In this document: positions 1 to 64,000 of the stretch, one piece after another
Layout: each line of letters opens with the position of its first letter
Numbering within the stretch: position 1 is the first letter of the stretch
DNA from: a phage
Length of the DNA stretch: 64,000 nt
Assembly (NCBI GenBank): GCA_026188615.1
Contig: GCA_026188615.1_4525.1
Reading direction: 5' to 3' (one strand)
Made by a program: the position numbers and the translations under genes
The notes under the pieces: generated by a model
The model's input: the letters and a program-made list of their open reading frames with translations, nothing else
Database searches by the model: none
Told to the model about the DNA's origin: nothing

Positions 1-584
1 ACATTAGCATCAAATACGCAATTATTTGCTTCGACAAGGTCTTCTGACGCTGTAGCATTATAAGCGGCTAAGACAGAATCAAGGTCGTTTGGAATCATGA
101 TAAGAGCATCAAATGTGCCACGACCAAGCATTGGTGCCATTTTAAAACCGAATTCATTACAGAAATCTTGCATTTCATAATCGGTCAAATACGTATTATC
201 ACCACTTTCTGTATTGATAAGGATATCGAACACATAAAAATCTTTTTCACCGTAGTCAACACCTTTCTGGATTCCACCACCGGCGAATTCACCGAATACT
301 TGATATGATACAGCTCGAGCTGTGTACATGAATTCCTGAACGGCTTTAATAGCTTTATCATACTTCTTGAGTACGATTTCATAACCATAAAAATCTTCTG
401 CTGGAAGAATAGGGCCTGTGCGCTTGGCGCATGTGACGTTGTCACGTTCAATTATTAACGAGAAGTTAGTCCCATGGATTTTCTCACGTGCTACCCAAAC
501 ACCAGTAGTCAAACCATTAGTGTAGAGTTTTTCAATAAACTTAGAGTTGTAGTGGTTTTCAAGACTGCTGTATTTCTTAAACAT
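1..584 (-). CDS. rnlB: RNA ligase 2 (Rnl2), N-terminal part; C-terminus lies beyond the window start
   Basis: Minus-strand translation from ATG at 584 reads [21 protein letters not shown]...[14 protein letters not shown], the Rnl2 nucleotidyltransferase N-terminus with the KxHG adenylation-lysine motif; the frame stays open to position 1. Not in the ORF track because it is truncated. Confidence 0.8.
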
Positions 585-619
585 AAATCACCATTATAAA
601 TAATATCAAAATAATTAGC

Positions 620-636
620 AGAGACTCTGTCTCTGA
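620..636 (-). other. Perfect hairpin (cagagac-tct-gtctctg) between rnlB and the upstream ORF
   Basis: 7-bp inverted repeat with 3-nt loop seen directly; function (terminator or processing site) is inferred. Confidence 0.3.
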
Positions 637-700
637 CCCGATGTTTAATTTGAATGGATAGAACCTAGATTCATTATACCATCAAAAAATGTAAAGCATA

Positions 701-952
701 TTAGAACTTGATTTCTATCCAATGACCATCACGCTGGTCGTGATTAATTTTATACTGAAAGCCATTATCACGTAACCACTGCCCGACTTGCTCAGTGATA
801 GTTAAATCATTCTTTGACGGGTAGTACGTGAATTGTGTCTGGCCTTTATCAGCGGCTTTCTCTGCCATCACAGAGAAGTTAGTAATAAAATCACTCAACA
901 AATTAGCTTTAGTGGCCAGAGCCCTTTCTCTTAATTCCTGTGCAAAACTCAT
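701..952 (-). CDS. Hypothetical protein, 83 aa (positional equivalent of T4 24.x ORFs)
   Basis: ORF in track; start overlaps the stop of the upstream ORF (typical coupling); no recognisable motif. Confidence 0.45.
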   Translation of the reverse strand: MSFAQELRERALATKANLLSDFITNFSVMAEKAADKGQTQFTYYPSKNDLTITEQVGQWLRDNGFQYKINHDQRDGHWIEIKF

Positions 953-1149
953 TTCTTCACCTTTTTGTTAATCAAACGTTTACGGTATACAACTTTTTCT
1001 TTTGCTTTAAACTTTGACCGAGCTGTCTCGGCTTTAGTCCATAGTAATCCAACTTCTTTAGGTTGTAAACCAATTTTTTGAGCAATTTCTACGAATGAAA
1101 ATCCCGCCTCATGTAATGTATAAACTTCAACTTCAGCTCTCATAATCAA
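949..1149 (-). CDS. Hypothetical small basic protein, 66 aa, possible helix-turn-helix
   Basis: ORF in track; lysine-rich C-terminus; HTH assignment is a guess from the pattern FVEIAQKIGLQPKEV. Confidence 0.4.
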   Translation of the reverse strand: MIMRAEVEVYTLHEAGFSFVEIAQKIGLQPKEVGLLWTKAETARSKFKAKEKVVYRKRLINKKVKK

Positions 1150-1221
1150 TCCCGTATTATTTGGTTTGTGCCATTATATACATCAATCTCAAGATGTGTT
1201 TTGTATGCTTTAAAAACGAAG

Positions 1222-1241
1222 AAAGGGGCCGAAGCCCCTTG
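1222..1241 (-). terminator. GC hairpin with tetraloop downstream of hoc, followed by a T-rich run on the minus strand
   Basis: aaaggggccgaagcccctt: 6-bp GC stem, CGAA loop; lies just past the hoc stop. Confidence 0.5.
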
Positions 1242-1242
1242 A

Positions 1243-2661
1243 TTATGGATATGTATAGATGATACCAGTTTCCAAAGCAGTTTTATGGATGATGTATCCA
1301 TTACGTGATTCTTGAACATCAACTTCTGGATAGTCTTTCATCATCTTCTGAAGCGTATAACGATGCAAGTAATACTTACTATCTGGATCTTCAGTTTTCC
1401 AATCTTTACCTTCTTCAGTCATTTTTTGGATTTCATCCATAACCCACCAACCGCACCAGATGTAAGCTGAAGTACGATGTGGAAGAGGATGAACATAAGG
1501 TAATTCACCTTCTGGTTCTGGAGCAACTTTATCGGTTACCTGAACTTGACCTTCTGCTGTAATAGTTTTGCTATCATAATCAGTAGCAGTAACGACGGCA
1601 GTCACTTCAATAGTTTGACTTCCAATAGATGAGGTATCAACGGTATATACATTAGTTGACCCTTCTACAGGAGAAGAATCTTTCTTCCATGAATACTCAA
1701 TTTGCGCTTCTTCTGGAGCATCAGTGACATTAGCGGTAAATGTAGCCGAAGCATCTTGCTGAACGTTAATAGAAGGAGGAGTCAATGTAACCCGTGGATT
1801 CATTGTCTTCTTATTAACCGTTAATGATACTTCATTCGAAGTAACTTCCTTTGCATCATAATCTGATGCGGTTACTTGGGCTACACATTTAATTCTTTTT
1901 ACTCCACTTGTAGTTGGAGTATAGCTAAATGTAGAGTTAGTTTCTCCACCAACCTGTGAATCATCTACATACCATTGATACGTAGCAGACGCTCCAACCG
2001 GTTGAGAAGCTAAGGCAGCAGTAAATTGAACTGGGGTTCCAATTACTCCAGCTGAAGGACTATTGGGAGTTACTGCCAACGTAGTTGTCTGTGTCTTTTT
2101 ATTAACAGTCAGTGACACTTCATTAGAAGTAACGCTTAGTGCGTCATAATCTGTTGCGGTTACTTGAGCCACACACTTAATTCTTTTTACCCCGCTTTCG
2201 GCAGGAGTGTAATTGAATGTAGCGTTAGTTGCTTCGCCAACAGGAGAATCATCTACATACCATTGATAAGTAGCGTTTGCGCCTGATGGCTGCGAAGCTA
2301 AAGCGGCGGTAAATTCAATAGCTGTTCCTATTACTCCAGCGTCAGGGCTATTAGGAGTTACAGCTAAGGTAGTCGTCTGGGTTTTGTTTTTGACTGTAAT
2401 AGTTGTACTAATTTCAGCTGTTTCAGCTTCACTGTCAGGAACTGGATTTGTTGCAACTACTTTAATAGTTTTTTGTCCAGCAGGACCCTTTAATACATAA
2501 CTAAAAGTTGCTTCAGCTCCATCTTGTGGAACATCATCCACAGACCAAGCATATGTAATAGGTCCATCTCCAGTTTGACCACTGGGTGTAGCAGTAAACT
2601 GCTTAGTCTCATCTATAACTCCAGTAGGTGTTTTAGGAGTTATATCAACTGTAAAAGCCAT
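1243..2661 (-). CDS. hoc: Hoc, highly immunogenic outer capsid protein, 472 aa, with an extra Ig-like domain
   Basis: Repeated Ig-like modules (TLAVTPNSP...YQWYVDD...VKRIKCVAQVTA.DYDA) followed by a conserved capsid-binding C-terminus (IWCGWWVMDEIQKM...YTYP); position between rnlB and inh as in T4. Confidence 0.8.
   Translation of the reverse strand: MAFTVDITPKTPTGVIDETKQFTATPSGQTGDGPITYAWSVDDVPQDGAEATFSYVLKGPAGQKTIKVVATNPVPDSEAETAEISTTITVKNKTQTTTLAVTPNSPDAGVIGTAIEFTAALASQPSGANATYQWYVDDSPVGEATNATFNYTPAESGVKRIKCVAQVTATDYDALSVTSNEVSLTVNKKTQTTTLAVTPNSPSAGVIGTPVQFTAALASQPVGASATYQWYVDDSQVGGETNSTFSYTPTTSGVKRIKCVAQVTASDYDAKEVTSNEVSLTVNKKTMNPRVTLTPPSINVQQDASATFTANVTDAPEEAQIEYSWKKDSSPVEGSTNVYTVDTSSIGSQTIEVTAVVTATDYDSKTITAEGQVQVTDKVAPEPEGELPYVHPLPHRTSAYIWCGWWVMDEIQKMTEEGKDWKTEDPDSKYYLHRYTLQKMMKDYPEVDVQESRNGYIIHKTALETGIIYTYP
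1816..2391 (-). repeat. Tandem duplication of an approx. 288-bp (96-codon) Ig-like domain unit inside hoc
   Basis: Protein residues approx. 91-186 and 187-282 are near-identical; the DNA of the two units is clearly similar but diverged. Confidence 0.7.
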
Positions 2662-2670
2662 AAGTTATCC

Positions 2671-3339
2671 TTATTTTAATGTTACGAAAGAAGAATTACG
2701 AGTTTCACGAATTAGAACTGATCCATCGCGATTAATATAATAAATTAAGCTAAATAATGTTTGGTGAGCAGAAGCATGCACAAAACTAGTTGGGCGAGAT
2801 TTCCAATCTGGGGTTTCGGCTATCCATTGATAAATCCACCAAGGAACAGTAACATATCCTGGGCCTTTGCCTAATTTAATGAGTGTAGGACTAAAATTTT
2901 CAGGCAGAACAAATTTTACTTCTTTATTTACCTCTGGTTCAGGCTCTTTTTCGGATTCAACAATCTGAGTAATTGCTTCTTCGAATTTATCATGGTCGAA
3001 TTCTTTTTCTTGTTCGACAACTTCTAATACTTCAACTTGTTCTGTTGGAGAATCAAACAACAGAATAGCTTCTTCTTTAACTTCTTCGTTGGTGAAATTA
3101 ACACCGTCCACATCATCTGCGGCAGTAATTAAATCGGTGATAGATAATCCATCAGTTTCAGGTAATGGTTCATCAGCCAGTGCGTTAAGAGCTTCTTCGA
3201 TATCAATAACAATATTATCGAATGATTTTGTTTTCTTAACACTAATGCCAAATTGTTCCGCATATTCAAACAGTTTAGCTTTGGCTTCCTTTTTATCAGA
3301 AAGAGCACGTAACTCTTCAATATAGTCTTTATCGATCAT
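2671..3339 (-). CDS. inh: Acidic protein, 222 aa; positional equivalent of T4 inh (prohead protease inhibitor)
   Basis: Position between hoc and uvsW, size and acidic composition match T4 Inh; sequence identity not verified. Confidence 0.45.
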   Translation of the reverse strand: MIDKDYIEELRALSDKKEAKAKLFEYAEQFGISVKKTKSFDNIVIDIEEALNALADEPLPETDGLSITDLITAADDVDGVNFTNEEVKEEAILLFDSPTEQVEVLEVVEQEKEFDHDKFEEAITQIVESEKEPEPEVNKEVKFVLPENFSPTLIKLGKGPGYVTVPWWIYQWIAETPDWKSRPTSFVHASAHQTLFSLIYYINRDGSVLIRETRNSSFVTLK

Positions 3340-3352
3340 AGTATTTCCTCAT

Positions 3353-3360
3353 TATAAATA
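3353..3360 (+). promoter_or_regulatory. Late promoter TATAAATA upstream of uvsW
   Basis: Exact TATAAATA approx. 30 nt upstream of the uvsW ATG. Confidence 0.55.
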
Positions 3361-3389
3361 TAACTATATTTATTACATGGTAATTTGAC

Positions 3390-4904
3390 ATGACTGACAT
3401 TAAAGTACATTTTCATGATTTTAGTCACGTTCGCATTGAATGCGACGAAAGTACGTTTTACGAACTTCGTGACTTTTTTAGCTTTGAAGCTGACGGGTAT
3501 AAATTTAACCCAAAATATCGCTATGGGCAATGGGATGGTAGAATTCGACTTTTAGATTACAATCGTTTGTTACCATATGGACTTGTAGGACAAATAAAAA
3601 AGTTCTGTAACAATATGAGTTATTCTGTATGGATTGACCCTAAAATCTTTGAGACTGAAGACCTTACCAGGGAAGATTTTGACGCATGGCTTTCTAAACA
3701 AGAAATTTATTCTGGCAACGCCAAAATTGAACCACATTGGTATCAAAAAGATGCAGTATATGAAGGACTAGTTAATCGTCGTCGAATTTTAAACCTTCCA
3801 ACATCAGCAGGTAAATCACTAATCCAAGCACTTTTAGCTCGGTATTATCTAGAGAACTATGAAGGTAAAATTCTCATTATCGTCCCTACAACAGCATTGA
3901 CAACCCAGATGGCTAATGATTTTGTTGATTATCGCTTGTTTAGTCATTCGATGATTAAGAAAATTGGCGGTGGTGCTGATAAAGCGGACAAATCTAAAAA
4001 CGACGCTCCAATTATTGTTGGCACATGGCAAACGGTAGTTAAGCAGCCTAAAGAATGGTTCTCTCAGTTCGGTATGATGATGAACGATGAATGTCACTTA
4101 GCAACAGGCAAAAGTATTTCTTCAATCATCTCAGGATTAAATAATTGCATGTTTAAATTCGGTTTATCTGGCTCATTAAGAGACGGAAAAGCCAATGTAA
4201 TGCAGTACGTAGGCATGTTCGGCGAAATCTTCCGTCCTGTTAGCACGTCTAAATTAATGGAAGACGGACAGGTAACTGAGCTTAAGATTAATAGTATTTT
4301 CCTTCGTTATCCGGACGAATTCACCGTTAAATTAAAAGGTAAAACATACCAAGAAGAAGTTAAAATTATTACCGGACTAAAACGTCGTACAAAGTGGATT
4401 GCTCAACTTTCGGTCAAATTGGCTAAGAAAGACGAGAACGCCTTTGTAATGTTTAAACACGTTACACACGGTAAAGAAATATTTGAAGCTATTAAAGAGC
4501 TTGGATACGAAAAAGTTTATTACGTATCAGGTGAAGTTGATACTGAAACACGTAACGCGCTTAAAGTCATGGCAGAAAATGGTAAAGGCATTATTATTGT
4601 CGCATCATATGGAGTATTCTCTACTGGTATTTCAGTCAAGAATCTTCATCATGTTATTTTTGCCCATGGTGTTAAATCAAAAATTATCGTACTTCAAACA
4701 GTAGGTCGTGTGCTTCGTAAGCACGGTTCTAAAGCTGTTGCTACAGTTTGGGATCTCATCGATGACGCAGGTGTAAAACCTAAATCATTAAATACTAAAA
4801 AGAAGTATACTCATCTTAATTACTTGTTAAAACACGGTATTGATCGTATCCAGCGTTACGCTGATGAGAAATTTAACTATGTAATGAAAACAATTAATTT
4901 ATAA
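3390..4904 (+). CDS. uvsW: UvsW, SF2 RNA-DNA/DNA helicase
   Basis: 504 aa; Walker A (LPTSAGKS), DExH (MNDECH) and further helicase motifs; near-colinear with T4 UvsW. Confidence 0.9.
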   Translation: MTDIKVHFHDFSHVRIECDESTFYELRDFFSFEADGYKFNPKYRYGQWDGRIRLLDYNRLLPYGLVGQIKKFCNNMSYSVWIDPKIFETEDLTREDFDAWLSKQEIYSGNAKIEPHWYQKDAVYEGLVNRRRILNLPTSAGKSLIQALLARYYLENYEGKILIIVPTTALTTQMANDFVDYRLFSHSMIKKIGGGADKADKSKNDAPIIVGTWQTVVKQPKEWFSQFGMMMNDECHLATGKSISSIISGLNNCMFKFGLSGSLRDGKANVMQYVGMFGEIFRPVSTSKLMEDGQVTELKINSIFLRYPDEFTVKLKGKTYQEEVKIITGLKRRTKWIAQLSVKLAKKDENAFVMFKHVTHGKEIFEAIKELGYEKVYYVSGEVDTETRNALKVMAENGKGIIIVASYGVFSTGISVKNLHHVIFAHGVKSKIIVLQTVGRVLRKHGSKAVATVWDLIDDAGVKPKSLNTKKKYTHLNYLLKHGIDRIQRYADEKFNYVMKTINL

Positions 4905-4918
4905 GGGCTTCGGCCCTT
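4903..4918 (+). other. Intercistronic hairpin aagggc-UUCG-gccctt between uvsW and uvsW.1
   Basis: 6-bp stem with UUCG tetraloop; no downstream U-tract, so more likely a stability or processing element than a terminator. Confidence 0.35.
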
Positions 4919-4929
4919 AGGAGATAAAA

Positions 4930-5163
4930 ATGGTACTTGAATTTAAACAATTTTTATACGAAGCATCTATTGACGAATTCATGGGTAAAATTGCTAGTTG
5001 TCATACCTTAGAAGGGCTTGAAGAATTGGAAGCTTATTATAAGAAACGTATAAAAGAAACGGAATTAAAAGATACAGATGATATTTCTGTCAGGGATGCC
5101 TTAGCAGGTAAGCGTGCCGAACTTGAAGGCGATGAGGATGAGGATGCGGAAGAAGACTTCTAA
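4930..5163 (+). CDS. uvsW.1: UvsW.1-like small acidic protein, 77 aa
   Basis: Position directly after uvsW; Shine-Dalgarno GGAG upstream. Confidence 0.65.
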   Translation: MVLEFKQFLYEASIDEFMGKIASCHTLEGLEELEAYYKKRIKETELKDTDDISVRDALAGKRAELEGDEDEDAEEDF

Positions 5164-5164
5164 T

Positions 5165-5194
5165 TAAAAAAGGCCCGACCTTTTTGGAAGGGCC
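5165..5194 (-). terminator. Candidate terminator for the minus-strand uvsY operon
   Basis: On the minus strand ggccc...gggcc stem followed by TTTTTT; weak 5-bp stem. Confidence 0.35.
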
Positions 5195-5220
5195 AAAAAC
5201 CATAGGCAAAAAAGGTAACA

Positions 5221-5388
5221 CTATAGTAAAAGTTGGGTTTCATTCAATTGCTCTTCTGAACTTTCTGAAACCGGCAATTGTTGGACATAATTATAACAAG
5301 GACCAGGATGTGCTGGACCTTTGTCTGTTTCAACAACCAATGCAGAATCGATTGGAGTTTTACAGACAACACAAATCTTATCTGACAT
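5221..5388 (-). CDS. Small Cys-containing protein, 55 aa (MSDKICVVCKTPIDS...PGPCYNY), possible zinc ribbon
   Basis: Not in the ORF track (under 60 aa); strong Shine-Dalgarno AGGAGG 7 nt upstream of the ATG; position matches T4 uvsY.-2. Confidence 0.4.
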   Translation of the reverse strand: MSDKICVVCKTPIDSALVVETDKGPAHPGPCYNYVQQLPVSESSEEQLNETQLLL

Positions 5389-5420
5389 GATTGCCTCCTA
5401 AGTTGAAATTACATATCTAT

Positions 5421-5645
5421 TTATACCACTCGCATGCACATATCGATACCCATATCTTTTGTATAAAAATACTCGTCGATGTACCCGGCAAACTTCCCTT
5501 TAATATAAAGGACGTCTTCGCCACAAGGATGGTCTGCCAGGATACGAATATCCTGACGACGTAGACGATACTTTTCCATTAAGAATTTAATTTCAGTTTC
5601 AAATTCTTCGTCATTATTAAAGGCATCTTCAATTGAATAACGCAT
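5421..5645 (-). CDS. Hypothetical protein, 74 aa (uvsY.-1 position)
   Basis: ORF in track; start overlaps the uvsY stop. Confidence 0.5.
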   Translation of the reverse strand: MRYSIEDAFNNDEEFETEIKFLMEKYRLRRQDIRILADHPCGEDVLYIKGKFAGYIDEYFYTKDMGIDMCMRVV

Positions 5646-6058
5646 TATTGCCCCGCTTCAAATTCTCGCATATCCTGGATATGTTTAAGTGCAAAACTAC
5701 GAGACTTAACTGCGTCAAGTGCACCACTACAGAACTCAAGTAAAATTCCCCAGTATTGTAAAGTAGTCTCTATTTTAAGCACATCTTTATCTGCAGCCAG
5801 GACAGTTTTCATTTCAGATTTCTCGTATCGGTCCATACTGAATTCATCCCCATCACCTCGTCCCGAGTAGTAGTCTAATCTTGCTTTTAGAGCAGTTTTC
5901 TTCTGAGTCTCTATACGCAACATTTCTTTACGAATAAATGAGTGCTTACGTAGCCATTTGCTGTATAACTTAACATTATTCGCTGTCTCATATTGCAACT
6001 TTGTCGTATCAATAGCTAAGTCTGCGTCTAACTCTTCCTGTAAATCTTCCAGCTTCAT
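5645..6058 (-). CDS. uvsY: UvsY recombination mediator, 137 aa
   Basis: The track ORF starts at 6139, but the conserved protein begins MKLEDLQEEL at ATG 6058; KARLDYYSGRGDGDEFSMDRYEKSEMK is the UvsY signature; the upstream part of the track ORF overlaps gene 25. Confidence 0.85.
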   Translation of the reverse strand: MKLEDLQEELDADLAIDTTKLQYETANNVKLYSKWLRKHSFIRKEMLRIETQKKTALKARLDYYSGRGDGDEFSMDRYEKSEMKTVLAADKDVLKIETTLQYWGILLEFCSGALDAVKSRSFALKHIQDMREFEAGQ

Positions 6059-6113
6059 AATGTTCTCTCTTTTAACTAATAATCTCCCGGCTGTATCGGA
6101 AGGACCTAAAACC

Positions 6114-6138
6114 ATTATACATAGGTTGCCTTGAAGCA
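6114..6138 (-). promoter_or_regulatory. Middle (MotA-dependent) promoter for uvsY
   Basis: On the minus strand aaTGCTTCA (MotA box), 12 bp, TATAAT; matches the T4 middle-promoter architecture. Confidence 0.5.
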
Positions 6139-6537
6139 TTACACTCTATTGCTTGATGCTAACTGAAGTTTGATTTGTTCGATATCATCAGGGTTATCTA
6201 CGACCGAAAATCTAATCTCTACTATAACTGTATAGTCATCATATACTGGCGTTACACTTACAGAAAGTTTGTCGATGCGCGGCTCATAGTTACGGACGGC
6301 TGCCTGGATATTACGCTCAATCGTATCGGCTGTAAGTGGTGTCATGTTCTCGAAAAGTTCGTCGACCAAATCGCACCCAAATTCAGGGTCGAAGGGGCGT
6401 GAGCCTTTTCTAGTTGTCACTATGCCAAGAAGACTATTTTTAATAGAACGAAGTCCTACAGAACGAGCAACGTCCTTGTTCCAATCCATACGCATTTCTG
6501 GGTCGATATCTGAATAAAGTTTATTGATATTAGACAT
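6139..6537 (-). CDS. 25: gp25 baseplate wedge protein (lysozyme-like fold)
   Basis: 132 aa; near-colinear with T4 gp25 (MSNINKLYSDIDPEM...IEQIKLQLASSNRV). Confidence 0.85.
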   Translation of the reverse strand: MSNINKLYSDIDPEMRMDWNKDVARSVGLRSIKNSLLGIVTTRKGSRPFDPEFGCDLVDELFENMTPLTADTIERNIQAAVRNYEPRIDKLSVSVTPVYDDYTVIVEIRFSVVDNPDDIEQIKLQLASSNRV

Positions 6538-7163
6538 TATAGTAACTCAAAGAATTCTTTGAGGCCTCGTATTGTGTGAACGTGTGACGCCCCACATTTG
6601 GGACATTTAATAGGGGTTGCCAGATAAATTGATGGCGACACCAAAAGATTTTTAATATTGATCATATCATCTTCTGTTATAAGGCCGTAAAGGTCGTTTA
6701 TTTCTGCTTCAGTTAAATCTTCAACAGCGATGGACTCTCCATTTACAAAAACGGCCTCAATACATGAAGCAATCATTAATGCGATATTTTTATCGTCAAA
6801 TAATTTAGGTTGACGGAACTTAATTTTAATACCACTAAACGAATACCAGGGATCGGCCTGTTCATCTAATTGAGTGTGCAATAAATTCATATAGACTTGA
6901 AATGAATGCCCACAGGAACAATTCCAGGTGTGTTCTTGATTCACTTCACCTAACGAATGTGCCCACAGATTTACCAACAATAACTCGGCTTCTTGTTTAG
7001 TCAAGTTTTTAGCGTTAGAGCAATTAGTGATAATATTGTTCACTGCTGATTCAATAGTACCGGTAGCCCGCGCACCTATGAGTCCTAAATATTCTTTTAA
7101 AGTAAAGGCTCTACAATTCACTTCTTTATCGCCTAAACGTACGGTAAACGTATATTTGTACAT
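6537..7163 (-). CDS. 26: gp26 baseplate hub protein
   Basis: 208 aa; Cys/His-rich (CSCGHS...CPKCG); position and size as T4 gp26. Confidence 0.7.
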   Translation of the reverse strand: MYKYTFTVRLGDKEVNCRAFTLKEYLGLIGARATGTIESAVNNIITNCSNAKNLTKQEAELLLVNLWAHSLGEVNQEHTWNCSCGHSFQVYMNLLHTQLDEQADPWYSFSGIKIKFRQPKLFDDKNIALMIASCIEAVFVNGESIAVEDLTEAEINDLYGLITEDDMINIKNLLVSPSIYLATPIKCPKCGASHVHTIRGLKEFFELL

Positions 7164-7181
7164 GTTAACTCCTTTATTGTG

Positions 7182-7189
7182 TATTTATA
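7182..7189 (-). promoter_or_regulatory. Late promoter (TATAAATA on the minus strand) for genes 26-25
   Basis: Plus strand reads TATTTATA; overlaps the divergent gene 51 late promoter. Confidence 0.45.
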
Positions 7190-7193
7190 AATA
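7186..7193 (+). promoter_or_regulatory. Late promoter TATAAATA for gene 51
   Basis: Exact motif 18 nt upstream of the gene 51 ATG. Confidence 0.55.
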
Positions 7194-7210
7194 ATAGAAA
7201 AGGAGTAATT

Positions 7211-7963
7211 ATGGCTAATATAATTCGTTGTAAATTACCGGATGGTGTTCATCGTTTCAAGCCGTTCACCGTGGCGGATTATAGAGACTTTTTACTAGTT
7301 AGAAATGATATCGAACATCGTTCGCCACAAGAACAAAAAGAAATAATTGCTGATCTGATTGATGATTATTTTGGCGAGTACCCTAAAACATGGCAACCAT
7401 TTATATTCCTGCAAGTTTTTGCAGGCTCTATAGGCAAAACAAAAGTTCCCGTTATTTTCACTTGCCCTAAATGCTCTAAAGAAAAAACTGCGCCATTTGA
7501 GATATATCAAAAAGAACTAGTCGAACCTGAACTTGATGTTGCTGGTATAAAAATACGGTTTTCTTTCCCTGAAAAGTTTTATGACAACAAGGCATTAATG
7601 ATAAGTGAAAACATAAAAGAAATATACTATAATGATGAATGGTACCCATGGAATGATTTGACTGAAGAGAACCAAATCCAAGTAATAGAAGCAATAGACA
7701 TTGACTCGCTCGAGAAGGTTATTGCTTCTATGAACCCTATTAATTTGACCCTTAGATTAGGTTGTTGTGAACGTCATGTTAAAACATATACTGATATCTT
7801 AGAGGTTTTTAAATTGTTAGTTAACCCTGATGAGATTTTTACATTCTATCAGATAAACCATTCACTGGTAAAGAGTCAATACACATTGGATTCTATTATG
7901 CAAATGATTCCTGTTGAACGTGGTATTGCTTTAACATTAGTAGAAAAGGACCATAAAAAATGA
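7211..7963 (+). CDS. 51: gp51 baseplate hub assembly catalyst
   Basis: 250 aa; CxxC pairs; position divergent from gene 26 as in T4. Confidence 0.7.
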
Positions 7964-9132
7964 AAGTATTCCAACGTCCAGGATATCCTAACTTAAGCGT
8001 TAAATTATACCAAGATTATTCGGCTTGGCAAGAAAATAGATACGTTGAACTCGCGGCAACAATAACAACTTTAACCATGCGAGATTCGTTATATGGAAGA
8101 AATGAAGGGATTCTTCAATTTTATGACACTAAAAACATCCACACTAAAATGGACGGTAGACAGATAGTTCAAATCTCTGTTTCAAATTCAAACACGCCTC
8201 TCCAAGTTAGAACTCGAATTTATGGATGCAAACATTATTCTGTGTCTGTGGACTCAAAAGGTGACAATATTATTGCAATTGAGCTTGGAACAATACATTC
8301 TATAGAGAACCTTAAATTTGGGCGACCATTCTTCCCGGACGCAGGCGAATCTATACGTGAAATGTTAGGTGTCATATACAAAGACCGTGCGTTAATTACT
8401 CCGCCAATAAACACTATTAATGCTTATGTTCCTGATATCCCTTGGACAAGCACATTTGATGATTATTTGGCATATGTCAGAGAATTAGGACTTGCTACAG
8501 CGAGTGATAAGTTCGTATTCGTATGGCAAGATATTTTAGGCGTAAACATGATTGACTATGATACTCTTATTGGTCAGGAAGGCATTAAGATGATTGTAGG
8601 CGAGCCAAATACCGTAGGTCAGTATATTCAAGAGCTTGAGTATCCATTAGTATGGGATTTCACCTGGATGACTAAAGCTAACCAATTTACAAGAGACCCT
8701 ATTAAAAACGCCACGATATTCGCTCATTCATTTTTAGATACATCTATTCCGGTTATTGTTACAGGCGATGGTGATAATGCTATTGTTGTGTCAAGATCCG
8801 GTGGATATTCCGAAATGACCTATCGTAATGGATTTGAAGAAGCAAGTCGTCTTCAGACAATGGCTCAATATGACGGATATGCTAAATGCACTACTACAGG
8901 TAATTTTAACATAACTCCTGCTACTAAAATTATATTTGTTGACCAAAAGAACCAATTCAAATCCGAATTTTACGTGGATGAAGTTATTCATGAGTTATCA
9001 AATAACAACTCACAAACTCATCTGTACATGTTTACCAACTCAATGGTGTTAGAACCTGTTAACCCAGTTAAGGTTAAAAATGAACTTAAATCTGATTCTA
9101 CCTCTAAAGAAAATAATTCTACCACAGTCTAA
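7960..9132 (+). CDS. 27: gp27 baseplate hub subunit
   Basis: 390 aa; size and position as T4 gp27; ATGA start/stop overlap with gene 51. Confidence 0.8.
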
Positions 9133-9613
9133 TAAAAAGGTAATGATTCCTAAATTAGGGCTCAAACATTATAATCTTTTAAAGGACGTTAAAGGTCCTG
9201 ATGAAAACATGAAAATCTTAGCTGATTCTATTTGTAAAAATATGAGTCCTGCAGATTTTGATTTTGCATGTCTACACATATTGGAATTTAATAACAAACT
9301 TAAGTCTGAAGTTGAAAAAGACGGATTCACGTATAAACTAGATGACGTCTATGTATGCCAACGAACAGAATTCCAATTCCAAGGCAATACTTTTTATTTT
9401 AGACCTCCAGGCAAATTTGAACAATTCGCTACAATCAGTGAAATGCTATCAAATTGCTTAATAAAAGTTAATGACGAAGAGAAAGAAATTTCTTTCCTTG
9501 AGATGCCTGCTTTTGTAATCAAATGGGCAGAAGACCTTTCGACAACTATTGCTATTCCAGGCCCTAATGGCCCTATTAAGGGTATAGCAGAAATTATTGG
9601 ATTGCTTGAATGA
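9080..9613 (+). CDS. 28: gp28 baseplate hub distal subunit
   Basis: 177 aa as T4 gp28; the 5' end overlaps gene 27 by 53 nt, and an alternative start (MIPKLGL at 9143) is possible. Confidence 0.6.
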
Positions 9614-11382
9614 AACCTGAAGAAATGAAATCCATGCGTAGAAATAAGGTCATTGCCGATAATAAACCACAAAAAGTAGCTGCAACAGCAGCTACCGATT
9701 CATTAGAAGCATTGAATGACATTTCAACAAAACTAGACGATGTCCAAGCCGCGTCTGAACTCACATCACAAAGTGTAGAAGATAAAGGCAATGGAATTAT
9801 TGAATCAATTGGAGACTTAAAGAATTCGACAGATAATACTGCTGAAGGCACAGAGCTTATCGCAGAAGTTATTGAAAAACAAACTGAAGTCACTAAAAGT
9901 ATAAACGAAGTTTCTAGTGCAATAAGCTCTAAGTTAGACCGATTAGCTACATTATTAGAGCAAAAATTACAAACATCTACCGCTATTCAAAATACAGGAG
10001 GCACCTCTCTTGAAGTAATTGAGAACGCAATACCTGTTAAAGTGGTTGAGAATGAAACTTCTGATGAGTTGTTTAAAGCATTACCTACACCTGAAAAGAT
10101 TGATAATAAGCCAGACGAAGATTTCTTCCCAGCCCCGGTTCAAGAAAGTGCTAATTCTACTTCCGATTCTAAAGGCGGAATTAGCTTTAAATTGAGTGAT
10201 AAAATTGCAATGCTCACCAAAACAGTTCAAACCGGGTTTAATAAATCAATATCAATTTCAGACAGAATTGCTGGAATGCTTTTCAAATACACTATAACGG
10301 CTGCTATTGAAGCAGCAAAAATGGCCGCACTTATTCTTGGTATTGTTATCGGTATTGATTTATTGATAGTCCATTTCAAATATTGGACAGACAAGTTCAC
10401 TTCTGCCTGGGATTTATTTGATGAAAACTTTACTAAATTCTCTGATGAAGCTAAAGAGTGGGGTAAATTCTTAAGTGATATATTCACTTCTATTGACTCG
10501 ATAAAACAAATGTGGGAAGCTGGAGACTGGGGTGGTTTAACCGTTGCTATTGTCAAAGGTGTAGGAACAGCATTAATGAACTTAGGTGAACTAATTCAAT
10601 TAGGAATGGCTAAACTCTCTGCGTCTATATTGCGTGCTATAGGTTTTGGCGATACCGCGGACGAAATAGAAGGACGTGCTTTGGAAGGATTCCAAGAAAC
10701 TACTGGGAACAAATTAAAGAAAGAAGACCAAGAGAAAGTCGCTAAATATCAAATGAAGCGTGACGATGGCGAATTAGGAACCGTTTCTAAAGGTCTTGAT
10801 ATGTTACAACGCGGCAAAACATTCGTTACTAACTGGGTTCGTGGTAATGACAATAAAGAAGAGTTTAGTACAAGCGATGAGCGTGCTGCGGAATCAGCAA
10901 AATTAAAAGAGTTACCTGAAGAGGAGCGTAAAGAGGCGTATATAAAAGCCAATGAAACTCGTGCGGCACTGGTTAGATTTGAGGATTATATCGATAAAAT
11001 CGATATGACTAATCCGGAAAATGCTAAAAACGTCGAGAAGTCTTATGCTGATTTAAGTAAACTTATTAAAGACCCTGAACTTAATAAAACTCCTGTTGTT
11101 AAAAAGGAAATAGATGCTAGATTTGAAAAGCTAAATAATAAAATGGCTGAAGCCAAAAAGGCTCAGACAACAGTTAAGCCTGAATCTTCGACTAAATCTC
11201 CGGAAGCAAAACAAGTTCAGTCAATAGAGAAAGGACGTGCTTCTGAATCTAAACAACAGCAACCGGTAGCGGCGATTAGTAACACAAATAATGTCGTCAA
11301 AAAGAATACCGTAGTCCAGAATATGACCCCTGTAACAAGTACAACGGCTCCTGGAATTTTCCATGCCACCGGTGTTAATTAA
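9610..11382 (+). CDS. 29: gp29 baseplate hub / tail-length determinator
   Basis: 590 aa, same length as T4 gp29; extended alpha-helical, acidic N-terminal half. Confidence 0.8.
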   Translation: MKPEEMKSMRRNKVIADNKPQKVAATAATDSLEALNDISTKLDDVQAASELTSQSVEDKGNGIIESIGDLKNSTDNTAEGTELIAEVIEKQTEVTKSINEVSSAISSKLDRLATLLEQKLQTSTAIQNTGGTSLEVIENAIPVKVVENETSDELFKALPTPEKIDNKPDEDFFPAPVQESANSTSDSKGGISFKLSDKIAMLTKTVQTGFNKSISISDRIAGMLFKYTITAAIEAAKMAALILGIVIGIDLLIVHFKYWTDKFTSAWDLFDENFTKFSDEAKEWGKFLSDIFTSIDSIKQMWEAGDWGGLTVAIVKGVGTALMNLGELIQLGMAKLSASILRAIGFGDTADEIEGRALEGFQETTGNKLKKEDQEKVAKYQMKRDDGELGTVSKGLDMLQRGKTFVTNWVRGNDNKEEFSTSDERAAESAKLKELPEEERKEAYIKANETRAALVRFEDYIDKIDMTNPENAKNVEKSYADLSKLIKDPELNKTPVVKKEIDARFEKLNNKMAEAKKAQTTVKPESSTKSPEAKQVQSIEKGRASESKQQQPVAAISNTNNVVKKNTVVQNMTPVTSTTAPGIFHATGVN

Positions 11383-11390
11383 GGATTATT

Positions 11391-12500
11391 ATGATTAGTG
11401 TAAAAGAAATAGTAGTAGATGCAAAGGATTTAAATAAAGCAATCCCAGTCTCAGAAAGTGCTGGGCAAAGCACTAAAACCGAAACAACTACTAAAACTTA
11501 TGTTGCTCAATTTCCTACAGGAAGAGCAGCCGGAAATGACTCCACAGGAGACTTCCAGGTAACAGACCTTTATAAGAACGGATTATTATTTACCGCGTAC
11601 AATATGTCTGCACGCGATTCAGGATCCCTCAGGAATTTACGTCCGGCGTATGCCGGAACTTCATCTAATGGTATCATATCAGATTTAACTGATAATGTGA
11701 AAGATGCAGTGACTAAATTCTCTAATGGGTTGCTTCCTGCCGGAGCTAATAAATCTACTATAAATAAAACTCCTGTTGCTAATATACTTTTGCCACGTTC
11801 CAAATCTGACGTTGATACAACTTCACATCGTTTTAATGATATCGGTGATAGCCTTATTACTAAAGGTGGAGGTACTGCTACAGGTGTTTTAAGTAACATT
11901 GCTTCTACTGCAGTCTTTGGTGCATTAGATTCTATTACTCAAGGGCTTATGGCTGATAACAACGAACAGATTTATACGACTTCTCGTAGTATGTATGGCG
12001 GTGCTGAGAACCGTACTAAAGTATTTACATGGGATTTAACTCCACGTTCAACTGAAGACCTTATGGCTATTATAAACATTTACCAGTATTTTAACTATTT
12101 CTCATATGGTGAGACCGGTAAATCACAGTACGCCCAAGAGATTAAAAGTTATTTAGACGAATGGTATCGTTCAACGTTTATTGAGCCTATGACGCCAGAT
12201 GATGCAGTAAAAAATAAGACATTGTTTGAAAAGATTACTGCGTCATTAACAAACGTATTAGTTGTAAGCAACCCTACAATTTGGATGGTTAAAAACTTTG
12301 GTTATACATCTAAATTTGATGGATTAACTGACGTATTTGGTCCATGTCAAATTCAAAGCGTACGTTTTGATAAAACTCCAAATGGACAATTTAATGGTCT
12401 CGCTGTTGCTCCTAACTTACCATCAACATTTACGTTAGAGATAACAATGCGAGAAATTATTACATTAAACCGTTCTTCACTTTATGCGGGGACTTTCTAA
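11391..12500 (+). CDS. 48: gp48 baseplate-tail tube junction protein
   Basis: 369 aa; position and size as T4 gp48. Confidence 0.8.
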   Translation: MISVKEIVVDAKDLNKAIPVSESAGQSTKTETTTKTYVAQFPTGRAAGNDSTGDFQVTDLYKNGLLFTAYNMSARDSGSLRNLRPAYAGTSSNGIISDLTDNVKDAVTKFSNGLLPAGANKSTINKTPVANILLPRSKSDVDTTSHRFNDIGDSLITKGGGTATGVLSNIASTAVFGALDSITQGLMADNNEQIYTTSRSMYGGAENRTKVFTWDLTPRSTEDLMAIINIYQYFNYFSYGETGKSQYAQEIKSYLDEWYRSTFIEPMTPDDAVKNKTLFEKITASLTNVLVVSNPTIWMVKNFGYTSKFDGLTDVFGPCQIQSVRFDKTPNGQFNGLAVAPNLPSTFTLEITMREIITLNRSSLYAGTF

Positions 12501-13462
12501 TGTACTCTTTAGAAGAATTTAATAACCAAGCTATAAATGCAGATTTCCAACGAAACAATATGTTTAGTTGTGTATTTGCTACTACCCCATCGACCAAATC
12601 ATCTTCACTAATTTCGTCAATTGGTAGTTTTACTTATAATAACTTAGGGTTGGATTCCGATTGGCTAGGATTGTCTCAAGGTGATATCAATCAGGGCATA
12701 ACAACCCTGACTACAGCAGGAACACAGAAATTAATTCGAAAATCAGGTACAAATAAATATCTGATTGGAGCAATGAGCCAACGTACGGTACAAAGCTTGT
12801 TAGGTGAGTTCACGGTAGGAACTTATCTGATAGATTTCTTCAATATGGCATATAATAATACAGGTTTAATGATTTATTCTGTAAAAATGCCTGAGAACCG
12901 ATTATCTTATGAAACGGATTTCAACTATAACTCCCCGAACATCAGAATTACCGGCCGTGAAATGGACCCATTAGTAATAAGCTTTAGAATGGATTCCGAA
13001 GCATCTAACTTTAGAGCAATGCAAGACTGGGTAAACTCAGTCCAAGACCCTGTAACAGGTCTTCGTGCTTTACCACAAGACGTCGAAGCAGATATTCAGG
13101 TTAATTTACATGCACGAAATGGTTTACCACATACAGTTACCATGTTCACTGGATGTATTCCTGTTAGTGTCTCTTCTCCTGAGTTAACATATGATGGTGA
13201 TAATCAGATAACAGTTTTTGACGTAACATTTGCTTATCGCGTTATGCAATCAGGTGCTGTAAATAGACAGGCTGCTTTAGAATGGCTGGAATCAGGACTT
13301 ATTAGTAGCGTTTCAGGAATGTTTGGGAATAATCAAAATGATTCTGGGCTAGGAAGTGCAGTATCAAGACTTTCTAGATTAGGTGGGACCGCTGGAGGTG
13401 TGTCTAATATAAACACAATGACAGGTATGGTGAATTCTACATCAAGAGTTTTAGGTCTATAA
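12500..13462 (+). CDS. 54: gp54 baseplate tail tube initiator
   Basis: 320 aa, same length as T4 gp54; ATGT overlap with gene 48. Confidence 0.8.
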   Translation: MYSLEEFNNQAINADFQRNNMFSCVFATTPSTKSSSLISSIGSFTYNNLGLDSDWLGLSQGDINQGITTLTTAGTQKLIRKSGTNKYLIGAMSQRTVQSLLGEFTVGTYLIDFFNMAYNNTGLMIYSVKMPENRLSYETDFNYNSPNIRITGREMDPLVISFRMDSEASNFRAMQDWVNSVQDPVTGLRALPQDVEADIQVNLHARNGLPHTVTMFTGCIPVSVSSPELTYDGDNQITVFDVTFAYRVMQSGAVNRQAALEWLESGLISSVSGMFGNNQNDSGLGSAVSRLSRLGGTAGGVSNINTMTGMVNSTSRVLGL

Positions 13463-13463
13463 G

Positions 13464-13490
13464 AAAAAAGGGAGACAACGTCTCCCTTTA
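13464..13490. terminator. Bidirectional intrinsic terminator between convergent genes 54 and the alt block
   Basis: aaaaaa-gggagac-aac-gtctccc-ttta: 7-bp stem flanked by A-run and T-run. Confidence 0.6.
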
Positions 13491-13495
13491 GGGGT

Positions 13496-13789
13496 TTATT
13501 TACGGAATGAAAGGAATGCTGGTGCTCGGAATGGAGTATCATCTTTAGAGTATTTAACTAATACGACCATTGGTACCTCTGTTTCTAAATGACCTGTCAC
13601 TACACCGATAAAAATTTGATCAGTGTGCTCAGGGTCACGAAAGTTTTTAAGAGGTTCCATAGCAATATGGAATGCACCTGGGAATACTCGATTCAATTCG
13701 TCAATCACAGCTTCGTTAAAAACATCATCCGCTGGGATAGCATCTTCAACTACTAGTTCTTGACCATTAAAGCGAAGCATAGATTTCAT
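13496..13789 (-). CDS. Hypothetical protein, 97 aa (alt-downstream ORF)
   Basis: Track ORF trimmed to the internal ATG at 13789 (SD AGGA upstream), because the upstream part overlaps an early-promoter cassette. Confidence 0.45.
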   Translation of the reverse strand: MKSMLRFNGQELVVEDAIPADDVFNEAVIDELNRVFPGAFHIAMEPLKNFRDPEHTDQIFIGVVTGHLETEVPMVVLVKYSKDDTPFRAPAFLSFRK

Positions 13790-13818
13790 AACGTTTTCCT
13801 CATGTTGTTGATAGGATG

Positions 13819-13848
13819 ATAGTATCACACATCCATGTGTTTGTAAAC
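13819..13848 (-). promoter_or_regulatory. Early-promoter cassette (TTTACA -35, 17-bp spacer, TACTAT -10) with inverted repeat
   Basis: Minus strand GTTTACaaacacatggatgtgtgaTACTAT; one of at least 14 similar cassettes in the window. Confidence 0.45.
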
Positions 13849-15935
13849 TATCCTTGGATAAATTTAAACGGAACTGATTCTAAATCCATTAAAGATGCTA
13901 ACAATTTCAAACCTTTAGGTGCACTAGTTTTTTCTACAAATGAGGCAAAAGATACCGGCTCATCTGATTCGATTTCACCCGTCATAGCAACTACCTCGCC
14001 TGTTTCCATGAGAACATCACCATCGTAAATGACAGCTTCGTCCAACTGGTCCGAGGACATGACTTCAGCTTGAATAAATTTAAGGTTGGATTCTAAACCT
14101 GCACCAGTGTCAGATGACGCATCTGTAATTTTATTTATCTGCAAGAGAATGCCTCTAGGCAAAATAATTTCTTGCTCATTAGGGTGATTACTCAACTGTC
14201 CGGGATAAATCACGTTAACTTTATGAGCGCCATCGATAGCCCATCCAACGTTAACACGGATTTGTTCTGGTGCATGCATAGCTGTTCTTACTTGGCTAGG
14301 AGAAATAGTAACACCTTCGTCATTATTATCAATGTTAAGCTCTTTGCGAACTTCTTCAGGAGCAAGTCCAAGGGCAACGTTCTCTTTAAACCCGCCGAAA
14401 ATAATAGGAGCTAGTGAAGTGGAAACATAGTTTCTGAAGTAGAATACCTTATTTTTAACCATTGCTTCGTAAATAGGCATTCTGATAGACTGGGCTCTAT
14501 ACAACGTTAGTCCTTCAGGTAAACGGTCTCCATTTAAAAACGCCGAATCAAGACCATCAATAGCGCGTTTAACTTCATCTTCATCTGCAACATCATAAAA
14601 ATCCGGTTTATAACGGCCTAACAACATATTATTGATATCGGTATACGCAGAAGAGGCATATTCGCGAATAGCTCGTTTTTCAGCAACAGAGTATTGTTTA
14701 GGGTCCCGATTCATTGTTATATTAAAGGTGCCTCTAGCCGATTCTCGTGCATAGGTATACATCACATTAGACAAGAACGCTGATTTACGTTGTTTCCAAG
14801 TTTTTTCAGATACTTCAGCTAAAACATCGTCGGCCAGTTGGAAATTATCACGTCTAAAATCTTCAAACCATTCGTCTTTAATAGAGTCCGCAATTTCGTT
14901 TGCAGCTTCAACAAAAGCAGCTAATGCTTTAACAGATGTTGTTTTTTCAGTTTTAATTTTCTTAGCAAACTTTTCTAAAGTTGGCTTAATAACACTACCA
15001 TAAGAAACTTCATCAGCAAATCTAAAGGATTCATCAATACGATTATAAATCTTATTTTCGATATCAGCAACTAAAGTGCCTTTTGCTGTGGATGATGCTT
15101 GAGCTAGTACGATTTCATATGCTTCAGGAAGTAATTCGGCTGTAGCCGGGCCACTAACTTCTTTAGCAGAATTTTCGTATTTCTGGAATAACTCACCTTC
15201 TTGGCGGTCAGCTTCTAAAGATTGACTTGCTGCAATAGCACGACGAGAAATTTTAGTACGAGCAATAACAGGCTTATCTTTACGTTTTTCTTCTACAGCA
15301 GCAATAGAACCAGCGATAGCCGTTTCTTTGGTGACCTTTTCGCCGGTCTTTTTACTCACATAAACTTCGCCAACATCAGAATCTACTTTCGCGTACAACT
15401 CTGTGTTAATGTTAGGGATGCCTTTAATATCTTCAATGTTGGCATTTTTACGAACCATCATCACATAGGTGTGTTTACCTGTGAATTGATACATTGCCGA
15501 CAATACTTTAAAACGACCGCCGGTTTTAGTAGAAACTAAACGAGCAAGAAGAGTTTGAAGCTGCTGTCCACGTCCTTTCAATTTCTTGGTAGGGAACCGG
15601 AACAGAACTGCATCCATACGAAGAGCTTTAACCCGTTCATATACTGTATTGAAAATAGTGTTGATTGCATCAATAGGAGCAGGACCAAGGCCATTTTTCA
15701 ATTCAGCGAGATTACCCTTTTCAGACAGACTCATAATAACAACATGAGCGTATTTGTCGCCAAGTTTAACTTGTTTTACAGCGTCGCCTTCGGAAAGGTA
15801 AGAGAATAAACGAACTACGATGTTTGTATCGATATCACCAATTTTCCAGACTTGTGGAACTTTAGCTTTAGGGTTCAAATTGACGACAGGAAGACTGCCT
15901 TCAGATTCAAACACTTCATTTAATTGTTCAGACAT
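13848..15935 (-). CDS. alt: Alt-like ADP-ribosyltransferase (packaged, modifies host RNA polymerase)
   Basis: 695 aa; C-terminal ART-like region (LYRAQ...FRNYVSTSL); position between genes 54 and 30 as in T4. Confidence 0.7.
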   Translation of the reverse strand: MSEQLNEVFESEGSLPVVNLNPKAKVPQVWKIGDIDTNIVVRLFSYLSEGDAVKQVKLGDKYAHVVIMSLSEKGNLAELKNGLGPAPIDAINTIFNTVYERVKALRMDAVLFRFPTKKLKGRGQQLQTLLARLVSTKTGGRFKVLSAMYQFTGKHTYVMMVRKNANIEDIKGIPNINTELYAKVDSDVGEVYVSKKTGEKVTKETAIAGSIAAVEEKRKDKPVIARTKISRRAIAASQSLEADRQEGELFQKYENSAKEVSGPATAELLPEAYEIVLAQASSTAKGTLVADIENKIYNRIDESFRFADEVSYGSVIKPTLEKFAKKIKTEKTTSVKALAAFVEAANEIADSIKDEWFEDFRRDNFQLADDVLAEVSEKTWKQRKSAFLSNVMYTYARESARGTFNITMNRDPKQYSVAEKRAIREYASSAYTDINNMLLGRYKPDFYDVADEDEVKRAIDGLDSAFLNGDRLPEGLTLYRAQSIRMPIYEAMVKNKVFYFRNYVSTSLAPIIFGGFKENVALGLAPEEVRKELNIDNNDEGVTISPSQVRTAMHAPEQIRVNVGWAIDGAHKVNVIYPGQLSNHPNEQEIILPRGILLQINKITDASSDTGAGLESNLKFIQAEVMSSDQLDEAVIYDGDVLMETGEVVAMTGEIESDEPVSFASFVEKTSAPKGLKLLASLMDLESVPFKFIQG

Positions 15936-15970
15936 AGTGTTTTCCTTTTAGTAATAATTTATATTTATGC

Positions 15971-15991
15971 CAAAAAGAGCCCGAAGGCTCT
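15971..15991 (-). terminator. Hairpin agagcc-UUCG-ggctct followed by a U-run (minus strand)
   Basis: Seen directly; lies between the ligase block and alt. Confidence 0.5.
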
Positions 15992-16200
15992 TAATCCACA
16001 ATAGGAAGCAAAGTACGATAAACTTCAAAATTAGAGCCTTTTTCGTACTTATCGAAATTGTCCATAAAAATATGATAGGAATCGTTATTAGGAAAATCTA
16101 ATATAATCTGAGAGCAAGAGGTGGAAACATCTCCACCATCCTTCTTAGCTACAATAACTGTTTCTAAATAAGCTTTCATTATAAACCTGTCTGGGACCAC
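15991..16200 (-). CDS. Hypothetical protein, 69 aa
   Basis: ORF in track; overlaps the ligase stop. Confidence 0.4.
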   Translation of the reverse strand: MVPDRFIMKAYLETVIVAKKDGGDVSTSCSQIILDFPNNDSYHIFMDNFDKYEKGSNFEVYRTLLPIVD

Positions 16201-17672
16201 GGTCCAAATACGTCTTCAAATGAATCCGCTTCTGTTTTATCAAAACGGAACCCTTTAATAATTGGAAGGAAAATACCTACAGTACCTTCACGGCCTTTAG
16301 AATGAACCCAACCATTGCATTCACAATCAGCAATACGTCCAATCAATTTACCTTCACGAGCTTCGGTCATTAATCGTTCACGGTCCAAATCATGACGCTC
16401 ATCTAAAGGAATAAGAACCTTTACACCATCAACTGTTTTATGAGTTGTATCTTTAAACCCTGAACCACAATCAGTTGTAATACGACGACAACGTGATACG
16501 AGTTCGACACCACCTAATTTGTTAGGGTCTTTAGAGTGTTCATAGTATCCTACAACTTCTAAAGCGATATCAATAACTTCTTTAAATTTAATTAGGTTCT
16601 TAGAGCGTTTGTTTTCCCAGTATGAATCACGGTTTTTAAGGATAATACCTTCAAGACCTTGGTCAACATATTTTTTATAAACCACTTTAGCTTCGTCAAG
16701 ATTACGAACTAACTGATTTTCAATTGGCTCAATTCGCTTAAAGCCTTCAGCCATATTTTCAAGAGCAGCAAAACGAACATCGTATTTCTGACCTTTAATT
16801 TTACCGTCAGAATAGACTTCATCTAAAGGAACATAGTCCCAGGCTTGAAGAACCATACCTTCAGCTTCTTTAGGAGAAATAGTCCCTTGAAGAGATTTAT
16901 TTGCTAAACCGTTTGAAGTGCTACGGTCCGCAACTTGTACTTCTTCGGATTCTTCATTATCACCAAATAAGAACGACAGGTCATTTCCTGAGCTCACAGC
17001 CTTTTTAATATCAAATGAATGGTAAACTAATTCACCGTCGATTAAAACCCCATTAGGGTGTCTTTCACGAGCTTCTTTAGTCATTTCCATTAGTTCATCC
17101 GCTAATAGAGTAAGACCATGATATTCGTTGCCGGCACGAGAAAAGAATTGAACACCATCATCGCGAACTTCAGCGAAACAACGAGCACCATCTGCTTTTA
17201 ATTGGGCAAATGCAGGCCATTTAATATTTTTAGTAATCAATTTCTCGTCATATGCAGATGCTAACATCTGTGGTTGCAATTGAATAAGTCCAGGCCACAC
17301 CTTATTCGCGATAGACACTGAAGCACCTACTTCAAGGTCGCGCATCATTACACGACGAAGGACTTCTACATCATCAGGTTTACCATCAGCGATATAACCC
17401 ATGAGCTCTTTAATTGCAGCATTACCAGTGAGTTTACGAGTGGCTAATGTGAACTCAATAAAATCCAACATGTCATCTAATTCAAGAAGACCATACGCTT
17501 GAGACCTTTCACCTGGTCCTGGCCATTTCTTAATATAATACTGGATACCACGTGCATATGTTAAACGATACACACGTTCAAGTAATTTGTTGTCCTTATT
17601 TTTCTTAAGGATTTCCTGTTTTGTTTTAGTAGAACCGATCGCAGCTATTTGGTTTAAAATATCTAAAATCAT
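16179..17672 (-). CDS. 30: ATP-dependent DNA ligase gp30
   Basis: 497 aa; adenylation motif KADGARC and further ligase motifs; colinear with T4 DNA ligase. Confidence 0.9.
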   Translation of the reverse strand: MILDILNQIAAIGSTKTKQEILKKNKDNKLLERVYRLTYARGIQYYIKKWPGPGERSQAYGLLELDDMLDFIEFTLATRKLTGNAAIKELMGYIADGKPDDVEVLRRVMMRDLEVGASVSIANKVWPGLIQLQPQMLASAYDEKLITKNIKWPAFAQLKADGARCFAEVRDDGVQFFSRAGNEYHGLTLLADELMEMTKEARERHPNGVLIDGELVYHSFDIKKAVSSGNDLSFLFGDNEESEEVQVADRSTSNGLANKSLQGTISPKEAEGMVLQAWDYVPLDEVYSDGKIKGQKYDVRFAALENMAEGFKRIEPIENQLVRNLDEAKVVYKKYVDQGLEGIILKNRDSYWENKRSKNLIKFKEVIDIALEVVGYYEHSKDPNKLGGVELVSRCRRITTDCGSGFKDTTHKTVDGVKVLIPLDERHDLDRERLMTEAREGKLIGRIADCECNGWVHSKGREGTVGIFLPIIKGFRFDKTEADSFEDVFGPWSQTGL

Positions 17673-17938
17673 TTGATGTCCTCGATTTTGGTTACGGTTC
17701 TATTATAAGCCACTTCATCTAGAAGCGATTTCAGCGTTTTCTGATAAGTTGTAATCCATTTACCGAGTCCTTCAACATAGTATTCTGAAATGTAGATGAA
17801 CCCTTGTTCAACACACTCTTTAAATATTTCTGCGTCTTTTACTGAACGAAACAATGGCCAGTCTCGAAAGAACATGTTAACGTGACCGTAGTCACGTGTG
17901 GTATTTTTGCCATCTGTAATATCATGAACTACAAACAT
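17669..17938 (-). CDS. Hypothetical protein, 89 aa (30.1 position)
   Basis: ORF in track; coupled to the ligase start. Confidence 0.5.
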   Translation of the reverse strand: MFVVHDITDGKNTTRDYGHVNMFFRDWPLFRSVKDAEIFKECVEQGFIYISEYYVEGLGKWITTYQKTLKSLLDEVAYNRTVTKIEDIK

Positions 17939-17947
17939 AATTAACCC

Positions 17948-18772
17948 TTAACAATTTATAGACCAAGTCCATTTAGACGAATCTAAAGGAAAGTTTTGAA
18001 TCGTCCACCACGGCTGCATATCAGTTGGTCCTGGGGTTCGCCAGGTGTATGGAGTACGTGTTGTCGAGGGGCCACCAATTTGATTAGGCCATGCACCTGG
18101 ACTTGTTGCACCAGATTCTTTAAGCAAATCCGCCAATCGTTTTAAAAGGTCTTCACGATCTGAATCTGAATTATTCTTAGGCAGAACCAAACGAGATTCA
18201 ATATCATCCCACGTGTGTACACGTTGTGCAGTACGAGGAATGGCATCACGTTCACCACGAGCCAACCAATAAATCGGTACATTAAGAATTTCTGCCGCAT
18301 GGTCACAATGATGAGCTAAATCGTCAACGTAACAAATTACGTTATATTTTGTTTTAGCTAGTTCGAATAATTGTTCCTTTGAAGAATCATGACCACACAT
18401 CATTACTTCAGAGAAAGCGCCTGGGAACAAAGCATTCAAATTAAATTGTCTATTCAATCGAGCATCAATTGAATCACCTAGCGCCGTCACGGCTACAAAA
18501 TTATAGTCTTCTTTTAGTTTATTGATAACTCGAAGAGCATCAGAATAAGGCGCTAAGTAACGAATAAAATCAGAGCTATTATATTTTTCTATTAATTGTT
18601 TACCAAGGTTATCGTCGGTATTGAACAGTTTACCAGGAGAAATAAATTTTTCGTCCTGAATCATTTTTAAAATATGTTCTAATGGAAGGTTATATTTTTG
18701 GGCAAAATAAGGAAGTCCAGATTGCCAGCTTAAACATACACCATCAATATCAGTCAAAATAGTAGGCTTCAT
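17948..18772 (-). CDS. HAD-superfamily hydrolase-like protein, 274 aa, with an unusual Trp/Pro/Thr-rich C-terminal tail
   Basis: N-terminal DIDGV (HAD motif I) and a later DD motif; the last approx. 60 aa are low complexity. Confidence 0.45.
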   Translation of the reverse strand: MKPTILTDIDGVCLSWQSGLPYFAQKYNLPLEHILKMIQDEKFISPGKLFNTDDNLGKQLIEKYNSSDFIRYLAPYSDALRVINKLKEDYNFVAVTALGDSIDARLNRQFNLNALFPGAFSEVMMCGHDSSKEQLFELAKTKYNVICYVDDLAHHCDHAAEILNVPIYWLARGERDAIPRTAQRVHTWDDIESRLVLPKNNSDSDREDLLKRLADLLKESGATSPGAWPNQIGGPSTTRTPYTWRTPGPTDMQPWWTIQNFPLDSSKWTWSINC

Positions 18773-19236
18773 AAAGAGTCTCTTAATAGGTTTAACACGT
18801 CAATAAATTCATCTTCAGTTAGTATTGTATCATCTTTTGTTAGGTGGCTGGCCATGCTGTGCTTCAAAATTTTTCCTTTAGAGGCTTGTAAGGCATCACG
18901 AAACCCCTTGTTTTGGATCGCGGCTTCAAAATATGCATTTGTGTATAATTCTTTCCACGCTTCAGAGTATCTTGAAAATGGAACTCCTAACCAGAAGAGA
19001 GTCCCACGGTCCTGAGCTCTTGCATAAGACCTTCCAGCTTGCTGTGCAGCCAATCCAGACAACCCAAATATACGTCTTTGTTGTTCAACATTTTTCACCT
19101 TACATCCTTGGAGAAATCCTTCAAGACCTCCGAATTGAATACCATCCATAACAAAAGGCCATTGAGCAAAGTTACTTAATGCACACGACGGCCATTTGAA
19201 ATTACTTCTTATTTCTAATTCAGACATCTTTAACAC
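18769..19236 (-). CDS. Hypothetical protein, 155 aa (30.3 position)
   Basis: ORF in track. Confidence 0.5.
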   Translation of the reverse strand: MLKMSELEIRSNFKWPSCALSNFAQWPFVMDGIQFGGLEGFLQGCKVKNVEQQRRIFGLSGLAAQQAGRSYARAQDRGTLFWLGVPFSRYSEAWKELYTNAYFEAAIQNKGFRDALQASKGKILKHSMASHLTKDDTILTEDEFIDVLNLLRDSL

Positions 19237-19438
19237 TTATAATTTCAACATCAGCCCAATGTCCGTATCCAGGTATACGGTCTTCGATAGATAAATTTCT
19301 GTCATTTTTAGGCATTTTAATTGACGTAACGTATGGTTCTAAACGGTTTTCCGCGTAATATGGAAAAACGTCGGTTACACGATAAGTAACTTCAATCATT
19401 TCCGTACCAAACAATTTCTGGATTAATTTATTCAACAT
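19220..19438 (-). CDS. Hypothetical protein, 72 aa
   Basis: ORF in track. Confidence 0.4.
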   Translation of the reverse strand: MLNKLIQKLFGTEMIEVTYRVTDVFPYYAENRLEPYVTSIKMPKNDRNLSIEDRIPGYGHWADVEIISVKDV

Positions 19439-19625
19439 GTTTCAACCCTTTAATAGGAGATAACTCTTTACCCATACGTATGTCAGAAGTCCCATCAACC
19501 CATTGAACAGCATACGCTTCATTGATAATTCCAGCGGCAGTTTTAAATTCGTTGAGAACTTTAAAAATCATCCCAGGGATTCCAACACCTTTTAATTGGA
19601 CTGTTTGTGCTATTAAAAATTTCAT
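19428..19625 (-). CDS. Hypothetical protein, 65 aa
   Basis: ORF in track. Confidence 0.4.
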   Translation of the reverse strand: MKFLIAQTVQLKGVGIPGMIFKVLNEFKTAAGIINEAYAVQWVDGTSDIRMGKELSPIKGLKHVE

Positions 19626-19679
19626 ATTTTTCCACTTACTAAAGAAATCATTATACTCTAATCCGTCCTTGGATGTACA

Positions 19680-20294
19680 CTACTTAATGAAATTAATTTC
19701 TACCGGATGAACAACAGGTTGAGCAGTGATATATTGAGTAATTGCTTTCATGACTAGAGCTTCAGAACCAGGATTTTTCTCAACGAATTCACGTGCTAGG
19801 TTATGAGCTTCGAGTTCACTCAATAAACCGGAACGCTGGCATCCACGGTCTTGAGTACCCTGTTCAGATAAAAGGACTACTACATATTTTTCATCGTCGT
19901 AGGGCTTAGCCAGTTGAGCAAATGTTCCTTTACTTCCAAAAGGAGAGTTATGTCGCCACATCACGCCGTGAGGAGTTTCAACCTTCGTATATTCGTGCGG
20001 TCCATTTTTCTTAGTTTCTTGATGTGGAACTTCATAGACCTTAGGGTTAGGACATTCAATAAAATGCTCATCTAAATCGGTCGAGAATATTAAAGTAAAA
20101 CAATTACTGAATTTACCAACACCGGCCTGATAAATTTTACCTTCAGAAGTTCTAATTTCACAAACCGAGCCGGCATCAGTAACTTCTAAAACTTCAAAAG
20201 GCTCGATAAGGTCATATGAGAACATGTTTTTAAGGCGTGGAGTAATATCCCCATTTTTAAAATTCATTTTATAAAAAGTATTAACTTTAAACAT
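19680..20294 (-). CDS. Hypothetical protein, 204 aa
   Basis: Track ORF trimmed to ATG 20294 (MFKVNTFYK), which has SD GAGGAA upstream; a UUCG hairpin (20303..20318) sits in the intergenic gap. Confidence 0.45.
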   Translation of the reverse strand: MFKVNTFYKMNFKNGDITPRLKNMFSYDLIEPFEVLEVTDAGSVCEIRTSEGKIYQAGVGKFSNCFTLIFSTDLDEHFIECPNPKVYEVPHQETKKNGPHEYTKVETPHGVMWRHNSPFGSKGTFAQLAKPYDDEKYVVVLLSEQGTQDRGCQRSGLLSELEAHNLAREFVEKNPGSEALVMKAITQYITAQPVVHPVEINFIK

Positions 20295-20329
20295 AATTTC
20301 CTCAATGAGAGCCGAAGCTCCCAATTAAT

Positions 20330-20695
20330 TTAGATATCAAATTCGTTAAGAACTACATCAAAGATTGCTTCGAGATGTTCAGGTTTAGCTCGGTTGCTCA
20401 GGATATGACGAATCCAAGTTTTAACCAGAAGTTTACGATTAACACCATTCCAGCAAGGATGAGTACCTAAATCACGCTGACGGAAATCATCATCTAATGC
20501 AATTTTAAAATTTGAACCTTCCATCGTGATTGAAACCGTGATACCATTTTCAAATCGCATATAAACGTAATTAGGAGTCATGCACTGTTCGATTTCACAA
20601 ACTGTACCGTTTTCGTGTTTCCATAAGCAAATAACTTCAGAAGAACCAGCAATACCGTTAGAAACATATTTACGTTCGAAGTTGGTGTAGTTCAT
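20330..20695 (-). CDS. Hypothetical protein, 121 aa
   Basis: ORF in track. Confidence 0.5.
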   Translation of the reverse strand: MNYTNFERKYVSNGIAGSSEVICLWKHENGTVCEIEQCMTPNYVYMRFENGITVSITMEGSNFKIALDDDFRQRDLGTHPCWNGVNRKLLVKTWIRHILSNRAKPEHLEAIFDVVLNEFDI

Positions 20696-20736
20696 TTTAT
20701 TCTCCAGATGTTTAAGTTGTTTGTTGGTACAGGTCT

Positions 20737-20765
20737 ATAATAACATAACCTGTACCAAAGTAAAC
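20737..20765 (-). promoter_or_regulatory. Early-promoter cassette with 9-bp inverted repeat (ggtacaggt / acctgtacc)
   Basis: Minus strand GTTTAC, 17 bp, TATTAT. Confidence 0.45.
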
Positions 20766-20769
20766 TGTT

Positions 20770-21138
20770 TTATGCAACTTTAATCCAATTGTCTAAATTT
20801 AAAACACCTTTGGCTTTCATTTTTTCGATCAGGTTATCTGCTGTAATGCGTCCATTTTGATACCATGTAACATCTTCAGAGTAACCAGTTTCTTCGTCAA
20901 CATATGTTTCTGAACGAATTTTACCGGTAATAATAGTTTTTAATTCATATGTGTCACCTGTGAAAAAGTTTGCTAACACAATTTTCCAAGAGAAATCATC
21001 TGAAGGACCTTCAGGGGTCATACAACCTACGAACTCAAATTGCTCTTTGTATAACATCCACTGGAATTCTTTAATTTCGATAGCTTTATAACCGTCGTGG
21101 TCTTTACATTTGATGTATGAGTTCAGATTGATTTTCAT
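20770..21138 (-). CDS. Hypothetical protein, 122 aa
   Basis: ORF in track. Confidence 0.5.
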   Translation of the reverse strand: MKINLNSYIKCKDHDGYKAIEIKEFQWMLYKEQFEFVGCMTPEGPSDDFSWKIVLANFFTGDTYELKTIITGKIRSETYVDEETGYSEDVTWYQNGRITADNLIEKMKAKGVLNLDNWIKVA

Positions 21139-21180
21139 TTTGTTCTCCGGTTTGTTTTATCGATTAGGTGGTACAAGTCT

Positions 21181-21209
21181 ATAGTAACACATCCTACAGG
21201 AGAGTAAAC
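21181..21209 (-). promoter_or_regulatory. Early-promoter cassette
   Basis: Minus strand GTTTAC, 17 bp, TACTAT. Confidence 0.45.
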
Positions 21210-21240
21210 ATCTTTTTTAAACTTTTTCTGCCCTAAACGC

Positions 21241-21264
21241 ACAAAAGGGAGACCGAAGTCTCCC
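21241..21264 (-). terminator. Intrinsic terminator gggagac-UUCG-gtctccc plus U-run
   Basis: 7-bp GC-rich stem; the same hairpin sequence recurs at 38345..38362. Confidence 0.6.
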
Positions 21265-21269
21265 TAAAA

Positions 21270-21449
21270 TTATGCAACAACCTTTCCAAAACGAGAAGCA
21301 TCATCTCGAAGAACTGCACGTGCTCTGCGCATGATCTTCTCAACTGTTTGATTAATACGAGAGTTCGACCCACGCTTGTATCCAGCGCGTTTAGAGGTAC
21401 CATCAACTTTCTTTTCAACTGCTTTCTTTGCTTTAGCTTGTTTTGCCAT
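21270..21449 (-). CDS. Small basic protein, 59 aa (MAKQAKAKKAVEKK...RFGKVVA)
   Basis: Not in the ORF track (under 60 aa); translated by hand; followed immediately by the terminator; preceded by 260 bp of non-coding sequence. Confidence 0.4.
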   Translation of the reverse strand: MAKQAKAKKAVEKKVDGTSKRAGYKRGSNSRINQTVEKIMRRARAVLRDDASRFGKVVA

Positions 21450-21712
21450 TATAAATTCTCTTTAAATGAAAATGCAGGACTTATTGACATTGCCTGCGCA
21501 AGCCCTCAAGGGGAACATAGGTTTTGGATATTTAACGACAGGATAACCATAAACCCGTCATCATACCAACCACGACTTAGACAGATAACCTTTTTCTGAC
21601 GCGTGATAGTACAAAATACATTCAAGAGGTACACCGTAAAACTGCCGGGGACTTAAAACTATAATGATTCGCAAATCATTAATCAGACAGTTCGACGGCT
21701 CCTCGATTTAAC

Positions 21713-21961
21713 TTACTTTAGGGTAATAACAAAATGACGTACTGCTTTACGAGCTGCAGAAGCCAAAGGCTTAGCATATTTCAGTTCATCTTTTGCTTCC
21801 AGTTCAGAGGCCAAAGCTGCCTGGACCGGGTTCAGATGTTTGAAATATCGCAGGATTTCAAGAGCTTCGGCTTCAACATCGATAGATGCGCCATAGTTTT
21901 CGTGACCATTATTCCATGCGTTACGTTGCAGTTCAAGAGCGTGTTGTAATTGTTTAATCAT
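21713..21961 (-). CDS. rIII: rIII-like lysis-inhibition accessory protein, 82 aa
   Basis: 82 aa as T4 rIII; position next to gene 31. Confidence 0.55.
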   Translation of the reverse strand: MIKQLQHALELQRNAWNNGHENYGASIDVEAEALEILRYFKHLNPVQAALASELEAKDELKYAKPLASAARKAVRHFVITLK

Positions 21962-22077
21962 TTTAAATTCTCAATTCGAGATAATATTTAGTAGCCACGT
22001 TCGTCTGAATTTCACCTTCTTTCGACAAGTCTCTCAGTTGTAGGCTACCGCTTAGAAGAGTGTTCTCTTCATATAGT

Positions 22078-22085
22078 TATTTATA
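22078..22085 (-). promoter_or_regulatory. Candidate late promoter (TATAAATA on the minus strand) upstream of rIII
   Basis: Plus strand reads TATTTATA; could be a chance AT-rich match. Confidence 0.3.
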
Positions 22086-22418
22086 TCACTTATAAAGACA
22101 CGGAATAGCTTTATAATGGCATGTTACGAATTTCTGTTTAATTTCTTTAGGTTGTTTAAGTCCCAAAGCCACAAATGGATGTGGAACATTTCGAATTTGT
22201 CCAACTGGTAGTGGAGTCAAATCACCGACTTCAACAAAACCTTCAGGAACATCAGGACCTACAGAATGAACTACACATAGTTCAGGAACTTCACCTTGAA
22301 CACGTTTACCAATCACAAGTCCTGATTCGGTAACTTCTTCATCACCTGCTTGAGCGGGTTCAGAAACCAGAATGACATATTCACCAACAGCACGAATTGG
22401 GAGTTGTACTTCAGACAT
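22086..22418 (-). CDS. 31: gp31 co-chaperonin (GroES analogue)
   Basis: 110 aa; near-colinear with T4 gp31 ([21 protein letters not shown]...KAIPCLYK). Confidence 0.85.
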
Positions 22419-22438
22419 CTTATTTCCTTGTTGTTTGA

Positions 22439-22463
22439 CGATAGATTAATAATACCATACTAT
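22439..22463 (-). promoter_or_regulatory. Middle promoter for gene 31 (MotA box TGCTTTA, 12 bp, TATTAT)
   Basis: Motif and spacing read on the minus strand. Confidence 0.45.
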
Positions 22464-22475
22464 TCGTAAAGCATA

Positions 22476-22784
22476 TTACATAAGAAGCAAACGTTCTACC
22501 GGAGTACCATCAACCGAAATTACTTTATCAAGGCGGAAAGAACGCCACTGACCTAACTTGGTATCGAATGCTCGAACTGATTCACGAGGTTCAGAACGAA
22601 CTTCTGTTGCCGGATTGTTATTTTCATATTTGACTTCAAGTTCATCGCGAGAAGCAAACATAGTGCGTACCTCACCGTTAGCCTTTTCAAATACAACACA
22701 ATGAACGCCTACAGACAGAATAGTTTTAATACGTTCACGAAGAACCATAGTCTCTTGTTCAGTTAAAATCATATTATTCACCAC
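22476..22784 (-). CDS. Hypothetical protein, 102 aa (31.1 position)
   Basis: ORF in track. Confidence 0.5.
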   Translation of the reverse strand: MVNNMILTEQETMVLRERIKTILSVGVHCVVFEKANGEVRTMFASRDELEVKYENNNPATEVRSEPRESVRAFDTKLGQWRSFRLDKVISVDGTPVERLLLM

Positions 22785-23355
22785 AAAAGTTTCGGATTTG
22801 TTCCCAATTCAGAGAACGAAGATTATTACGAGAGTACTGAATTACTTCAATACCGGCTTGTTTTAGAATGTCTGCCCAATTTTCAGGAGATCTGTCATAT
22901 AATTCTGCGTATACAACCTTTTTAATACCTGACTGTGTAATAGCTTTAGTGCAATCAGGACACGGAGAAAGCGTCGTATATAACGTAGCACCTTCAATAG
23001 AATTACCTTTACGAGCTGCAAACAAAATTGCATTCAATTCAGCATGGATTTCGTTATTAGCAGACCATGCACTATGAGCGGCCCGATGTTCTTTAGCCAA
23101 AACAAAATTATCCACCCGTCCAAATGCTGTAGTGCCTTCTTTATGCCCAGCAACGATGACCGGGCTTGGTTTATTCTTCAACCAACCGTTTTCGGATGCA
23201 TGTTCGCAACAGTTTGTACCACCTGAAGGAGAGCCATTATAACCTGTAGAAATAATGCGTCCATCTTTTTCAATGACGGCGCCAACTTTCCATGAACAAC
23301 ATTTTGATTCTTGAGAAATCAGATATGCAATCTGAAGGTATGTGCTAGCTTTCAT
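22774..23355 (-). CDS. cd: dCMP deaminase
   Basis: 193 aa; zinc-binding HAE ... PCPDC cytidine/deoxycytidylate deaminase signature. Confidence 0.85.
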   Translation of the reverse strand: MKASTYLQIAYLISQESKCCSWKVGAVIEKDGRIISTGYNGSPSGGTNCCEHASENGWLKNKPSPVIVAGHKEGTTAFGRVDNFVLAKEHRAAHSAWSANNEIHAELNAILFAARKGNSIEGATLYTTLSPCPDCTKAITQSGIKKVVYAELYDRSPENWADILKQAGIEVIQYSRNNLRSLNWEQIRNFCGE

Positions 23356-24347
23356 TATTGAACCTTATTAATATAAGTTAACAGCTCTTTAGTTTGTTCC
23401 CAACTGATGCACGCATCGGTAACGGAAACGCCATAGGACATATTATCAGAAATTTTTTGATTTCCTTCATGTAGGAACGATTCTATCATAATTCCTTTGA
23501 CCAAATCATTAGCTGCTAAATTTTTACCAATACCAATTTGATTGCTATAATGCCCATCAGCGTTTGCATGGCTACAGTCAACCATTACATAATGATTCAG
23601 ACCTACTGCCCTTGCTTTGTTAGAAGCTTCTTGAATATCAGAAGAATGATAGTTCGGGCCGTTGGTCCCGCCACGCAATACGATATGCGTATTCTGATTA
23701 CCTTCAGCTTCAACAATGCCTACAGTACCATCGACGTCCATACCCATATACCGATGAGGCCAGGCGGCACTATACATCGCGTCTGTAGCTACTTTAATAG
23801 AACCATTGGTTGCGTTCTTGAAGCCTACGCACATCGGTAGACCTGAAGCAATTTCACGATGTGTCTGACTTTCAGTCGTACGGGCGCCAATAGCAACCCA
23901 TGAGAAAATACCAGAAAGATACTTAATCGTGAATGGGTCTAATACTTCAGTTGCTAATGGAAGTCCCATACGTAGAAGTTTACGACACAATGTTCGTGCA
24001 ACTATAAGACCGTGGTTCATATCAAAACTTCCGTCAAGATATGGATCATTTACAAGACCTTTCCAACCTACGGTAGTTCGAGGCTTTTCAAAATAAACGC
24101 GCATCACTAACAGAACATTAGGAAGACGAGTTTGAAGTTCAGCCAGGCGTTTGCCGTATTCAACAGCAGCAATAGGGTCATGAATTGAACAAGGACCTAC
24201 AACGATAAGTTTGCGTGGGTCTTCACCATTCATAATCGAATTAACTTGTTCGCGATGAGAAGCCACTTGTGATGCGTAAGCTTCCGACAAAGGAATAATC
24301 TCAGCCAGTTCTTTTGGAGAAATAAGTTTTCCGACGACAGGTAACAT
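23355..24347 (-). CDS. Class I 3-deoxy-D-arabino-heptulosonate-7-phosphate (DAHP) synthase, AroG/F/H-like
   Basis: 330 aa; motifs GPCSIHD, VMRVYFEKPRTTVGWKGL, GARTTESQTHRE, VGFKN, LRGG, EGNQ, SVTDACISW; stop codon overlaps the cd ATG (TAATG). Confidence 0.85.
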   Translation of the reverse strand: MLPVVGKLISPKELAEIIPLSEAYASQVASHREQVNSIMNGEDPRKLIVVGPCSIHDPIAAVEYGKRLAELQTRLPNVLLVMRVYFEKPRTTVGWKGLVNDPYLDGSFDMNHGLIVARTLCRKLLRMGLPLATEVLDPFTIKYLSGIFSWVAIGARTTESQTHREIASGLPMCVGFKNATNGSIKVATDAMYSAAWPHRYMGMDVDGTVGIVEAEGNQNTHIVLRGGTNGPNYHSSDIQEASNKARAVGLNHYVMVDCSHANADGHYSNQIGIGKNLAANDLVKGIMIESFLHEGNQKISDNMSYGVSVTDACISWEQTKELLTYINKVQ

Positions 24348-24355
24348 AACAATCC

Positions 24356-24544
24356 TTAGGAGATATAAACAGATTCTGATTCAACAATACCTTTAACCGG
24401 ATTAGACAGGCTAAGTTGGTAGTGCTCAGATTTATGACCATTCTCGATAGTAATGAGAGCTATCTCATTATAGTGTTCCATATACTCGAGTTGCTTCAAC
24501 AAGACCATCACTGCATAATTTAAGATTAGTAATTTGGTCACCAT
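24356..24544 (-). CDS. Hypothetical protein, 62 aa (start uncertain)
   Basis: ORF in track; overlaps the next ORF, so the true start is probably internal. Confidence 0.3.
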   Translation of the reverse strand: MVTKLLILNYAVMVLLKQLEYMEHYNEIALITIENGHKSEHYQLSLSNPVKGIVESESVYIS

Positions 24545-24704
24545 CTTTAGGATTAACGATTATGAGAAAAGAACGTGGAGATTCTTGAATAACTCGTAAT
24601 GTTGCATCTTGGAAACGTTCAGACACTTTATTGATGAGTGCTTGAGCAAATTCTTTTACTTTAATCTGAAATTCGTGTACTGTAATTGGGTTTTCACTTA
24701 GCAT
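24468..24704 (-). CDS. Hypothetical protein, 78 aa
   Basis: ORF in track; first gene after an early-promoter cassette. Confidence 0.45.
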   Translation of the reverse strand: MLSENPITVHEFQIKVKEFAQALINKVSERFQDATLRVIQESPRSFLIIVNPKDGDQITNLKLCSDGLVEATRVYGTL

Positions 24705-24732
24705 TTCTATTTCCTCATTTGTTGGTAGAGTT

Positions 24733-24762
24733 ATAGTATCACAACTCCACCATGTTGTAAAC
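24733..24762 (-). promoter_or_regulatory. Early-promoter cassette
   Basis: Minus strand GTTTAC, 18 bp, TACTAT. Confidence 0.45.
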
Positions 24763-24764
24763 CA

Positions 24765-25040
24765 TTAAATTGCTTTGCATTCAATTTTTTGTGTACCGAA
24801 ATTGATATCACATTGGATAACTAAATCGCCGTCAAGATCAAATACCACGATGACGTGTGCAGACCCAGGGAGAAGAGTAATAGCAATAGAATCTACTTGG
24901 TCTGGGAGCAAAGCATTGAGTACATGAGTTACTTGAGCATGAACTCTGAGTTCGGCTGCGTTATCAAGCACTTCAAACATATTATTAGCAATAATCTGAC
25001 TGAAGACTACCTTTACAATTTCAGAATAAGTTGGGAACAT
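24765..25040 (-). CDS. Hypothetical protein, 91 aa
   Basis: ORF in track. Confidence 0.45.
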   Translation of the reverse strand: MFPTYSEIVKVVFSQIIANNMFEVLDNAAELRVHAQVTHVLNALLPDQVDSIAITLLPGSAHVIVVFDLDGDLVIQCDINFGTQKIECKAI

Positions 25041-25047
25041 AATTACC

Positions 25048-25272
25048 TCAGTGCACAGTATTTACTTTAACTCGAACAACAAATCGCTCGGTTGGTTCAC
25101 CTACAGGAACAAACTCTACATGATATTCACCTTTGTAACGAGTATTCAGATCATTACGAATTCCTGCGAGTTTGTTGATTAATGTAGGACTCATATTAAG
25201 TCCCACTAGTTTACGAAGCATTTTGTATGCTTCATCTTCGATTTCATGATGTTTATCGTACATAGTTTTCAT
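25048..25272 (-). CDS. Hypothetical protein, 74 aa
   Basis: ORF in track. Confidence 0.45.
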   Translation of the reverse strand: MKTMYDKHHEIEDEAYKMLRKLVGLNMSPTLINKLAGIRNDLNTRYKGEYHVEFVPVGEPTERFVVRVKVNTVH

Positions 25273-25444
25273 TTAACCATTCAATTGCCTGGTCGACGTT
25301 ATCAAATATACCGCCGTCCAAACGTTCTTCATGCTCATAGTCCAGCACATCAATACCGAACTGTCCATTTACTAAAGGCCAGGCAACAAACAAATATTCT
25401 TTATGCTGTTCGATGGCCTCAATCACTTCATATAATCGTTTCAT
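25253..25444 (-). CDS. Hypothetical protein, 63 aa
   Basis: ORF in track. Confidence 0.45.
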   Translation of the reverse strand: MKRLYEVIEAIEQHKEYLFVAWPLVNGQFGIDVLDYEHEERLDGGIFDNVDQAIEWLNENYVR

Positions 25445-26531
<1,087 letters not shown>

Positions 26532-26532
<1 letters not shown>

Positions 26533-26831
26533 TATTTGATTCCTAAGAAAGCTTCAAGAATACGAATGTTGAGTTCGCGCCGGTCTTTATTAATTTCAGC
26601 AACGTTTTTATTAATTGACGTACTTCTAACGTTTGAAGAAATAAATTTAATCATATGACTTTTGAGTTGTTGCAAATCCAACCCTTTTTCTTTAGCAGCT
26701 TTACGAAGAGCTTTACCTGCTTCATCTAGTGCCTTTGCTGCATCTTTGTCATAATCTACAAGTGTCATTCCACGGCAGATATCAATATACTCATCAGACC
26801 GTTTGATGTAATTCTCTAGTAATGTTTTCAT
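26532..26831 (-). CDS. Hypothetical protein, 99 aa
   Basis: ORF in track. Confidence 0.45.
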
Positions 26832-26859
26832 TTAGATTTCCTCAATTATCCATAGGAGC

Positions 26860-26889
26860 ATTATACTCTGCTCCCGAGAGTTTGTAAAC
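26860..26889 (-). promoter_or_regulatory. Early-promoter cassette (GTTTAC, 18 bp, TATAAT), near-identical to the one at 57289..57318
   Basis: agcattatactctgctcccgagagtttgtaaac here versus agcattatactctgctctcaagagtttgtacaa there. Confidence 0.5.
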
Positions 26890-27113
26890 TATTTTACTAA
26901 AGATTCAATATACTCATGAAGAGCTTTAGTCGCTACTGCCCACTTATTCTGATATTCATTTTTCAGATTAGCACGAGACTGAACTAACAAGCGGTCATTA
27001 GTCGGAGGCAAAGATTCTAATCGTTGAATCTGGCGTCCATAAATCATAGCCGCCATTTCAGATTCATAGATAAGCCCTTTAATGTATTCATGCTGTTCTT
27101 TAGTCATTGGCAT
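26889..27113 (-). CDS. Hypothetical protein, 74 aa
   Basis: ORF in track. Confidence 0.45.
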   Translation of the reverse strand: MPMTKEQHEYIKGLIYESEMAAMIYGRQIQRLESLPPTNDRLLVQSRANLKNEYQNKWAVATKALHEYIESLVK

Positions 27114-27394
27114 TTTTCCTCTTTTAAACCACTACGATAATAACATAACATAGTCTTCTGGTCATGTATATATCTTTTTACGTCGTTTAACCAGATACGA
27201 AATTCTTGAGAGTCTTCAAATGGCATTCCAACCCACGGATTACCATCAATAACCTTTACTTGCCATTTCTGGTTGTATTCGGAAATAGGCGTAGGCCATG
27301 AAGGATGTAAAGTTTCTTTAGGGCTTACTGGCACATCCTGAGTACATCCAACTAGGAGACCAATAGATAATACAGCCACAGTTAATTTAATCAT
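27104..27394 (-). CDS. Outer-membrane spanin (o-spanin) lipoprotein
   Basis: 96 aa; signal peptide with lipobox (LLVGC); position equals T4 pseT.2. Confidence 0.6.
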   Translation of the reverse strand: MIKLTVAVLSIGLLVGCTQDVPVSPKETLHPSWPTPISEYNQKWQVKVIDGNPWVGMPFEDSQEFRIWLNDVKRYIHDQKTMLCYYRSGLKEEKCQ

Positions 27395-27747
27395 TCTGAG
27401 AGCTTCCTGAGGTCTTCTGCAAAGGAATCGAAGGACCTGTTGATTTGTTTTTCGACCAATCCTGGCTTACTTGCCACCACGTTCTTCTTCTTCGAATCCT
27501 TACGGAGCTTTTCATTTTCAGCCTTAAGTTGGTCAACTAAAACACGGTTCTTATAAGTCATTTCTTCGATTGACTGATATTGAATCTTGAAGTCGTCTAA
27601 TACTTTAGCATTGTTTTTAGCAGTCTCTTTAACAGAAGCCAATTCAGTATTCAGCGAATCGACTTTATGGTTCAGAAATGCTATTGTTACAGTAGCAACA
27701 ACTGCAAAAGCTGCCACTACAATATATGATGCATTTACTTTAAGCAT
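27391..27747 (-). CDS. Inner-membrane spanin (i-spanin)
   Basis: 118 aa; N-terminal transmembrane helix then coiled-coil-like periplasmic domain; position equals T4 pseT.3. Confidence 0.6.
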   Translation of the reverse strand: MLKVNASYIVVAAFAVVATVTIAFLNHKVDSLNTELASVKETAKNNAKVLDDFKIQYQSIEEMTYKNRVLVDQLKAENEKLRKDSKKKNVVASKPGLVEKQINRSFDSFAEDLRKLSE

Positions 27748-28235
27748 GTTTGAATAATCTCAATGATTTCGTCTCGGGATAATCCATTGATAAGAACTGT
27801 TTTAGGCCCGTCAGTTTGGATTTTGTATGATTCAAACAATACACACAACTCTTCTGCTGTATGATATGGGCTTGAGATTCCGAGACGGTTGAATTTGTCG
27901 GTAAGAGGGTCGCAAATAATATAGAATTTGATACCTGCGATATGTACGTTTGGTTGACTAATATTAATGAACACATTAGCGTCATATTTAGTCAAATTGT
28001 TTTGAAGAAATTCTACCATAGAATTAACTGCTTCTGGCATCGCTTCGCGTTTCTCTTCAGCGTATCGGGTTGAATACTCTTTTTGTTTTACTTTCTTTTT
28101 AAGATTTTTGGCCAGTGTAACACGTAGGTCAGTAAGATAACCAACTGGACGTCCTTTCTTAAAGACCCGGATTCCGTCAGTTGTGTCTCCAAAAGCGTTT
28201 ACGACCATATCGTTAGTAATCAATTGCATATTCAT
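27735..28235 (-). CDS. alc: Alc-like protein (host transcription shutoff on cytosine DNA)
   Basis: Position between spanins and rnlA; start placed at ATG 28235 (SD GAGGAG upstream) giving 166 aa, close to T4 Alc; identity to T4 not verified. Confidence 0.45.
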   Translation of the reverse strand: MNMQLITNDMVVNAFGDTTDGIRVFKKGRPVGYLTDLRVTLAKNLKKKVKQKEYSTRYAEEKREAMPEAVNSMVEFLQNNLTKYDANVFINISQPNVHIAGIKFYIICDPLTDKFNRLGISSPYHTAEELCVLFESYKIQTDGPKTVLINGLSRDEIIEIIQTCLK

Positions 28236-28264
28236 AATTTTCTCCTCGTGTTGTTGATAAACCC

Positions 28265-28294
28265 ATAGTATCACCATCCTTGGTGTTTGTAAAC
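28265..28294 (-). promoter_or_regulatory. Early-promoter cassette
   Basis: Minus strand GTTTAC, 18 bp, TACTAT. Confidence 0.45.
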
Positions 28295-28296
28295 CG

Positions 28297-29430
<1,134 letters not shown>

Positions 29431-29447
29431 TCAGTTAGTTTTTTTAA

Positions 29448-29476
29448 ATTGTACCACAATCCTTGTGGTATGTAAA
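29448..29476 (-). promoter_or_regulatory. Early promoter for rnlA (TTTACA, 17 bp, TACAAT) with inverted repeat ccacaa/ttgtgg in the spacer
   Basis: Read directly on the minus strand. Confidence 0.5.
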
Positions 29477-29887
29477 CTACTTTTTCTTATGTTGGATATT
29501 CCAAGGCGGGTTGAACTTTTTGATAAAAAGTGGTTCTTCAAGGTCCATTGTTGCGATGGTCATTGAACCAAGTTCGTTGGTGACTGAAAGGTCAAAACAT
29601 TGGCGGGCCCAGAATTCAACCTTTTTGCCTTGCATTAAGGCATCCAAAATCATAAGTGATTTTCTTGAATCTGAAGTCTGGTCTTTTCGATTTATGGCTG
29701 TTCGATAATAGTTAATGCGTTTCTTTAAATTCTTGGTTTTACCAATATACACAAGTTCGTCATCTATAGCAATAGCGTATATGACATTTTTCTTATTAGG
29801 GACATCAACTGTTTTAATTGTTGCATCTTCTAATAGCTCCAATTCTGTATATTTAATAAAGGAATATTCGGCGGCAATATCTTTCAT
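29477..29887 (-). CDS. denA: Endonuclease II (GIY-YIG family)
   Basis: 136 aa; GIY-YIG-like block (VIYAIAIDDELVYIGKTKNLKKRINYY); position between rnlA and nrdB as in T4. Confidence 0.7.
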   Translation of the reverse strand: MKDIAAEYSFIKYTELELLEDATIKTVDVPNKKNVIYAIAIDDELVYIGKTKNLKKRINYYRTAINRKDQTSDSRKSLMILDALMQGKKVEFWARQCFDLSVTNELGSMTIATMDLEEPLFIKKFNPPWNIQHKKK

Positions 29888-29895
29888 AATAAAGT

Positions 29896-29909
29896 GGGAC
29901 CGAAGTCCC
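29896..29909 (-). other. Intercistronic hairpin gggac-UUCG-gtccc between nrdB and denA
   Basis: 5-bp GC stem with tetraloop. Confidence 0.35.
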
Positions 29910-29913
29910 GTCC

Positions 29914-30416
29914 TTAGAAATATTTTTTGTATGAATTGATTACATTTTGGTCTACATCATTATCAATTTGTGCGACAAGATAAGAACTGATTTCAACTTC
30001 CTGAGGAGCTGCTTGAACTAAATCAGAGTTCAGATATTCACGAATCCATGGAATAGGATGACGAGTTGATACGTCTTTAAGAGGACATGGCAGACCACAA
30101 CTACGCATACGAGACACGGTAAGATAATCCACAAATTCACTTAGGATTTTAACATTTAGACCTGGAAGAGCACCATCTTTAAACAAGTGTTCAGCCCATT
30201 CTTTTTCTTGAGCGTTAACTTCCATGAAAATATCAACTGCTTCTTGTTCACACTCTTGAGCAATTTTGACCCATTCATCACCGTCTTCGCCATCTTGTAA
30301 AGCACGAATAATATATTGAGTGCCCTTAAGGTGGAGCTGTTCATCACGAGCAATGAACTTCATAATCTTGGCATTACCTTCCATGATTTCCATGTTCTTA
30401 TGGAAGTTAAAGGTAC
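29914..30416 (-). CDS. nrdB: Ribonucleotide reductase small subunit NrdB, exon 2
   Basis: After splicing the junction reads FYVSFA-C-TFNFHKNMEIMEGNAK, matching the conserved NrdB FYVSFACSFAF..MEGNAK region; C-terminal tail VAQIDNDVD. Confidence 0.8.
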
Positions 30417-30551
30417 CGTATGTTCGATTGAGCTCGCTAATTCTCAACCCGTTCTCTTATGAACTGCTGCATGTTACCATGCAGTCCAGACTATATCACA
30501 ATCCCGGAGGGATTCTCCCCATTTCGAGTCGCTTGACCCTACGTCCGAAGA

Positions 30552-31361
30552 CTAGTCGTTGAACCTTGCTTTGCAATTGTCGCCGTGCCATCGTTTATAT
30601 GTTGATGGTGATAAATCTTTCTTATCACAATATGGACAATTCAATTGAATTCTATTTGGATTTAATTTACATCTGTCATTATGTTTTAGATAAAATCCAG
30701 GACCTTTACCAATGTGACCACAGAAATCACATGTGATTTCTTTTTGTGCAGGATGGGTCCCGTTCTTAACCATTTCTAATGTTTTTGCTGATGTTCTTTT
30801 CTTATGGTCTTCTGATAAGAAATGATGTGAACCGTCATTTACCCGTTTTGATTGAGTTTCTGACTGCATTTTACCACCGCAAAATACATGAGTACCTTCT
30901 TTTATAGCTGCAATATTGCGTTCTTTAACTTTTGCAATATGCTCAGCTTGTTGAAAATTATGTATACCTAATGCAACTCTATTTAAATTAGATTTACGCT
31001 GTATTTCACCGTCTAAAAGATGAAATGTACCATTTTCTATCTTAGATTTAATAGAGGCAATATTTTTAGCTCGTACTTCAGGGATATTAAAAATCTGGAT
31101 TTCTCTAGATTTTGCGGCTTTAGAAGCTAATTCAGAAATTTCTTCAGGAGAATATTTCATTCTAAGCTTTATAGCATGACAAGCCTGGTAATCTTTTTGA
31201 GCTAAATGTATATCATAATGTTCCTGTATAGAAAGGCACATCAAATTATCTAAATCATTATTTTCACGGTTACCGTCTTTATGATGGATTTCGTATGTTC
31301 TTCCATCAGAATCTTTAGGTATAGGTCCGTTAGCATCTATCCAAATTTTTCTATAGTTCAA
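30552..31361 (-). CDS. I-TevIII: Intron-encoded HNH homing endonuclease (I-TevIII-like), 269 aa
   Basis: HNH motif YEIHHKDGNRENNDLDNLMCLSIQEHYDIH and C-terminal Cys4 zinc fingers; apparent TTG start with SD GAGGA 7 nt upstream (the nearby ATG is out of frame). Confidence 0.75.
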   Translation of the reverse strand: MNYRKIWIDANGPIPKDSDGRTYEIHHKDGNRENNDLDNLMCLSIQEHYDIHLAQKDYQACHAIKLRMKYSPEEISELASKAAKSREIQIFNIPEVRAKNIASIKSKIENGTFHLLDGEIQRKSNLNRVALGIHNFQQAEHIAKVKERNIAAIKEGTHVFCGGKMQSETQSKRVNDGSHHFLSEDHKKRTSAKTLEMVKNGTHPAQKEITCDFCGHIGKGPGFYLKHNDRCKLNPNRIQLNCPYCDKKDLSPSTYKRWHGDNCKARFND

Positions 31362-31388
31362 TTGTGCATCCTCTTAAAAGTATAATCA

Positions 31389-31396
31389 TATTTATA
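31389..31396 (-). promoter_or_regulatory. Late promoter (TATAAATA on the minus strand) inside the intron, 28 bp upstream of the endonuclease ORF
   Basis: Plus strand reads TATTTATA. Confidence 0.45.
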
Positions 31397-31506
31397 TTAT
31401 ACTAATTAAAGGTGCAAGCAAAACCTTGGCTGCTAGTTTTCCTATAAAGGACTTTCCAGCAATTAAAGGAGTTTTCGATAAACGTTACCGTTTAAAGGCG
31501 CATTTT

Positions 31507-32182
31507 ACGCAAAAGATACATAAAAACGAATAGCTTCTAAGGCATTAATAACGTGCAAACAGAGGTAAAGAGACTTCATTAAAGCACGTTTAGCTTCGGC
31601 TTCTTGTTTAATAGCTCGGTTTAAACGAAAGTCGGCATCAGGAGATTCTTTAGCTAGTTCTACAAATTCCTTAGCGTTTTCCCAATAACGAGCTTTAACC
31701 AGAACATCATCATAATATCGTCCGATAGATTCGGCACGCTTCATAATAGCTTCATCTAATACAATCTCATCAAACACCTTCGATGGATCTGTATAAAGAT
31801 TTCGCATAATATGAGTATATGAACGAGAGTGAATAGTTTCACTGAAAGTCCATGTAGCAACCCATGTATCTAATGAAGGGTCTGAAAGCAATGACATAAG
31901 TACCGCAGATGGTGCTCTACCTTGGATAGAATCTAATAATGATTGATACTTAAGGTTGTTGGTAAAGATGTCCTGTTGGAACTGTGGAAGCTTATTAAAC
32001 TGGGCCGAATCCAACATCAAGTTTACTTCCTCGGGACGCCAGAAAAAACTTAGCTGCCGCTCAATGAGTTCTTCAAAAACTTTATGACGCTGAATATCAT
32101 AACGTGCGAGACCAAGACCAGAACCAAAGAACATTGGTTCGTTCAAAACATCGACTTGTTGTGTATTAAAAACTGTACTCAT
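31507..32182 (-). CDS. nrdB: Ribonucleotide reductase small subunit NrdB, exon 1
   Basis: 225 codons of NrdB N-terminus; ends at the 5' splice site after FYVSFA plus one nucleotide. Confidence 0.8.
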
Positions 32183-32877
32183 TTAGAATCCTTAAATTTA
32201 CATTTATCATAATGCCATCTTAGAGCATTGCCTTTATTAACTTTCTTGCCACAATGCGGACAAGGTGGATATTCAGTACTTTGCTTAGTTCTCAAAGAAA
32301 TCAAATCACGAGTTTCTTTAGTATGAGGAACATCTCTTGTTGGAGATATTGTACCATACATAGGATTAAGCACACCTAGTTTAGCTTTTGCTATATTCTT
32401 TTTGGCTTCATCTGATTTAGGTTTTCTCATCTTTTTCTTAGTTTCTTCACTTTTAGCCCTTCCTTTGGTTGCCGCCGATATTTTGTGCTTGGTTTCTTCT
32501 GTTAAATGTAGGCCTGTTTTCGCTTTTGAAATTTTCAGTCTTGTTTCTTCAGAAATGACCATACCTTTGCGAAATTGTGAATTTAACTTCTTTGCATGGG
32601 CATATATTTTAGAATGAACTTTATAATGTCGTTTCTTGGTTCCTTTCATATTGCACATCATGAAAAATGCGAATATAACAGATTTTATCGGATAAATCTT
32701 TGATAAAATAGCATGTGCTATAAAATGCTCTCTAGCTGTTAATTCAACTAAATTTTCTTTATCATCAGAACCTCCTAAACATCTAGGAACTATATGATGA
32801 GTCTCTTTATATTCGGATAAAGGTTCCCGAGCCTTAGCCCGGGAAATTAGGTCGTTATAGATTTTTTGATAATTCAT
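32179..32877 (-). CDS. mobE: Free-standing HNH homing endonuclease (MobE-like)
   Basis: 232 aa; HNH motif HHIVPRCLGGSDDKENLVELTAREHFIAH, repeated basic NUMOD3-like segments, C-terminal CPHCGKK...WHYDKC zinc finger; start overlaps nrdA stop (TAATG) and stop overlaps nrdB start (ATGA). Confidence 0.7.
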   Translation of the reverse strand: MNYQKIYNDLISRAKAREPLSEYKETHHIVPRCLGGSDDKENLVELTAREHFIAHAILSKIYPIKSVIFAFFMMCNMKGTKKRHYKVHSKIYAHAKKLNSQFRKGMVISEETRLKISKAKTGLHLTEETKHKISAATKGRAKSEETKKKMRKPKSDEAKKNIAKAKLGVLNPMYGTISPTRDVPHTKETRDLISLRTKQSTEYPPCPHCGKKVNKGNALRWHYDKCKFKDSK

Positions 32878-35132
32878 TACAATTTACAAGCAGAACAATC
32901 TTCAGCTTTAGGTGTTTCTAATTCATAGTCGTCTGTACCAGACCCATCACGAGTGTTATGATAGTAGAGGTTTTTTCCGCCAAAGTACCAGAAGTAAAGC
33001 AGATCGTCAAGCATTACAGACATTGGCACTTTACCTTTCTCAAATACTGCAGGGTCATAGTAAGTATTAGCAGAAGCAGATTGGCACACCCATTTCAACA
33101 TGATAGCAACTTGGGTCAAATAAGGTTTATTACCTTTCTTAGCAAGTTTCCACGCGTAGTCGTAAAGACTCATGTTATGTTCTATATTAGGAACAACCTG
33201 TCGGAAGTTGCCTTCTTTAGATTCTTTAATACTTACTGGACCGCGTGGGGGCTCAATCCCGTTTGTAGAGTTCGATACTTGACTGCTTGACTCACAAGGC
33301 ATGAGTGCAGACAACGTTGAGTTACGAATTCCATGTTCTTTGAGTTCAGCTCGAAGTTCTTCCCAGTCACAGACGTAGTTCGGGGCCGCGATTTGGTCAA
33401 TCTTTTTATTGTACCAGTCGATAGGTAATTCGCCTCTAGACCATTTAGTGTCTGAATAATACTCGCAAGGTCCTTTTTCTTTGGCGAGTTTGATTGAAGC
33501 TTTGATAAGGCCATATTGCAATCTCTCAAACAATTCATGAGTCAAATCGTTAGCATCTTCATATGAAGCAAAGTTAGAAGCTAACCATGCAGCATAGTTC
33601 GTCACACCAACGCCGAGGTTTCGACGCTTTTTAGCTTTTAAAGCTTCTGGAACAGGATAATCTTGATAGTCTAACAGGTTATCAAGTGCACGTACTTGTA
33701 CTTCAGCAAGTTCATTAATTTTATCTTGGTCTTGCCAATCAAATTTATCTAATACAAAAGCAGATAATGTGCATAAACCAATTTCAGCGTCAGGACCATT
33801 CACATCATTAGTTGGAATAGCGATTTCACAACATAAGTTACTCTGACGAATTGGAGCTTTTTCACGAATAAACGGAGTGTAGTTATTCGTGTTATCAACA
33901 AACTGTGGATAAATTCGAGCAGTACCAGAACGTTCAGTCATGAACAATTCAAAGAGTTCTAGTGCTTTGATTCTTTTCTTTCTGATTGTTGGGTCTTTTT
34001 CAGCTTTCTCATAAAGCTCACGGAATTTATCTTGATCTTCAAAGAACGAGTAGTATAGTTCGCCTGACATTTCGTGAGGGCTAAATAAAGTAATATAATC
34101 ATTTTTACCAAGGCGTTCCATCATAAGGTCATTAATCTGAATTCCGTAGTCCATATGTCGAATACGGTTTTCATCCACGCCTTTGTTATTTTTCAGAACT
34201 AATAGGTTCTCTACTTCTAAGTGCCACATCGGATAATACGCTGTAGCAGCACCACCACGAATACCACCTTGAGAACAAGATTTTACTGCAGTTTGGAAAT
34301 GTTTCCAGAATGGAATAACACCTGTATGTCGAACTTCACCCATACCGATCTTAGAACCTTCTGCACGAAGCATGCCAACGTTGATACCGATACCAGCTCG
34401 TTTAGAAATATATTCAATAATTGATGCTGAAGTTTTGTTAATAGATTTTAACGAATCACCGGCTTCAATAACTACACAACTAGAGAACTGGCGAGTCGGA
34501 GTACGAGCACCTGCCATAATTGGGGTTGGCAATGAAACTTGATGAGTAGAAACAGCATCATAAAAACGAATAATATGTTTCAAACGGTCATGAGTTTCGT
34601 CTTGATGTAAGGCCATACCAATAGCCATGATAGCAAACTGGGGAGTTTCATAAATCTTACCAGTTGTTTTATCTTTAACTAGGTATTTTTCTTTAAGCTG
34701 CATAGCACCAGCATAAGTCAGGTCAAAGTCTCGTTCATGTTTAATCTGTGAATCGAGATAAATGATTTCTTCTGCTGAATATTGAGACAACAGCTCAGGG
34801 TCATATTTGCCTTCATTAACACAGTAAGAAATATGGTCGATAAAAGCAGGCGGTTCAAACTGCCCATATACATCTTTACGAAGTGCAAACATTAGCCCTT
34901 TGGCGGCGACATACTGATAATCGGGTTCTTCGACAGAAATCAAGTTAGCTGCAACTTTAATACAAATCTTCTGGATATCTTTGGTGCTCATCCCATCGTC
35001 AAGATGGGTCTTAATTTCTTCGTACAATTCATATGGGTCGATTTGTGTTCCTTCACATTGCCAAGTTAATACTTGAATAATTTTCTGTGCATCAAAATTT
35101 TGGGATACCCCACTGCTCTTAGTTACTTGCAT
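32877..35132 (-). CDS. nrdA: Ribonucleotide reductase large subunit NrdA
   Basis: 751 aa; ATP-cone N-terminus and active-site blocks (NLCCEIA, PCESSSQVSN); colinear with T4 NrdA. Confidence 0.9.
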   Translation of the reverse strand: MQVTKSSGVSQNFDAQKIIQVLTWQCEGTQIDPYELYEEIKTHLDDGMSTKDIQKICIKVAANLISVEEPDYQYVAAKGLMFALRKDVYGQFEPPAFIDHISYCVNEGKYDPELLSQYSAEEIIYLDSQIKHERDFDLTYAGAMQLKEKYLVKDKTTGKIYETPQFAIMAIGMALHQDETHDRLKHIIRFYDAVSTHQVSLPTPIMAGARTPTRQFSSCVVIEAGDSLKSINKTSASIIEYISKRAGIGINVGMLRAEGSKIGMGEVRHTGVIPFWKHFQTAVKSCSQGGIRGGAATAYYPMWHLEVENLLVLKNNKGVDENRIRHMDYGIQINDLMMERLGKNDYITLFSPHEMSGELYYSFFEDQDKFRELYEKAEKDPTIRKKRIKALELFELFMTERSGTARIYPQFVDNTNNYTPFIREKAPIRQSNLCCEIAIPTNDVNGPDAEIGLCTLSAFVLDKFDWQDQDKINELAEVQVRALDNLLDYQDYPVPEALKAKKRRNLGVGVTNYAAWLASNFASYEDANDLTHELFERLQYGLIKASIKLAKEKGPCEYYSDTKWSRGELPIDWYNKKIDQIAAPNYVCDWEELRAELKEHGIRNSTLSALMPCESSSQVSNSTNGIEPPRGPVSIKESKEGNFRQVVPNIEHNMSLYDYAWKLAKKGNKPYLTQVAIMLKWVCQSASANTYYDPAVFEKGKVPMSVMLDDLLYFWYFGGKNLYYHNTRDGSGTDDYELETPKAEDCSACKL

Positions 35133-35219
35133 ATATTCCTCAGTATAGGTTGATAGACATTACTCCAAACGGGATAGTATTTATCCCGTTAATTTATTAT
35201 ACACTTTTAAACTGAAGCG

Positions 35220-35474
35220 TTAATTATTCTTAGCAATAATTTCTTTGTATTCTTTAGGAGTCAAGACCGTAATATCGAAATAAACCAATGGTTCTTTTTC
35301 CGTACCGTAACCACCACAAAATTCACGATATTCATAAATTCGTTCATGTGAATAACAAACGAATCGTTCACCTTTAACTGTGATTTCACTATTTGGTGAA
35401 GGGATATCTAGTTCGGTAGGATTTTTCATTTCAAAAATTGTGGTGCCATATGAATTAATAAAACGTAAAATCAT
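35220..35474 (-). CDS. Hypothetical protein, 84 aa
   Basis: ORF in track. Confidence 0.45.
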   Translation of the reverse strand: MILRFINSYGTTIFEMKNPTELDIPSPNSEITVKGERFVCYSHERIYEYREFCGGYGTEKEPLVYFDITVLTPKEYKEIIAKNN

Positions 35475-35475
35475 T

Positions 35476-36336
35476 TTATACCGCCATTTTAGCTTTGATA
35501 GCTGGATGTGATTCGTAATTTTTAAGAACGAAATCAGAATGTGTCATCGTTCCAGTAACCCAGTCCATTTGGATTTTTGTAGGCCAATTCTCAAAATTAC
35601 TAGGCCAATTAATTTCAAGAGAACACAACTCTTTAGGTTCACGACGAAGAACTTCTTTGCATTGTTCTACATGATTGCTGTAGATATGCGTGTTGCCGCC
35701 TGAGAACACTAAATCACCCGGGATAAGGTTACACATCTTCGCTACAATATGCGTCAAGGCGGCGTACGAGGCGATGTTGAACGGCAAGCCCAAGAAAACA
35801 TCTACACTGCGTTGATACCATTGTAAATCAAGATGTCCATTACGCACATTAAATTGATAGAACATATGACAAGGAGGAAGAGCCATTTGGTCAATTTCGG
35901 CAGGGTTCCATGCAGAAACTATTTGACGACGGTCAGTTGGTAATTTTTTAATACGGTTGATTGTTTCAACCAATTGGTCCACACCACCAAAATCTCGCCA
36001 TTGCTTACCATAAATAGGACCAAGTTCGCCACTATGATAACCAAGGTCTTTTGCCTGATTTTCATAGTTGTCGTCCCAAATAGTTTTGCCTTCAATTAGA
36101 CTACCATGAGTACGAATACGCAAATCATTAACATTGGTAGAACCAGACATGAACCACAGTAGTTCGGCAATACAAGCTTTCCATGCTAATTTCTTAGTTG
36201 TTACTGCAGGGAATCCTTTAGTCAGGTCCCAACGTAATTTAGTTCCGAACAGGGCAATTGTTCCTGTGCCTGTACGGTCGTCTGTTTCATAGCCGTTTTC
36301 AAGGATATTTTTAATTAAATCTTGATATTGTTTCAT
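35476..36336 (-). CDS. td: Thymidylate synthase, uninterrupted (no intron)
   Basis: 286 aa continuous ORF; active-site region ALPPCHMFYQF; full length equals T4 Td, so no intron is present. Confidence 0.9.
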   Translation of the reverse strand: MKQYQDLIKNILENGYETDDRTGTGTIALFGTKLRWDLTKGFPAVTTKKLAWKACIAELLWFMSGSTNVNDLRIRTHGSLIEGKTIWDDNYENQAKDLGYHSGELGPIYGKQWRDFGGVDQLVETINRIKKLPTDRRQIVSAWNPAEIDQMALPPCHMFYQFNVRNGHLDLQWYQRSVDVFLGLPFNIASYAALTHIVAKMCNLIPGDLVFSGGNTHIYSNHVEQCKEVLRREPKELCSLEINWPSNFENWPTKIQMDWVTGTMTHSDFVLKNYESHPAIKAKMAV

Positions 36337-36349
36337 TTAGCACCTATAA

Positions 36350-37307
<958 letters not shown>

Positions 37308-37589
37308 TCAAAACCCCTTTTCAATAAACCATTCAGTGGCTTTATTAGCGTCAAAGAATAACTCTTCATATGTCTTTTCTTTGTTTTCAAAAACTGTCAC
37401 ACAAACACGTTGACATTCTCCACAGTATTCTTCTGACATACTCAAAGCGTCAGAAAACATTTCATTAAATTCACTTAAATCGGGATTATGCAATGCGTTA
37501 AAAATTGCATAATCGAATTCGTCATTCATAAATTCAAATACAAAAATCATATTATTTTTCCTCAAACAGACTTTTTCACAATTTTCCAA
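37308..37589 (-). CDS. Hypothetical protein, 93 aa
   Basis: ORF in track. Confidence 0.4.
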   Translation of the reverse strand: MENCEKVCLRKNNMIFVFEFMNDEFDYAIFNALHNPDLSEFNEMFSDALSMSEEYCGECQRVCVTVFENKEKTYEELFFDANKATEWFIEKGF

Positions 37590-37804
37590 TCAGCTTTAAA
37601 CGATTCAACATCAGAGTGGTGAATCCAGAACCCTGCACTTTCACCATCTTCATAGAGTGGACATCCATCGCATTCATCTTCCCAACCCATATCGCGTAAA
37701 AGATGTTCAGCTTTTTCAACAAGTTCAGCGTCTTTACCGACGATGTTGAAGTACCATTTACCTCTAACTTCAGAATCTTTGATGCTCTGGCGTTGCAATC
37801 TCAT
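37562..37804 (-). CDS. Hypothetical protein, 80 aa
   Basis: ORF in track; first gene after an early-promoter cassette. Confidence 0.4.
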   Translation of the reverse strand: MRLQRQSIKDSEVRGKWYFNIVGKDAELVEKAEHLLRDMGWEDECDGCPLYEDGESAGFWIHHSDVESFKADWKIVKKSV

Positions 37805-37839
37805 TTTATTCTCCGCTTCACTTTTGATTTGATAGGGCT

Positions 37840-37869
37840 ACTATAACATAGCCCTATCTTGTTATAAAC
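37840..37869 (-). promoter_or_regulatory. Early-promoter cassette with perfect 10-bp inverted repeat (gatagggcta / tagccctatc) around the -10
   Basis: Minus strand GTTTAT, 18 bp, TATAGT. Confidence 0.45.
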
Positions 37870-38255
37870 TACTTTTTAAAAGTTTTTTGCAAAAGTTCGA
37901 TTATTTCGTCGACGTTGGTTTCATCTACGATACAATGGATTTTTGTTACACCTAAAGTTATACCTTCGTTAGTAGGTTGAGGCTTTACTAAATCTACCTC
38001 AGTAAAGTATTTGAATTCTTCAGAGTAAATCTCAAAATACGTCTCAAGTGGGCCACCAGCCGTGTATTCAGTGCCATCTTCCATAGTTACACGTACCACA
38101 CATTCACCAGCGCAATCATCACTTTCCATTTCATCTACAACAAAACTAGGTCCGTGCTTCTCTATTAAATTTAGCATCATTACATTGCAACGGCACTCGT
38201 TAGCAAAGTCATTTTTAAATAAAGGGTTAATGATATAAGTTTTTCCGATTTCCAT
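37869..38255 (-). CDS. Hypothetical protein, 128 aa
   Basis: ORF in track. Confidence 0.45.
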   Translation of the reverse strand: MEIGKTYIINPLFKNDFANECRCNVMMLNLIEKHGPSFVVDEMESDDCAGECVVRVTMEDGTEYTAGGPLETYFEIYSEEFKYFTEVDLVKPQPTNEGITLGVTKIHCIVDETNVDEIIELLQKTFKK

Positions 38256-38284
38256 TTTGATTTCCTCATGTTGTTGATATGTCT

Positions 38285-38313
38285 ATACTAACACATCCAG
38301 GGAAGAAGTAAAC
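38285..38313 (-). promoter_or_regulatory. Early-promoter cassette
   Basis: Minus strand GTTTAC, 17 bp, TAGTAT. Confidence 0.45.
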
Positions 38314-38338
38314 AACTTTTTCGGCAATTTACAGATAC

Positions 38339-38362
38339 TCAAAAGGGAGACCGAAGTCTCCC
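38339..38362 (-). terminator. Intrinsic terminator downstream of gene 32 (gggagac-UUCG-gtctccc plus U-run)
   Basis: Same hairpin sequence as at 21247..21264. Confidence 0.6.
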
Positions 38363-38368
38363 AATTTA

Positions 38369-39271
38369 TTATAGACCGGCTAACAGGTCATCGAGGTCAC
38401 CATCATCAGAGGACGAGGTAGAACTCATGAAGTCATCTTCAGTTTTTGCAGAACTAAAGGCTTCCATGTCTTTATCGAAATCGTCAAGGTCAGAAGCAAC
38501 TTTATCTGCAACAGAAGCTGCTGCGGCTGCTGCACCACCAAGAGCGGCAGTACCAAGAACCTTAGCGAAAGATTCATTTAATTTTTCAAAGGATTTGAAC
38601 TGGTCTTTAGCCGTCAAAGTAGTAAGGTCTACCATCTGGTCATATAGTTCTTTCTGGAATGCTTCGTCATTAATACGAGGAATTTCAGATTGACCCAAGA
38701 ATTTAGATTCGTCATAGTTGCTAAAACCTGAAACCTGCTTAGCTTTCAGAACAAAGTTAGCACCTTCAAACGGACAAGTAACATCAACTGGAGTTTCACC
38801 CATTTCGGTATCAACAGCAATCATTGCATTGATTTTGTCCCAAATCTTTTTACCGAAACGATATTTAAATACTTTACCTTCGTTATCTGGAGCTTGAGGG
38901 TCTTTAACAACCAGAATATTAGCCCAATAAGAAGTTTTACGTTTCAGTTGAGAATATTCAGCTTTGTTGGTATTGTACAGGTCATTTTTACTAATGTACT
39001 GACATACAGGACAAGAGTCGTAATCACCATGTGTAGAAGAGCAATTTTCAATATACCATTTACCATTTTTCTTGAAACCGTGGTTAACAAGAATTGCAAA
39101 TGGTAGTGCATCATCAGTTTTTGCTGGCAAGAAACGAATTACCGCTTGACCATTACCAGATGCATCTAGCTTCAGCTTCCATTCGCCTTTATCTTCTGAA
39201 GAGAAACCTTTGTTACCATTCAGTTTAGCCATTTGAGCAGCGAGGTCTGCGGTACTTTTACGTTTAAACAT
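38369..39271 (-). CDS. 32: gp32 single-stranded DNA-binding protein
   Basis: 300 aa; zinc-binding H/CxxC region ([21 protein letters not shown]), acidic C-terminal tail; colinear with T4 gp32. Confidence 0.9.
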
Positions 39272-39345
39272 TTTATTTGCCTTTATTTAGATTATTAATT
39301 AAATTTTACAGTTGGTTGCTACGACACTTATACCTCGTAGCTGGT
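39272..39345 (-). promoter_or_regulatory. Gene 32 mRNA leader: A/U-rich unstructured segment plus upstream hairpin (autoregulatory translational operator candidate)
   Basis: Minus strand hairpin GCUACGA-(10 nt)-UCGUAGC at 39318..39341, then AACCAACUG and an A/U-rich tract with repeated UUAAA/UAAA before the ATG. Confidence 0.5.
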
Positions 39346-39351
39346 ATGTTT

Positions 39352-39359
39352 TATTTATA
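39352..39359 (-). promoter_or_regulatory. Late promoter (TATAAATA on the minus strand) upstream of the gene 32 leader
   Basis: Plus strand reads TATTTATA. Confidence 0.45.
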
Positions 39360-39388
39360 CGGTAATTCTAACACAGATAAAATAAAGC

Positions 39389-40042
39389 TTAATACTTACA
39401 TGATTTGATTGTTTCTATGAACAATTTCTTAGCAGCATTTACATCGATTTGAAGTATTTTTCGATATGCCTTTAATTTGGTAGAATAATTTTGCCAGACT
39501 AAGTTATCGGTGAGTTCGTCGTGCTTATCTATAATATTCAAAAACGAGTCCAACAATAAGAAAGTCTCAAATGAAATTATATTGCTTTGTAGCAATTTAA
39601 ATATGTAGCTCGACTGAACTTTATTATTATAATCAAATATCTCTTGAAGCGCACTAACTTCCACTTTCTTACTGAAATAGTAGATGTTACGTACATCTTC
39701 AGCAAACGTCTCCTTGGCTTGTTTGAGACGTCCAATATATTCCCTATAGAAAACTAATGCATCAGCGTCTGATATCTCACCAATCCATGCATCTTGGTTA
39801 GCAACTAAGTTGCTTATGAATATCAAGGTGAGTTCCTTTAATTTATATTTCTCTGCTAGTTTTTCAAAGAAATATTTATCTCGGCGTTTTTGATACGCAT
39901 TATCCGAAACACGCATGCACCAGTTATATTTGATTACGTCATACCGACCATTAAAATGTTGTTTGCACATCAAGTATAGTTTGTATACCGATTTTCCGTT
40001 AATATAACGTTCTCCATCAGGAGGCATGCGTATTTTAATCAT
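39389..40042 (-). CDS. 59: gp59 helicase loader
   Basis: 217 aa; near-colinear with T4 gp59. Confidence 0.85.
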   Translation of the reverse strand: MIKIRMPPDGERYINGKSVYKLYLMCKQHFNGRYDVIKYNWCMRVSDNAYQKRRDKYFFEKLAEKYKLKELTLIFISNLVANQDAWIGEISDADALVFYREYIGRLKQAKETFAEDVRNIYYFSKKVEVSALQEIFDYNNKVQSSYIFKLLQSNIISFETFLLLDSFLNIIDKHDELTDNLVWQNYSTKLKAYRKILQIDVNAAKKLFIETIKSCKY

Positions 40043-40377
40043 AATAAGAAATCTAACGTATTAGTTTTTTCACCACGAGCAACTGATGGGCGAAGCATGT
40101 TTTCGTCAATTGCTTCGCTTGTAATTTTTTCAACAATTCCTGTAGGAATAAATTTAGCAAATTGTGTTTCTGGAATAGAATTTTCTTCCAAGAAAGCAGT
40201 TGTTGCTTCTAAATAAGACATACCAAATTGTTCAACCATGGATTCGATAATGAATCCGTTTTCTTGTCGGTCAAGCAATTTAGCGATATCATCTTTATCG
40301 TGTTTTACTGCTAATTCTTGTTCAGATAAACCGGCCTCATCAACCGGTTTAATATCACTTAGTGAAAACTGTGTCAT
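40039..40377 (-). CDS. 33: gp33 late-transcription co-activator
   Basis: 112 aa; conserved C-terminus (KTNTLDFLL). Confidence 0.85.
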   Translation of the reverse strand: MTQFSLSDIKPVDEAGLSEQELAVKHDKDDIAKLLDRQENGFIIESMVEQFGMSYLEATTAFLEENSIPETQFAKFIPTGIVEKITSEAIDENMLRPSVARGEKTNTLDFLL

Positions 40378-40642
40378 AAAGCTCGACTACCTCTTCGTTT
40401 TCAGCTTCAAATTGATCACGAGCGTCTTTATGATAAAGAGCTAACAAACGATTAAACATTTTTCCATCGACACCAAGCTCTTCTTTAGCACGAGTACGAA
40501 TGTCTTTAATCAGTTCATTATAACCAGAAATTTTAAGTTTGTTATCGGAAGCTTCCTTGACTAGTTTAGCCAGTTCTTCACCGTGCACATCTTGATTAAA
40601 TTCAACTGCTTCTTTCTTAGCCATGTTTACCTCAGAATTCAT
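40355..40642 (-). CDS. dsbA: DsbA-like double-stranded DNA-binding protein
   Basis: 95 aa; position between genes 33 and rnh as in T4. Confidence 0.6.
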   Translation of the reverse strand: MNSEVNMAKKEAVEFNQDVHGEELAKLVKEASDNKLKISGYNELIKDIRTRAKEELGVDGKMFNRLLALYHKDARDQFEAENEEVVELYDTVFTK

Positions 40643-41549
40643 TAATTACACTTGTTAATTTAGAAAGACCAGATTTTACAAAGTATGAATAAATCTTGCC
40701 TTTAGGTTGTGGTTTATATGAATTATAATACTCTATAATGGTTGAAGCAATATTATCAGGGATATAATTAAAATCAATGAGAACCAAATTTTCTTGATAC
40801 CGTTTATATTCTTCTGCACTTAATAATACTTCAGCTTGAGAACGGTCATTGGCAATTGCTTCAATAATCGATGTTTTCATACTCGGAGTTCGTTCACCAT
40901 CAACTCTGGTAAACCAGAAGTCGCCACGAACTCGAACAGATGCAACACCATCCTTACGGTCACCTTTAAGAATTTTAGTCATGCAATCAATTTCAGCAGA
41001 ACCGTTCTTAATTTTAACCCATTTTTTCTGTGGTGGCGACCACTGTTTAACGTTAGGATATTTGTGTAATTGTGTAAAGTCACCATCTGATGCAACAATA
41101 CATACTTTATGTCCAGCTAATGACAAATATTTAGTTAATACACCGATATGGTCATCCGCTTCATACTTGTCAATATCCATTACAACGTATGGCATGTATT
41201 TCTTAATCTCATCAACAACTTGATGGAGTGCAGTAAAATATCCTTCCCAATCCCACTTTGAAGCTTCACGATCGGTTTTACGATTTTTCTTGTAATAGTA
41301 AGCAAAGTCACGACGCCAATAACCCGAAGTAGCATTATCCATACACAATACAAATTTTGTATAGCCTTGCTTACGGAACATCACTACGTTTTTACGAATT
41401 GAATTCAAGATTACATGACGAACCATCGGAACGGTAATTTTATCGCCGTCTTCAAAGTTGTTTAATGCGGCTGCCAATGCAATGTTACTAAAGTCGGCAA
41501 GTGCAATACCTTCTTTGTAATCTTCATCCAACATCATTTCTAAATCCAT
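40632..41549 (-). CDS. rnh: RNase H (5'-3' exonuclease / flap endonuclease)
   Basis: 305 aa; FEN-family acidic clusters; colinear with T4 RNase H. Confidence 0.9.
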   Translation of the reverse strand: MDLEMMLDEDYKEGIALADFSNIALAAALNNFEDGDKITVPMVRHVILNSIRKNVVMFRKQGYTKFVLCMDNATSGYWRRDFAYYYKKNRKTDREASKWDWEGYFTALHQVVDEIKKYMPYVVMDIDKYEADDHIGVLTKYLSLAGHKVCIVASDGDFTQLHKYPNVKQWSPPQKKWVKIKNGSAEIDCMTKILKGDRKDGVASVRVRGDFWFTRVDGERTPSMKTSIIEAIANDRSQAEVLLSAEEYKRYQENLVLIDFNYIPDNIASTIIEYYNSYKPQPKGKIYSYFVKSGLSKLTSVINEF

Positions 41550-41581
41550 ATGAACCTCTTGTTCAGTTAGTCAACTTGTCT

Positions 41582-41610
41582 ATAGTAACACACTCATTTG
41601 AAAGCGTAAA
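41582..41610 (-). promoter_or_regulatory. Early-promoter-like cassette upstream of rnh
   Basis: Minus strand TTTACG, 17 bp, TACTAT. Confidence 0.4.
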
Positions 41611-41626
41611 TAGTCTTTTACTCATT

Positions 41627-41634
41627 TATAAATA
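41627..41634 (+). promoter_or_regulatory. Late promoter TATAAATA for gene 34
   Basis: Exact motif 35 nt upstream of the ATG. Confidence 0.6.
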
Positions 41635-41668
41635 GTAAAATAGAACACATAATGATAAGAGGACTACC

Positions 41669-44600
41669 ATGGTTGACATCAAACGTAAGTTCAGGGCCGA
41701 AGATGGTCTTGATGCAGGCGGTGATAAGATAGTTAACGTTGCGCTTGCCGACCGCACAGTTGGCACCGATGGCGTGAACGTTGACTTTTTGGTGCAAGAA
41801 AACACCGTACAGAATTATGATGATACGCGCGCGTATACAAAAGATTTTATTGTTCTTTATAATAATCGTTTTTATCAAGCTTTAAGCGATATTCCAGCTC
41901 CGGCAGGCCCTTTCTCTTTGGGTAAATGGAAGGCAACTCGTACAGATGCAGATTGGATTACAGTTCAAGGCGGAGATTTCCAATTATCAGTAGGTAACTC
42001 TATTGCGGTTGATACTTCAGCTGGCACTGATATTAATTTCACTTTGCCTCAAAATCCTTTAGATGGCGATACAGTTATTTTGTCTGATATTGGCGGTAGA
42101 GTAGGCTATGTAAAAGTTCAAATTACTGCAGCGGCTCAAAGTATTGTAAACTTTAGAGGACAACAGGTTCGTTCAGTTTTAATGACGCACCCAAAATCTA
42201 AAATGGTCTTCATTTTTAGCAACCGCCTATGGCAAATGTATATTTCTGATTATGAACGTAATGCAGTCACAGTAACTCCTGCTAAGCCGTATCAGGCGCA
42301 ACCTAACGATTTTATCATTCGTCGTTTTACATCAGCCGCTCCTATTAATATTACATTGCCTCGCAATGCTAATAATGGCGATATTATTAATTTAGTTGAT
42401 TTAGACAAATTAAACCCGTTATATCACACAATTGTCAAAACTTACGATGATACAACTTCTATACGAGAAGCTGGTGTTCATGTAGCAGAAGGACGTAATA
42501 CTGCGGAAGCGTTCTTTGTTTATGATTCTGCTAATAGCTTATGGCGTGTTTGGGAAGGTGACCAGAAATCTCGTTTACGTATAGTTCGTAATGATACTGA
42601 TTTACGCCCTAATGAAGAAGTTCTTGTTTTTGGAACTGATAATAATACAATCTCGACGGTAAATCTTACTTTGCCTACAGATATTTTGTCTGGCGATACT
42701 GTTAAAATATCGTTGAATTATATGCGTAAAGGGCAAACTGTAAAAATTAAAGCTGCTGAAGGCGATACAATTGCTAGCAGTATTTCTTTATTACAGTTCC
42801 CAAAACGTTCGGAGTATCCACCTGATGCACAATGGGTTTCTGTTAGTGAGCTGGAATTTAATGGTGATACTTCGTATGTACCTGTACTTGAGTTAGCTTA
42901 TATAGAAGATTATTCATCTGAAACAAAATATTGGGTAGTTCAACAAAACACCGTAACCGTCGAACGAGTCGATGCATCGAGCAATAACACTCGAGCTCGT
43001 TTAGGTGTTATTGCTCTTGCTTCTCAAGCGCAAGCAAATGTTGATTTAGAAAATGCTCCTGGTAAAGAACTGGCTATTACTCCGGAAACATTAGCAAATC
43101 GTACAGCAACTGAAACTCGTCGTGGTATTGCTCGTATTGCAACAACTGCACAAGTTAACCAGAATACCGATTTTGCATTCCAGGATGATTTGATTATTTC
43201 TCCTAAGAAATTGAATGAACGTACAGCAACTGAAACCCGTAGAGGTGTTGCTGAAGTTGCAACTCAGACTGAAACTAATGCTGGCACAGATGATACCACT
43301 ATTATTACTCCTAAGAAATTGGATGCCCGTCAAGGTTCTGAAGTTTTATCTGGTATTGTAAAATACACATCTACGACTGGTACTACAGCTGCTACTATTC
43401 GTGGTAATGCTGGGACTAACGTTTATAACAAAGCCGTAGATAATTTAACTATTTCTCCAAAGGCTCTTGACCAGTATAAAGCTACCCCTACTCAACAGGG
43501 CTCAGTAATTCTTGCTATTGAAAGCGAAGTTATCGCTGGCGAATCACAAGCTGGTTGGGCTAATGCTGTAGTGACCCCTGAAACTCTGCATAAGAAAACT
43601 TCTACTGATGGACGTATTGGTTTAATTGAAATTGCTACGCAAGCAGAAACTAACACTGGAACTGATTATACTAGAGCAGTAACGCCTAAGACGTTAAATG
43701 ATAGGAAAGCTACGGAAGGATTATCTGGCATAGCCGAACTTGCTACGCAAGTTGAATTTGATACTGGAACTGATGATACTCGTATCTCGACTCCACTGAA
43801 AATTAAAACTCATTTTGATTCTTCTGACCGTACCAGTGTTAATTCTGATTCCGGACTTATTGAAGAAGGAACCTTGTGGAACCATTATACTCTTGATATT
43901 TCTAAAGCAAATGAAACACAACGCGGTACACTTCGCGTAGCGACCCAGGCAGAATCTAATGCAGGAACTTTAGATGATGTTCTTATTACTCCTAAAAAGC
44001 TTTTAGGGACTAAGTCCACTGAAACATCTGAAGGTGTAATTAAGGTTGCTACTCAGGCTGAAACTGTAACAGGAACTTCTGCTAATACTGCTGTATCACC
44101 TAAGAATTTAAAATGGATTGTTCAATCAGAACCATCATGGACTGCTACTACGGCAATTCGTGGATTCGTTAAAACTTCATCTGGTTCTATTACATTTGTC
44201 GGTGACGATACTCAAGGTAATACCCAGGATTTGAATCTTTATGAGAAAAATAGTTATGCTATTTCTCCATATGAATTAAACCGTGTACTTGCTAACTACT
44301 TACCGTTGAAAGCTAAAGCAGCTGATAGTAATTTGTTAGATGGTCTAGATTCTCTTCAGTTCATCCGTAGAGACATCGACCAGACGGTTAATGGTTCTTT
44401 AAGTCTTACTAAACAGACCAACCTGAGTGCTCCTTTAGTATCTACAAGCACTGCTTCTTTTGGTTCCGAAGCATCTGTTACTCGTAGATTAACTCTTAAT
44501 GACTCTAGCGGTTCCGAAATAATTTTCACTAAAGGAACCCAATCTCTTAGTAATAAAGAGAATTTCGTTGTTAGAGCATGGGGTAATAGCGCTACAGATG

Positions 44601-45502
44601 GTGCCCGTGATACAGTATTTGAAGCGGGTGACGAAACCGGATACCATTTCTATTCTCAGCGCGCTGCTGATAATAAAGTATCATTTAATATTAATGGAAC
44701 ACTTTATTCAACAGGTATTGTTTCTACAAATGGATTAAATGTTACGGGTGTTTCTACCTTTACCGGGCCTATTAGTGCTACAGGCGAAATTGTTTCTAGT
44801 TCTCCTATTGCATTCAGAGCTATTAACGGTAACTATGGTGTTATGCTTTATAATGCTGGTAACAGTTCTTATATTGCATTAACTAACTCAGGTGACCAGA
44901 CCGGGACGTTTAATAACTTACGCCCGATCACGATTAACAACGCCACAGGCTTAGTTCGTCTTGACAATGGTGTTCAAATCACAAGTGGTGCAACAATAAC
45001 TACCGGCGGGTTAACTGTAAATAACAGAATTATTTCTAACGGCGTTAAAACTGCCACGGTTTATACCGATAAACCAACAGCTTCTACTGTAGGTTTTTGG
45101 TCTATTGACATTAACGATTCTGCTGTATATAGCCAATTCCCTGGATACTGGACGCGTGATAACAAAGGTAACCGTGACCAAGAAATTAAATATCCTGGTA
45201 CTTTGACTCAATTCGGCAATAGCTTAGATTCGCTTTATCAGGATTGGATTTGTTATCCTACGGGTGCAAATGGTGGTAGTATTCGTTATACTCGTACCTG
45301 GCAGAAAAATAAAGATGCTTGGACTTCATTTGCAATGGTATTTGATAGTGGCAACCCACCTTCACCTAGCGATGTCGGTGCTATCCCATCTGATAATGCT
45401 GTTATTGGAAACCTTACTGTTCGAGACTTCTTACAATTAGGAAATGTGAGAATTGTTCCAGACCCGGTTAACAAAACAGTTAAATTTATATGGGTTGAAT
45501 AA
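41669..45502 (+). CDS. 34: gp34 long tail fibre proximal subunit
   Basis: 1277 aa; repeated beta-structure modules (TPKKL., TATETRRG., ATQ.E.N.GT); conserved N- and C-termini as T4 gp34. Confidence 0.9.
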   Translation: MVDIKRKFRAEDGLDAGGDKIVNVALADRTVGTDGVNVDFLVQENTVQNYDDTRAYTKDFIVLYNNRFYQALSDIPAPAGPFSLGKWKATRTDADWITVQGGDFQLSVGNSIAVDTSAGTDINFTLPQNPLDGDTVILSDIGGRVGYVKVQITAAAQSIVNFRGQQVRSVLMTHPKSKMVFIFSNRLWQMYISDYERNAVTVTPAKPYQAQPNDFIIRRFTSAAPINITLPRNANNGDIINLVDLDKLNPLYHTIVKTYDDTTSIREAGVHVAEGRNTAEAFFVYDSANSLWRVWEGDQKSRLRIVRNDTDLRPNEEVLVFGTDNNTISTVNLTLPTDILSGDTVKISLNYMRKGQTVKIKAAEGDTIASSISLLQFPKRSEYPPDAQWVSVSELEFNGDTSYVPVLELAYIEDYSSETKYWVVQQNTVTVERVDASSNNTRARLGVIALASQAQANVDLENAPGKELAITPETLANRTATETRRGIARIATTAQVNQNTDFAFQDDLIISPKKLNERTATETRRGVAEVATQTETNAGTDDTTIITPKKLDARQGSEVLSGIVKYTSTTGTTAATIRGNAGTNVYNKAVDNLTISPKALDQYKATPTQQGSVILAIESEVIAGESQAGWANAVVTPETLHKKTSTDGRIGLIEIATQAETNTGTDYTRAVTPKTLNDRKATEGLSGIAELATQVEFDTGTDDTRISTPLKIKTHFDSSDRTSVNSDSGLIEEGTLWNHYTLDISKANETQRGTLRVATQAESNAGTLDDVLITPKKLLGTKSTETSEGVIKVATQAETVTGTSANTAVSPKNLKWIVQSEPSWTATTAIRGFVKTSSGSITFVGDDTQGNTQDLNLYEKNSYAISPYELNRVLANYLPLKAKAADSNLLDGLDSLQFIRRDIDQTVNGSLSLTKQTNLSAPLVSTSTASFGSEASVTRRLTLNDSSGSEIIFTKGTQSLSNKENFVVRAWGNSATDGARDTVFEAGDETGYHFYSQRAADNKVSFNINGTLYSTGIVSTNGLNVTGVSTFTGPISATGEIVSSSPIAFRAINGNYGVMLYNAGNSSYIALTNSGDQTGTFNNLRPITINNATGLVRLDNGVQITSGATITTGGLTVNNRIISNGVKTATVYTDKPTASTVGFWSIDINDSAVYSQFPGYWTRDNKGNRDQEIKYPGTLTQFGNSLDSLYQDWICYPTGANGGSIRYTRTWQKNKDAWTSFAMVFDSGNPPSPSDVGAIPSDNAVIGNLTVRDFLQLGNVRIVPDPVNKTVKFIWVE

Positions 45503-45510
45503 GAGGTTAT

Positions 45511-46635
45511 ATGGAAAAATTTATGGCAAGGTTTGGACAGGGATACGTCCAAACGCCGTTTTTATCGGAAAGCAATTCAGTTAGATTTAAGCTAAGTATA
45601 GCGGGTTCATGCCCGCTTTCAACAACTAATCCGTATATTTTGTTCCAAAACGAGCCTTTAGGGTTGCAGTCTTTTGGTATTGGACTAAATGTTAGGGTGA
45701 TAAATCCGGAAAATGGAACTATAGTTGATAGTAAATTATACAATTTTGCGCCTACAAATAATGCAACTTCAGCTGCATTTATTTCGTTTGTTAATACATA
45801 CGCAGATAATTTCATTTTCGCATTTATTTCTAATAACAAATTTAATTTGCCACCGGAAATAATTGAATGGTTTAAAGCTGCTGGGAGTTCAGTTATACCG
45901 TCAATTGAAGTTGCTAGTCTTGTTGATATTTCATATTCAGCGTTTTATGTTTCAGGTAAAAATACTATTGCATTAGAACACATAAAATACAGTAATAAGA
46001 AAACAATTTCTGATTACGCAACTCCATTAGATATTGTATATGACTCTATTGCTGATATAGGTGCTACCGGCTATCCTAGACGTACATATGAAGCTCTAGA
46101 AACGTTTTTATCTCCTGTTGGAGGAACTAACAATGAAATAAAAAGGATGCCTACGTCATCCCTTGTTACTCCTATCGCAAACTATGGATTAAAGCCTACA
46201 GATTTTCTTTATTTGAAATTTCAATTAATGGCTGATGAAGAATTATTAGAGGAAGGAACCACAAGACTTTCAATTCGTTTCTTTAAGTCTCCATCTAGCT
46301 CTCCTATATCATCTAAAGATATAAACTTTGATGGAACTGCCCGGGAGTGGAAGCTATATGAAGAATACGTTGAAATACCGGCTGAAGCTGATGGCTTTAC
46401 AGTATATTGTTACCGTACAGCCTCAGTCGGTCAAGGTGGACTAAGAAATGTTATTTTCACTGAAGTATCATGTAACGGAAGTATAGCAAAACCCGCCGAG
46501 TTTGGTATAAACGGTATTCGTGTTAATTACATTGATGAATCATTAACCGGTAATGATATAATGGACTTGCCTACTCAGTTATCTAACGACACAGGTAAGG
46601 TATTTGGGCAGGAATTTAAAGAGTACACAGAATAA
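45511..46635 (+). CDS. 35: gp35 long tail fibre hinge
   Basis: 374 aa; position and size. Confidence 0.75.
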   Translation: MEKFMARFGQGYVQTPFLSESNSVRFKLSIAGSCPLSTTNPYILFQNEPLGLQSFGIGLNVRVINPENGTIVDSKLYNFAPTNNATSAAFISFVNTYADNFIFAFISNNKFNLPPEIIEWFKAAGSSVIPSIEVASLVDISYSAFYVSGKNTIALEHIKYSNKKTISDYATPLDIVYDSIADIGATGYPRRTYEALETFLSPVGGTNNEIKRMPTSSLVTPIANYGLKPTDFLYLKFQLMADEELLEEGTTRLSIRFFKSPSSSPISSKDINFDGTAREWKLYEEYVEIPAEADGFTVYCYRTASVGQGGLRNVIFTEVSCNGSIAKPAEFGINGIRVNYIDESLTGNDIMDLPTQLSNDTGKVFGQEFKEYTE

Positions 46636-46636
46636 A

Positions 46637-46656
46637 GGAGACTTCGGTCTCCTTTT
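46637..46656 (+). terminator. Intrinsic terminator ggagac-UUCG-gtctcc plus TTTT after gene 35
   Basis: Seen directly. Confidence 0.6.
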
Positions 46657-46660
46657 CGCG

Positions 46661-46668
46661 TATAAATA
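46661..46668 (+). promoter_or_regulatory. Late promoter TATAAATA for genes 36-37-38
   Basis: Exact motif 26 nt upstream of the gene 36 ATG. Confidence 0.6.
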
Positions 46669-46694
46669 CTTTAATATTAATAAGGAGACACGAA

Positions 46695-47351
46695 ATGGCC
46701 GATTTAAAAGCCGGAAGTACAGTTGGTGGTTCCGTCATATGGCATCAAGGCAATTTTCCTTTAATGCCAGCTGGCGATGACATCCTATATAAAACATTTA
46801 AATTATACACCGAATATAACAAGCCAAAAGCGGCTGATAACGATTTCGTATCTAAAGCAAATGGTGGGACATATCTCAAAAAGGTAATCTTTAACGAAGG
46901 TGTTGCAGTCAAAACAGCAGATGACCAAACGAATGGCATTTTTTCTGGTGGTGGTGACGCCGCGACATTCGACCAAACAAACATGGATATTGTTTCGTGG
47001 TATGGTATTGGGTTTAAATCATCTCAAGGTACAGGTGAAAGAACTGTTGTAATTGATACTCGCACCGGTAATATAAGTTCTAAAGGCGTTATTGAAGCAT
47101 CTCAATTCAGAGCCACAACGTTAGCACCTTTAAATAATTACGACCTTACTCGCAAAGATTATGTTGATAGTCAAATAAATACAGTTAATGCTAATGCAAA
47201 CAGTCGTGTACTCCGTTCAGGAGATACGATGACCGGCGCGCTAACCGCCCCAAACTTTTTCTCACAGAATCCTGCATCTCAACCCTCGCATGTTCCACGA
47301 TTTGACCAAATTGTTATTAAGGATTCTGTTCAAGATTTCGGCTATTATTAA
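46695..47351 (+). CDS. 36: gp36 long tail fibre proximal-distal connector
   Basis: 218 aa; position and size. Confidence 0.75.
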   Translation: MADLKAGSTVGGSVIWHQGNFPLMPAGDDILYKTFKLYTEYNKPKAADNDFVSKANGGTYLKKVIFNEGVAVKTADDQTNGIFSGGGDAATFDQTNMDIVSWYGIGFKSSQGTGERTVVIDTRTGNISSKGVIEASQFRATTLAPLNNYDLTRKDYVDSQINTVNANANSRVLRSGDTMTGALTAPNFFSQNPASQPSHVPRFDQIVIKDSVQDFGYY

Positions 47352-47359
47352 GAGGACTT

Positions 47360-50300
47360 ATGGCTACTTTAAAACAAATACAATTTAAAAGAAGCAAAAC
47401 TGCAGGAGCACGTCCTGCCGCTTCAGTATTAGCCGAAGGTGAATTGGCTATAAACTTAAAAGACCGTGTACTTTTTACTAAAGATGACCAAGGAAATATT
47501 ATTGATCTGGGTTTTGCTAAAGGTGGTAGTATTGACGGGAATGTTATTCATACTGGCAATTATAACCAAACTGGCGATTATACTTTAAATGGCACCTTCA
47601 CTCAGACAGGTGATTTTAATTTAACCGGTATTGCTCGAGTAACTCGTGATATTATTGCCGCTGGGCAGATTACGACTGAAGGCGGAGAACTTATTACAAA
47701 AAGTTCAGGTACAGCACATGTTCGTTTTCATGATTCGGCTGATCGTGAACGTGGCATTATTTATTCACCGGCTAATGATGGATTAACTACGCAAGTAGTT
47801 AATATCCGCGTTAAAGACTACGCCGCTGGTGATGAAAGCACCTATGCATTTTCGGGCAGTGGACTATTTACTTCACCTGAAGTATCAGCATGGAAATCTA
47901 TGTCAACTCCTCAGATTTTGACAAATAGAGTTATTACTAATAATAAATCTACGAGTGATTATGACATTTATTCTATGGCAGACAACGTTCCATTGTCTGA
48001 AAGCACTACTGCTATTAATCATCTCCGTGTTATGCGCAATGCTGTAGGCGCTGGTGTATTCCATGAAGTTAAAGATAATGATGGAATAACTTGGTATACT
48101 GGAGATGGCTTAGACACTTATCTTTGGTCGTTTACCTGGTCCGGTGGATTGAAAGCTGGTCATTCTATTTCTGTTGGTACTCCTGGTGGCAATAAAGGAT
48201 ACTCTGAATTAGGGACTGCTTCAATTTCTCTTGGCGATAATTATACCGGGCTAAAATGGCATCAGGATGGATATTTTTTTACGGTAAACAACGGTACAAA
48301 AACTTTCCTTTCTGGTCCGGCGGAAACCACTAGCCTTAGAAAAATGGTTATGGGTTATTCTGTAAATGGTACTGATTTGACTACTCCTCCAACTGAAAAC
48401 TATGCTCTTGCTACTGTTGTGACATATCACGATAATAACGCGTTTGGAGATGGTCAGACTCTTTTGGGATATTATCAAGGCGGTAATTATCATCACTATT
48501 TCCGTGGTAAGGGTACCACAAACATTAATACTCATGGTGGTTTGTTGGTTACTCCAGGTAATATTGATGTTATTGGCGGTTCTGTTAATATAGATGGTAG
48601 AAATAATTCTTCTACACTAATGTTTAGAGGCAACACAACAGGATACAGCTCGGTTGATAATATGGATATTAAAGTTTGGGGTAATACGTTTGTTGATCCA
48701 AGCGGAGGTATCCGTAAAAACATTATGGAAATTTCTGATGCAACTAGCTGGATGAGCTATATTCAAAGACTTACTACTGGCGAAGTAGAAATGAACGTTA
48801 ATGGTTCATTTGAATCATCTGGTGTTACTGCTGGAGATAGAGGAGTTCACACAACAGGTGAAATTTCATCCGGAGCAGTGAATGCTCTTCGTATTTGGAA
48901 CGCAGATTATGGAGCCATTTTTAGACGTTCAGAAGGAAGTCTTCATATTATTCCAACTGCTTATGGCGAAGGCAAAGATGGCGATATCGGTCCACTTCGC
49001 CCGTTTAGTATGGCTTTAGATACCGGTAAAGTTACTATTCCAGATTTACAATCGAGCTACAATACGTTCGCTGCTAACGGTTATATTAAATTTGTTGGTC
49101 ATGGCGCTGCCGCAGGTGGATATGATATTCAATATGCCCAAGCGGCTCCTATTTTCCAGGAAATTGATGATGATGCTGTAAGCAAATATTATCCTATTGT
49201 TAAACAGAAGTTTTTAAATGGTAAAGCCGTTTGGTCTTTAGGTACTGAAATTAATTCGGGTACATTTGTTTTACACCATATCAAAGAAGATGGATCACAA
49301 GGACATACATCTCGTTTTAATCAAGACGGCACAGTTAATTTCCCTGATAATGTTCAGGTTGGTGGTGGTGAAGCTACTATTGCTCGCAACGGTAACATCT
49401 GGTCTGATATCTGGAAAACGTTTACTTCAGCAGGAGACACCACAAATATTCGCGATGCAATAGCTACCCGTGTTTCTAAAGAAGGCGACACGATGACCGG
49501 CCGCTTAACCCTTAAAACCAACTCAGATGCTGTTGTTATCGATTATCCGGCAGATGAAGCGGGTTATGTTAAGGGTAAAAAAGGTGGTGTTGATAACTGG
49601 TATGTAGGTAATGGTGGTGCTGATAACGGTTTAGCTTTCTGGAGCTTCCAATCCCAAGGTGGTATTAATATCAACCCGAACGGTGAAGTTATTCTGGCGC
49701 CGCAAGGTGTTGCAATAGTCAATATAAACCGCGACCGTATTCATATGAATGGTTCCAACTGGATTGCACATAAATCTGGCGCATGGGGCGACCAATGGGG
49801 CTTAGAAGCACCTTATTTCCTTGATTTTGGTAGCGTTGGCGAAGACAGTTATTATCCTATCATTAAAGGCAGATCTGTAATTAGTGGTCAAGGATATACT
49901 ACTTCTGTTGACCTTGGTATTAGACGTACACCTCAAGCATGGGGACAAGCGATAATTCGAGTTGGTAATGCCGGAGGCGCTGACGGTCCTGTGGGTATTT
50001 TTGAATTCCATTCGTCTGGACTATTCTATAGCCCTAATATGGTTCAAACTCCGGCAATTGGTGTTGGTACTGCTAATGGACTTGGTGCTCCAAGTATTGC
50101 AATCGGTGATAATGACACGGGCTTATCACATGGTGGTGATGGTCGAATTAACATGGTTGCCAATGGTATACATATTGCAAACTGGGGAGCAGGCTATCAA
50201 TCTCATCCTGGGCTTTGGGATTCAACTGGTGCTTTTTGGACAGAAACCGGAAGAGCTATCGTTTCTCATGGCCATTTAGTTCAGGCGAATGACAGCTATT

Positions 50301-50665
50301 CAACGTTTGTCCGTGATGTTTATGTCCGCTCTGATATTCGTGTTAAAAAGAACCTCGTTAAATTTGAAAATGCTTCTCAGAAGCTTTCTAAAATTAACGG
50401 TTACACTTATATGCAGAAACGTGGAACAGATGAAGAAGGTAATCAGAAATGGGAACCTAACGCTGGTTTGATAGCTCAAGAAGTTCAAGCTATTTTACCA
50501 GAATTAGTTGAAGGCGACCCGGATGGTGAATCTTTACTTCGTTTAAACTATAACGGTGTAATTGGTTTAAATACAGCTGCAATCAATGAGCATACCGCAG
50601 AAATTGCAGAACTTAAGTCAGAGATTGAAGAGCTTAAAAAATTAGTTAAATCATTGTTAAAATAA
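47360..50665 (+). CDS. 37: gp37 long tail fibre distal subunit with C-terminal intramolecular chaperone (S74-like) domain
   Basis: 1101 aa; N-terminal [13 protein letters not shown]; His-rich central segment; last approx. 115 aa contain SDIRVKKN ... [15 protein letters not shown] ... coiled coil. Confidence 0.85.
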
Positions 50666-50670
50666 TAAGA

Positions 50671-50690
50671 GGGGCTTCGGCCTCTTGGAG
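50671..50690 (+). other. Stem-loop with UUCG tetraloop between genes 37 and 38 that includes the gp38 Shine-Dalgarno sequence
   Basis: gaggggc-UUCG-gcctctt, then ggagg. Confidence 0.3.
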
Positions 50691-50696
50691 GTTTAT

Positions 50697-51470
50697 ATGG
50701 CAGTTGAAGGACCGTGGGTAGGATGGTCTGCAAGGGTACAGACTGGAGATCCTTGGATGGGTGGTGCCGCACAGAGATTGAGAATGGGAATTCCGTTTTG
50801 GATGAGTAATATGATAGGACGATCTGTTGAAGTAATTCACACACTTGGAGCAGACCATAACTTCAATGGTCAATGGTTCCGAGATAGATGTTTTGAAGCC
50901 GGCGGTGCTCCTATAGTGTTTAATATCACAGGCAACTTAGTATCATATAGTAAAGATGTTCCATTATTCTTTATGTATGGCGATACGCCAAACGAATATG
51001 TTACTTTGAATATTCATGGTGGAGTTCATATGTGGGGACGAGGTGGTAACGGTACTGTAAACGGAAACCCAGGCACAAATGGCGGCGATGTAATCCAAAA
51101 TGATATCGGCGGAAGACTTCGTATTTGGAACTATGGCGTTATTGCATCAGGCGGTGGTGGTGGTGGTGCAGTGTCATTACAGAATAGCTGGGCGCCAAAT
51201 GCTACAGCAGGTGGCGGTGGTGGTAGACCATTTGGCCTCGGCGGCGGTGGCGTTAATTGGCCGGGTGGTAATGCTAGTTATGACGCCCCGGGCGGTGCCG
51301 GTTACACTTCCCAATTCGGCGGAGGCAATGGTGGTGATGCTGGAGGTCGGGGCGGAGATGGATGGGGTAATCACTTATCTAGATCTGGCGGTGGTGCTCC
51401 TGGCAGAGCAGTATTCGGAAGTTCACCGTCATGGGGTGCTACAGGCACAATCTACGGCTCCTGGATTTAA
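50697..51470 (+). CDS. 38: gp38 receptor-recognising adhesin (T2-type) with glycine-rich islands
   Basis: Start placed at MAVEGPW (SD GGAGG upstream); poly-Gly runs (GGGGGG, GGGGG) separating variable segments. Confidence 0.8.
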
Positions 51471-51488
51471 ACGATAATACCTCTCAAT

Positions 51489-51496
51489 TATAAATA
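51489..51496 (+). promoter_or_regulatory. Late promoter TATAAATA for holin t
   Basis: Exact motif 20 nt upstream of the ATG. Confidence 0.55.
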
Positions 51497-51515
51497 TTGA
51501 TAAATGGGAGGTAAT

Positions 51516-52175
51516 ATGGCAGCACCAAAAGTATCATTTTCGCCTAGTGATATTTTATTTGGGTTGCTAGACCGCATTTTCAAAGATAACGCCTCTGGAA
51601 ATATTCTTATTTCCAGAGTTGCTGTTGTAGTTCTTTTGTTCCTAATGGCACTAATATGGTACAAAGGGAATATTTTTATGGATTATTACGTGAGGTCGAA
51701 ATATGATACTTACACAGAAGTAATTCAAAAAGAAAGAAATACACGATTTGAATCTGCGGCTTTAGAACAACTACAAATAGTCCACGTCACATCAAGGGCG
51801 GATTTTAGTTCGGTGTATTCTTTCAGACCTAAAAATCTAAATTATTTCGTCGACCTTATTGCGTATGAAGGTAAGTTACCTAGCACAGTAACTGAAAAAT
51901 CTATGGGAGGATTTCCTGTCGATAAAACGACAGCAGAATATTCGGTCCATTTAAGTGGACTTCACTTTACTTCTAAAACAGATTTTGCTTTCTTACCTAC
52001 CAAATCAAAAACTCCGGAACTGGCATATATGTATAGTTGTCCTTACTTCAATTTGGATAACATATATGCTGGAACTGTTTCTATGTATTGGTATAAGGGG
52101 TCAGATGTGTTAAATGAAGAACGCTTGGCCGCAATATGCAACCAAGCTGCAAGGATATTAGGGCGGGCTAAATAA
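51516..52175 (+). CDS. t: Holin T (lysis-inhibition-competent holin)
   Basis: Start at MAAPKVSFSP; single N-terminal transmembrane segment and large periplasmic domain; colinear with T4 T. Confidence 0.85.
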   Translation: MAAPKVSFSPSDILFGLLDRIFKDNASGNILISRVAVVVLLFLMALIWYKGNIFMDYYVRSKYDTYTEVIQKERNTRFESAALEQLQIVHVTSRADFSSVYSFRPKNLNYFVDLIAYEGKLPSTVTEKSMGGFPVDKTTAEYSVHLSGLHFTSKTDFAFLPTKSKTPELAYMYSCPYFNLDNIYAGTVSMYWYKGSDVLNEERLAAICNQAARILGRAK

Positions 52176-52448
52176 TTAGTTGTTAGAATACATCGTCAAA
52201 TGGCGATAAATATTTTCAAAACCTTCATTGAATTCACTAATCAGTGTTTTCTTTTCTTCGGCAGTTAAATTTGTAATTAGTTTTCTGAACGAATTCTGAT
52301 TTAGCTGCCGACCATCTTTTTTAATTCCAATCTCATTCAAGAATCCGATGAAATTTGCTCGGTCTTCAACAATATCTTCCCTCGAGAATTTAATCAAAAT
52401 AGAAGCAACCGTAATAATTTCACGTACAATTTCAATATCTTTATTCAT
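52176..52448 (-). CDS. asiA: AsiA anti-sigma-70 factor
   Basis: 90 aa; near-colinear with T4 AsiA (MNK.I..VREIITVASILIKFSREDIVE.RANFI.FLNEIG). Confidence 0.85.
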   Translation of the reverse strand: MNKDIEIVREIITVASILIKFSREDIVEDRANFIGFLNEIGIKKDGRQLNQNSFRKLITNLTAEEKKTLISEFNEGFENIYRHLTMYSNN

Positions 52449-52482
52449 AACGTTTTATTCATTCCATTTGGTTGATATGAGT

Positions 52483-52512
52483 ATAGTACCATTATCAGTG
52501 TTGATTGTAAAC
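52483..52512 (-). promoter_or_regulatory. Early promoter for asiA (GTTTAC, 18 bp, TACTAT)
   Basis: Read directly on the minus strand. Confidence 0.5.
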
Positions 52513-52710
52513 AGCTTTTTCTACACTTTTAACGTAATCAGTGTAGTCTTCCTGTTCATACGAGTGTAAGGCCAAGAATGCGGCTAATAGTTCATTATAG
52601 ACTAAAGCCTCACGCTCACGTTCTGCCTCTACTACGTTCTGAAGATTATGGCTCATATCATTCCTTATAACTATCAATGTAGTCCTGTATGTCAAAGAAT
52701 GACATTTCAT
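52495..52710 (-). CDS. Hypothetical ORF, 71 aa (uncertain; overlaps the next ORF and the asiA promoter)
   Basis: ORF in track; likely shorter (internal start) or non-coding. Confidence 0.3.
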   Translation of the reverse strand: MKCHSLTYRTTLIVIRNDMSHNLQNVVEAEREREALVYNELLAAFLALHSYEQEDYTDYVKSVEKAVYNQH

Positions 52711-52945
52711 ATTCTAGGGCATTAAGAGCCCGTTCTTCAGTATAGTCAGAACCAAAGACGATAGTGATTTCACCAGGCTTCATGTGATTGAAATCCACAC
52801 TAAAAGGAATACGAGAACATACTTCGTCTGCCATATCTGCAACAACACTACAATACACTTCTCGGTTAACCTGATAAAGCTCTGCAAGTTCTTCGCATCG
52901 AATAACAAGTTCAGTGGCAGGATTTTCTTTGATTTTAGTAAGCAT
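52658..52945 (-). CDS. Acidic protein, 95 aa; possibly Arn-like by size, charge and position
   Basis: Highly acidic; lies in the asiA-motA interval where T4 encodes arn; identity not verifiable here. Confidence 0.35.
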   Translation of the reverse strand: MLTKIKENPATELVIRCEELAELYQVNREVYCSVVADMADEVCSRIPFSVDFNHMKPGEITIVFGSDYTEERALNALEYEMSFFDIQDYIDSYKE

Positions 52946-53019
52946 AGTCTTTACCCTTATGTTTTTGTTTGCGTTTAGATTGAAGTTCTGATTTCTTCTT
53001 GTCCTTATGGACAGAAGCC

Positions 53020-53247
53020 TTATTGAAATCGTGTTTTGCTACAAGATTGTTCATAATGATTTATAACCTCATTTAAACATTTATCGGTAAAAGAAAACTT
53101 TTTAGCCACAGAACATTCGATAATGTGTTCTTTCAAATCTTTAGAGTCAGTATAACCCATCTCAGTAATAAAGTGGCGAATTAAAGCTTTATTCTTATCA
53201 TTAACAGAATTAAAATAATCTGCTTTAGAATCAATTATTCTCATCAT
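53020..53247 (-). CDS. Hypothetical protein, 75 aa
   Basis: ORF in track. Confidence 0.4.
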   Translation of the reverse strand: MMRIIDSKADYFNSVNDKNKALIRHFITEMGYTDSKDLKEHIIECSVAKKFSFTDKCLNEVINHYEQSCSKTRFQ

Positions 53248-53512
53248 CTAATTTCCTTAACTGATATTGCAATGAGCTAATAATTTCTTCGTTCATTTTA
53301 ATATACATGTCACGCAAGAAAGGTTTTAACCCTTCACGAATAATTGCTAATGTATCACCTTTACATAAATTAACCAAATAAGGATGATCTAAAGCGTCCC
53401 AACCAGGCTGATTAGCATACATGCCATAGTTTTCTTCCATCATATGATTAAGACGTTTGATATCTTGGATGCGTGATTCAATAGCGTCTTTCTGGAGTTG
53501 TTTAATATTCAT
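53231..53512 (-). CDS. Hypothetical protein, 93 aa
   Basis: ORF in track. Confidence 0.4.
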   Translation of the reverse strand: MNIKQLQKDAIESRIQDIKRLNHMMEENYGMYANQPGWDALDHPYLVNLCKGDTLAIIREGLKPFLRDMYIKMNEEIISSLQYQLRKLDDENN

Positions 53513-53973
53513 TAGTAAAGGTCCTCTGAATAAAGTTCTTTCTCACTTCCACCACGTTCAATACGTACCTGTCCAGCATACGTTGCAATAATCATTGCTT
53601 CTTCACGAGTCCAGTAATTAGAGTATTGGTCAATAAAGCCTTGGTCGTCGCCACAAACTTGTTGAGAGACTAATTGAGGACCAACTATATCAAGTACTTC
53701 AGCCATATCTTTAGAGTAATGACGAACTCCAGGAATAACCAGAGTTCCACCACTCTTCAATTTAAATCTATTAGCTGCACATACTATAACACGTTGAACT
53801 TTTTGGTCATTATTCCAATAACACGTTTGCCAACAGATTTCAGGAACTTCATTCATTACATCATCAGCAGAATAATTATAACCGTAGGACTGGAATTTTT
53901 CTGCTAGACTTTCAGGAGTCTCACGAGACAAGGCCAAATCTAATAGCTCTAAACGTTCTTTAAATGATTTCAT
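53512..53973 (-). CDS. Hypothetical protein, 153 aa
   Basis: ORF in track. Confidence 0.45.
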
Positions 53974-54299
53974 TTAAACCATTCCTTAATACGTTGCCAA
54001 ATAGATTTTTGTGCTTGTTTATTTACACCAATCGAACGAATAACTGGTTGTGACTGCTGGTATTCTTTATAATCTTCTTTATAGATTTCGTAAGCTGCAT
54101 CAACAAATGAACTGATCGCTGCCATGTAGTTTTTACGAAGGCCAAACGGCGCGTCATTATTTTCACGAATAACCGTATATTGGCCTGCTTTAATCTTTAC
54201 AATTGTCCCTAAATAAGCCCCGTGGTACCAAATATCCCATCCTTCCTGAGTAGGTTCTGCACATTTACGAAGTTCGTTAATAATATTCAGCTTATTCAT
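53970..54299 (-). CDS. Hypothetical protein, 109 aa
   Basis: ORF in track; coupled to the downstream ORF. Confidence 0.45.
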
Positions 54300-54309
54300 T
54301 ATGTATTCC

Positions 54310-54942
54310 TCACAGTACGTTAGTTACAAGGGTAATGATTTCTTTGGACACATTAGGGAAGTCAATGTAAGTATATTTACCACCGATCTTAATCTTAACA
54401 TCATTTTCAAGAGAAGTAAACAGCTTTGATTCAGTTTCTGACATGTTGTATGCAAAGATTCTAAGAGCGCCATCTCGACGAATTTCGATCTGACGAATAC
54501 CTAGAACTCGTTTTGCAAATCGAACTTCTAAGTTACTACGGTTTTCACCAATTTCTTTAACTTCAACTTTATCTTTAATATTTTCAAAAACAAAGTTTGC
54601 TAATTCATGCATTTCAGGAGTAACTCCACGTGCTTTTCTAGTGTTACGTTTCTGAAGAAGTTCTGGAGCATTTTCTTGGGCAAAGAGGTCTGCAGCTTTT
54701 TGGATAATATCCATTGCTTCACCTGTTGCTATAAGTCCATCACCGGATTTTTCGACTAAACCTTTCTTAATCAATACACCGATGTTAGAGTTAACAACTG
54801 ATGCATTGTATTCCGCTTCCAGAGCTTCACGGACATTGGCAGCAGTGGTGAAGTTGTTCTTAATGATATAAACCATTATTGCAGCAGTTTTTTCATTCAG
54901 AGCGTTTTCAGAAGCTTTGATGATGTAAGTAACTTTAGACAT
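54310..54942 (-). CDS. motA: MotA middle-transcription activator
   Basis: 210 aa; N-terminal region colinear with T4 MotA (MSKVTYIIKAS...VVNSNIGVLIKKGLVEKSGDGLI). Confidence 0.8.
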   Translation of the reverse strand: MSKVTYIIKASENALNEKTAAIMVYIIKNNFTTAANVREALEAEYNASVVNSNIGVLIKKGLVEKSGDGLIATGEAMDIIQKAADLFAQENAPELLQKRNTRKARGVTPEMHELANFVFENIKDKVEVKEIGENRSNLEVRFAKRVLGIRQIEIRRDGALRIFAYNMSETESKLFTSLENDVKIKIGGKYTYIDFPNVSKEIITLVTNVL

Positions 54943-54980
54943 TTTATTTCTCCAATTTGGTTGTTTTGTTTTGATAGGTC

Positions 54981-55010
54981 TATAATATCACGTTTGAAGC
55001 ACATGTAAAC
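54981..55010 (-). promoter_or_regulatory. Early promoter for motA
   Basis: Minus strand GTTTAC, 18 bp, ATTATA. Confidence 0.45.
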
Positions 55011-55025
55011 TGTTTTGTGAGAAAA

Positions 55026-55052
55026 AATGCGCAAAAGGGAGCCGAAGCTCCC
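55026..55052 (-). terminator. Intrinsic terminator downstream of gene 52 (gggagc-UUCG-gctccc plus U-run)
   Basis: Seen directly. Confidence 0.6.
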
Positions 55053-55128
55053 TAATCGTGATTGTCCAGCCAATACAGCCAAATCACTAGTGCAGCTATT
55101 GCACCGAGAAATCCTAAGGCTAGGGCAC

Positions 55129-56454
55129 TCAAAGTGCCTCCAAGTCTTTAGTGTACTCTGTCACAACATCAGTAGACTTCCAATACTCATTTTCTTCTTT
55201 CTTAGCTTTAGCTTCTTCTGCTAGTTTACGTGCTTCGTCAGAAGTGATATGGAAGATGTTAAGACCGACTAGTTTATCGACGTGTTCTTTATACATTTCG
55301 ATTTGTGCTAGCTCTTCAGTCAAAGCTTTACGAGTCTTGCCTTGAATCACAATTTCGCCACTGATAACTTTTTTGATGAAGTGTGCCTTAGCAAAAGCAA
55401 GTTTAAATGCTTTTTCAGATTCAAGGATTTTGTTGTCAATACGTTTCTGAACGTAAGTCTTACGGACTTCAACAAAATCTTTGATTAAATCCACTACGTT
55501 ATCGTAGACAGCTAATTTACCCTTTTCATTAATCACTGTGATGTTTTGTGAACGACGTTCGATGAGACTAAAATCTTTCATGATTTTTTCATGACGTAGC
55601 TCTTCATCATCAGGAAGCGAGTACTCTTTACGGAACTTCACCTTAAACCCAAAGCCGTGTTCACCACAATCATCTTCCCACGAGATTAGACCTTTATCTT
55701 CTAATGGGTCAAGAACCTTACTCACATACGTTTCACGGTCAAATTTATATGGGATTTCAGTTATCTGCATTTGAGTACGAGATGTGAACTTATATGTTCC
55801 GTGAATCTCATAACGCCCATCAACTTCATGCACTTCACCACGGAATTCCGGGAATTCAACTTTTGGCTTAGTGACATTTTTACCTTGAAGAGCTTGTAAT
55901 ACAGCCTTTTTGACTGATTTAAAACTATGAGGCAGAATATTTGTTGCGTAACCGGTTGCAATACCAGAGACACCATTCAAAAGAACTGTCGGAATAATAG
56001 GAAGATAGAATTTTGGTGGAATGTGTTCTTTATCTTCATGAGCTGGAGCATATTCAGTATCTTTATATACGTTATAGAAATTTTTACTTACACGAGCAAA
56101 AATATAACGAGATGCTGCAGCTTTTTGGACTGTTCGAGAACCAAAGTTACCTTGACCATCTAATAGTGGATAGTTGTTATTCCACGTGTTAGCCATCAAT
56201 GCTCCTGCATCTTGTGCAGAAGATTCGCCGTGATGATAACCTAAATCTGCAACACCGCCTGCAATTGATGCAAGTTTATGAAATTTTTCTTTATTACCAC
56301 GAGCCAAATCTAACGCACGATGAACCACAAAACGTTGAACCGGCTTAAATCCATCAATCATGTTCGGGATTGCACGGTTTTCAACGGTGTACATCGCATA
56401 TGCTAAGGCTTCGTTATCAATAATACTTTTTAGATTACGAGAATTCAATTGCAT
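55129..56454 (-). CDS. 52: gp52 DNA topoisomerase II medium subunit (GyrA-like)
   Basis: 441 aa; GyrA-like breakage-reunion N-terminus (AMYTVENRAIPNMIDGFKPVQR, active-site region RYIFARV). Confidence 0.9.
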   Translation of the reverse strand: MQLNSRNLKSIIDNEALAYAMYTVENRAIPNMIDGFKPVQRFVVHRALDLARGNKEKFHKLASIAGGVADLGYHHGESSAQDAGALMANTWNNNYPLLDGQGNFGSRTVQKAAASRYIFARVSKNFYNVYKDTEYAPAHEDKEHIPPKFYLPIIPTVLLNGVSGIATGYATNILPHSFKSVKKAVLQALQGKNVTKPKVEFPEFRGEVHEVDGRYEIHGTYKFTSRTQMQITEIPYKFDRETYVSKVLDPLEDKGLISWEDDCGEHGFGFKVKFRKEYSLPDDEELRHEKIMKDFSLIERRSQNITVINEKGKLAVYDNVVDLIKDFVEVRKTYVQKRIDNKILESEKAFKLAFAKAHFIKKVISGEIVIQGKTRKALTEELAQIEMYKEHVDKLVGLNIFHITSDEARKLAEEAKAKKEENEYWKSTDVVTEYTKDLEAL

Positions 56455-56458
56455 ATTT

Positions 56459-56599
56459 TCACCATATTAATGAACGAATAACCATTATAACATCTGAAAT
56501 GAAAAGCACTACTTGGATTAGTCCAAACATCACACCGTAGTACAGAACCGTAAGCAACAACAAGAGCCCGAAGGCTCCTGCTAAGATTTTCTTAATCAT
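56459..56599 (-). CDS. Small hydrophobic (membrane) peptide, 46 aa
   Basis: Hand translation MIKKILAGAFGLLLLLTVLYYGVMFGLIQVVLF...; its ATG overlaps the stop of the upstream small ORF (TAATG). Confidence 0.35.
   Translation of the reverse strand: MIKKILAGAFGLLLLLTVLYYGVMFGLIQVVLFISDVIMVIRSLIW
56484..56508 (-). promoter_or_regulatory. Candidate middle promoter for gene 52 (imperfect MotA box TGCTTTT, 12 bp, TATAAT)
   Basis: Motif read on the minus strand; MotA box deviates at the last position. Confidence 0.3.
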
Positions 56600-56745
56600 T
56601 ACTCGCCTTTTAATACGTTAAGAAGAGCTAAGACCGCTAAGGTACCTTGTGATACAGCCTGTTGAAATACTGTTGTTTCACCTGTAACTAAAGTGCTAAC
56701 GAATAAAAACGACCAACACAACAATGCAATAATCCATGCTACCAT
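56599..56745 (-). CDS. Small membrane protein, 48 aa (MVAWIIALLCWSFLFVSTLV...), position comparable to T4 ac
   Basis: Hand translation; SD GAGGT 8 nt upstream; single predicted transmembrane helix. Confidence 0.4.
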   Translation of the reverse strand: MVAWIIALLCWSFLFVSTLVTGETTVFQQAVSQGTLAVLALLNVLKGE

Positions 56746-56797
56746 TTTAATTACCTCACAAATAAATTAAAGGCCTAACTTAATAGGCCTGTATAAA

Positions 56798-57244
56798 TTA
56801 GTAACTCTGCAGAATTAATTTGAAATTATCAGCCAGAAGACGGTTCATTTCAGTGAGTGTTTGATATTCTGATGTATGGTTGCGAGTGAATGCCAGAGCC
56901 AATTGACCTTTACCATAACCAGTGGTCAGTGGTTTCATGTTCTTAGCTGCAACAAAGATTACATCATATTCAATATTGTTAGTGCCCATGGTACGGGCTA
57001 GTTGCGAACGGCCTTGACGAATGTGAGAAAGAATTGCATCCAACCCTTGTTTAGAACGTTGACGTCCTACAAAGAATCGTGCTGCTACTTGTCGCCAATC
57101 AGATGAACCTTTAACGAAGAAGTAAAAACCTTCACGAGAACGAAACTCTTTAGAAACTTCAGAACCGTATTCGCCATTACGAACTACTGCAACAACTTCA
57201 CCGCCAACTGCCAGAAGGTCTTTACGAGTTAAATATTTGGACAT
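56798..57244 (-). CDS. ndd: Ndd-like protein (nucleoid disruption), 148 aa
   Basis: Size and position after gene 52 match T4 ndd; basic protein; identity not verified. Confidence 0.45.
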
Positions 57245-57288
57245 GCTAATTTCCTCAATTGATTAATGTTTTTGTAATCCATGAGAGC

Positions 57289-57318
57289 ATTATACTCTGC
57301 TCTCAAGAGTTTGTACAA
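57289..57318 (-). promoter_or_regulatory. Early-promoter cassette (TTGTAC, 18 bp, TATAAT), near-duplicate of 26860..26889
   Basis: Read directly on the minus strand. Confidence 0.5.
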
Positions 57319-57320
57319 TT

Positions 57321-57521
57321 TTATTCGGCTATATCAGAACGTTCAAAAAGCTCTTCAACAGTTAAACATTCAGTGTCATCTTCAATAAAGAATCGAGTCC
57401 AACACGTTGGGGCGATACAGTTATGAGTTTGTCCGGCGATAGAAGCTACACGAATAAGCTGCTGACCATTATTCAGAACAAATTTTTCACCAATTTCAAC
57501 ATCTTTAAAAAGCTTAGCCAT
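57321..57521 (-). CDS. Hypothetical protein, 66 aa
   Basis: ORF in track. Confidence 0.45.
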   Translation of the reverse strand: MAKLFKDVEIGEKFVLNNGQQLIRVASIAGQTHNCIAPTCWTRFFIEDDTECLTVEELFERSDIAE

Positions 57522-57549
57522 TTTGTGTTCCTCATGTTTCAGTAGGACT

Positions 57550-57579
57550 ACTATACCATAATCCTACTGTGTTGTAAAC
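57550..57579 (-). promoter_or_regulatory. Early-promoter cassette with inverted repeat (gtaggact / aatcctac)
   Basis: Minus strand GTTTAC, 18 bp, TATAGT. Confidence 0.5.
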
Positions 57580-57771
57580 AATTAAATTACATTAAAATAT
57601 GTTAAAGCCAACCATGTTCCAGTGAACGAACATGCAATGTAAAAAACCGTATCACAAAATGTTCTTAGTACAATAAGAAGTGCATTTTTCATAAGTACCT
57701 CAACACAATTGAAAATATTATACAAATCATTGGGATACTAAGCAACCATATTCCTATCCACATTTTAGAGC

Positions 57772-58035
57772 TCATATCTCAACTTCCGTGAGTTCCATAT
57801 ATCCTTTGTTGATAACCTCTTTAAGGTCTTTAGAAAGAATAACGTTAAAATGGTCGTTCATATGTCCGTTAACTAAACGAGTTATTTCGGCTTCAGATGA
57901 CATATAAGGCACGTCTGAGTCCCAATGAGATAGACCCAAATGGGTGTAAATCATCCCTTCGTCATCTGCAGTGTTGTACATTGAAACAAATTCGCCTGTT
58001 ACTTTATGTTTTGCGTAGAAAAATTTAAATTTCAT
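57772..58035 (-). CDS. Hypothetical protein, 87 aa
   Basis: ORF in track. Confidence 0.45.
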   Translation of the reverse strand: MKFKFFYAKHKVTGEFVSMYNTADDEGMIYTHLGLSHWDSDVPYMSSEAEITRLVNGHMNDHFNVILSKDLKEVINKGYMELTEVEI

Positions 58036-58061
58036 GATGTTATCCTCTTTTAGATAGGACT

Positions 58062-58091
58062 ACTATATCATAGTCCTACTTAGTTGTAAAC
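58062..58091 (-). promoter_or_regulatory. Early-promoter cassette with inverted repeat (taggact / agtccta)
   Basis: Minus strand GTTTAC, 18 bp, TATAGT. Confidence 0.5.
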
Positions 58092-58103
58092 ACTTTTATG
58101 AAA

Positions 58104-58724
58104 TTAAAGATGAAGATACCACCCGTTGTAGTTGCTCTTGCGGACGATTTTCTTTAGGTCTTCATGGTCTCCCACGAACTTTATAGAATAAGAGAAGACG
58201 TCAGGTGAGGTTTCTTTGACATCTAATATAATAATGCAATCTGCGACTCGATGATTCAAGAAGGGCCCTATATTGATTCCATTACCACCCGGATAATCAC
58301 CACTGTATCCTGTGGTAACCGAAATCCATTTCGAATCCATCTGATGGGTCTTTACTTCTACGCGTAGACCACAGTACTTAGGATGAGCTAAAACGTCCCA
58401 TGCATACGTGTACGGGTCTTCTACGTCTTCATTACCTTTATTAACATATCCGTCTAGCCAATTTGCTACTACATACTCTGCAAAGACTGCAACCTTACAA
58501 CGTCGAACAACGTCTTCTTTTATTTGACCTGGTTCTTGTTTCAACGAGTACCGAGCAGTATCAGCGATCTTAACCTTCATTTCGCTAGTCAAAAACTCAT
58601 TCGACAGGATAAATGTCGGAAGACTCTTCAGCCTCAACAGTCCCAAGTTCGTCTTTACCATAGATACCTCTAATGTGTAGTTCGCCAAAATAAATGCGGT
58701 CACCTTCTTCAAGATATTCTGCAT
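58104..58724 (-). CDS. Hypothetical protein in the denB-equivalent position; start uncertain (158 to 206 aa)
   Basis: Track ORF overlaps the upstream ORF by 128 nt; an internal start at 58580 (MKVKIADTARY) would remove the overlap but lacks a clear Shine-Dalgarno. Confidence 0.4.
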   Translation of the reverse strand: MQNILKKVTAFILANYTLEVSMVKTNLGLLRLKSLPTFILSNEFLTSEMKVKIADTARYSLKQEPGQIKEDVVRRCKVAVFAEYVVANWLDGYVNKGNEDVEDPYTYAWDVLAHPKYCGLRVEVKTHQMDSKWISVTTGYSGDYPGGNGINIGPFLNHRVADCIIILDVKETSPDVFSYSIKFVGDHEDLKKIVRKSNYNGWYLHL

Positions 58725-58884
58725 CTACCGGCGGAATTTCAATAACAACTTCGTCGCATTCTAACCAGCCGTAGTGTGCATCACCAGGATGTTTTACCAA
58801 TTTAGCGCAATACACTGATTTACATTTATGATGGCCACGAAGATTAGCGATTTTGGATTCTGATACGTCAAATGGATGAATCAT
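58597..58884 (-). CDS. Hypothetical Cys/His-containing protein, 95 aa
   Basis: ORF in track. Confidence 0.4.
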   Translation of the reverse strand: MIHPFDVSESKIANLRGHHKCKSVYCAKLVKHPGDAHYGWLECDEVVIEIPPVDAEYLEEGDRIYFGELHIRGIYGKDELGTVEAEESSDIYPVE

Positions 58885-58897
58885 AATTACCCCTAAA

Positions 58898-58920
58898 GAA
58901 AAAAGGGGACCGAAGTCCCC
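58898..58920 (-). terminator. Intrinsic terminator downstream of rIIB (ggggac-UUCG-gtcccc plus U-run)
   Basis: Seen directly. Confidence 0.6.
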
Positions 58921-58925
58921 AATTA

Positions 58926-59861
58926 TTATTCTGCAAATAATTCAGTAACGTCTGAAATTACTTCATAACGACATGTACGCATCTTAGCATCACCATAGTC
59001 AACTGGGATGGATACAACATCACGTGGATGAACTTTAACTTTCACAACTTTATCTGAGCTTGAACCAAAGTGGCGAATATAAGATTTAGCACAAACATGT
59101 AGACCGCGAGAACAGGTTTGTGTATCATCATCGTTAACACGAGTACGAGGCATTGAAACAACTTTACCTGGGGAGTTATCAAATGTACCACTATAGCAGT
59201 CTAAATAGTCCTTACGAACTACTTTCCACGCATAGAAATGACCATCTTCAGTGATTTCAATATCGTTTGCAACCAAGAAGTCGAATAAACGTTGTACAGC
59301 TTTTTCGCTTGGGTTTTCTAACAGGTTTTCAAGGAATGGCAGATAGAATTTAAAGTCTTCACCTTTTTCCATAGAATCAATAATACGGTTAACCAGCCCT
59401 GAACGAATCTCTATACCTTGATAAAATAAACTACCACCTTCAATAACAACATTACCGTCAACAAACTTACTAATAGCTTTCTTGATGTTAATAAGTTCGA
59501 CAGCTTTACTAAGGTTTCCTGCGACCAGATTAGCTTTAATTTCTTCAAAATTTGCATGACTTGATGGGGTCGCATTGTATGCTACGCGTCCTTCAATTAT
59601 TGAAATAAATTTAGATGACGCGTTCCATACGATTTCAGGACGGTGTCCGCCGATAATAGGTTCATCATTTTCTGGGACCTGTTCTTCGTCTTCAAATTCA
59701 GCTGCTTTCTCTTCAGCTTTAAAATTCTTAACAATCTTACGAAGAGTATCTGTTGAAATGTCAAAGTAATCGGCAATTTCTTTACGGGTCCATTTGCCTG
59801 ATTCAACCAGGCCGTAAGCTTCTAACTGTTCTTCTTTGGACAAGCATTTGATATTGTACAT
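58926..59861 (-). CDS. rIIB: rIIB
   Basis: 311 aa; near-colinear with T4 rIIB (MYNIKCL...CSRGLHVC.KSYIRHFGSS.D.VVKVKVHPRDVVSIP). Confidence 0.85.
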   Translation of the reverse strand: MYNIKCLSKEEQLEAYGLVESGKWTRKEIADYFDISTDTLRKIVKNFKAEEKAAEFEDEEQVPENDEPIIGGHRPEIVWNASSKFISIIEGRVAYNATPSSHANFEEIKANLVAGNLSKAVELINIKKAISKFVDGNVVIEGGSLFYQGIEIRSGLVNRIIDSMEKGEDFKFYLPFLENLLENPSEKAVQRLFDFLVANDIEITEDGHFYAWKVVRKDYLDCYSGTFDNSPGKVVSMPRTRVNDDDTQTCSRGLHVCAKSYIRHFGSSSDKVVKVKVHPRDVVSIPVDYGDAKMRTCRYEVISDVTELFAE

Positions 59862-59870
59862 AATGTTTCC

Positions 59871-62084
59871 TTATTTGGCCGCTTCCACGGCCTTCATGAA
59901 TTTAACGATTTGAGCGACCTGTTCTTTTGAAAGAGTACCACGTCGTCCCATGTATTCTGACACAATATGATAATTGATTTCGAATTCAATAACCATTTTA
60001 TCATCATTATCGTAAGCATTATCTTTAAGCTTATCGAAAATTTTAGCACATAATTCTAACTTCTTATTCAGGTCTCTGTTATCAGCACCTGCGAATCGAT
60101 TCCATCCCCAGCGATTATTTACTGTTGAGAGTTTTGCAAAGTCTTTACTGATTTCTTTGTTCTTAGAGCTAAAATACTTACTAAGGAAGTTAAGCTCTTC
60201 ATTACGAGTAATATGGTTTAGATAGGGTTGTGCTCTACGACTTGGTGATACATACTCATCATAATCTACTTTATCGATTAGCGTAATATAGTCATTAATT
60301 GATTTTTCGAACAAGCATTCTACTTCACCAAGTTTACGAACTTTCTTAGCAATCTGTGGGCGAACTACAGTGAACTCTTTAATACCTGATAAATCGGCAA
60401 TACGGGTCAAGAAATTGGAGTCGTAGTTCAACCAACCTTTATCTGCGTCAAGACATTCAGCATTAGAACGATTACGAACTATAACATAACCTTGGATTTC
60501 ATCTGCTTCACTTGCCGGAATAAAGAGATCTTCTGATACCCAAACATCGTTTTCATTCTTAAAGAACCGATGAGCACTTGGGGATTTAGGACGAGGCTGC
60601 GATGAACGTTCTTTAACTTCAATCCATGGTTTAACCAATGCAAGAATTTCAGAGGTCTTATAAAATTTAAGGCTATCACCAGCGAAAATAACCTTTAATC
60701 GTTCCAGAAGTTTCATTGCAACTTCATCTTCCGGGTTAATGAATAATACGCTACTACCCCATCCAGAAGGAACCTTATCAACGAGTGTTGATGCATCAGT
60801 GGAAGTCAAAGCATCGTTCAGAGCACGCATCATTGGTACGCGGCCTTTCACATCGTCAATAACGATATCAATATGCTTACGACTAATACCTAGCAGGCTA
60901 TTAATTGAAATAGTTGCAGACGAGCTTCCGCTTTCACGAATACGACGAAGTCGTGGGTTTGAAACGATATCATATACAACGCCAAGGTTGCACCATTCAG
61001 GTCCCATTTTAAAACGTTTGTACAACTCAGAATAAGTTAGTTGTTCTTTAGAGTATTTCAGTGATTCAATATTAGAACCGGCTTTTTCCATATATTTACG
61101 AGCAGAGTAACCAAGAGAATCGATTTCACGGAATACATGACGTGGATATTCACAATCAATCCATTTCTTAGAATCTTCAGCAAATAATTTTGCATCGATT
61201 TCTGCAACGCGTTTATGGATATTTGCTACTGTACGTTTATCAAATGACAATGCTTCACGAGACGGGGCTACATCTAGTTCACCCATAGGGAATTTAATAT
61301 AAGCTGTAGTGCATCGTGTCATCATCCAGGTTTGTTCTTTAATAACACTTCCGATTGGATATACAATACCACCATAAACAGCCATGATATTACCACGTTC
61401 ACCCCATGGAGCTTCCTTGGCTAAATAAACATCATCGAATTCCGGGAAGTATTTGATATCTTTAACACCGCGAACTTCTGCAATATCACCTAGAGGACGC
61501 ATAACATATGCAATTTCAGATGCGAACTTTTCAAAATCTTCTGGGTTAACCGGTACAACTACTTCAACGCCGGTCCGGTCATCAGGACCCATCTTATCTA
61601 CGAAGGTTGGCTTAATCTGTGGACCAGTGTCATCTTGGTAGATTACGTAACCACGAACTTCGCCATTATGATAAGAAGTAATGTTAAACGTATCGGTATA
61701 TGCTAGTGGAGCTTTAGAGCCGAGTCCGAATCCACCAATGAAATCGTTACTCGATGTTTTAGTTGAAGCAAAATATGAGTTATAGATTCCTGGCTCTTCA
61801 TCATTACCTCGAATGGTGAAATCACTCATACCAGGACCAAAGTCTCGAACTACAAAACGTGGGTCTAAACGACCTGGTGCCTGAACAATAAACTTATCAG
61901 TGCAACCATTAAGAATTTGTCCATCGATACAGTTGGTGATTAATTCACGTACACAAGCCAATTCTTTGTTTGTATAAAGGTCATTAGACAAAATCTTATA
62001 AACTTTGCTATTGCCTTGAATAGTGAATGCTGTGCTCTTACCGCCTGAACCAATAATCGTTTCTTTAGCCGTTTCAATAATCAT
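59871..62084 (-). CDS. rIIA: rIIA
   Basis: 737 aa; N-terminal GHKL-ATPase-like region; size and position as T4 rIIA. Confidence 0.85.
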   Translation of the reverse strand: MIIETAKETIIGSGGKSTAFTIQGNSKVYKILSNDLYTNKELACVRELITNCIDGQILNGCTDKFIVQAPGRLDPRFVVRDFGPGMSDFTIRGNDEEPGIYNSYFASTKTSSNDFIGGFGLGSKAPLAYTDTFNITSYHNGEVRGYVIYQDDTGPQIKPTFVDKMGPDDRTGVEVVVPVNPEDFEKFASEIAYVMRPLGDIAEVRGVKDIKYFPEFDDVYLAKEAPWGERGNIMAVYGGIVYPIGSVIKEQTWMMTRCTTAYIKFPMGELDVAPSREALSFDKRTVANIHKRVAEIDAKLFAEDSKKWIDCEYPRHVFREIDSLGYSARKYMEKAGSNIESLKYSKEQLTYSELYKRFKMGPEWCNLGVVYDIVSNPRLRRIRESGSSSATISINSLLGISRKHIDIVIDDVKGRVPMMRALNDALTSTDASTLVDKVPSGWGSSVLFINPEDEVAMKLLERLKVIFAGDSLKFYKTSEILALVKPWIEVKERSSQPRPKSPSAHRFFKNENDVWVSEDLFIPASEADEIQGYVIVRNRSNAECLDADKGWLNYDSNFLTRIADLSGIKEFTVVRPQIAKKVRKLGEVECLFEKSINDYITLIDKVDYDEYVSPSRRAQPYLNHITRNEELNFLSKYFSSKNKEISKDFAKLSTVNNRWGWNRFAGADNRDLNKKLELCAKIFDKLKDNAYDNDDKMVIEFEINYHIVSEYMGRRGTLSKEQVAQIVKFMKAVEAAK

Positions 62085-62096
62085 ATTTTTCTCTCA

Positions 62097-62297
62097 TCAC
62101 AAGTTACGTTTAAAAATTTCTGCCACTTCGAGAAGTTCTTCTTTAGTAGCTGTATCGGTTTGTATTTTATATCGAATTTCTTTAAAGCGTTCTTTAAAGG
62201 ACTCTGCTGACTCGATATCAAAAAATCTTTGGATAAGCCGGAATTCCCGGAGCACCGCTTTATCAAAAAGTTCCAAGTCCACGTTATATGTTCTCAT
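62097..62297 (-). CDS. Hypothetical protein, 66 aa (rIIA.1 position)
   Basis: ORF in track. Confidence 0.5.
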   Translation of the reverse strand: MRTYNVDLELFDKAVLREFRLIQRFFDIESAESFKERFKEIRYKIQTDTATKEELLEVAEIFKRNL

Positions 62298-62322
62298 AAT
62301 ATTCTCTTCAGTAGATTCCTAG

Positions 62323-62373
62323 GGCACTATTACTAAAGACCATATAATCTATCATCTTATGTGTAATAGTGCC
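62323..62373. repeat. 11-bp perfect inverted repeat (ggcactattac / gtaatagtgcc) with 29-nt loop
   Basis: Seen directly; lies between the glycosyltransferase-like gene and rIIA.1; the loop contains TATAAT on the plus strand. Confidence 0.5.
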
Positions 62374-62389
62374 TCAGGCTATTCAGGAT

Positions 62390-63490
62390 TTACGCTGTGA
62401 AGATTTTATCCCACATCGCAACAACTGCATCTCGGTTATACTTCTTCCATACTGCTTCAGCACGTTTAACTCGAGCTTCGTATGTGTCAGTGAATTCTAA
62501 TACAGCTTTTGTGTAAAGCGCAACTACTTCTTTCTTAGGAGTAGAGGAATCAATTTCTACACGCACAGTATCTGGGTCGTATTCAAATGTCGCATGAGGA
62601 TAATCCTTAAAAACTAACTGAATTACAGGGACACCTTTAGAGATGGCTTCAATAGAACTATTCTCTACCGTACCTGTGTCAGGACACGTATTAATAAGTG
62701 CTTTAGCTGTTTTAAGGCGTTCCATGATTTCACTGTGTGGAGCATCAATAATAACAGGATATTTAGCCGGTGGCACCCATTTGCTTGGACAGTATCCTGC
62801 ACCATTTTCGCCTAGTGCTTTAATCGCTTCAAGAGCAACATCAGTACGACGCATTTTAGTGTCATAACGTTGTGCACTAATAATCAGATCCGTCGCCGGA
62901 AGAACTTCAGGTTTCTCATTCAAACAAATAACCGGATAATCTTCGGCTTCAAACAACGGATTTGCTCGCCAATAATCATAATCAATTTTGTCAGTCAGAC
63001 CTGAAGTCATATAACAATATTTGCGTTCAAATTCACGGAAGGCTTTAGTAGGAGCATAACTCTTACCACCATTCTTATGAATTTGAATAGTCTGGTCCCA
63101 AATTTGAACAATGCCACGAGATACCGGTTCAAATGGTGTTGCCATAAAATTCTTATGAACTTTAGAGAGACCCGCGTCTTTAATTGCCTGAACGGTTAGT
63201 TTGGTCGGTTCCATTGTAACAACGAAATCGTACTCATTAATGCCGGCTAGTTCAACAATCTTACGAGCCATAGTATAACTCATACCTAGACTGAATTTAG
63301 TCAGATGACCAACAGGATGATGATTAACCTTCCAATCACCAAATGTGTCATTATCAAAGCCGATATAATCAATATCAGCGCCGGTGGACACAAGATATTT
63401 CAACACATTTAAATGTACTGCTTCAAGACCACCTTGTACACGGTCAGGATTAAATGGGACTGCACGAGACGGGATAAACATAACTTTCAT
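62390..63490 (-). CDS. GT-B fold glycosyltransferase-like protein, 366 aa
   Basis: N-terminal MKVMFIPS...RVQGGLEAVHLNVLKYLVSTG and C-terminal DTGTVENSSIEAISKGVPVI resemble the GT4-type nucleotide-sugar-binding signatures. Confidence 0.55.
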   Translation of the reverse strand: MKVMFIPSRAVPFNPDRVQGGLEAVHLNVLKYLVSTGADIDYIGFDNDTFGDWKVNHHPVGHLTKFSLGMSYTMARKIVELAGINEYDFVVTMEPTKLTVQAIKDAGLSKVHKNFMATPFEPVSRGIVQIWDQTIQIHKNGGKSYAPTKAFREFERKYCYMTSGLTDKIDYDYWRANPLFEAEDYPVICLNEKPEVLPATDLIISAQRYDTKMRRTDVALEAIKALGENGAGYCPSKWVPPAKYPVIIDAPHSEIMERLKTAKALINTCPDTGTVENSSIEAISKGVPVIQLVFKDYPHATFEYDPDTVRVEIDSSTPKKEVVALYTKAVLEFTDTYEARVKRAEAVWKKYNRDAVVAMWDKIFTA

Positions 63491-63516
63491 AATTAAGCCT
63501 TATTAAAATTAAAATG

Positions 63517-63534
63517 AAGCTCCCGAAGGAGCTT
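63517..63534 (-). terminator. Hairpin aagctcc-UUCG-ggagctt followed by a U-rich run (minus strand)
   Basis: Seen directly; downstream of the homing-endonuclease-like ORF. Confidence 0.45.
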
Positions 63535-64000
63535 AGGACATCCAACACATTTTATAACCTTTGCAGGTTCTGTTAGGATTATTTAATGCTTTCAATATAT
63601 TAGAAGACCCTATATCTAAATACTCCCTTAATTCATAAAGATAGTTAAAATCAATAGTTTCACCTGTTTTTACACTTGTGATTCTTATAGGCCTTCTTTC
63701 ATATTTAGATTTATACAACTCTCTAGTCTTAGCTTTAGTTTCTTCCGACCTAGGAGTGTATGGTTTAAATCCTTTTGTTTTAAATGTTTCCATTCTTGAT
63801 TTAGTTATTTTATCCTGGTGTTCTTTTGTTTTTACAGGTGCTTTTCGCCCATTCTCCCAAGATAACTTGTTGGCCTGTATTATTTTATCTATTGCTTCTT
63901 GCGTATGAGTTTTACCATAAAATGGATTTAATTCGCCTATACGTTGTGAAGCAATATGTGACATTAATTCTCTTGTTGCTTTAGTATGTTTTTTACCTTT
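63533..64000 (-). CDS. Homing-endonuclease-like protein, C-terminal DNA-binding part; N-terminus beyond the window end
   Basis: Frame stays open to position 64000; NUMOD3-like repeats (NPFYGKTHTQEA; GKKHTKATRE); catalytic family (GIY-YIG or HNH) cannot be seen. Confidence 0.5.
   Translation of the reverse strand, partial: KGKKHTKATRELMSHIASQRIGELNPFYGKTHTQEAIDKIIQANKLSWENGRKAPVKTKEHQDKITKSRMETFKTKGFKPYTPRSEETKAKTRELYKSKYERRPIRITSVKTGETIDFNYLYELREYLDIGSSNILKALNNPNRTCKGYKMCWMS

Follow-up and report, generated by a model that had tools for sequence, protein, structure and literature searches.

The four-Ig-domain Hoc of a Mosigvirus probably represents an old, shared allele class whose D2 module number has been changed by recombination

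Introduction

In T4-like phages, Hoc is a dispensable fibre located at the centre of the major-capsid-protein hexamers, from which its string of Ig-like domains projects outward. The protein serves as a display platform and has been implicated in adherence to mucus. T4 Hoc is a 180-angstrom monomeric fibre of four domains, bound at the hexamer centres via its C-terminal domain, and in Hoc homologs the number of Ig-like domains varies, reaching 10 in phage Muldoon (PMC10385173). A Hoc variant with fewer domains, that of phage PNJ-9, binds MUC2 through residues S183/L184/T185 of D2 (PMC11853027). According to Chin et al., as cited in PMC11853027, the D246N substitution in T4 Hoc alters mucin-glycan binding affinity.

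A Hoc with four Ig-like domains is a known variant, already deposited and annotated often, and the variability of Ig number has been published. On D2 duplication or four-Ig Hoc proteins in T4, RB69 and Mosigvirus, the literature searched contained general statements alone, and no explicit account of a series of one to four D2 modules, or of a type-1/type-2 paralogy, was found in it. Here we describe the hoc gene of a 64,000-nt stretch of phage DNA (hereafter the window, numbered from its first letter). A sequence-only reading of the window had recognised this gene and had proposed that one of its Ig-like domains arose by recent duplication.

Results

The hoc gene of the window and its surroundings

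A single intact ORF of 472 aa is present on the minus strand at 1243..2661. Its ATG, at 2661, is located 10 nt past the stop codon of the upstream gene, and an AAGGA Shine-Dalgarno sequence lies a few bases 5′ of it. A terminator-like hairpin follows the stop codon directly, and a terminator is annotated at the matching place after hoc in the record of phage WFbE185. The gene order rnlB / 24.2 / 24.3 / hoc / inh / uvsW, read from the ORF list, is that annotated in moskry, vB_EQ1, WFbE185, T4, RB18, JS09, PP01 and RB27. The features of the gene are the following:

1243..2661, minus strand: hoc coding sequence, 472 aa plus the stop codon at 1243-1245 (ORF list, phmmer and nucleotide identity to vB_EQ1).
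1223..1240, minus strand: intrinsic-terminator-like hairpin, GC-rich and then a T-run, directly past the hoc stop codon (consensus scan).
2392..2661, minus strand: Ig-like domain D1, aa 1-90; aligns to T4 Hoc 1-90; all-beta in the AlphaFold model, pLDDT 85-94.
2104..2391, minus strand: D2 module 1, "type 1", aa 91-186; part of the tandem repeat; PKD and Ig_2 Pfam matches; pLDDT 84-95.
1816..2103, minus strand: D2 module 2, "type 2", aa 187-282; T4 residues 93-188 align here; counterpart of the single D2 of T4.
1528..1815, minus strand: Ig-like domain D3, aa 283-378; aligns to D3 of T4 Hoc; Ig_3 and I-set Pfam matches at aa 289-373.
1246..1527, minus strand: C-terminal capsid-binding domain, aa 379-472; nearly identical in protein to T4 Hoc 283-376.

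The late-promoter motif TATAAATA was looked for immediately 5′ of hoc and of inh and is absent from the minus strand at both places. It occurs on the plus strand at 3353-3360, about 30 nt 5′ of the uvsW start at 3390. In the window uvsW comes directly after inh (3340-3390), as it does in RB18, PP01, RB27 and the Mosigviruses. In T4 and in PST, the homing endonuclease gene segE adjoins inh; the stretches fetched from these two phages end inside segE.

The product is Hoc, as the sequence-only reading had stated: phmmer matches the T4 Hoc chain 5vf3_Z to the window protein at E 6.7e-221. The lengths given in that reading, 472 aa against 376 aa in T4, agree with the ORF list and with the T4 records (376 aa in PDB 5vf3_Z; hoc of 1131 nt in NC_000866). 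Two blocks make up the alignment. Residues 1-112 of the window protein correspond to T4 Hoc 1-112, and residues 189-472 correspond, without gaps, to T4 93-376, the last 94 residues being nearly identical. Since these blocks leave out one stretch, the difference from T4 amounts to exactly one D2-type unit, and the claim of one additional Ig-like domain stands. At the nucleotide level, the gene is 97% identical to the vB_EQ1 gene annotated as "Hoc-like head decoration protein", and the closest database record is 97.0% identical. Scores for the Pfam families PKD, Ig_2, PKD_3 and PKD_4 attain the curated cut-offs, with matches in two or more stretches. The protein thus shows three features of a T4-like Hoc (a C-terminal capsid-binding domain, an N-terminal string of Ig-like domains and the genome position), and we conclude that the gene encodes a Hoc with four Ig-like domains: D1, D2 type 1, D2 type 2 and D3.

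Domain layout and structure model

In an AlphaFold model, for which 43 aligned homologs (a shallow alignment) were the input, residues 1-90, 91-186, 187-282 and 283-378 form four all-beta (beta-sandwich) domains with pLDDT values of about 85-95. The last 94 residues were modelled poorly (pLDDT <50), and for that reason the C-terminal domain is assigned by homology to the solved T4 domain alone; its nucleotide identity is 94% to T4 and 95% to RB69. When the model was compared with the PDB by Foldseek, the best matches were proteins with four Ig domains, such as Dscam1, Sidekick and ICAM-5 D1-D4. These are generic multi-Ig proteins, and Hoc itself was absent from the top 50 matches. The TM-scores were low because the orientations of the domains are flexible.

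The near-identity of the anchor to that of T4 suggests that the window's Hoc would be placed as one monomer at the centre of each gp23 hexamer and would be dispensable. With two D2 modules, the fibre should be about 4-5 nm longer than the 18 nm of T4 Hoc, and the D2 surface, with its S-L-T motif, would be displayed twice. Each D2 module contains this SLT motif (residues 183-185 and 279-281), and D342, in D3, corresponds to T4 D246. The two SLT motifs and D342 make the window's Hoc a putative mucus adhesin (BAM).

The two D2 units are exactly tandem and strongly diverged

Tandem Repeats Finder, in agreement with the repeat finder, reports a 288-nt unit present in 2.0 copies at 1804-2379 (77% matched, no indels, score 702), which is the only sizeable tandem repeat within the 64-kb window. 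In codon register, the repeat comprises aa 91-186 (nt 2104-2391) and aa 187-282 (nt 1816-2103), exactly the two units of about 288 bp at 1816..2391 that had been read from the sequence. Comparison of 1243..2661 with itself, a check proposed at that time, gives a single sharp peak: at an offset of 96 aa the protein has 109 matches, against 55 or fewer at other offsets, which is far above chance.

The two copies had also been described as near-identical, and this description has to be abandoned. Unit 1 and unit 2 of the window share 76-77% of their nucleotides and 78-80 of 96 residues (81-83% aa identity), and the longest exact in-register run between them is 23 nt. Nei-Gojobori estimates are pS 0.59, dS 1.15, dN 0.13 and dN/dS 0.11, synonymous divergence being near saturation. 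Between the units of six other two-unit hoc genes, dS ranges from 0.66 to 1.29. When D2 modules are compared between orthologs, dN/dS is 0.05-0.19, that is, purifying selection; as both modules are subject to it, the extra domain is kept as a functional part. An approximate time scale is provided by the blastn block between the window and T4 that extends from the N-terminal part of hoc through inh, the identity of which (77%) is similar to that between unit 1 and unit 2. By this rough clock, the units would be about as diverged as the two genera, Mosigvirus and Tequatrovirus. For the reading of sequences the case is a caution: tandem copies of equal length need not be recent.

Each unit is closest to the unit at the same position in other phages

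The identity of each unit to its counterparts elsewhere was then compared with the identity of the units to each other. Unit 1 of the window is 97-98% identical in nucleotides to unit 1 of moskry, vB_EQ1 and WFbE185 and 84-86% identical to unit 1 of PP01, RB27 and ime09; to unit 1 of slur03 the value is 89%, and to the single unit of RB18 it is 90%. Unit 2 is likewise 97-98% identical to unit 2 of moskry, vB_EQ1 and WFbE185, and 91% identical to that of PP01 and RB27; across moskry, WFbE185, PP01, RB27 and ime09 the values range from 82 to 98%. Its identity to single units is 91% for the D2 of T4 and 95% for AV110 and JS09. The two units of one and the same gene share only 73-77% of their nucleotides in every phage tested.

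The protein clusters give the same picture. Mean identity is 88% for unit 1 against unit 1, 88% for unit 2 against unit 2 and 78% for unit 1 against unit 2. Near-identical D2 copies were sought in 30 two-unit proteins (the window's and those of 29 clusters) and none were found, the two units of a protein being 72-83% identical in all 30. At the DNA level, 16 diagnostic nucleotide sites part type 1 from type 2 with almost no exceptions; at all 16 of them, unit 1 of the window is type 1 and unit 2 is type 2. An amino acid motif agrees with this division, SPVGEA in unit 1 versus SQVGGE in unit 2. Each copy is thus closer to the unit at the same position elsewhere than to its own neighbour, and the layout is therefore old and shared. 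Judged by these comparisons, the D2 pair consists of old paralogs, both kept under purifying selection, and did not arise by duplication in the window's phage. When RB69 was taken as an outgroup for dating, neither of its two D2-like domains favoured one type, the scores against type 1 and type 2 being about the same.

A Mosigvirus genome with a T4-type Ig cassette in hoc

Over its first 25 kb, the window shows 98% identity to the Mosigviruses WFbE185, G53, moskry, mogra, AV110 and JK45, and by this identity the window's phage is assigned to Mosigvirus, mar005p1 type. With RB69, blastn matches the window at 97% over 1-1518 (the flank and the Hoc anchor) and at 91% from 2321 (2321-4018); over 1519-2320, the Ig region, no blastn match between the two was obtained. 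The Ig region of the window is 87-95% identical to Tequatrovirus hoc genes. As this region is Tequatrovirus-like and its flanks are those of a Mosigvirus, a T4-type Ig cassette is present in a Mosigvirus backbone, which points to exchange of the Ig cassette of hoc between the two genera. Relatives with a backbone identity of about 98% have either form of hoc.

Number of D2 modules in related phages

The frequency of each form was estimated from evenly spaced samples and from clusters at 90% identity. Among 60 evenly spaced matches (of 659 phage records), 20 have a hoc of 1419-1420 nt, about 30 have one of 1131 nt and two have one of 849-852 nt. A search with unit 1 found 892 places in 617 records, and at least two places in 21 of 60 sampled records. 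The protein clusters were the best 120 from a search of 5.8 billion proteins: 80 are of 376 aa, two of 377 aa, 29 of 472 aa and one of 468 aa, and eight, of 568-570 aa, have three D2 units. An IMG/VR scan yielded 21 loci, mostly distant and too few for a population comparison, for which annotated GenBank records were used instead.

One, two, three and four D2 modules correspond to Hoc proteins of 376, 472, 568 and 664 aa, and a D2/D3 hybrid of 282 aa also exists. The comparison with Hoc of other T4-like phages, another check proposed in the sequence-only reading, accordingly finds the 472-aa form to be common, for instance in PP01, RB27 and ime09. From these samples, the share of related phage records with a two-module Hoc is estimated at about one third or more. 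The arrangement of type 1 followed by type 2 is a common allele class in Tequatrovirus and Mosigvirus, beside alleles with one, three or four modules.

Four-module and frameshifted forms were also observed. The hoc gene of slur03 (1073-3067 of its fetched stretch) encodes 664 aa with four D2 modules, the first of type 1 and the second of type 2; the third is a T4-like mosaic, and the fourth is 97% identical in nucleotides to unit 2 of ime09. In Yersinia phage PST, the hoc region (1001-2420 of its stretch) is 1420 nt long and frameshifted, the annotated CDS being shortened, and phage FriedrichMiescher has a frameshifted long form annotated as "Hoc part 1 / part 2". Either these frameshifts are errors of sequencing, or hoc, a dispensable gene, is a genuine pseudogene in these phages.

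Signs of recombination in single-unit and hybrid genes

The repeat finder detected a shorter repeat that is common to the D2 modules and D3:

2143..2163 (D2 module 1), 1855-1875 (D2 module 2) and 1573-1593 (D3), minus strand: 21-nt repeat encoding VTATDYD.

This repeat is a likely crossover site, to judge from the genes in which domain number has changed. In AV111, hoc (1001-1849 of its stretch) encodes 282 aa, and its second domain is D2 up to VTATDYD and D3 beyond; the hybrid appears to result from recombination between the D2 and D3 copies of the 21-nt repeat, with deletion of what lay between them. The PNJ-9 "variant lacking Domain 3" may be related, yet not identical, to the AV111 case.

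Single D2 units were typed at the diagnostic sites. That of RB18 has the type-1 state over sites 1-11, one site excepted, and the type-2 state over the remaining five; a deletion joining unit 1 to unit 2 would be expected to leave such a chimera. In AV110 and JS09, only the first two sites have the type-1 state, all later ones being type 2. D2 module 1 is the unit missing from these two close relatives, and the alignment of AV110 with the window has a clean 288-nt gap with an 18-nt overlap at the unit boundary. The D2 of T4 reads 1-2-1 at the diagnostic sites, and unit 3 of slur03 is mosaic as well. The T4 mosaic is no simple deletion product.

Discussion

The results presented are best explained, at a probability that we put at about 0.85, by an old and shared class of four-Ig hoc alleles in which the number of modules has been changed by recombination. 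Unequal homologous recombination between the 288-nt units would most likely be the process that changes module number; gene conversion among Ig modules probably contributes too, and ordinary recombination in co-infection would pass hoc alleles between phages. The two-module allele itself could stem either from fusion of two diverged single-module alleles or from duplication in situ followed by divergence.

The former origin can be formulated as an explanation of its own: an unequal crossover joined type-1 and type-2 single-module alleles that had long been diverged, so that the 376-aa form is ancestral and the age of the units is that of the alleles. Both kinds of single-module allele exist, as 49 of the 83 single-unit clusters have a type-1 core and 26 a type-2 core. 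Of the 30 two-unit proteins, 29 have type 1 ahead of type 2, consistent with a single founding event, and the conserved ends of the units provide homology for a misaligned crossover. RB69 argues in the opposite sense, since it has a two-D2 layout with copies only 43% identical in amino acids, which suggests that the paired layout is very old. The RB18 unit, with its type-1 N-terminal and type-2 C-terminal part, is what deletion in a two-unit array predicts, and deletion of a tandem repeat is mechanistically easier than its creation. None of these points is decisive; on balance we consider fusion of alleles unlikely, although it is a serious contender.

A recent tandem duplication of D2 in the window's lineage, possibly adaptive, was what the sequence-only reading had proposed, and the units being exactly tandem, both of 288 nt and indel-free, with one of them missing in T4, does invite that reading. 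It is refuted by a nucleotide difference of about 23%, a dS of about 1.15 and the position-specific orthology of the units, each of which resembles the unit at its own position in another genus far more than it does the adjacent unit. The copies are neither near-identical in DNA nor low in dS, and many relatives have the two-unit layout. In the 30 two-unit proteins the identity of the units does not exceed 83%, and the allele class is present in about one in three related records, if not more. An extreme, localized hypermutation that would reconcile a recent event with such divergence has left no sign (dN/dS 0.11). We therefore regard a recent duplication as highly improbable. That reading had allowed that the longer Hoc might instead be the common ancestral form in close relatives; the longer form is indeed common among them, and it may also be ancestral.

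An assembly or sequencing artefact that made a false tandem copy, tandem repeats being a classic source of assembly errors, is for practical purposes ruled out by the divergence of the units, as a 23% difference between the copies is incompatible with reads of one unit having been collapsed or expanded, and also by the intact reading frame and by the same architecture in many independently sequenced phages from several countries.

It is conceivable, if somewhat doubtful, that D2 module number (1-4, plus the D2/D3 hybrids) is a recombination-driven polymorphism kept by selection. If this were true, module number would tune fibre length and binding valency, much as repeat number does in bacterial adhesins. 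For the window itself the finding has little importance, as the 472-aa Hoc is common and variable Ig number has been published; the missing account of the 1-4 module series is a small descriptive gap that would not surprise specialists. Since Hoc is a display platform implicated in mucus adherence, the alleles with one to four modules form a ready-made test series. With it, the effect of fibre length and valency on adherence, immunogenicity and display could be tested, which gives the series a modest practical value.

Comparison with known Hoc proteins

Hoc proteins of another T4-like group, retrieved from IMG/VR, offer a different route to the same domain number. In loci L007 and L008, of 472 and 471 aa, the fourth Ig-like domain is a copy of the D3 type and not of D2; in L007, domains 3 and 4 are identical at 54 of 93 residues. 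The group also includes Hoc proteins of 377 aa (L009) and 282 aa (L013). A D3-type fourth domain indicates that this other Hoc lineage gained a domain independently, which, if confirmed, would point to convergence.

Serratia phage Muldoon has a distant Hoc homolog of 1174 aa which, like the window's Hoc, combines a C-terminal anchor with a variable Ig string, in this case of 10 Ig-like domains (PMC10385173). The Hoc proteins of PNJ-9 (283 aa) and AV111 (282 aa) belong to the same family and also vary in domain number, but they have lost a domain rather than gained one; their D2 carries the S-L-T motif, as do the D2 modules of the window. RB69 Hoc (471 aa, Mosigvirus) has four Ig-like domains with two D2-like ones in tandem, as in the window; its D2 pair is 43% identical in amino acids and, unlike that of the window, has no member that clearly belongs to type 1 or to type 2.

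T4 Hoc (376 aa; PDB 5vf3, 8t1x and 8t9r) shares with the window's protein the family, the genomic position, homologous D1, D2 and D3 domains and a near-identical C-terminal domain. It differs in having one D2 module where the window's Hoc has two, and this single D2 is a mosaic, mostly of type 2 with a type-1 C-terminal end. The closest counterparts are the 472-aa Hoc proteins of vB_EQ1, moskry and WFbE185 (Mosigvirus) and of PP01, RB27 and ime09 (Tequatrovirus), whose architecture is identical to that of the window. In the moskry record a repeat_region is annotated inside hoc. The hoc genes of these six phages are 89-97% identical to that of the window in nucleotides over the whole gene, and they differ from it by allelic substitutions only.

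Follow-up and report, generated by a model that had tools for sequence, protein, structure and literature searches.

Early-promoter modules of a Mosigvirus and the stem-loops around the -10 element in about half of them

Results and Discussion

A T4-type early-promoter motif before minus-strand genes

What is the role of a promoter-like module that recurs before the minus-strand early genes of a phage and often places its -10 element within an inverted repeat? We addressed this question in the window, the whole stretch of 64,000 nucleotides that was analyzed. The window is from a Mosigvirus, an RB69-like T4-type phage, and showed 97.9% identity to Mosigvirus AlbertHofmann. A first-pass annotation had described the module as (G)TTTAC, a gap of 17 or 18 nt and TAnnnT, read on the minus strand, and we found this arrangement at all 15 cited sites, each with a minus-strand start codon 20-40 nt downstream. 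The -35 element was exactly GTTTAC at 12 of the 15 sites and varied at the other three (GTTTAT at 37840, ATTTAC at 41582 and TTGTAC at 57289), and the gap was 18 nt in 11 copies and 17 nt in four. Modules are named here by the cited coordinate, approximately the low end of the -10 element, or by the G of the -35 element (24733 is the same module as 24762). The predicted promoters, the terminators that precede some of them and the additional matches are as follows.

1034..1082, minus strand: additional match (G at 1070), ORF-internal; GTTTAC-N18-TACTAT, weight-matrix score 24.4
13812..13860, minus strand: early promoter before an alt.-3-like ORF (ATG 13789); -35 13843..13848, -10 TACTAT 13819..13824
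19643..19692, minus strand: additional candidate promoter (G at 19680), uncited in the first-pass annotation, before ORF 19428..19625; GTGTAC, 19-nt gap, TATAAT 19650..19655
20724..20777, minus strand: early promoter of the 30.7 orthologue (ATG 20695); -35 20760..20765, -10 TATTAT 20737..20742
within 21174..21265, minus strand: early promoter before ORF 20770..21138; -35 21204..21209, -10 TACTAT 21181..21186
21246..21265, minus strand: intrinsic terminator preceding the 21181 promoter, AGGGAGAC-TTCG-GTCTCCCT and T-run
24723..24774, minus strand: early promoter between cd.3 and cd.2 (ATG 24704); -35 24757..24762, -10 TACTAT 24733..24738
26849..26901, minus strand: early promoter before ORF 26532..26831; -35 26884..26889, -10 TATAAT 26860..26865
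28258..28306, minus strand: early promoter of alc (ATG 28235); -35 28289..28294, -10 TACTAT 28265..28270
29441..29489, minus strand: early promoter of rnlA (ATG 29421); -35 29472..29477, -10 TACAAT 29448..29453
37831..37881, minus strand: early promoter of the frd.1 orthologue (ATG 37804); -35 GTTTAT 37864..37869, -10 TATAGT 37840..37845
within 38278..38362, minus strand: early promoter before the frd.2 orthologue (ATG 38255); -35 38308..38313, -10 TAGTAT 38285..38290
38345..38362, minus strand: intrinsic terminator preceding the 38285 promoter, GGGAGAC-TTCG-GTCTCCC and T-run
41575..41623, minus strand: early promoter of rnh (ATG 41549), which faces gene 34 across a divergent gap; -35 ATTTAC 41606..41611, -10 TACTAT 41582..41587
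52476..52524, minus strand: early promoter of asiA (ATG 52448); -35 52507..52512, -10 TACTAT 52483..52488
within 54975..55052, minus strand: early promoter of motA (ATG 54942; cited as 54981); -35 55005..55010, -10 TATTAT 54982..54987
55037..55052, minus strand: intrinsic terminator preceding the motA promoter, GGGAGC-TTCG-GCTCCC and T-run
57278..57330, minus strand: early promoter of ndd (ATG 57244); -35 TTGTAC 57313..57318, -10 TATAAT 57289..57294
57540..57591, minus strand: early promoter of ndd.1 (ATG 57521); -35 57574..57579, -10 TATAGT 57550..57555
58054..58103, minus strand: early promoter of ORF 57772..58035; -35 58086..58091, -10 TATAGT 58062..58067

The motif was more frequent than base composition predicts. 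GTTTAC-N17/18-TANNNT occurred 15 times on the minus strand of the window and not once on the plus strand; dinucleotide shuffles predicted 1.0 ± 1.0 occurrences for each strand. Twelve of these strict matches were cited sites, and the remaining three lay at 1070 (position of the G), 54421 and 13036; the latter two are ORF-internal and probably due to chance. When a weight matrix built without the stem positions was scanned over both strands of the window, 17 matches were found on the minus strand and none on the plus strand, namely the 15 cited sites and those with their G at 19680 and 1070. The match at 1070 is plausible but uncertain: it was followed by neither a Shine-Dalgarno (SD) sequence nor an ATG, and may be a chance occurrence or an internal promoter. 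A generic TTGACA/TATAAT scan of the window gave 67 sites against 64 expected, and the promoter signal is thus specific to the T4-type motif.

The module consensus, aAaaAA..GTTTAC..N..TGnTAnnAT, combines an A-tract, GTTTAC and an extended TG -10 element, with TG at -15/-14 in 13 of the 15 listed promoter sequences by manual count. By sequence match to the published T4/RB69 early consensus, the motif is that of a T4-type sigma-70 early promoter; this consensus and the RB69-like identity of the phage both favor the early-promoter reading of the first-pass annotation. Nolan et al. (2006, PMC1524935) predicted 57 early promoters of this type across the RB69 genome, and the module at 24733 is orthologous to the annotated T4 early promoter Pe133295. 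The modules share with the T4/RB69 class (PMC1524935; Hinton 2010, PMC2988021) the GTTTAC -35 element, the TAnnnT -10 element extended by a GT-rich stretch, an A-rich tract at -40 to -44, a preference for C at -3 to -1 and the location before early genes. No difference in kind was evident, although the descriptions of that class in these two papers make no mention of stems.

The downstream genes include alt.-3, 30.7, cd.2, alc, rnlA, frd.1, frd.2, rnh, asiA, motA, ndd and ndd.1. The gaps between the minus-strand early genes are very short, and the modules are packed into them in a constant order: the upstream gene's stop codon, in many cases a TAG overlapping GTTTAC, an A-rich UP-like tract, GTTTAC, the 17-18 nt gap, TGnTAnnAT, a conserved AGnCCTATC start region, and the SD sequence and ATG. 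For example, the alt stop TAG overlaps the G of GTTTAC at 13819, and the denA stop TAG overlaps the -35 element at 29448.

Inverted repeats around the -10 element

The first-pass annotation had stated that most copies form a perfect inverted repeat of 6-11 bp. The repeats were confirmed, but "most" was not, as strong stems were present in seven of the 15 copies, or about half. A perfect Watson-Crick stem of at least 6 bp embraced the -10 element in six copies, and the seventh, 24733, had 9 bp including one G.T. The strong hairpins, all on the minus strand, are listed below with predicted RNA folding energies (dG in kcal/mol).

20748..20758 / 20724..20734, minus strand: module 20737, perfect 11 bp with the -10 element in the loop; dG -17.9, z -6.7
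24743..24752 / 24723..24732, minus strand: module 24733, TGGTGGAGTT/AACTCTACCA with one G.U; dG -16.9, z -5.9
26869..26875 / 26854..26860, minus strand: module 26860, GGGAGCA/TGCTCCT, perfect stem 6 bp; dG -12.2
37849..37858 / 37831..37840, minus strand: module 37840, perfect 10 bp; dG -18.7, z -8.0
57298..57305 / 57282..57289, minus strand: module 57289, 8 bp; dG -13.9, z -4.8
57559..57569 / 57540..57550, minus strand: module 57550, 8 bp, or 11 bp with one U.G (T.G in DNA); dG -16.8, z -5.3
58071..58079 / 58054..58062, minus strand: module 58062, perfect stem 8 bp; dG -13.2, z -4.8

The repeat given earlier as an example, gatagggcta/tagccctatc at 37831..37858, was indeed perfect over 10+10 bp. 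Across the seven strong hairpins, RNA dG ranged from -12 to -19 kcal/mol and z from -2.9 to -8. In each strong stem, the 5' arm occupied spacer positions that the promoter elements leave free (about -26 to -16), the 3' arm ran from the last base of the -10 element to about +2 to +7, and the TG and most of the -10 element lay in the loop. At its 3' end, each helix reached 2-7 nt beyond the predicted +1.

The remaining eight cited copies comprised two with 5-bp stems and six at the background of 3-4 bp. Pairing at 13819 was weak, with GGATG/CATCC (5 bp) around the -10 element or, alternatively, a spacer hairpin of ACACAT (13835..13840) and ATGTGT (13827..13832), and asiA (52483) had only the 5-bp repeat TGATA/TATCA. 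Only a short spacer hairpin was found at 28265 (CACCA 28281..28285 / TGGTG 28272..28276, loop AGGA). At 29448, the 3' arm of a spacer hairpin (TACCACAA 29463..29470 / TTGTGGTA 29452..29459; dG -8.3, z -3.1) overlapped the TG and the beginning of the -10 element. No stem was found around the -10 element at 21181 or motA (55010), no strong one at 38285, and no hairpin at 41582 (rnh). The spacer TTCTTC at 38285 can pair with the SD sequence GAGGAA. With a strong stem missing from eight of the 15 cited promoters, the hairpin is not required for promoter function.

The mean best stem was 5.87 bp when each promoter kept its own halves and 3.81 bp when the 3' half of another promoter was swapped in, and none of 20000 permutations reached the observed value (p<5e-5). 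This control strips out similarity that arises from shared descent of the consensus. The copies at 26860..26889 and 57289..57318, previously reported as nearly identical, matched at 26/30 positions, which makes the former promoter a paralogue of the ndd promoter; 57550 and 58062 likewise matched at 26/30, with a median of 18/30 across all pairs.

Conservation and covariation across phages

The same hairpins were found at the orthologous promoters of T4 and of Dhaka-, Gapriver-, Karam- and Moonvirus phages, with compensatory substitutions. The stem sequence at 20737 was conserved in T4, RB69, TH54 and WG01, and the frd.1 promoter (37840) had a hairpin at its orthologues in six genera with differing arm sequences. 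The cd.2 promoter arms were GGTAGAGTT/AGCTCTACC in T4, GGTGGAGTT/AACTCTACC in the window and GGTAGGACT/AGTCCTACC in WG01. Between the ndd hairpin and its paralogue at 26860 (26889), a G-C pair was replaced by A-U in a compensatory manner, and in the ndd.1 hairpin (57550) one A-U pair was G-C in RB69, while other isolates carried one-sided intermediates.

Among 66 unselected promoters from six genera, the pairing was register-specific, with a Watson-Crick fraction of 0.43 compared with 0.20-0.30 in shifted registers, and runs of at least 7 pairs occurred in 20 promoters compared with 5.4 in permutations (maximum 12). The covariation score was 0.269 against 0.219 ± 0.016 in shuffled sets (0/500), and slid controls gave at most 0.163. 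Internal transition mismatches in 51 unique helices were 12 G.T and one A.C, or by manual count about nine independent G.T events and one A.C. Sense-strand RNA folds were also more stable than antisense folds across all 101 cores (Wilcoxon p=4.5e-4). Because G.T outnumbers A.C 12 to 1, the data suggest selection for pairing on the sense strand, for which read-through RNA is the simplest setting. Strand-biased mutation could contribute partly to the G.T excess, and a sense-strand DNA hairpin would still be compatible with it, as G.T is the least destabilizing mismatch in single-stranded DNA as well. The earlier proposal that the hairpins form in read-through RNA is thereby supported indirectly, by the covariation and the sense-strand G.U bias. 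Hairpins were present in none of 17 terminator-preceded promoters compared with 37 of 81 others when unique sequences were counted, although this exclusion lost significance per orthologous group (0/4 versus 13/36, p=0.28).

Comparison with known systems

Arbiol et al. (2010, PMC2839356) defined the PeSL as an arrangement in which an AT-rich tract containing an upstream stop codon precedes an early promoter, after which come a stem-loop, an SD sequence and a start codon, with the stem-loop most commonly between the boxes or in overlap with the -10 box. They also described T-even analogues in which T4 early promoters carry stems that are weaker and richer in AT, and Comeau et al. (2014, PMC4122927) extended the concept to T4/PST and nt-1/KVP40. 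These two papers bear out the statement that such modules have been described as mobile regulatory cassettes. The modules of the window are real and functional, and they are new examples of this type. They share with the PeSLs of phi1/RB49, T4/PST and nt-1/KVP40 the order of parts, the position of the stem-loop, G-T pairs in stems, clustering in early plastic regions before small ORFs of unknown function, and the coincidence of some copies with ORF gain or loss; the T4/PST consensus TTTACW-N17-TAYWAT (PMC4122927) equals the promoter consensus of the window. Some differences were present. The host is an RB69-like Mosigvirus, untreated in those papers; the stems are A/T-richer and varied, whereas those of RB49 are GGGG...CCCC; only about half of the promoters have a stem; and many hairpin copies are conserved orthologues before 30.7, cd.2, frd.1 and ndd rather than markers of variable junctions.

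Classical rho-independent terminators, GC-rich with a UUCG loop and a T-run, precede three modules of the window (21209, 38313 and 55010). In contrast, the stems around the -10 element were weaker on the antisense strand and had no U-tract on the sense strand, where the sequence continues AUCAACAAC..., so classical intrinsic termination is not expected from them.

Possible roles of the hairpins

We consider it likely that the modules are sigma-70 early promoters, about half of them with a PeSL-type stem-loop, and that the hairpin acts as an attenuator or insulator in read-through RNA. In duplex DNA, the module would act as a promoter. A transcript from its own promoter would not form the hairpin, because the predicted start site lies within the 3' arm, while a transcript from an upstream promoter would carry both arms and could fold. 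The fold would separate the upstream from the downstream cistron by premature termination or by a block to 3' exonucleases, and would give the downstream gene's long mRNA a structure unlike that of its short one. The attenuator role is proposed by analogy with one reporter experiment in a different phage, in which a phi1 PeSL stem-loop and the rrnB T1 terminator lowered the expression of a downstream lacZ to the same degree (PMC2839356); unmutated PeSL promoters were too strong for cloning in the same study. As the copies are alike, they might also serve as short homology patches for gain and loss of small ORFs, within the limits set by their modest pairwise identity (median 18/30).

A related reading, which overlaps this one and departs from it solely in the consequence of the fold that counts, is that the hairpins control translation of the downstream gene, as in T4 e, soc, 49 and I-TevI (PMC3014915). 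The long transcript would be structured near the ribosome binding site and the short one, started inside the hairpin, would be open, so that translation follows the gene's own early promoter. The geometry is the same, with the promoter inside a hairpin that can fold only in transcripts from further upstream. Spacer-SD pairing is also present in relatives (RB69 TTCTCCTCTGGT/ACCAGAGGAGAA, T4 TGTTCTTCCGTGG/CTATGGAGGAACA, KM16 and EcL8g TCTCCATTT/AAATGGAGA), complementarity of at least 7 pairs occurred in 14 of 93 promoters against 4.5 expected (0/5000 permutations reach it), and three hairpins of the window (24762, 57579 and 58091) end only about 6 nt before the SD sequence. However, the T4 examples use late promoters (TATAAATA) and their helix sequesters the SD sequence or AUG, whereas both lie outside all seven strong hairpins of the window, which stop 5-21 nt short of the SD sequence (in four of them, 5 nt at 26889, 16 at 37869, 18 at 20765 and 21 at 57318). 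We regard this role as unlikely. It is less probable still that the repeats are DNA-only signals, forming hairpins or cruciforms that promote cassette exchange or loop inversion without an RNA function. PeSLs have been proposed to mediate the shuffling of modules and the formation of mini-circles, and crossovers have been mapped to the stem-loop or next to it (PMC2839356). In T4, an old sequence of cloned DNA (X03007.1) has the 14-nt loop of the cd.2 promoter in exactly the opposite orientation between the 7-bp arms. For the two promoters tested, however, the inverted loop was in no complete genome; orthologous hairpins are fixed in place across six genera rather than at variable junctions; and the mismatch asymmetry and sense-over-antisense stability point to a single strand of the transcribed sense.

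The first-pass annotation had also suggested binding sites for a dimeric regulator, for instance a phage protein that covers the -10 element to shut off early promoters, a mechanism described as not fully understood. Centered on the -12/-11 step, the family consensus is already a partial palindrome, halves from different promoters pair at a Watson-Crick fraction of 0.365 in the true register versus 0.20-0.30 in shifted registers, and TAGGnCTA...TAGnCCTA is common to five promoters. Nevertheless, the arms differ between copies, with at least four unrelated types (GGTACAGGT, GGTGGAGTT, GAGAGCA and GATAGGGCTA), and they change by compensatory substitution between orthologues, which a sequence-specific protein would not tolerate. 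There is no reason why a duplex operator should tolerate G.T but not A.C. Moreover, loop length ranges from 5 to 15 nt, orthologues differ in the register of the helix, and the repeat is absent from about half of the promoters; we therefore find an operator function highly improbable. Nearly as improbable is that the repeats are functionless by-products, either quasi-palindromes perfected by template switching during replication or repeats shared by common descent. Templated mutation at quasi-palindromes is classically studied in T4, and some copies are clear paralogues (26/30 identity). Yet template switching predicts neither the 12:1 bias of G.T over A.C nor the conservation of hairpins with changed arms at orthologous promoters, seen across six genera, and the descent-shared consensus was already removed by the own-versus-other-promoter control.

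Possible role of the modules in recombination

The modules had also been proposed as recombination hotspots, for which we found modest support. When distinct indel breakpoints between the window and four other Mosigviruses were counted, three of about 12 lay within 50 bp of a promoter, and the majority lay away from promoters. AlbertHofmann has a 243-bp cassette of promoter and ORF inserted precisely at the motA promoter, and RB69 has an additional promoter and ORF as a cassette precisely at the frd.2 promoter. These promoter-ORF-promoter insertions favor a role of the modules in recombination, but both sites (55010 and 38313) lack a stem around the -10 element, which argues against the stem as the signal. 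At the additional candidate promoter (G at 19680), the lower-coordinate flank (from 19453) is replaced in RB69 and AlbertHofmann, and the promoter is present in phiEC1 and LNA2.

Promoter modules of the window

A 6-kb piece of the window matched 737 T4-type phage records and had 97.9% identity to Escherichia phage AlbertHofmann. AlbertHofmann and RB69 both belong to the genus Mosigvirus, and the window is collinear with the annotated regions of these two phages. Along the window, alt and gene 30 are followed by cd, pseT, alc, rnlA, nrdAB, td, frd and 32, then by the tail-fibre genes 34-38, and finally by asiA, motA, 52, ndd, denB and rII. The plus strand carries the tail-fibre and baseplate blocks, and the minus strand carries the early genes. 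Between cd and cd.2, the ORF at 23355-24347 (330 aa) belongs to the DAHP synthetase I family (E 5e-75); it is also present in AlbertHofmann, where it is annotated as a 'putative aldolase', and RB69 lacks it at that position (breakpoint 23358..24458).

The first-pass annotation had listed 15 copies of one promoter module on the minus strand. We read this strand at each coordinate and found the module at all 15; they are listed here with two additional candidates.

Early-promoter modules of the window. Each is named by the start of its -35 element, with the -10 coordinate in brackets; "stop" marks an upstream stop codon that abuts or overlaps the -35 element.
13848 (13819), minus strand, short stem between the boxes; stop
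20765 (20737), minus strand, perfect 11-bp stem overlapping the -10
21209 (21181), minus strand, stem upstream of the A/T tract, a true terminator
24762 (24733), minus strand, 9-bp stem with one G.T overlapping the -10; stop
26889 (26860), minus strand, perfect 6-bp stem overlapping the -10; stop
28294 (28265), minus strand, short stem between the boxes; stop
29477 (29448), minus strand, short stem between the boxes; stop
37869 (37840), minus strand, perfect 10-bp stem overlapping the -10; stop
38313 (38285), minus strand, stem upstream of the A/T tract, a true terminator
41611 (41582), minus strand, stem-loop in none of the described positions
52512 (52483), minus strand, stem-loop in none of the described positions
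55010 (54981), minus strand, stem upstream of the A/T tract, a true terminator
57318 (57289), minus strand, perfect 8-bp stem overlapping the -10; stop
57579 (57550), minus strand, perfect 8-bp stem overlapping the -10
58091 (58062), minus strand, perfect 8-bp stem overlapping the -10
19680, minus strand, additional candidate
1070, minus strand, additional candidate

The modules are real and highly non-random. The strict pattern GTTTAC-N17/18-TANNNT had 15 minus-strand occurrences and no plus-strand occurrence, compared with about one per strand expected from dinucleotide shuffles, so the motif is commoner than chance. Among the 15 listed sites, the -35 element was exactly GTTTAC in 12 (the others read GTTTAT, ATTTAC and TTGTAC), TAnnnT was present in all 15 at a distance from GTTTAC of 18 nt in 11 and 17 nt in 4, and TG was found at -15/-14 in 13 of the aligned sequences. 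The consensus aligned on the -10 was aAaaAA..GTTTACaa....gGa.tgTG.TA.tAT ag.CcTATc.A.aa, in which the aAaaAA immediately 5' of GTTTAC is an A-rich, UP-like tract (-40 to -44). A weight matrix built from only two blocks, the -35/UP and the extended -10, revealed 17 minus-strand sites and no plus-strand sites in the window, namely the 15 modules and the candidates at 19680 and 1070. An ordinary E. coli (generic sigma-70) consensus showed no enrichment in the window (67 found versus 64 expected), which indicates that the signal is the T4-type motif.

Every module lay 20-40 nt upstream of the minus-strand start codon of an early-gene orthologue, and promoter 24762 aligned with T4 Pe133295. As judged from sequence, their assignment as T4-type sigma-70 early promoters is correct, and the 15-17 modules can be used in annotation as delimiters of the early transcription units of the phage. 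A Shine-Dalgarno (SD) sequence and ATG followed within 40 nt downstream, in the composite order of promoter-early stem-loop (PeSL) cassettes. Upstream, the stop codon of the preceding gene abutted or overlapped the -35 element at seven modules (for example, ...AAAAAGTAGTTTAC). The early intergenic gaps are very short and alike because they are occupied by these modules. At 13848, 26889, 29477 and 37869, the overlap of coding and promoter sequence was extremely tight: the final G of the upstream TAG stop codon is also the G of GTTTAC, and the codons for the C-terminal lysines of the upstream gene lie in the A-rich UP-like tract. The candidate at 1070 (window 1017-1082) is a good early-promoter match within coding sequence; a GC-rich hairpin, CCGAGACAGCTCGG, lies downstream of it, with neither SD nor ATG.

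Stem-loops around the -10 element

To find stems, we looked for the longest stretch of perfect complementarity that the spacer shares with the sequence beginning within the -10. Six copies contained perfect stems of at least 6 bp and 24733 contained a seventh with one G.T, while two of the remaining copies had 5 bp and six were at background. The inverted repeats are therefore real, but strong stems are present in 7 of 15 copies, about half, and not in most copies as first described. The mean best stem was 5.87 for a promoter's own halves versus 3.81 with the 3' half of another promoter, and none of 20000 permutations reached the observed value. Folded as RNA, the seven hairpins had dG values of -12 to -19 kcal/mol and z-scores of -2.9 to -8.0 versus shuffles; of the three shorter stems inside the spacer, only that of 29477 stood out (z -3.1). 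Over 30 nt, both of the best pairs of copies were identical at 26 of 30 positions (median 18/30), which confirmed the near-identity of copies noted previously. Rfam gave no matches over the whole window at the gathering threshold.

The first-pass annotation had stated that such cassettes were described in T4-type phages, and this proved correct. In the most common PeSL type, the stem lies between the boxes or overlaps the -10, and T-even analogues with weaker, A/T-richer stems were reported on T4 early promoters (Arbiol et al. 2010, PMC2839356); the PeSL promoter consensus of T4/PST is TTTACW-N17-TAYWAT (Comeau et al. 2014, PMC4122927). These two reports and the stable stem-loops of the window, located in positions among the five described, identify the modules as PeSL-type cassettes of the T-even kind. 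The reading of early promoter plus stem-loop is thus correct and already published for related phages. Nolan et al. 2006 (PMC1524935) predicted 57 RB69 early promoters that share this consensus and its preference for C at -3 to -1, and did not mention stems at them; the term 'RB69' does not occur in Arbiol et al. 2010 (PMC2839356), which did not treat RB69-like phages, and early-promoter stems receive no discussion in reviews of T4 transcription and post-transcriptional control. Two points are possibly new and would raise the finding slightly over routine annotation: the stems appear ancient and positionally conserved, with compensatory changes of an RNA-like bias that maintain them, and promoter spacers seem commonly to serve as hairpin arms.

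Comparison with other Tevenvirinae

With the Ndd protein as query, IMG/VR yielded only three near-identical loci, and annotated phage genomes were used instead. Matches were obtained to roughly 1000 related Tevenvirinae genomes in GenBank. We compared the early regions of RB69, AlbertHofmann, phiEC1 and LNA2 (Mosigvirus), T4 (Tequatrovirus), WG01 (Dhakavirus), TH54 (Gaprivervirus), EcL8g (Karamvirus) and KM16 (Moonvirus). The matrix scan of these regions revealed 125 matches; 116 were on the early-gene strand, and 101 unique 43-nt cores remained after reduction.

Hairpins recurred at orthologous promoters across the compared phages. In particular, the 30.7 promoter stem (TT)GGTACAGG(T)/(A)CCTGTACC(AA) was kept in T4, RB69, TH54, WG01 and the window. 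The arms of the cd.2 promoter were GGTAGAGTT/AGCTCTACC in T4, GGTGGAGTT/AACTCTACC in the window and GGTAGGACT/AGTCCTACC in WG01; T4 and WG01 differ by three compensated pairs. At the frd.1 promoter, a hairpin was present in six genera, with differing arms and registers. In 66 unselected promoters with an 18-nt gap, the pairing was register-specific and centred on the -12/-11 step: the Watson-Crick fraction was 0.43 in the true register versus 0.20-0.30 when shifted, and runs of at least 7 pairs were found in 20 of the 66 versus 5.4 (maximum 12) with permuted halves. Additionally, the covariation score from pair counting was 0.269, compared with 0.219 +/- 0.016 for shuffles (0/500 reached it) and at most 0.163 for slid controls.

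We also observed that the spacer of the rnlA promoter (window 29448-29477, ATACCACAAGGATTGTGGTAC) is nearly identical to a T4 spacer upstream of denB (48183 in the T4 region, ATACCACAAGGACCGTGGTAC). This similarity at a non-orthologous position suggests that promoter cassettes may have been moved or copied between loci.

Recombination and inversion of the loop

PeSL-type cassettes are thought to aid the gain and loss of small host-takeover genes by T4-type phages, and the modules had been proposed as recombination hotspots. We compared indels between the window and four other Mosigviruses and found about 12 distinct breakpoints, three of them within 50 bp of a promoter. These were a 243-bp insertion at the motA promoter of AlbertHofmann, which gives the promoter-ORF-promoter arrangement expected from a PeSL-type insertion, a 233-bp insertion at the frd.2 promoter of RB69, and one replacement edge at the frd.1 promoter of phiEC1. 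The remaining breakpoints were homing-endonuclease insertions and gene replacements. These data agree only modestly with the proposed PeSL shuffling, and the two cleanest promoter insertions (motA and frd.2) were at promoters without a stem around the -10.

At the motA-52 junction of AlbertHofmann (38957 and 39278 in its region; window 54934-55011), two motA-type promoter copies flank a 71-aa ORF that the window lacks. In the nrdB/nrdA region, the window contains insertions at 30416-31509 and 32183-32884 relative to RB69, AlbertHofmann, phiEC1 and LNA2; the ORFs that they encode, 30552-31361 (HNH_3) and 32179-32877 (HNH and NUMOD3), are homing-endonuclease genes.

The cd.2 promoter of T4 carries a record of inversion. 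Positions 133300-133313 of the T4 RefSeq record (NC_000866) are annotated as 'inverted complement of previously reported sequence; corrects the early promoter Pe133295', and they (14397-14410 in the T4 region) form exactly the 14-nt loop, containing the -10, between the 7-bp arms GGTAGAG/CTCTACC, the orthologue of window 24723-24752. When we reconstructed the promoter with an inverted loop, it matched the old cloned sequence X03007.1 (T4 pseT) at 100% over 141 nt, which implies that the arms can mediate flipping of the -10. A natural promoter-flipping switch was rejected: the inverted cd.2 form was found only in X03007.1, all complete T4-type genomes among the matches listed were native, and no inverted 30.7 promoter was found among 183 records. 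We presume that the inversion in X03007.1 was selected during cloning, such promoters being toxic on plasmids, which is consistent with the report that PeSL promoters were too strong to be cloned unmutated (Arbiol et al. 2010, PMC2839356). In practice, cloning of promoters of this kind can lead to flipping of the -10 by their short inverted repeats.

Pairing in the sense strand

The helix finder that we used treats G.T and A.C alike. Its 51 unique helices contained 428 Watson-Crick pairs, 12 internal G.T and 1 A.C, or roughly 9 G.T versus 1 A.C when counted as independent events. Additionally, RNA of the sense strand folded more stably than RNA of the antisense strand (101 cores, p=4.5e-4). 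The G.T bias and the stability of the sense folds point to pairing within the sense strand, most simply as RNA, and this bias argues against a duplex operator, a symmetric cruciform and an antisense terminator. Binding sites for a dimeric regulator, which had been suggested from the palindromes, are further disfavoured since there are at least four unrelated arm sequences, the arms co-vary, and loop length and register vary; no conserved half-site at fixed spacing was found among the arms. The hairpin at 37831..37858 was the only one flagged as terminator-like, and it lies on the plus (antisense) strand with a weak tail; an antisense terminator was rejected, as RNA of that strand folds less stably and has A.C mismatches in place of the G.U pairs. 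On the transcribed strand, the internal stems were not followed by a U-tract, and the sense-strand tails read AUCAACAAC or similar.

We regard it as possible, rather than probable, that the stems of these T-even-type PeSL cassettes are selected as sense-strand RNA and are not primarily DNA recombination signals, that compensatory substitutions keep them at orthologous early promoters throughout the Tevenvirinae, and that the promoter spacer routinely forms the 5' arm of a hairpin whose 3' arm is the start-site region or the SD of the next gene. The predicted +1 was located 2-7 nt inside the 3' end of the helix, within the 3' arm, in all seven strong hairpins. Both arms would hence be present only in transcripts coming from upstream. 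If the RNA bias holds, a 45-nt stretch would serve RNA polymerase as a DNA signal and also encode an RNA structure confined to upstream transcripts, and read-through and promoter-proximal mRNAs of one gene would be handled differently. To the known PeSL cassettes, the comparative data add that many stems are old, positionally kept and compensated, with a bias towards RNA.

One role for such a structure would be attenuation. One PeSL stem-loop was as effective as the rrnB T1 terminator in reducing the expression of downstream lacZ (Arbiol et al. 2010, PMC2839356). Among unique sequences, none of 17 promoters preceded by a classical terminator had a strong hairpin, versus 37 of 81 otherwise (p=1.7e-4); in the window, a terminator precedes the promoters 21209, 38313 and 55010. 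Per orthologous group, the same contrast was not significant (0/4 versus 13/36, p=0.28), so we keep it only as a hint that the hairpin may be an attenuator standing in for a terminator where genes abut.

Another role would be sequestration of the ribosome binding site. In relatives, the spacer was often complementary to the downstream SD instead, for example TTCTCCTCTGGT/ACCAGAGGAGAA in RB69 and TGTTCTTCCGTGG/CTATGGAGGAACA in T4. Complementarity of at least 7 pairs was found in 14 of 93 promoters, whereas 4.5 would be expected, and the observed number was not attained in any of 5000 permutations. These early promoters repeat the logic of T4 genes e, soc, 49 and I-TevI, and sequestration would occur in read-through transcripts only; if the RNA reading is true, the use of promoter spacers as hairpin arms would be a genome-wide early-gene version of that mechanism. 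The window shares with these genes a promoter-proximal transcript that, from the predicted start site, would lack the 5' arm. Unlike those of e, soc, 49 and I-TevI, the strong helices of the window stop short of the SD, ending 5-21 nt upstream of it, and spacer-SD pairing in the window was weak (5-6 bp) and confined to 21209 and 38313.

Anti-SD (CTCC...) spacers with 8-13 bp of pairing to the downstream SD were observed at 7429 in the RB69 region, at 47904, 11407 and 4190 in the T4 region, and in the regions of further relatives at L010 11620 and 4109, L012 10103 and L013 10458.

The binding consensus of CsrA is RUACARGGAUGU. The spacer hairpins at 13827-13840, 28272-28285 and 29452-29470 have (A)AGGA or GG loops (for example, ACACAUGGAUGUGU) and presumably resemble this consensus, which may be a coincidence; the fold z-scores of the AGGA-loop hairpins were weak, except for that of 29477.

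Follow-up and report, generated by a model that had tools for sequence, protein, structure and literature searches.

The window, by which we mean the whole 64,000-nucleotide stretch of DNA analyzed here, comes from a T4-type phage (Mosigvirus), and the region described below is 99-100% identical to mar005P1-type phages. The minus strand carries, in order, gene 31 (22086-22418), rIII (21713-21961), a 263-nt gap (21450-21712, with the minus strand as the sense strand), gene 30.9 (21270-21449), an intrinsic terminator, an early-type promoter, and gene 30.8 (20770-21138). rIII encodes 82 aa, matches phrog_1457 ("lysis inhibition accessory protein", E = 4e-43) and is annotated as rIII in relatives; its TAA stop occupies 21713-21715, and the ATG of 30.9 occupies 21447-21449. 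T4 shows an equivalent arrangement with a 244-nt gap (130541-130784) that is unannotated, and the same rIII-spacer-30.9 arrangement is present in RB69. The gap had been predicted to be unusual in a tightly packed region; the gap itself is real but it is not unique, as the spacer between 31 and rIII (124 nt) is likewise long and structured.

Gene 30.9 encodes the 59-aa basic protein of the original prediction, and the reality of this reading frame is confirmed by its match to phrog_1427 (E = 2.4e-31) and by 65 homologues that are highly conserved across genera. Its core (SKRAGYKRGSN.RINQ..EKIMRRARAVLRDDASRFG) is nearly invariant and is kept in phages of Escherichia, Klebsiella, Enterobacter, Serratia, Pectobacterium, Cronobacter, and Yersinia. 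An AF2 model of gp30.9 consists of one long basic helix (residues 23-53, pLDDT 67), and we found no match to the protein in Pfam, PDB, NCBIfam or PADLOC. The weak Shine-Dalgarno sequence expected for this gene is also present (AAAGAG, 21458-21463, 8 nt upstream of the ATG), and in non-T-even relatives the Shine-Dalgarno sequence of 30.9 lies within a small CUCC/GGAAG hairpin.

The rIII-spacer-30.9 unit is closed by the intrinsic terminator (21243-21265, minus strand; AGGGAGAC-UUCG-GUCUCCCU followed by UUUU), which is as strong as had been supposed. Its hairpin (21246-21265) has an 8-bp stem and a UUCG loop, is followed by a U-tract (UUUUGUG), and folds with a dG of -19.4 kcal/mol (z = -6.0), an energy that 0/200 shuffles equal. 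This terminator is annotated in relatives, and a simple scanner missed it. Early, middle and late promoters are reported to transcribe rIII (PMC9409239), and no terminator intervenes until after 30.9, so that spacer RNA is expected throughout infection. Our literature searches turned up nothing on the rIII-30.9 spacer beyond one 2003 citation on rIII and 30.9 expression.

A conserved, structured, non-coding spacer

The spacer is non-coding. The claim that some 260 bp lack a convincing open reading frame holds for all 263 nt, which contain only ORFs of 37-42 aa with GTG or TTG starts and no PHROG match. No conserved ORF was found in the gap: these ORFs have no homologues, their frame is not conserved, and indels in the spacers of relatives are not multiples of 3 and reshuffle whole modules. 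We rejected two further coding candidates. The 97-aa "ORF 31.-2 / 11.1 kDa protein" of old T4 records is a frame extension of 30.9 whose 97-aa form needs an extra A to open the frame, and the window has a stop 5 codons upstream of the 30.9 ATG. A leader peptide starting at a conserved AUGAUG has neither a conserved frame nor a conserved stop.

The spacer also does not belong to a described RNA family. Covariance scans of the window region and its relatives with the Rfam 15 families produced noise-level matches only, and no tRNA or tmRNA was found in the window region; the tRNA and ncRNA scans proposed at the outset thus assigned the spacer to no known family, be it a riboswitch, a leader, a tRNA or anything else in Rfam. 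The minimum free energy of the whole gap is unexceptional (z = -1.35 on the sense strand and -0.98 on the other strand, neither significant), so its description as structure-rich must rest on comparative evidence. By whole-gap energy that description fails, but it holds by covariation and conservation, and one module alone (module E, below) reaches z = -3.5.

For this comparison we used the 30.9 protein to collect 65 IMG/VR loci (40 distinct after removal of repeats between two scans) and several GenBank phages, and compared 47 distinct spacers. Every rIII-bearing locus keeps the order rIII, spacer, 30.9, with spacers of 120-460 nt, and this synteny is found in all loci with a readable upstream region except one (L068). 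The spacers are mosaics of six self-folding modules, of which A and C1 are near-universal while E, F, B, and D are each present in some phages and absent from others. The pseudoknot module A is present in 47/47 spacers, with one copy in each, and the hairpin C1 (GUNCCC....GGGCUUG) in 45/47 by a looser motif pattern or 44/47 by a stricter one. The remaining modules are the long hairpin E (23/47), the 145-nt multi-helix RNA B (20/47), the ~35-nt unit D (~20/47), and the hairpin F (18/47).

The modules vary in order as well as in presence. We found A-D-B-C, B-A-C, D-E-F-A-C, C1-A-hairpin and other orders among the phages; the window reads E-F-A-C1-C2 and T4 reads D'-E-A-C1-C2. Indels include a 32-nt deletion of D in the window, a ~50-nt deletion of F in T4, replacement between B and F, and apical truncations of E. 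Depending on the phage, module A lies ~60 to ~280 nt from the 30.9 ATG. Sequence within the modules is strongly conserved: between the window and T4, 88/90 positions are identical in E and 114/118 in A plus C (97-98%), compared with 71% at third codon positions of rIII, and loop sequences as well as stems are conserved across genera. Together, these results identify the spacer as a conserved, structured, non-coding RNA on the gene-sense strand. This is close in spirit to the regulatory RNA or protein-binding site first suggested for the region, although a single leader for 30.9 is disfavored, because permuted module order and a variable distance to the start codon argue against one leader acting on the 30.9 ribosome-binding site.

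Module E (21621-21704, minus strand) is an accessory, long and irregular hairpin with helices P1 (GAGG/CCUC), P2 (GCCGU/ACGGU), P3 (GAACUGUC/GGCAGUUU), and an apical P4 (21662-21681) with a UGCG loop (dG = -27.4, z = -3.5). The short hairpin aatgatt-tgcg-aatcatt noticed in the original prediction is real (taatgatt/aatcatta, 21662-21681) and forms the tip of this 84-nt structure. In an alignment of module E with 25 pairs, 99.2% of cells are paired (slid controls, at most 62%), and 5 pairs show compensatory changes, a number that 0/500 shuffles reach. Two loci (L076 and L058) have apical truncations and keep the basal stem. Some of the pairs are G.U pairs that are valid only on the sense strand, which indicates that the structure is one of RNA and not of DNA.

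Module F (21563-21612, minus strand) is an accessory hairpin with a modest fold (z = -1.8) that is absent from T4 and occupies the site that module B occupies in other phages. Its inner stem changes from CAGA/UCUG to CAGC/GCUG in three loci (L005, L026, and L075). It carries the first copy (GGTTATCTGTC, 21580-21590) of a direct repeat whose second copy lies at 21537-21548, with starts 42 nt apart; modules F and A have only an 11/12 stretch in common. The 11-bp repeat reported earlier is therefore present, and its non-randomness is marginal (P ~0.04; 84/2000 shuffles score equally). Module B is absent from the window; it occurs in 407 phage records, and of its 44 predicted pairs 22 show compensatory changes.

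Downstream of module A lie two small hairpins on the minus strand. C1 (21499-21516; GUUCCCC-UUGA-GGGCUUG), counted above by motif, is found directly after module A or directly after the rIII stop and has rare compensatory variants (CCUC/GAGG and GCC/GGC). C2 (21474-21497) has a GCAGG/CCUGC stem and a conserved 14-nt loop (CAAUGUCAAUAAGU). The gcagg/cctgc hairpin had been predicted one base away from this position; it is present, with covariation limited to two lineages in which the loop sits on another stem (AACUGG/CCAGUU in L058 and L062) and one G.U variant (L056), and its folding energy alone is not significant. In Klebsiella-type phages a longer hairpin replaces C2, and this hairpin matches 21996-22051 of the window, within the 31-rIII spacer. 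The 31-rIII leader consists of a small hairpin, a linker, a long hairpin, and a Shine-Dalgarno hairpin. The 31-rIII spacer hairpin is the sole related piece in the window; self-blast and a covariance model of module A (R1, below) found no dispersed repeat family in the 64 kb. Two other ideas about these modules were rejected: late or middle promoters in A or C1, for which the TAAATA-like and GCTT-like strings are by inspection not conserved, and mimicry of CRISPR repeats (I-E, I-F) by C1 or D, for which the stems do not correspond.

Resemblance of modules A and D to type III antitoxins

Module A (21508-21570, core 21515-21559, minus strand), the universal element of the spacer, is a TenpI-like H-type pseudoknot. 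Stem 1 pairs GACGGG with CCUGUC, the 5′ strand of stem 2 lies inside the stem 1 loop, and the 3′ strand of stem 2 is CCUAUG; between stem 1 and that 3′ strand lies L3 (GUUAAAUAUCCAAAA), an A-rich loop of 13-15 nt. Across 28 distinct phage module A sequences (alignment A2), 81.8% of cells are paired, compared with at most 50% in slid controls, and fully compensatory pairs occur in both stem 1 (13-35 and 14-34) and stem 2 (24-53). The copy in the window is less regular, with an imperfect stem 2 that needs a bulge and has several unpaired cells. A covariance model built from phage module A sequences only (R1) picks out a single copy within the 64 kb of the window (65.6 bits; next best, 13.5 bits), one copy in each of 39 rIII-30.9-spacer loci, and none in the one phage without rIII. 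No tandem repeats of module A were found in the window or the 39 loci, each genome having a single copy.

tenpI antitoxins are described as H-type pseudoknots in which stem 1 is conserved, stem 2 covaries, and a conserved run of adenosines lies in the second half of each unit (PMC12283969). The published description led us to the E. coli plasmid pYLMB22 (NZ_CP073975), where a promoter, two repeats that differ in sequence (GTGGCGGTAGGAATGAGCCCCACGTTAAACAAACAAGCTTCC and GATGTGCGGTAGAGTTCGCCACACGTAAAAAATCCAAGACTCAACG), and a terminator lie upstream of TenpN, and on this plasmid both tenpI repeats are the top two matches of R1. We also searched both strands of 8 further TenpN plasmid loci, 10.9 kb in all, from Klebsiella, Citrobacter, Salmonella, Enterobacter, and Yersinia; all toxins in the TenpN loci exceed the NCBIfam TenpIN equivalog cut-off. 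The top 11 R1 matches in these loci all fall at 299-415 on the plus strand, directly upstream of the toxin gene, with E-values from 3e-5 to 0.06 in 7/8 loci. Overall, R1 matches tenpI in 8/9 TenpN loci, the exception being a Yersinia tenpI locus (L085), where no R1 match was found.

The reverse search gave a similar picture. When a covariance model from 12 bacterial tenpI repeats only (R2) was run over 21 phage loci, the top 10 matches were all module A (best E = 0.0013), and module A was matched in 15 loci; models of the two families thus detect each other in both directions. The window copy is matched weakly by R2 (9.9 bits, E = 5.4, third among its matches in the 64 kb) and is too diverged for a tenpI-only model to detect alone. 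The form of module A found in the window, in T-even phages and in Mosigvirus is the most diverged one, tied to tenpI through the phage family. In a joint alignment of phage and tenpI sequences (A7), 87.5% of cells are paired and 9/12 pairs are changed on both sides, values to be read with the fit of A7 to the model in mind, which favors stem 2.

Module A and the tenpI RNAs of E. coli, Salmonella, and Klebsiella plasmids share both architecture and motifs. In both H-type pseudoknots stem 1 is bulged (GUGG.GG/CCCCAC in tenpI, GACG.GG/CCUGUC in module A), its loop holds the 5′ strand of stem 2, and the motifs GAUGUGG and CCCCACGU(U/A)AAA occur together with a long A-rich loop and a stem 2 that covaries; the A's of CGU.AAA and AAAC are invariant in A2, and the A-runs of tenpI fall in equivalent columns. 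They differ in that tenpI has ~1.8-2 or more tandem repeats whereas module A is single copy, and stem 2 is longer in module A (7 vs. 4-5 bp). The likeness is one of family, not of near-identity, and it emerged only with covariance models. By blastn and pattern scan we found no near-identical bacterial counterpart of module A: when the gap modules were compared by blastn with 72,556 plasmids and 5,426 E. coli genomes, toxI arrays matching module D were the only hits, and an IUPAC pattern for module A gave 6 chance-level matches in 185,579 species genomes, in Bacteroidota MAGs. TenpN homologues occur on plasmids of Escherichia, Salmonella, Klebsiella, Enterobacter, Citrobacter, and Yersinia, which are hosts of these phages.

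No TenpN-like gene adjoins module A. The products of 30.9, 30.8, 30.7, and rIII have no TenpIN (NCBIfam), ToxN or PADLOC match, while a control TenpN scores 129.5 bits in the same TenpIN test. Without a TenpN gene downstream and without the promoter-repeat-terminator-toxin layout of tenpI loci, module A is an orphan antitoxin-like RNA and not part of a toxin-antitoxin system.

Module D of related phages resembles a different antitoxin family. It is a single ToxI-like unit (e.g., GGTGATTTGCTACC-AAAGTGCAGCTAGAAAT in L035 and AGGTGATTCGCTACCTTAAGTGCGGCTAGAAAATC in L003, a mar005P1-type phage) that matches 36-nt toxI repeats (AGGTGATTTGCTACCTTTAAGTGCAGCTAGAAATTC, 5.6 copies) found on E. coli plasmids immediately before an annotated ToxN/AbiQ toxin, and it keeps both pseudoknot helices by compensatory changes (UGC/GCA, CGC/GCG, CAC/GUG, and AGC/GCU). 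We count 200 phage records with ToxI-like units; they include phiTE, whose unit is annotated as pseudo-ToxI, and 163 T4-type phages of Klebsiella, in which it lacks annotation. The window has lost module D by a clean 32-nt deletion directly after the rIII stop, and reads taagttAAATCGAGG where L003 has taagttttAGGTGATTCGCTACCTTAAGTGCGGCTAGAAAATCGAGG. The RB69 spacer lacks module D as the window does, and we rejected a ToxI-like unit as the basis of the published partial toxIN resistance of RB69.

Phage RNA mimicry of ToxI is an established escape route, and the short wild-type pseudo-ToxI of Pectobacterium phage phiTE protected the phage only after expansion (PMC3475682). Like the spacer RNA, pseudo-ToxI is a phage-encoded, non-coding, intergenic look-alike of a type III antitoxin, and it provides a precedent for RNA mimicry that escapes abortive infection; relatives of the window phage carry a ToxI-like unit in the rIII-30.9 spacer itself. 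The two cases differ in that phiTE mimics the ToxI family and module A resembles the TenpI family, and in that module A is single copy and universally conserved across T4-type genera, in a window that has no ToxI-like unit.

Possible roles of the spacer RNA

The explanation that we favor for these observations, and to which we give about an even chance, is that the spacer is an orphan antitoxin-mimic RNA whose TenpI-like module A, co-transcribed with rIII and 30.9, acts as a decoy against TenpN. Under the toxIN model, the trigger is decay of the labile antitoxin after host transcription shutoff (PMC10853763). For TenpN, the phage would likewise shut off host transcription, labile host tenpI RNA would decay, and the freed TenpN endoribonuclease would destroy phage mRNA. 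A spacer RNA of independently folding modules, ending at the terminator after 30.9, would then supply a phage pseudoknot that replaces tenpI on TenpN and keeps it inactive; in relatives, the ToxI-like module D would act against ToxN, a capacity that the window phage would have lost with the module. We infer from the comparisons above that such an RNA would accumulate, bind TenpN and protect the phage. The single copy, the imperfect stem 2 of the window form, and the absence of a near-identical bacterial partner from our searches weaken the case for a decoy.

The main rival, which is possible and in our judgment rather unlikely, is a purely cis-acting intercistronic leader that sets the stability, processing or translation of rIII-30.9 mRNA, for instance through RNase barriers or as an operator to which gp30.9 or a phage translational repressor binds. 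In that case the resemblance to tenpI would reflect shared ancestry or convergence with no anti-toxin role. The position of the spacer fits such a leader, between co-oriented genes with no intervening terminator and just upstream of a weak Shine-Dalgarno sequence that non-T-even relatives place in a hairpin, as does the 31-rIII leader, which has a parallel layout and a hairpin interchangeable with the C2 of other phages. T4 mRNAs have structured leaders, including the pseudoknot operator of gene 32 and hairpins that sequester the ribosome-binding sites of late genes, and the spacer resembles them in placing a pseudoknot and hairpins in an untranslated part, 5′ or intercistronic, of a T4-type mRNA. 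In this comparison, drawn from established knowledge, there is no sequence similarity, and unlike those operators module A can be separated from the ribosome-binding site, its spacing to the start codon differing between phages. Against a purely cis-acting role, module order is permuted, module A lies anywhere from ~60 to ~280 nt before the ATG, E, F, B, and D come and go without loss of 30.9, loops and not stems alone are conserved across genera, and two modules resemble two different antitoxin families. Decoy and leader roles are not mutually exclusive.

The other alternatives fit the data less well. Module A could be the antitoxin of a phage-borne toxin (30.9, 30.8 or 30.7) in a complete or degenerate type III system, since the order of antitoxin-like RNA, small gene, and terminator loosely recalls type III loci and TenpN genes are reported in some phage genomes (PMC12283969). 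We consider this very unlikely, because the candidate proteins and rIII lack TenpIN, PADLOC or Pfam ToxN-like matches in tests in which a control TenpN scores, 30.9 is modeled as a 59-aa helix, and the terminator follows 30.9 and does not separate RNA from toxin gene. Frequent indels and module swapping might mark the spacer as a non-functional fossil or recombination scar, made up of hairpins and of leftovers of DNA captured from hosts or plasmids within a hyperplastic region. This is highly improbable given that A and C1 occur in all or nearly all spacers of many genera, that module identity is far above synonymous-site identity of the flanking gene, and that helices are maintained by compensatory changes. 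Least probable of all is an element that acts at the DNA level (promoter, origin or protein-binding site) or an unrecognized small coding gene, as might be read from the old T4 97-aa ORF that reaches into the gap and from small ORFs called there by some automatic annotations, given that a sigma-70 scan found no sigma-70-like promoter in the gap, that the 97-aa form and the gap ORFs fail as described above, and that the G.U pairs and U.G intermediates make sense only in sense-strand RNA.

Returning to the decoy reading, the universal presence of a TenpI-like module suggests that T4-type phages carry a built-in RNA decoy against a toxin defense. The proposal has a parallel in TifA, the T4 inhibitor of ToxN (PMC9391042, PMC10853763), which is a T4-type counter-defense against a type III toxin-antitoxin endoribonuclease and, like gp30.9, a small basic protein; it differs in being a protein encoded elsewhere, next to dmd, whereas the spacer element is RNA. 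Modules E, F, C1, and C2, which have no known counterpart, may be stabilizers, processing sites or further decoys. More speculatively, and as a tentative extension that we think rather unlikely, the spacer of these phages, T4 included, could be an "RNA anti-defense island", a constitutively transcribed platform for exchangeable decoy RNAs with gp30.9 as a possible partner. In such an island the pseudo-TenpI module A would be universal and the pseudo-ToxI module D optional, and E, F, C1/C2, and B would be directed against unrecognized RNA-binding or RNA-cleaving host defenses.

A phage RNA that mimics a type III antitoxin is already known from one laboratory case, the pseudo-ToxI of phiTE, and our literature searches brought up no description of TenpI-like or ToxI-like units from T4-type phages. 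What would be new, if the decoy reading is true, is that the mimicry involves another antitoxin family, is conserved universally within a model group of phages, and sits in a modular locus, which also holds further strongly conserved RNAs without a known family. A T4 gap that has gone unannotated for decades would acquire a function, and there would be a handle on the poorly characterized tenpIN systems, on which phages they stop and on why many do not. RNA decoys would then be a standing part of phage counter-defense, with a TenpI-like RNA naturally fixed in these phages, including T4.

Leader and promoter layout around rIII and 30.9

The spacer between genes 31 and rIII (window 21975-22075, minus strand) forms the rIII leader, in which a late promoter, TATAAATA, is followed by a small hairpin, a linker and a long hairpin. 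The 30.9 leader shares this order of small hairpin, linker and long hairpin, and the long hairpin of the rIII leader (21996-22051) has 80% identity (E 6e-6) to the hairpin found upstream of 30.9 in Klebsiella-type phages. Directly 3′ of the 30.9 terminator we identified by eye a site resembling T4 early promoters (GTTTAC, a 17-nt spacer and TACTAT; 21181-21209, minus strand), which is not among the sites listed by the consensus scanner. With this site just past the terminator, 30.8 begins a new transcription unit.

RNA modules of related phages

In relatives, one ToxI-like unit (pseudo-ToxI) lies either directly 3′ of the rIII stop codon or 3′ of module A, the TenpI-like pseudoknot. Examples are a mar005P1-type phage (L003, 1049-1085), loci L035, L044, L045 and L048, and T4 (L004, about 6745-6785, minus strand). 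Of the 200 phage records with ToxI-like units, 163 belong to Klebsiella T4-type phages, and annotation of the unit is missing in nearly all. The window lacks the unit through a clean 32-nt deletion, the equivalent junction lying at 21709-21712.

A second element of relatives, module B, is a multi-helix RNA of about 145 nt (L035, about 945-1090; JS98, NC_010105 131219-131353; also L048, L049, L056 and VR5), inserted at the site that the accessory hairpin, module F, holds in the window. Compensatory changes affect 22 of its 44 predicted pairs. It is present in 407 T4-type phage records, one copy each, with at least 90% identity across genera; we found no match in Rfam and none in bacteria by blastn. 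Separately, four records labelled as Campylobacter phages, among them MG065689 ("Campylobacter phage A110a"), have an E. coli T-even-type spacer (92% identity), and these records are probably contaminated or mislabelled.

Hairpin C1 and the pYLMB22 tenpI locus

In E. coli plasmid pYLMB22 (NZ_CP073975; locus L083), a terminator (2505-2540, minus strand) follows the tenpI antitoxin repeats. The RefSeq tenpN coding sequence (2001-2627) has an over-extended N-terminus that spans this terminator and both repeats; the true start is likely the ATG at 2462. By eye, the small hairpin C1 of the rIII-30.9 spacer, CCCCUUGAGGGCUUGCG (window 21499-21516), resembles the 3′ half of the plasmid terminator, CAGAGGGCUUUGCUUUUUUU, although the match is short. 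C1 may be a terminator stub that was taken up along with the antitoxin unit.

A phage without rIII

One T4-type phage (IMGVR_UViG_2974770551_000001; L068) has neither rIII nor module A, and its gene 31 is directly followed by a 30.9-like gene preceded by an early-type promoter. Because the 30.9-like gene is present here without them, module A is linked to rIII and the spacer and not to 30.9 on its own.

Follow-up and report, generated by a model that had tools for sequence, protein, structure and literature searches.

Whether the DAHP synthase gene lying in the pseT-cd region of this T4-like coliphage encodes a competent enzyme, and what such an enzyme could offer a lytic phage, are the questions raised by this locus. 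Herein, the gene, its product, and its surroundings were analyzed computationally in the window, that is, the whole stretch of 64,000 nucleotides, and compared with phage and cellular homologues.

Identity, fold, and active site of the phage enzyme

The gene occupies positions 23355..24347 on the minus strand, starts with ATG, and encodes 330 amino acids followed by a stop codon. The preliminary description of this DNA had recognized a class I DAHP synthase by its conserved motifs. Every motif quoted there is present in the ORF, and profile searches bore out the assignment with scores well above the curated cut-offs. The protein matched PF00793 of Pfam (E=5e-75; 252.3 bits against a cut-off of 25.5) and, in NCBIfam, both the aroFGH equivalog TIGR00034 (427.7 bits against 173.2) and the generic subfamily model NF009395 (455.1 bits against 343). 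The scores for NF006723 (AroG equivalog, 363 against 568) and NF009396 (AroH, 386 against 463) were below the cut-offs, and there was no AroF-specific model among the NCBIfam output for this protein. The best solved match was the Tyr-sensitive AroF of E. coli (6AGM, E=5e-105).

The metal ligands Cys61, His268, Glu302, and Asp326 (AroG numbering, as in all positions below) were invariant in all 129 tabulated sequences, including the 31 of the phage clade. These 31 sequences all carried R92, K97, R99, T100, G163, A164, R165, K186, and R234, the residues for PEP and erythrose-4-phosphate (E4P) that include the KPRT motif. The AF2 model of the window protein reached a pLDDT of 89.8 and a pTM of 0.90, and Foldseek aligned it with the DAH7PS structures of Neisseria meningitidis and E. 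coli at TM scores of 0.93-0.95, indicating a superposable (beta/alpha)8 barrel. Structure prediction and residue mapping were thus in agreement with the first assignment, with a matching fold and a complete set of ligands. From the ORF, profiles, catalytic residues, and model, the product is a type I-alpha, AroF-like DAHP synthase in which all metal and substrate ligands are kept, and it is predicted to be competent to form DAHP from PEP and erythrose-4-phosphate.

Two other interpretations of the ORF were rejected. KDO8P synthase (KdsA), with a role in lipopolysaccharide, was considered because lipopolysaccharide is mentioned in PMC8022965; the two enzymes share a Pfam clan. NCBIfam gave DAHP synthase models alone at E<=0.001, the motif present was KPRT and not KANRS, and all PDB matches were DAHP synthases. 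An upstream start that would lengthen the N-terminus was also dismissed, as there is no earlier in-frame start and the aligned start is the same in all genera, right after the upstream gene.

Locus architecture and expression signals

Immediately downstream lies cd, encoding a dCMP deaminase of 193 aa (22774..23355, minus strand; PF00383, E=1.7e-26), which is collinear with T4 cd. The TAA stop codon of the DAHP synthase gene (23357..23355) and the ATG of cd (23355..23353) overlap in the sequence TAATG (23353..23357, minus strand), confirming the overlap reported in the preliminary description, and AAGG at 23366..23363 precedes the cd start. A Shine-Dalgarno sequence, AAGGA, could be read at 24353..24357 (minus strand), 5 nt before the ATG of the DAHP synthase gene. 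Farther upstream is the resident, RB69-like cd.2 (DUF7320; 24468..24704, minus strand; PF24005, E=7e-35), which sits in a segment 97% identical to RB69 and is the first gene of the transcription unit.

A sigma-70-type early promoter (TTTACA-17-TACTAT with an upstream TG) was located at 24733..24761 on the minus strand, where an early-promoter cassette had been noted before. It is the homologue of T4 Pe133295, which the T4 record annotates between cd.2 and cd.3, and the window site aligns with the T4 cd.3-cd.2 intergenic region. The assignment is based on this homology and not on the statistical scan, in which 13 promoter-like sites were counted in the region compared with 15.3 in shuffles, indicating no enrichment. 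Between this promoter and cd, the minus strand showed no terminator-like site.

The genes flanking the DAHP synthase gene are cd, pseT, and gp31. The gene order is cd.2-cd.1-cd in T4 and cd.2-cd in RB69, and the DAHP synthase gene is absent from the slot in both, consistent with the earlier remark that canonical T4 lacks it in the pseT-cd block. In RB69, cd.2 overlaps cd in the same way, so that the insertion left intact a coupling junction that was already there. These sequence signals suggest that the gene is expressed and may be translationally coupled to cd.

Insertion relative to RB69 and distribution among T4-like phages

Alignment with RB69 by blastn covered positions 21055-23358 at 95% and 24465-27000 at 97% identity, and the matching RB69 segments shared 7 bp. 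Relative to RB69, the DAHP synthase gene lies in a clean 1,106-bp indel (23359..24464, minus strand) between ATAATGA repeats. The indel also contains a noncoding remnant of a foreign cd.2 (DUF7320), derived from its 3′ third, at 24348..24464 (minus strand), which came with the DAHP synthase gene. A 62-aa ORF covering it matched DUF7320 (E=5e-5), and its translation up to the stop codon, EIALITIENGHKSEHYQLSLSNPVKGIVESESVYIS, can be aligned with the C-terminal ends of the cd.2 homologues lying ahead of the DAHP synthase gene in other genera.

The preliminary description had presented the gene as unexpected in a T-even-like phage. This implied novelty did not hold, as the gene is already annotated in more than 200 phage genomes. 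The window shares 99.5% identity with Mosigvirus KAW3E185, and an identical protein is named aroF, AroG, or DAHP synthase in many Mosigvirus GenBank/RefSeq records. Within this genus, the ORF is intact in ~140 records and the gene is absent from ~11, RB69 among them, indicating a presence/absence polymorphism; JK36 and moha are likewise without it. A survey of T4-like genomes revealed that six genera beyond Mosigvirus, including Kanagawavirus, Kagamiyamavirus, Marfavirus, Winklervirus, and Bragavirus, have homologues at this very slot, which lies between cd.2 and cd.1/cd. In some genera, a cd.1 homologue or homing endonuclease genes are retained between the DAHP synthase gene and cd, and homing endonuclease genes flank the DAHP synthase gene in Klebsiella phage EI and Proteus phage PM2. 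The best reading of these data is that the gene is an accessory cassette that recombination in the pseT-cd region passes from one T4-like phage to another.

Annotated carriers include PhAPEC2, JS09, phiC120, Shf125875, and the O157 typing phages, the Kanagawavirus PEi20, Entb_45, and KLB31, as well as EcS1, Klebsiella EI, Serratia X20, and Proteus PM2. Their proteins are identical or 58-77% identical to the window protein and share the slot, the short N-terminus, and the pocket signature described below. There is no difference of substance, and the window represents another Mosigvirus with the common allele. The gene is mentioned in the genome paper of phiC120, whose protein is identical (PMC8022965), and in that of Klebsiella phage KLB31 (PMC11845039); literature searches for an enzyme assay, expression, or phenotype of a phage DAHP synthase gave such genome-description mentions only. 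Since the presence of the gene is known at the annotation level, no new kind of system is revealed. More distant matches came from Aeromonas phage HJ05 (38% identity), faecal contigs, and Acinetobacter phage MAG contigs.

The inhibitor site is altered throughout the phage clade

In AroG-type enzymes, the adjacent subunit supplies part of the inhibitor pocket through its N-terminal segment. In each of the 31 phage-clade proteins, the AroG-P19 column is preceded by just 8-12 residues, compared with 16-53 in 98 cellular homologues, and equivalents of AroG residues 2-9 are missing from all 31. The substitutions S180P and F209Y were found in 31 of 31 and P150I in 30 of 31, the exception being P0022, which keeps Pro; position Q151 is occupied by Lys in 30 proteins and by Arg in one. 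The window protein carries I, K, P, and Y at P150, Q151, S180, and F209, respectively. By comparison, Q151 is conserved in each of the 98 closest cellular homologues, S180 and F209 are each conserved in all but one, and none of the 98 has the N-terminal and pocket changes of the phage clade.

The phage protein belongs to the same type I-alpha family as E. coli AroF (6AGM/6AGL), AroG, and AroH, with identical metal and PEP/E4P ligands and a common TIM-barrel fold (TM 0.94). Unlike these enzymes, whose AroG and AroH equivalog cut-offs it does not reach, it carries the four pocket replacements, is 20-26 residues shorter, lacks the first ~8-9 residues, and has deletions of 5 and 3 residues near the C-terminus.

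AroG P150L is fully Phe-resistant, and S180F, F209A, and F209S are resistant; Q151/Q152 and S180/S181 contact the main chain of the inhibitor (PMC9529685). A literature search for the AroF N8K N-terminal mutant gave no match. Engineered or selected resistant enzymes, such as AroG P150L, S180F, F209A, and D146N, and AroF-fbr, are used in aromatic amino acid production. Positions 150, 180, and 209 are changed in the phage enzyme too, its N-terminus is affected, and the same unregulated carbon entry is predicted. However, the changes in the phage enzyme arose in nature, occur together, and are ancient; their effect is a predicted one, and the replacement residues (Ile, Lys, Pro, and Tyr) differ from those of characterized resistance mutations (Leu, Phe, and Ala/Ser). 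Lys at 151 could still bind the carboxylate of the inhibitor.

The notion that the pocket signature is unprecedented family-wide was rejected. Among 154 diverse family members (50%-cluster representatives), many pockets were noncanonical, Q151 being present in only 57% and S180 in 65%, and the five-residue combination alone is clade-specific. Since noncanonical pockets are common in these members, the deviation by itself is no proof of deregulation. The near invariance of the pocket across the clade fits retained function better than simple decay. As inhibitor-site residues are replaced, the phage enzyme probably runs regardless of host feedback control by aromatic amino acids. The preliminary description had raised the possibility of escape from host feedback; the loss of the N-terminal segment and the replacement of four pocket residues lend it in silico support, and the insensitivity itself is what we infer from them.

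These changes also bear on the view that the gene encodes an ordinary Tyr-sensitive AroF-type isozyme, as labelled in many GenBank records, which would add enzyme dosage after host shut-off while still being under aromatic feedback. Consistent with this view are the match to AroF as the best solved structure, the score for NF009395 above its cut-off, the retention of D146, AroF-P148, G178, and L179, and the presence at 211 of the Gly typical of Tyr-type enzymes. However, the lost N-terminal segment and P150I, Q151K, S180P, and F209Y fall on inhibitor-contact or resistance positions, and the changes occur in 0 of the 98 closest cellular homologues, making such an isozyme unlikely.

Alternatively, the pocket may have been re-tooled for another effector, such as prephenate, chorismate, or an arylpyruvate, which have no alpha-amino group, or a phage-specific metabolite. 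The derived residues are almost invariant although clade members are only 55-77% identical, and the loss of acidic N-terminal residues together with the gain of Lys alters the pocket charge. However, this idea is speculative, and the pocket segments may be constrained because they adjoin substrate-binding loops (GARTTESQ and GFKN); we regard re-tooling as rather improbable.

An old phage lineage under purifying selection

The window protein is ~54% identical to E. coli AroF and 47% to AroH in the pairwise view, and 47% to AroG in the multiple alignment. The closest cellular homologues are only 52-55% identical to the phage proteins. The phage clade was monophyletic in 100 of 100 NJ bootstraps and branched outside all sampled cellular sequences. 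About 6,100 family members were found, and the "LDPFTIE" proteins P0163 and P0196 are leads to the lineage from which the clade arose. The GC3 of the gene is 0.30, close to the phage mean of 0.287, compared with 0.50-0.57 for E. coli aroFGH, so that codon composition, a point raised in the preliminary description, proved phage-like. Recent capture from an E. coli host was rejected on the grounds of the low identity to AroF/G/H and to the closest cellular homologues, the GC3 mismatch, and the monophyly of the phage clade.

The dN/dS ratio was 0.10 within Mosigvirus and 0.145 for Entb_45 against PEi20 (dS 0.71), with an overall range of 0.10-0.23, and all catalytic residues are retained over divergence with saturated dS. 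These results show that the gene is under purifying selection in an old phage-specific lineage. It is a host-type enzyme gene in a bona fide phage genome that evolves as a phage gene, as expected of a phage auxiliary metabolic gene.

The same data weigh on the possibility that the gene simply travels along in the hyperplastic pseT-cd region as a passenger, bringing no benefit to the phage and spread by recombination or by homing-endonuclease-driven co-conversion. The polymorphism within Mosigvirus, the homing endonuclease genes adjoining it in phages EI and PM2, and the recombination scar left by the cd.2 remnant would all suit a passenger. However, the low dN/dS, the complete catalytic residues despite saturated dS, the fully phage-like composition, and the ORF remaining intact in ~140 Mosigvirus records and six other genera make it quite improbable. 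For the Enterobacterales T4-like phages as a group, we consider it an even call that they share an old DAHP synthase lineage whose feedback site was rebuilt and then fixed by selection, the enzyme being either deregulated or responsive to a new effector.

Proposed role in infection

We somewhat favor the interpretation that the gene, carried on a cassette moving among T4-like phages, encodes an early-expressed, deregulated DAHP synthase feeding the host shikimate pathway. Transcription, shared with cd.2 and cd, would start at the T4-type early promoter, translation would use the gene's own Shine-Dalgarno sequence, and the enzyme would condense PEP and erythrose-4-phosphate into DAHP. With the aromatic amino acid site dismantled or remodelled, the enzyme would most likely stay active at levels of Phe, Tyr, or Trp that stop the host isozymes AroG, AroF, and AroH. 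As the phage stops host gene expression, the aro genes of the cell could no longer be derepressed. With the phage enzyme, carbon could then enter the shikimate pathway in larger amounts and uncoupled from end-product control, the other six enzymes being supplied by the host. The phage might gain extra chorismate for the aromatic amino acids of its proteins and perhaps for folate or other cofactors made from chorismate. We infer the expression timing, the feedback insensitivity, the product that matters, and the benefit, which would have to arise from one added enzyme of a seven-step pathway within a ~25-minute infection.

A non-shikimate use, in which the enzyme would drain PEP or erythrose-4-phosphate to redirect central carbon flux, or make DAHP or a different sugar acid for some product specific to the phage, is very improbable. 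The neighbours cd and pseT belong to nucleotide metabolism, and Mosigviruses carry an unusual arabinosyl-hmC DNA modification (PMC6024577). However, RB69 is so modified yet lacks the gene, which led us to reject that link; the KPRT motif and the equivalog score indicate standard DAHP chemistry, and the neighbouring genes include none that evidently encodes a partner enzyme.

Among the classical examples of phage auxiliary metabolic genes are those for the nucleotide-metabolism enzymes of T4 and the cyanophage genes psbA and talC. Like these, the DAHP synthase gene gives a lytic phage a host-type enzyme for a flux-controlling step; unlike them, it targets amino acid and chorismate synthesis rather than nucleotides or photosynthesis, and its role here is predicted from sequence. 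If the deregulated shikimate role is correct, these phages uncouple host aromatic and chorismate synthesis from end-product control, an amino acid pathway counterpart to the T-even takeover of nucleotide synthesis, and the enzyme would be a natural feedback-resistant DAHP synthase for metabolic engineering. The "Tyr-sensitive" label spreading through GenBank would need correction if the enzyme is deaf to feedback. Since RB69-like phages without the gene have near-identical relatives that carry it, matched natural controls exist.

Identity of the phage protein

The DAHP synthase (DAHPS) gene occupies 23355..24347 on the minus strand, starts with ATG and comprises 330 codons. The preliminary description, made from the sequence alone, was borne out in its overall reading: the open reading frame and all the DAHPS motifs that it listed were found in the translation, the TAA stop codon and the ATG of cd overlap by one base (TAATG, 23357..23353), and dCMP deaminase (PF00383, E=1.7e-26) is encoded immediately downstream. 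A cd.2/DUF7320 protein (E=7e-35) is encoded on the upstream side. AAGGA lies 5 nt 5' of the DAHPS ATG, and AAGG precedes the cd start.

In profile searches, the protein matched Pfam DAHP_synth_1 (E=5e-75), the NCBIfam aroFGH equivalog TIGR00034 (427.7 bits, cut-off 173.2) and the subfamily NF009395 (455 bits, cut-off 343), while its scores fell below the cut-offs of the AroG- and AroH-specific NCBIfam models. The top solved relative was the Tyr-sensitive AroF of E. coli (6AGM, E=5e-105), with the N. meningitidis, Francisella and E. coli AroG enzymes next in rank. When the protein was aligned with E. coli AroG, AroF and AroH and six phage homologues, the metal ligands C61, H268, E302 and D326 (AroG numbering) were invariant, as were the PEP/E4P-binding residues R92, K97-P98-R99-T100, G163, A164, R165, K186 and R234. 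An AlphaFold2 model built from a 49-sequence alignment (pLDDT 89.8, pTM 0.90) matched solved type I-alpha DAH7PS structures with TM values of 0.93-0.95. Profiles, alignment and structure all agree that the protein belongs to the type I-alpha DAHP synthases and that its active site is intact; on its profile hits and KPRT motif, it is not a KDO8P synthase. The enzyme is very probably active.

Insertion of the cassette into an RB69-like backbone

The window belongs to a Mosigvirus; over 6 kb it shares 99.5% identity with Escherichia phage vB_EcoM_KAW3E185. The gene is absent from RB69 (NC_004928, type Mosigvirus), in which the order is cd.2|cd, and from T4, which reads cd.2-cd.1-cd, in line with the first reading of canonical T4. 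Identity to RB69 is 95% up to 23358 and 97% from 24465, and the 1,106 bp between these positions form a clean indel with both junctions on the heptamer ATAATGA. The insert opens with 117 bp (24348..24464, minus strand) that are no mere spacer: they translate as EIALITIENGHKSEHYQLSLSNPVKGIVESESVYIS*, which matches the C-terminal third of cd.2 homologues located ahead of DAHPS in other genera. From this cd.2 (DUF7320) 3' remnant it follows that another T4-like phage donated the cassette along with the tail of its own cd.2. The remnant is a recombination scar of cassette entry into an RB69-like backbone, and joining took place at a microhomology that recreated the TAATG coupling junction with cd. 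The remnant stems from the 3' end of a second, divergent cd.2, lies between the resident cd.2 and DAHPS, out of frame with the former, and is overlapped by a mechanical ORF (24356..24544).

The gene is present in about 140 Mosigvirus records, and the site is empty in about 11, including RB69, JK36, JK42, moha, ECO111 5-P and mar005P1. The mar005P1/mar005p1 records conflict, since OZ035759.1 has the DAHPS gene and LR027383-LR027391 have an empty cd.2|cd junction; distinct phages may share the name, or the records may represent variants within a population. RB69 cd (5640..6252 of the RB69 locus) is annotated as 169 aa, whereas cd of the window (22774..23355) and of T4 encode 193 aa. On translation, RB69 cd shifts frame briefly close to the C-terminus (ADILKPSWY*) and then returns to frame, which reflects either an error in sequencing or a genuine truncation in RB69.

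Distribution and evolutionary status

Homologues at 58-77% identity share the slot, always between cd.2 and cd.1/cd, in Kanagawavirus (Entb_45, PEi20), Kagamiyamavirus (EcS1), Marfavirus (Klebsiella EI), Winklervirus (Serratia X20) and Bragavirus (Proteus PM2). DAHPS and cd are separated by a homologue of T4 cd.1 (30-39% identity) in EcS1 (L004 3983..4318), X20 (L006 3998..4339) and PM2 (L007 3957..4232), which places the DAHPS slot precisely between cd.2 and cd.1; neither the window nor the Kanagawavirus phages have cd.1. In EI (L005 1481..2075 and 4010..4548) and PM2 (L007 1606..2322), DAHPS is flanked by homing endonuclease genes of the Seg-like and MobE-like types, several of which are fragmented, and endonuclease-driven co-conversion could help to spread the cassette among T4-like phages.

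A tblastn search with the protein matched 213 phage records, 101 of them at ≥99% identity. The gene is already known: over 200 phage genomes have it annotated and two genome papers mention it, and the novelty implied for this auxiliary metabolic gene does not hold. ORF 64 of phiC120, mentioned in its genome paper, is the identical protein (PMC8022965), and an aromatic amino acid role as an auxiliary metabolic gene was proposed for the homologue of Klebsiella phage KLB31 (PMC11845039). Our literature search found no experimental characterisation of a phage DAHPS. GenBank labels vary, 'DAHP synthetase' being one of them, and even the identical protein appears as 'aroF, Tyr-sensitive', 'AroG', 'DHAP synthase class 1', 'putative aldolase' and 'hypothetical protein'.

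Neighbour-joining of 129 aligned sequences placed the 31 phage-type proteins in a single split in 100/100 bootstraps. Identity to the nearest cellular proteins reaches only 52-55%, and these include proteins of unrelated phyla besides enterobacterial AroF. The GC3 of the gene (0.30) is phage-like (phage gene average 0.287 +/- 0.049), unlike that of E. coli aroF, aroG and aroH (0.50-0.57). The dN/dS was 0.10 within Mosigvirus, 0.145 for one pair with unsaturated dS and 0.15-0.23 between genera. The phage split, low cellular identity, phage-like GC3 and low dN/dS rule out a fresh host fragment; the gene has long resided in T4-like genomes and is under purifying selection. Some cellular family members, P0121 (799 aa) and P0123 (730 aa), have a duplicated DAHP synthase stretch or represent long fusions.

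Predicted loss of feedback inhibition

The N-termini of the phage-clade proteins are 8-9 residues shorter than those of the E. coli enzymes, and L2 of the window protein aligns with I10 of AroG and I11 of AroF. In the AroG-Phe structure, N-terminal D6 and D7 of the neighbouring subunit presumably complete the inhibitor site, and N-terminal mutants of AroF are Tyr-insensitive. In the pocket, D146-M-I-T-P150-Q151 of AroG is replaced by D-P-F-T-I-K(or R) in 30 of the 31 phage-clade proteins; S180 has become Pro and F209 has become Tyr in every one of the 31. Among the 98 closest cellular homologues, Q151 is kept in all, and S180 and F209 with one exception each. AroG P150L is fully Phe-resistant, S180F, F209A and F209S are resistant, and Q151/Q152 and S180/S181 touch the main chain of the bound inhibitor (PMC9529685).

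The N-terminal loss together with the pocket changes predicts feedback escape, as first proposed, and makes the 'Tyr-sensitive' label probably wrong and carried over by similarity. Our confidence in insensitivity to aromatic amino acids is moderate. The natural replacements, however, differ from the characterised resistance substitutions. Non-canonical residues are also frequent among 154 diverse 50%-cluster family representatives (Q151 57%, S180 65%, P180 15%), against which only the five-residue combination I-K-P-Y-G (positions 150, 151, 180, 209 and 211) is unique to the phage protein. The pocket is invariant while the clade is only 55-77% identical, and it could be a re-tooled site rather than a dead one.

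The exception in the pocket is P0022 (D-P-Y-T-P-K), an intermediate metagenomic protein of 332 aa on a 7-kb contig with a short N-terminus, K151, P180, Y209 and Pro at 150, which may have branched off early in the phage clade. The motif 'LDPFTIE' of two homologues, P0163 and P0196, resembles the phage 'LDPFTIK', and these might be nearer to the source lineage.

Expression and possible role

The early-promoter cassette of the preliminary description corresponds to a promoter-like site at 24761..24733 on the minus strand (TTTACA-17-TACTAT with TG). This site alone is statistically unremarkable, but it aligns base for base with the T4 cd.3-cd.2 intergenic region (L014 about 2763..2834), where the T4 record annotates the early promoter Pe133295. 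No terminator-like site was found on the minus strand between the promoter site and cd. Given this homology and the uninterrupted strand, cd.2, DAHPS and cd are likely co-transcribed early. The intergenic promoter is near-identical base for base in the window, RB69 and T4.

Because the phage blocks host transcription, the infected cell would be unable to derepress its aro genes, and the pre-existing host DAHP synthases would be throttled by feedback whenever the cell contains aromatic amino acids. A phage DAHP synthase that is expressed early and is insensitive would relieve this block at the committed step, and host AroB through AroC would carry the flux on as far as chorismate. The phage would probably gain aromatic amino acids for making its proteins, with a possible contribution to chorismate-derived cofactors. 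As a functional clue, the location beside cd is at most suggestive.
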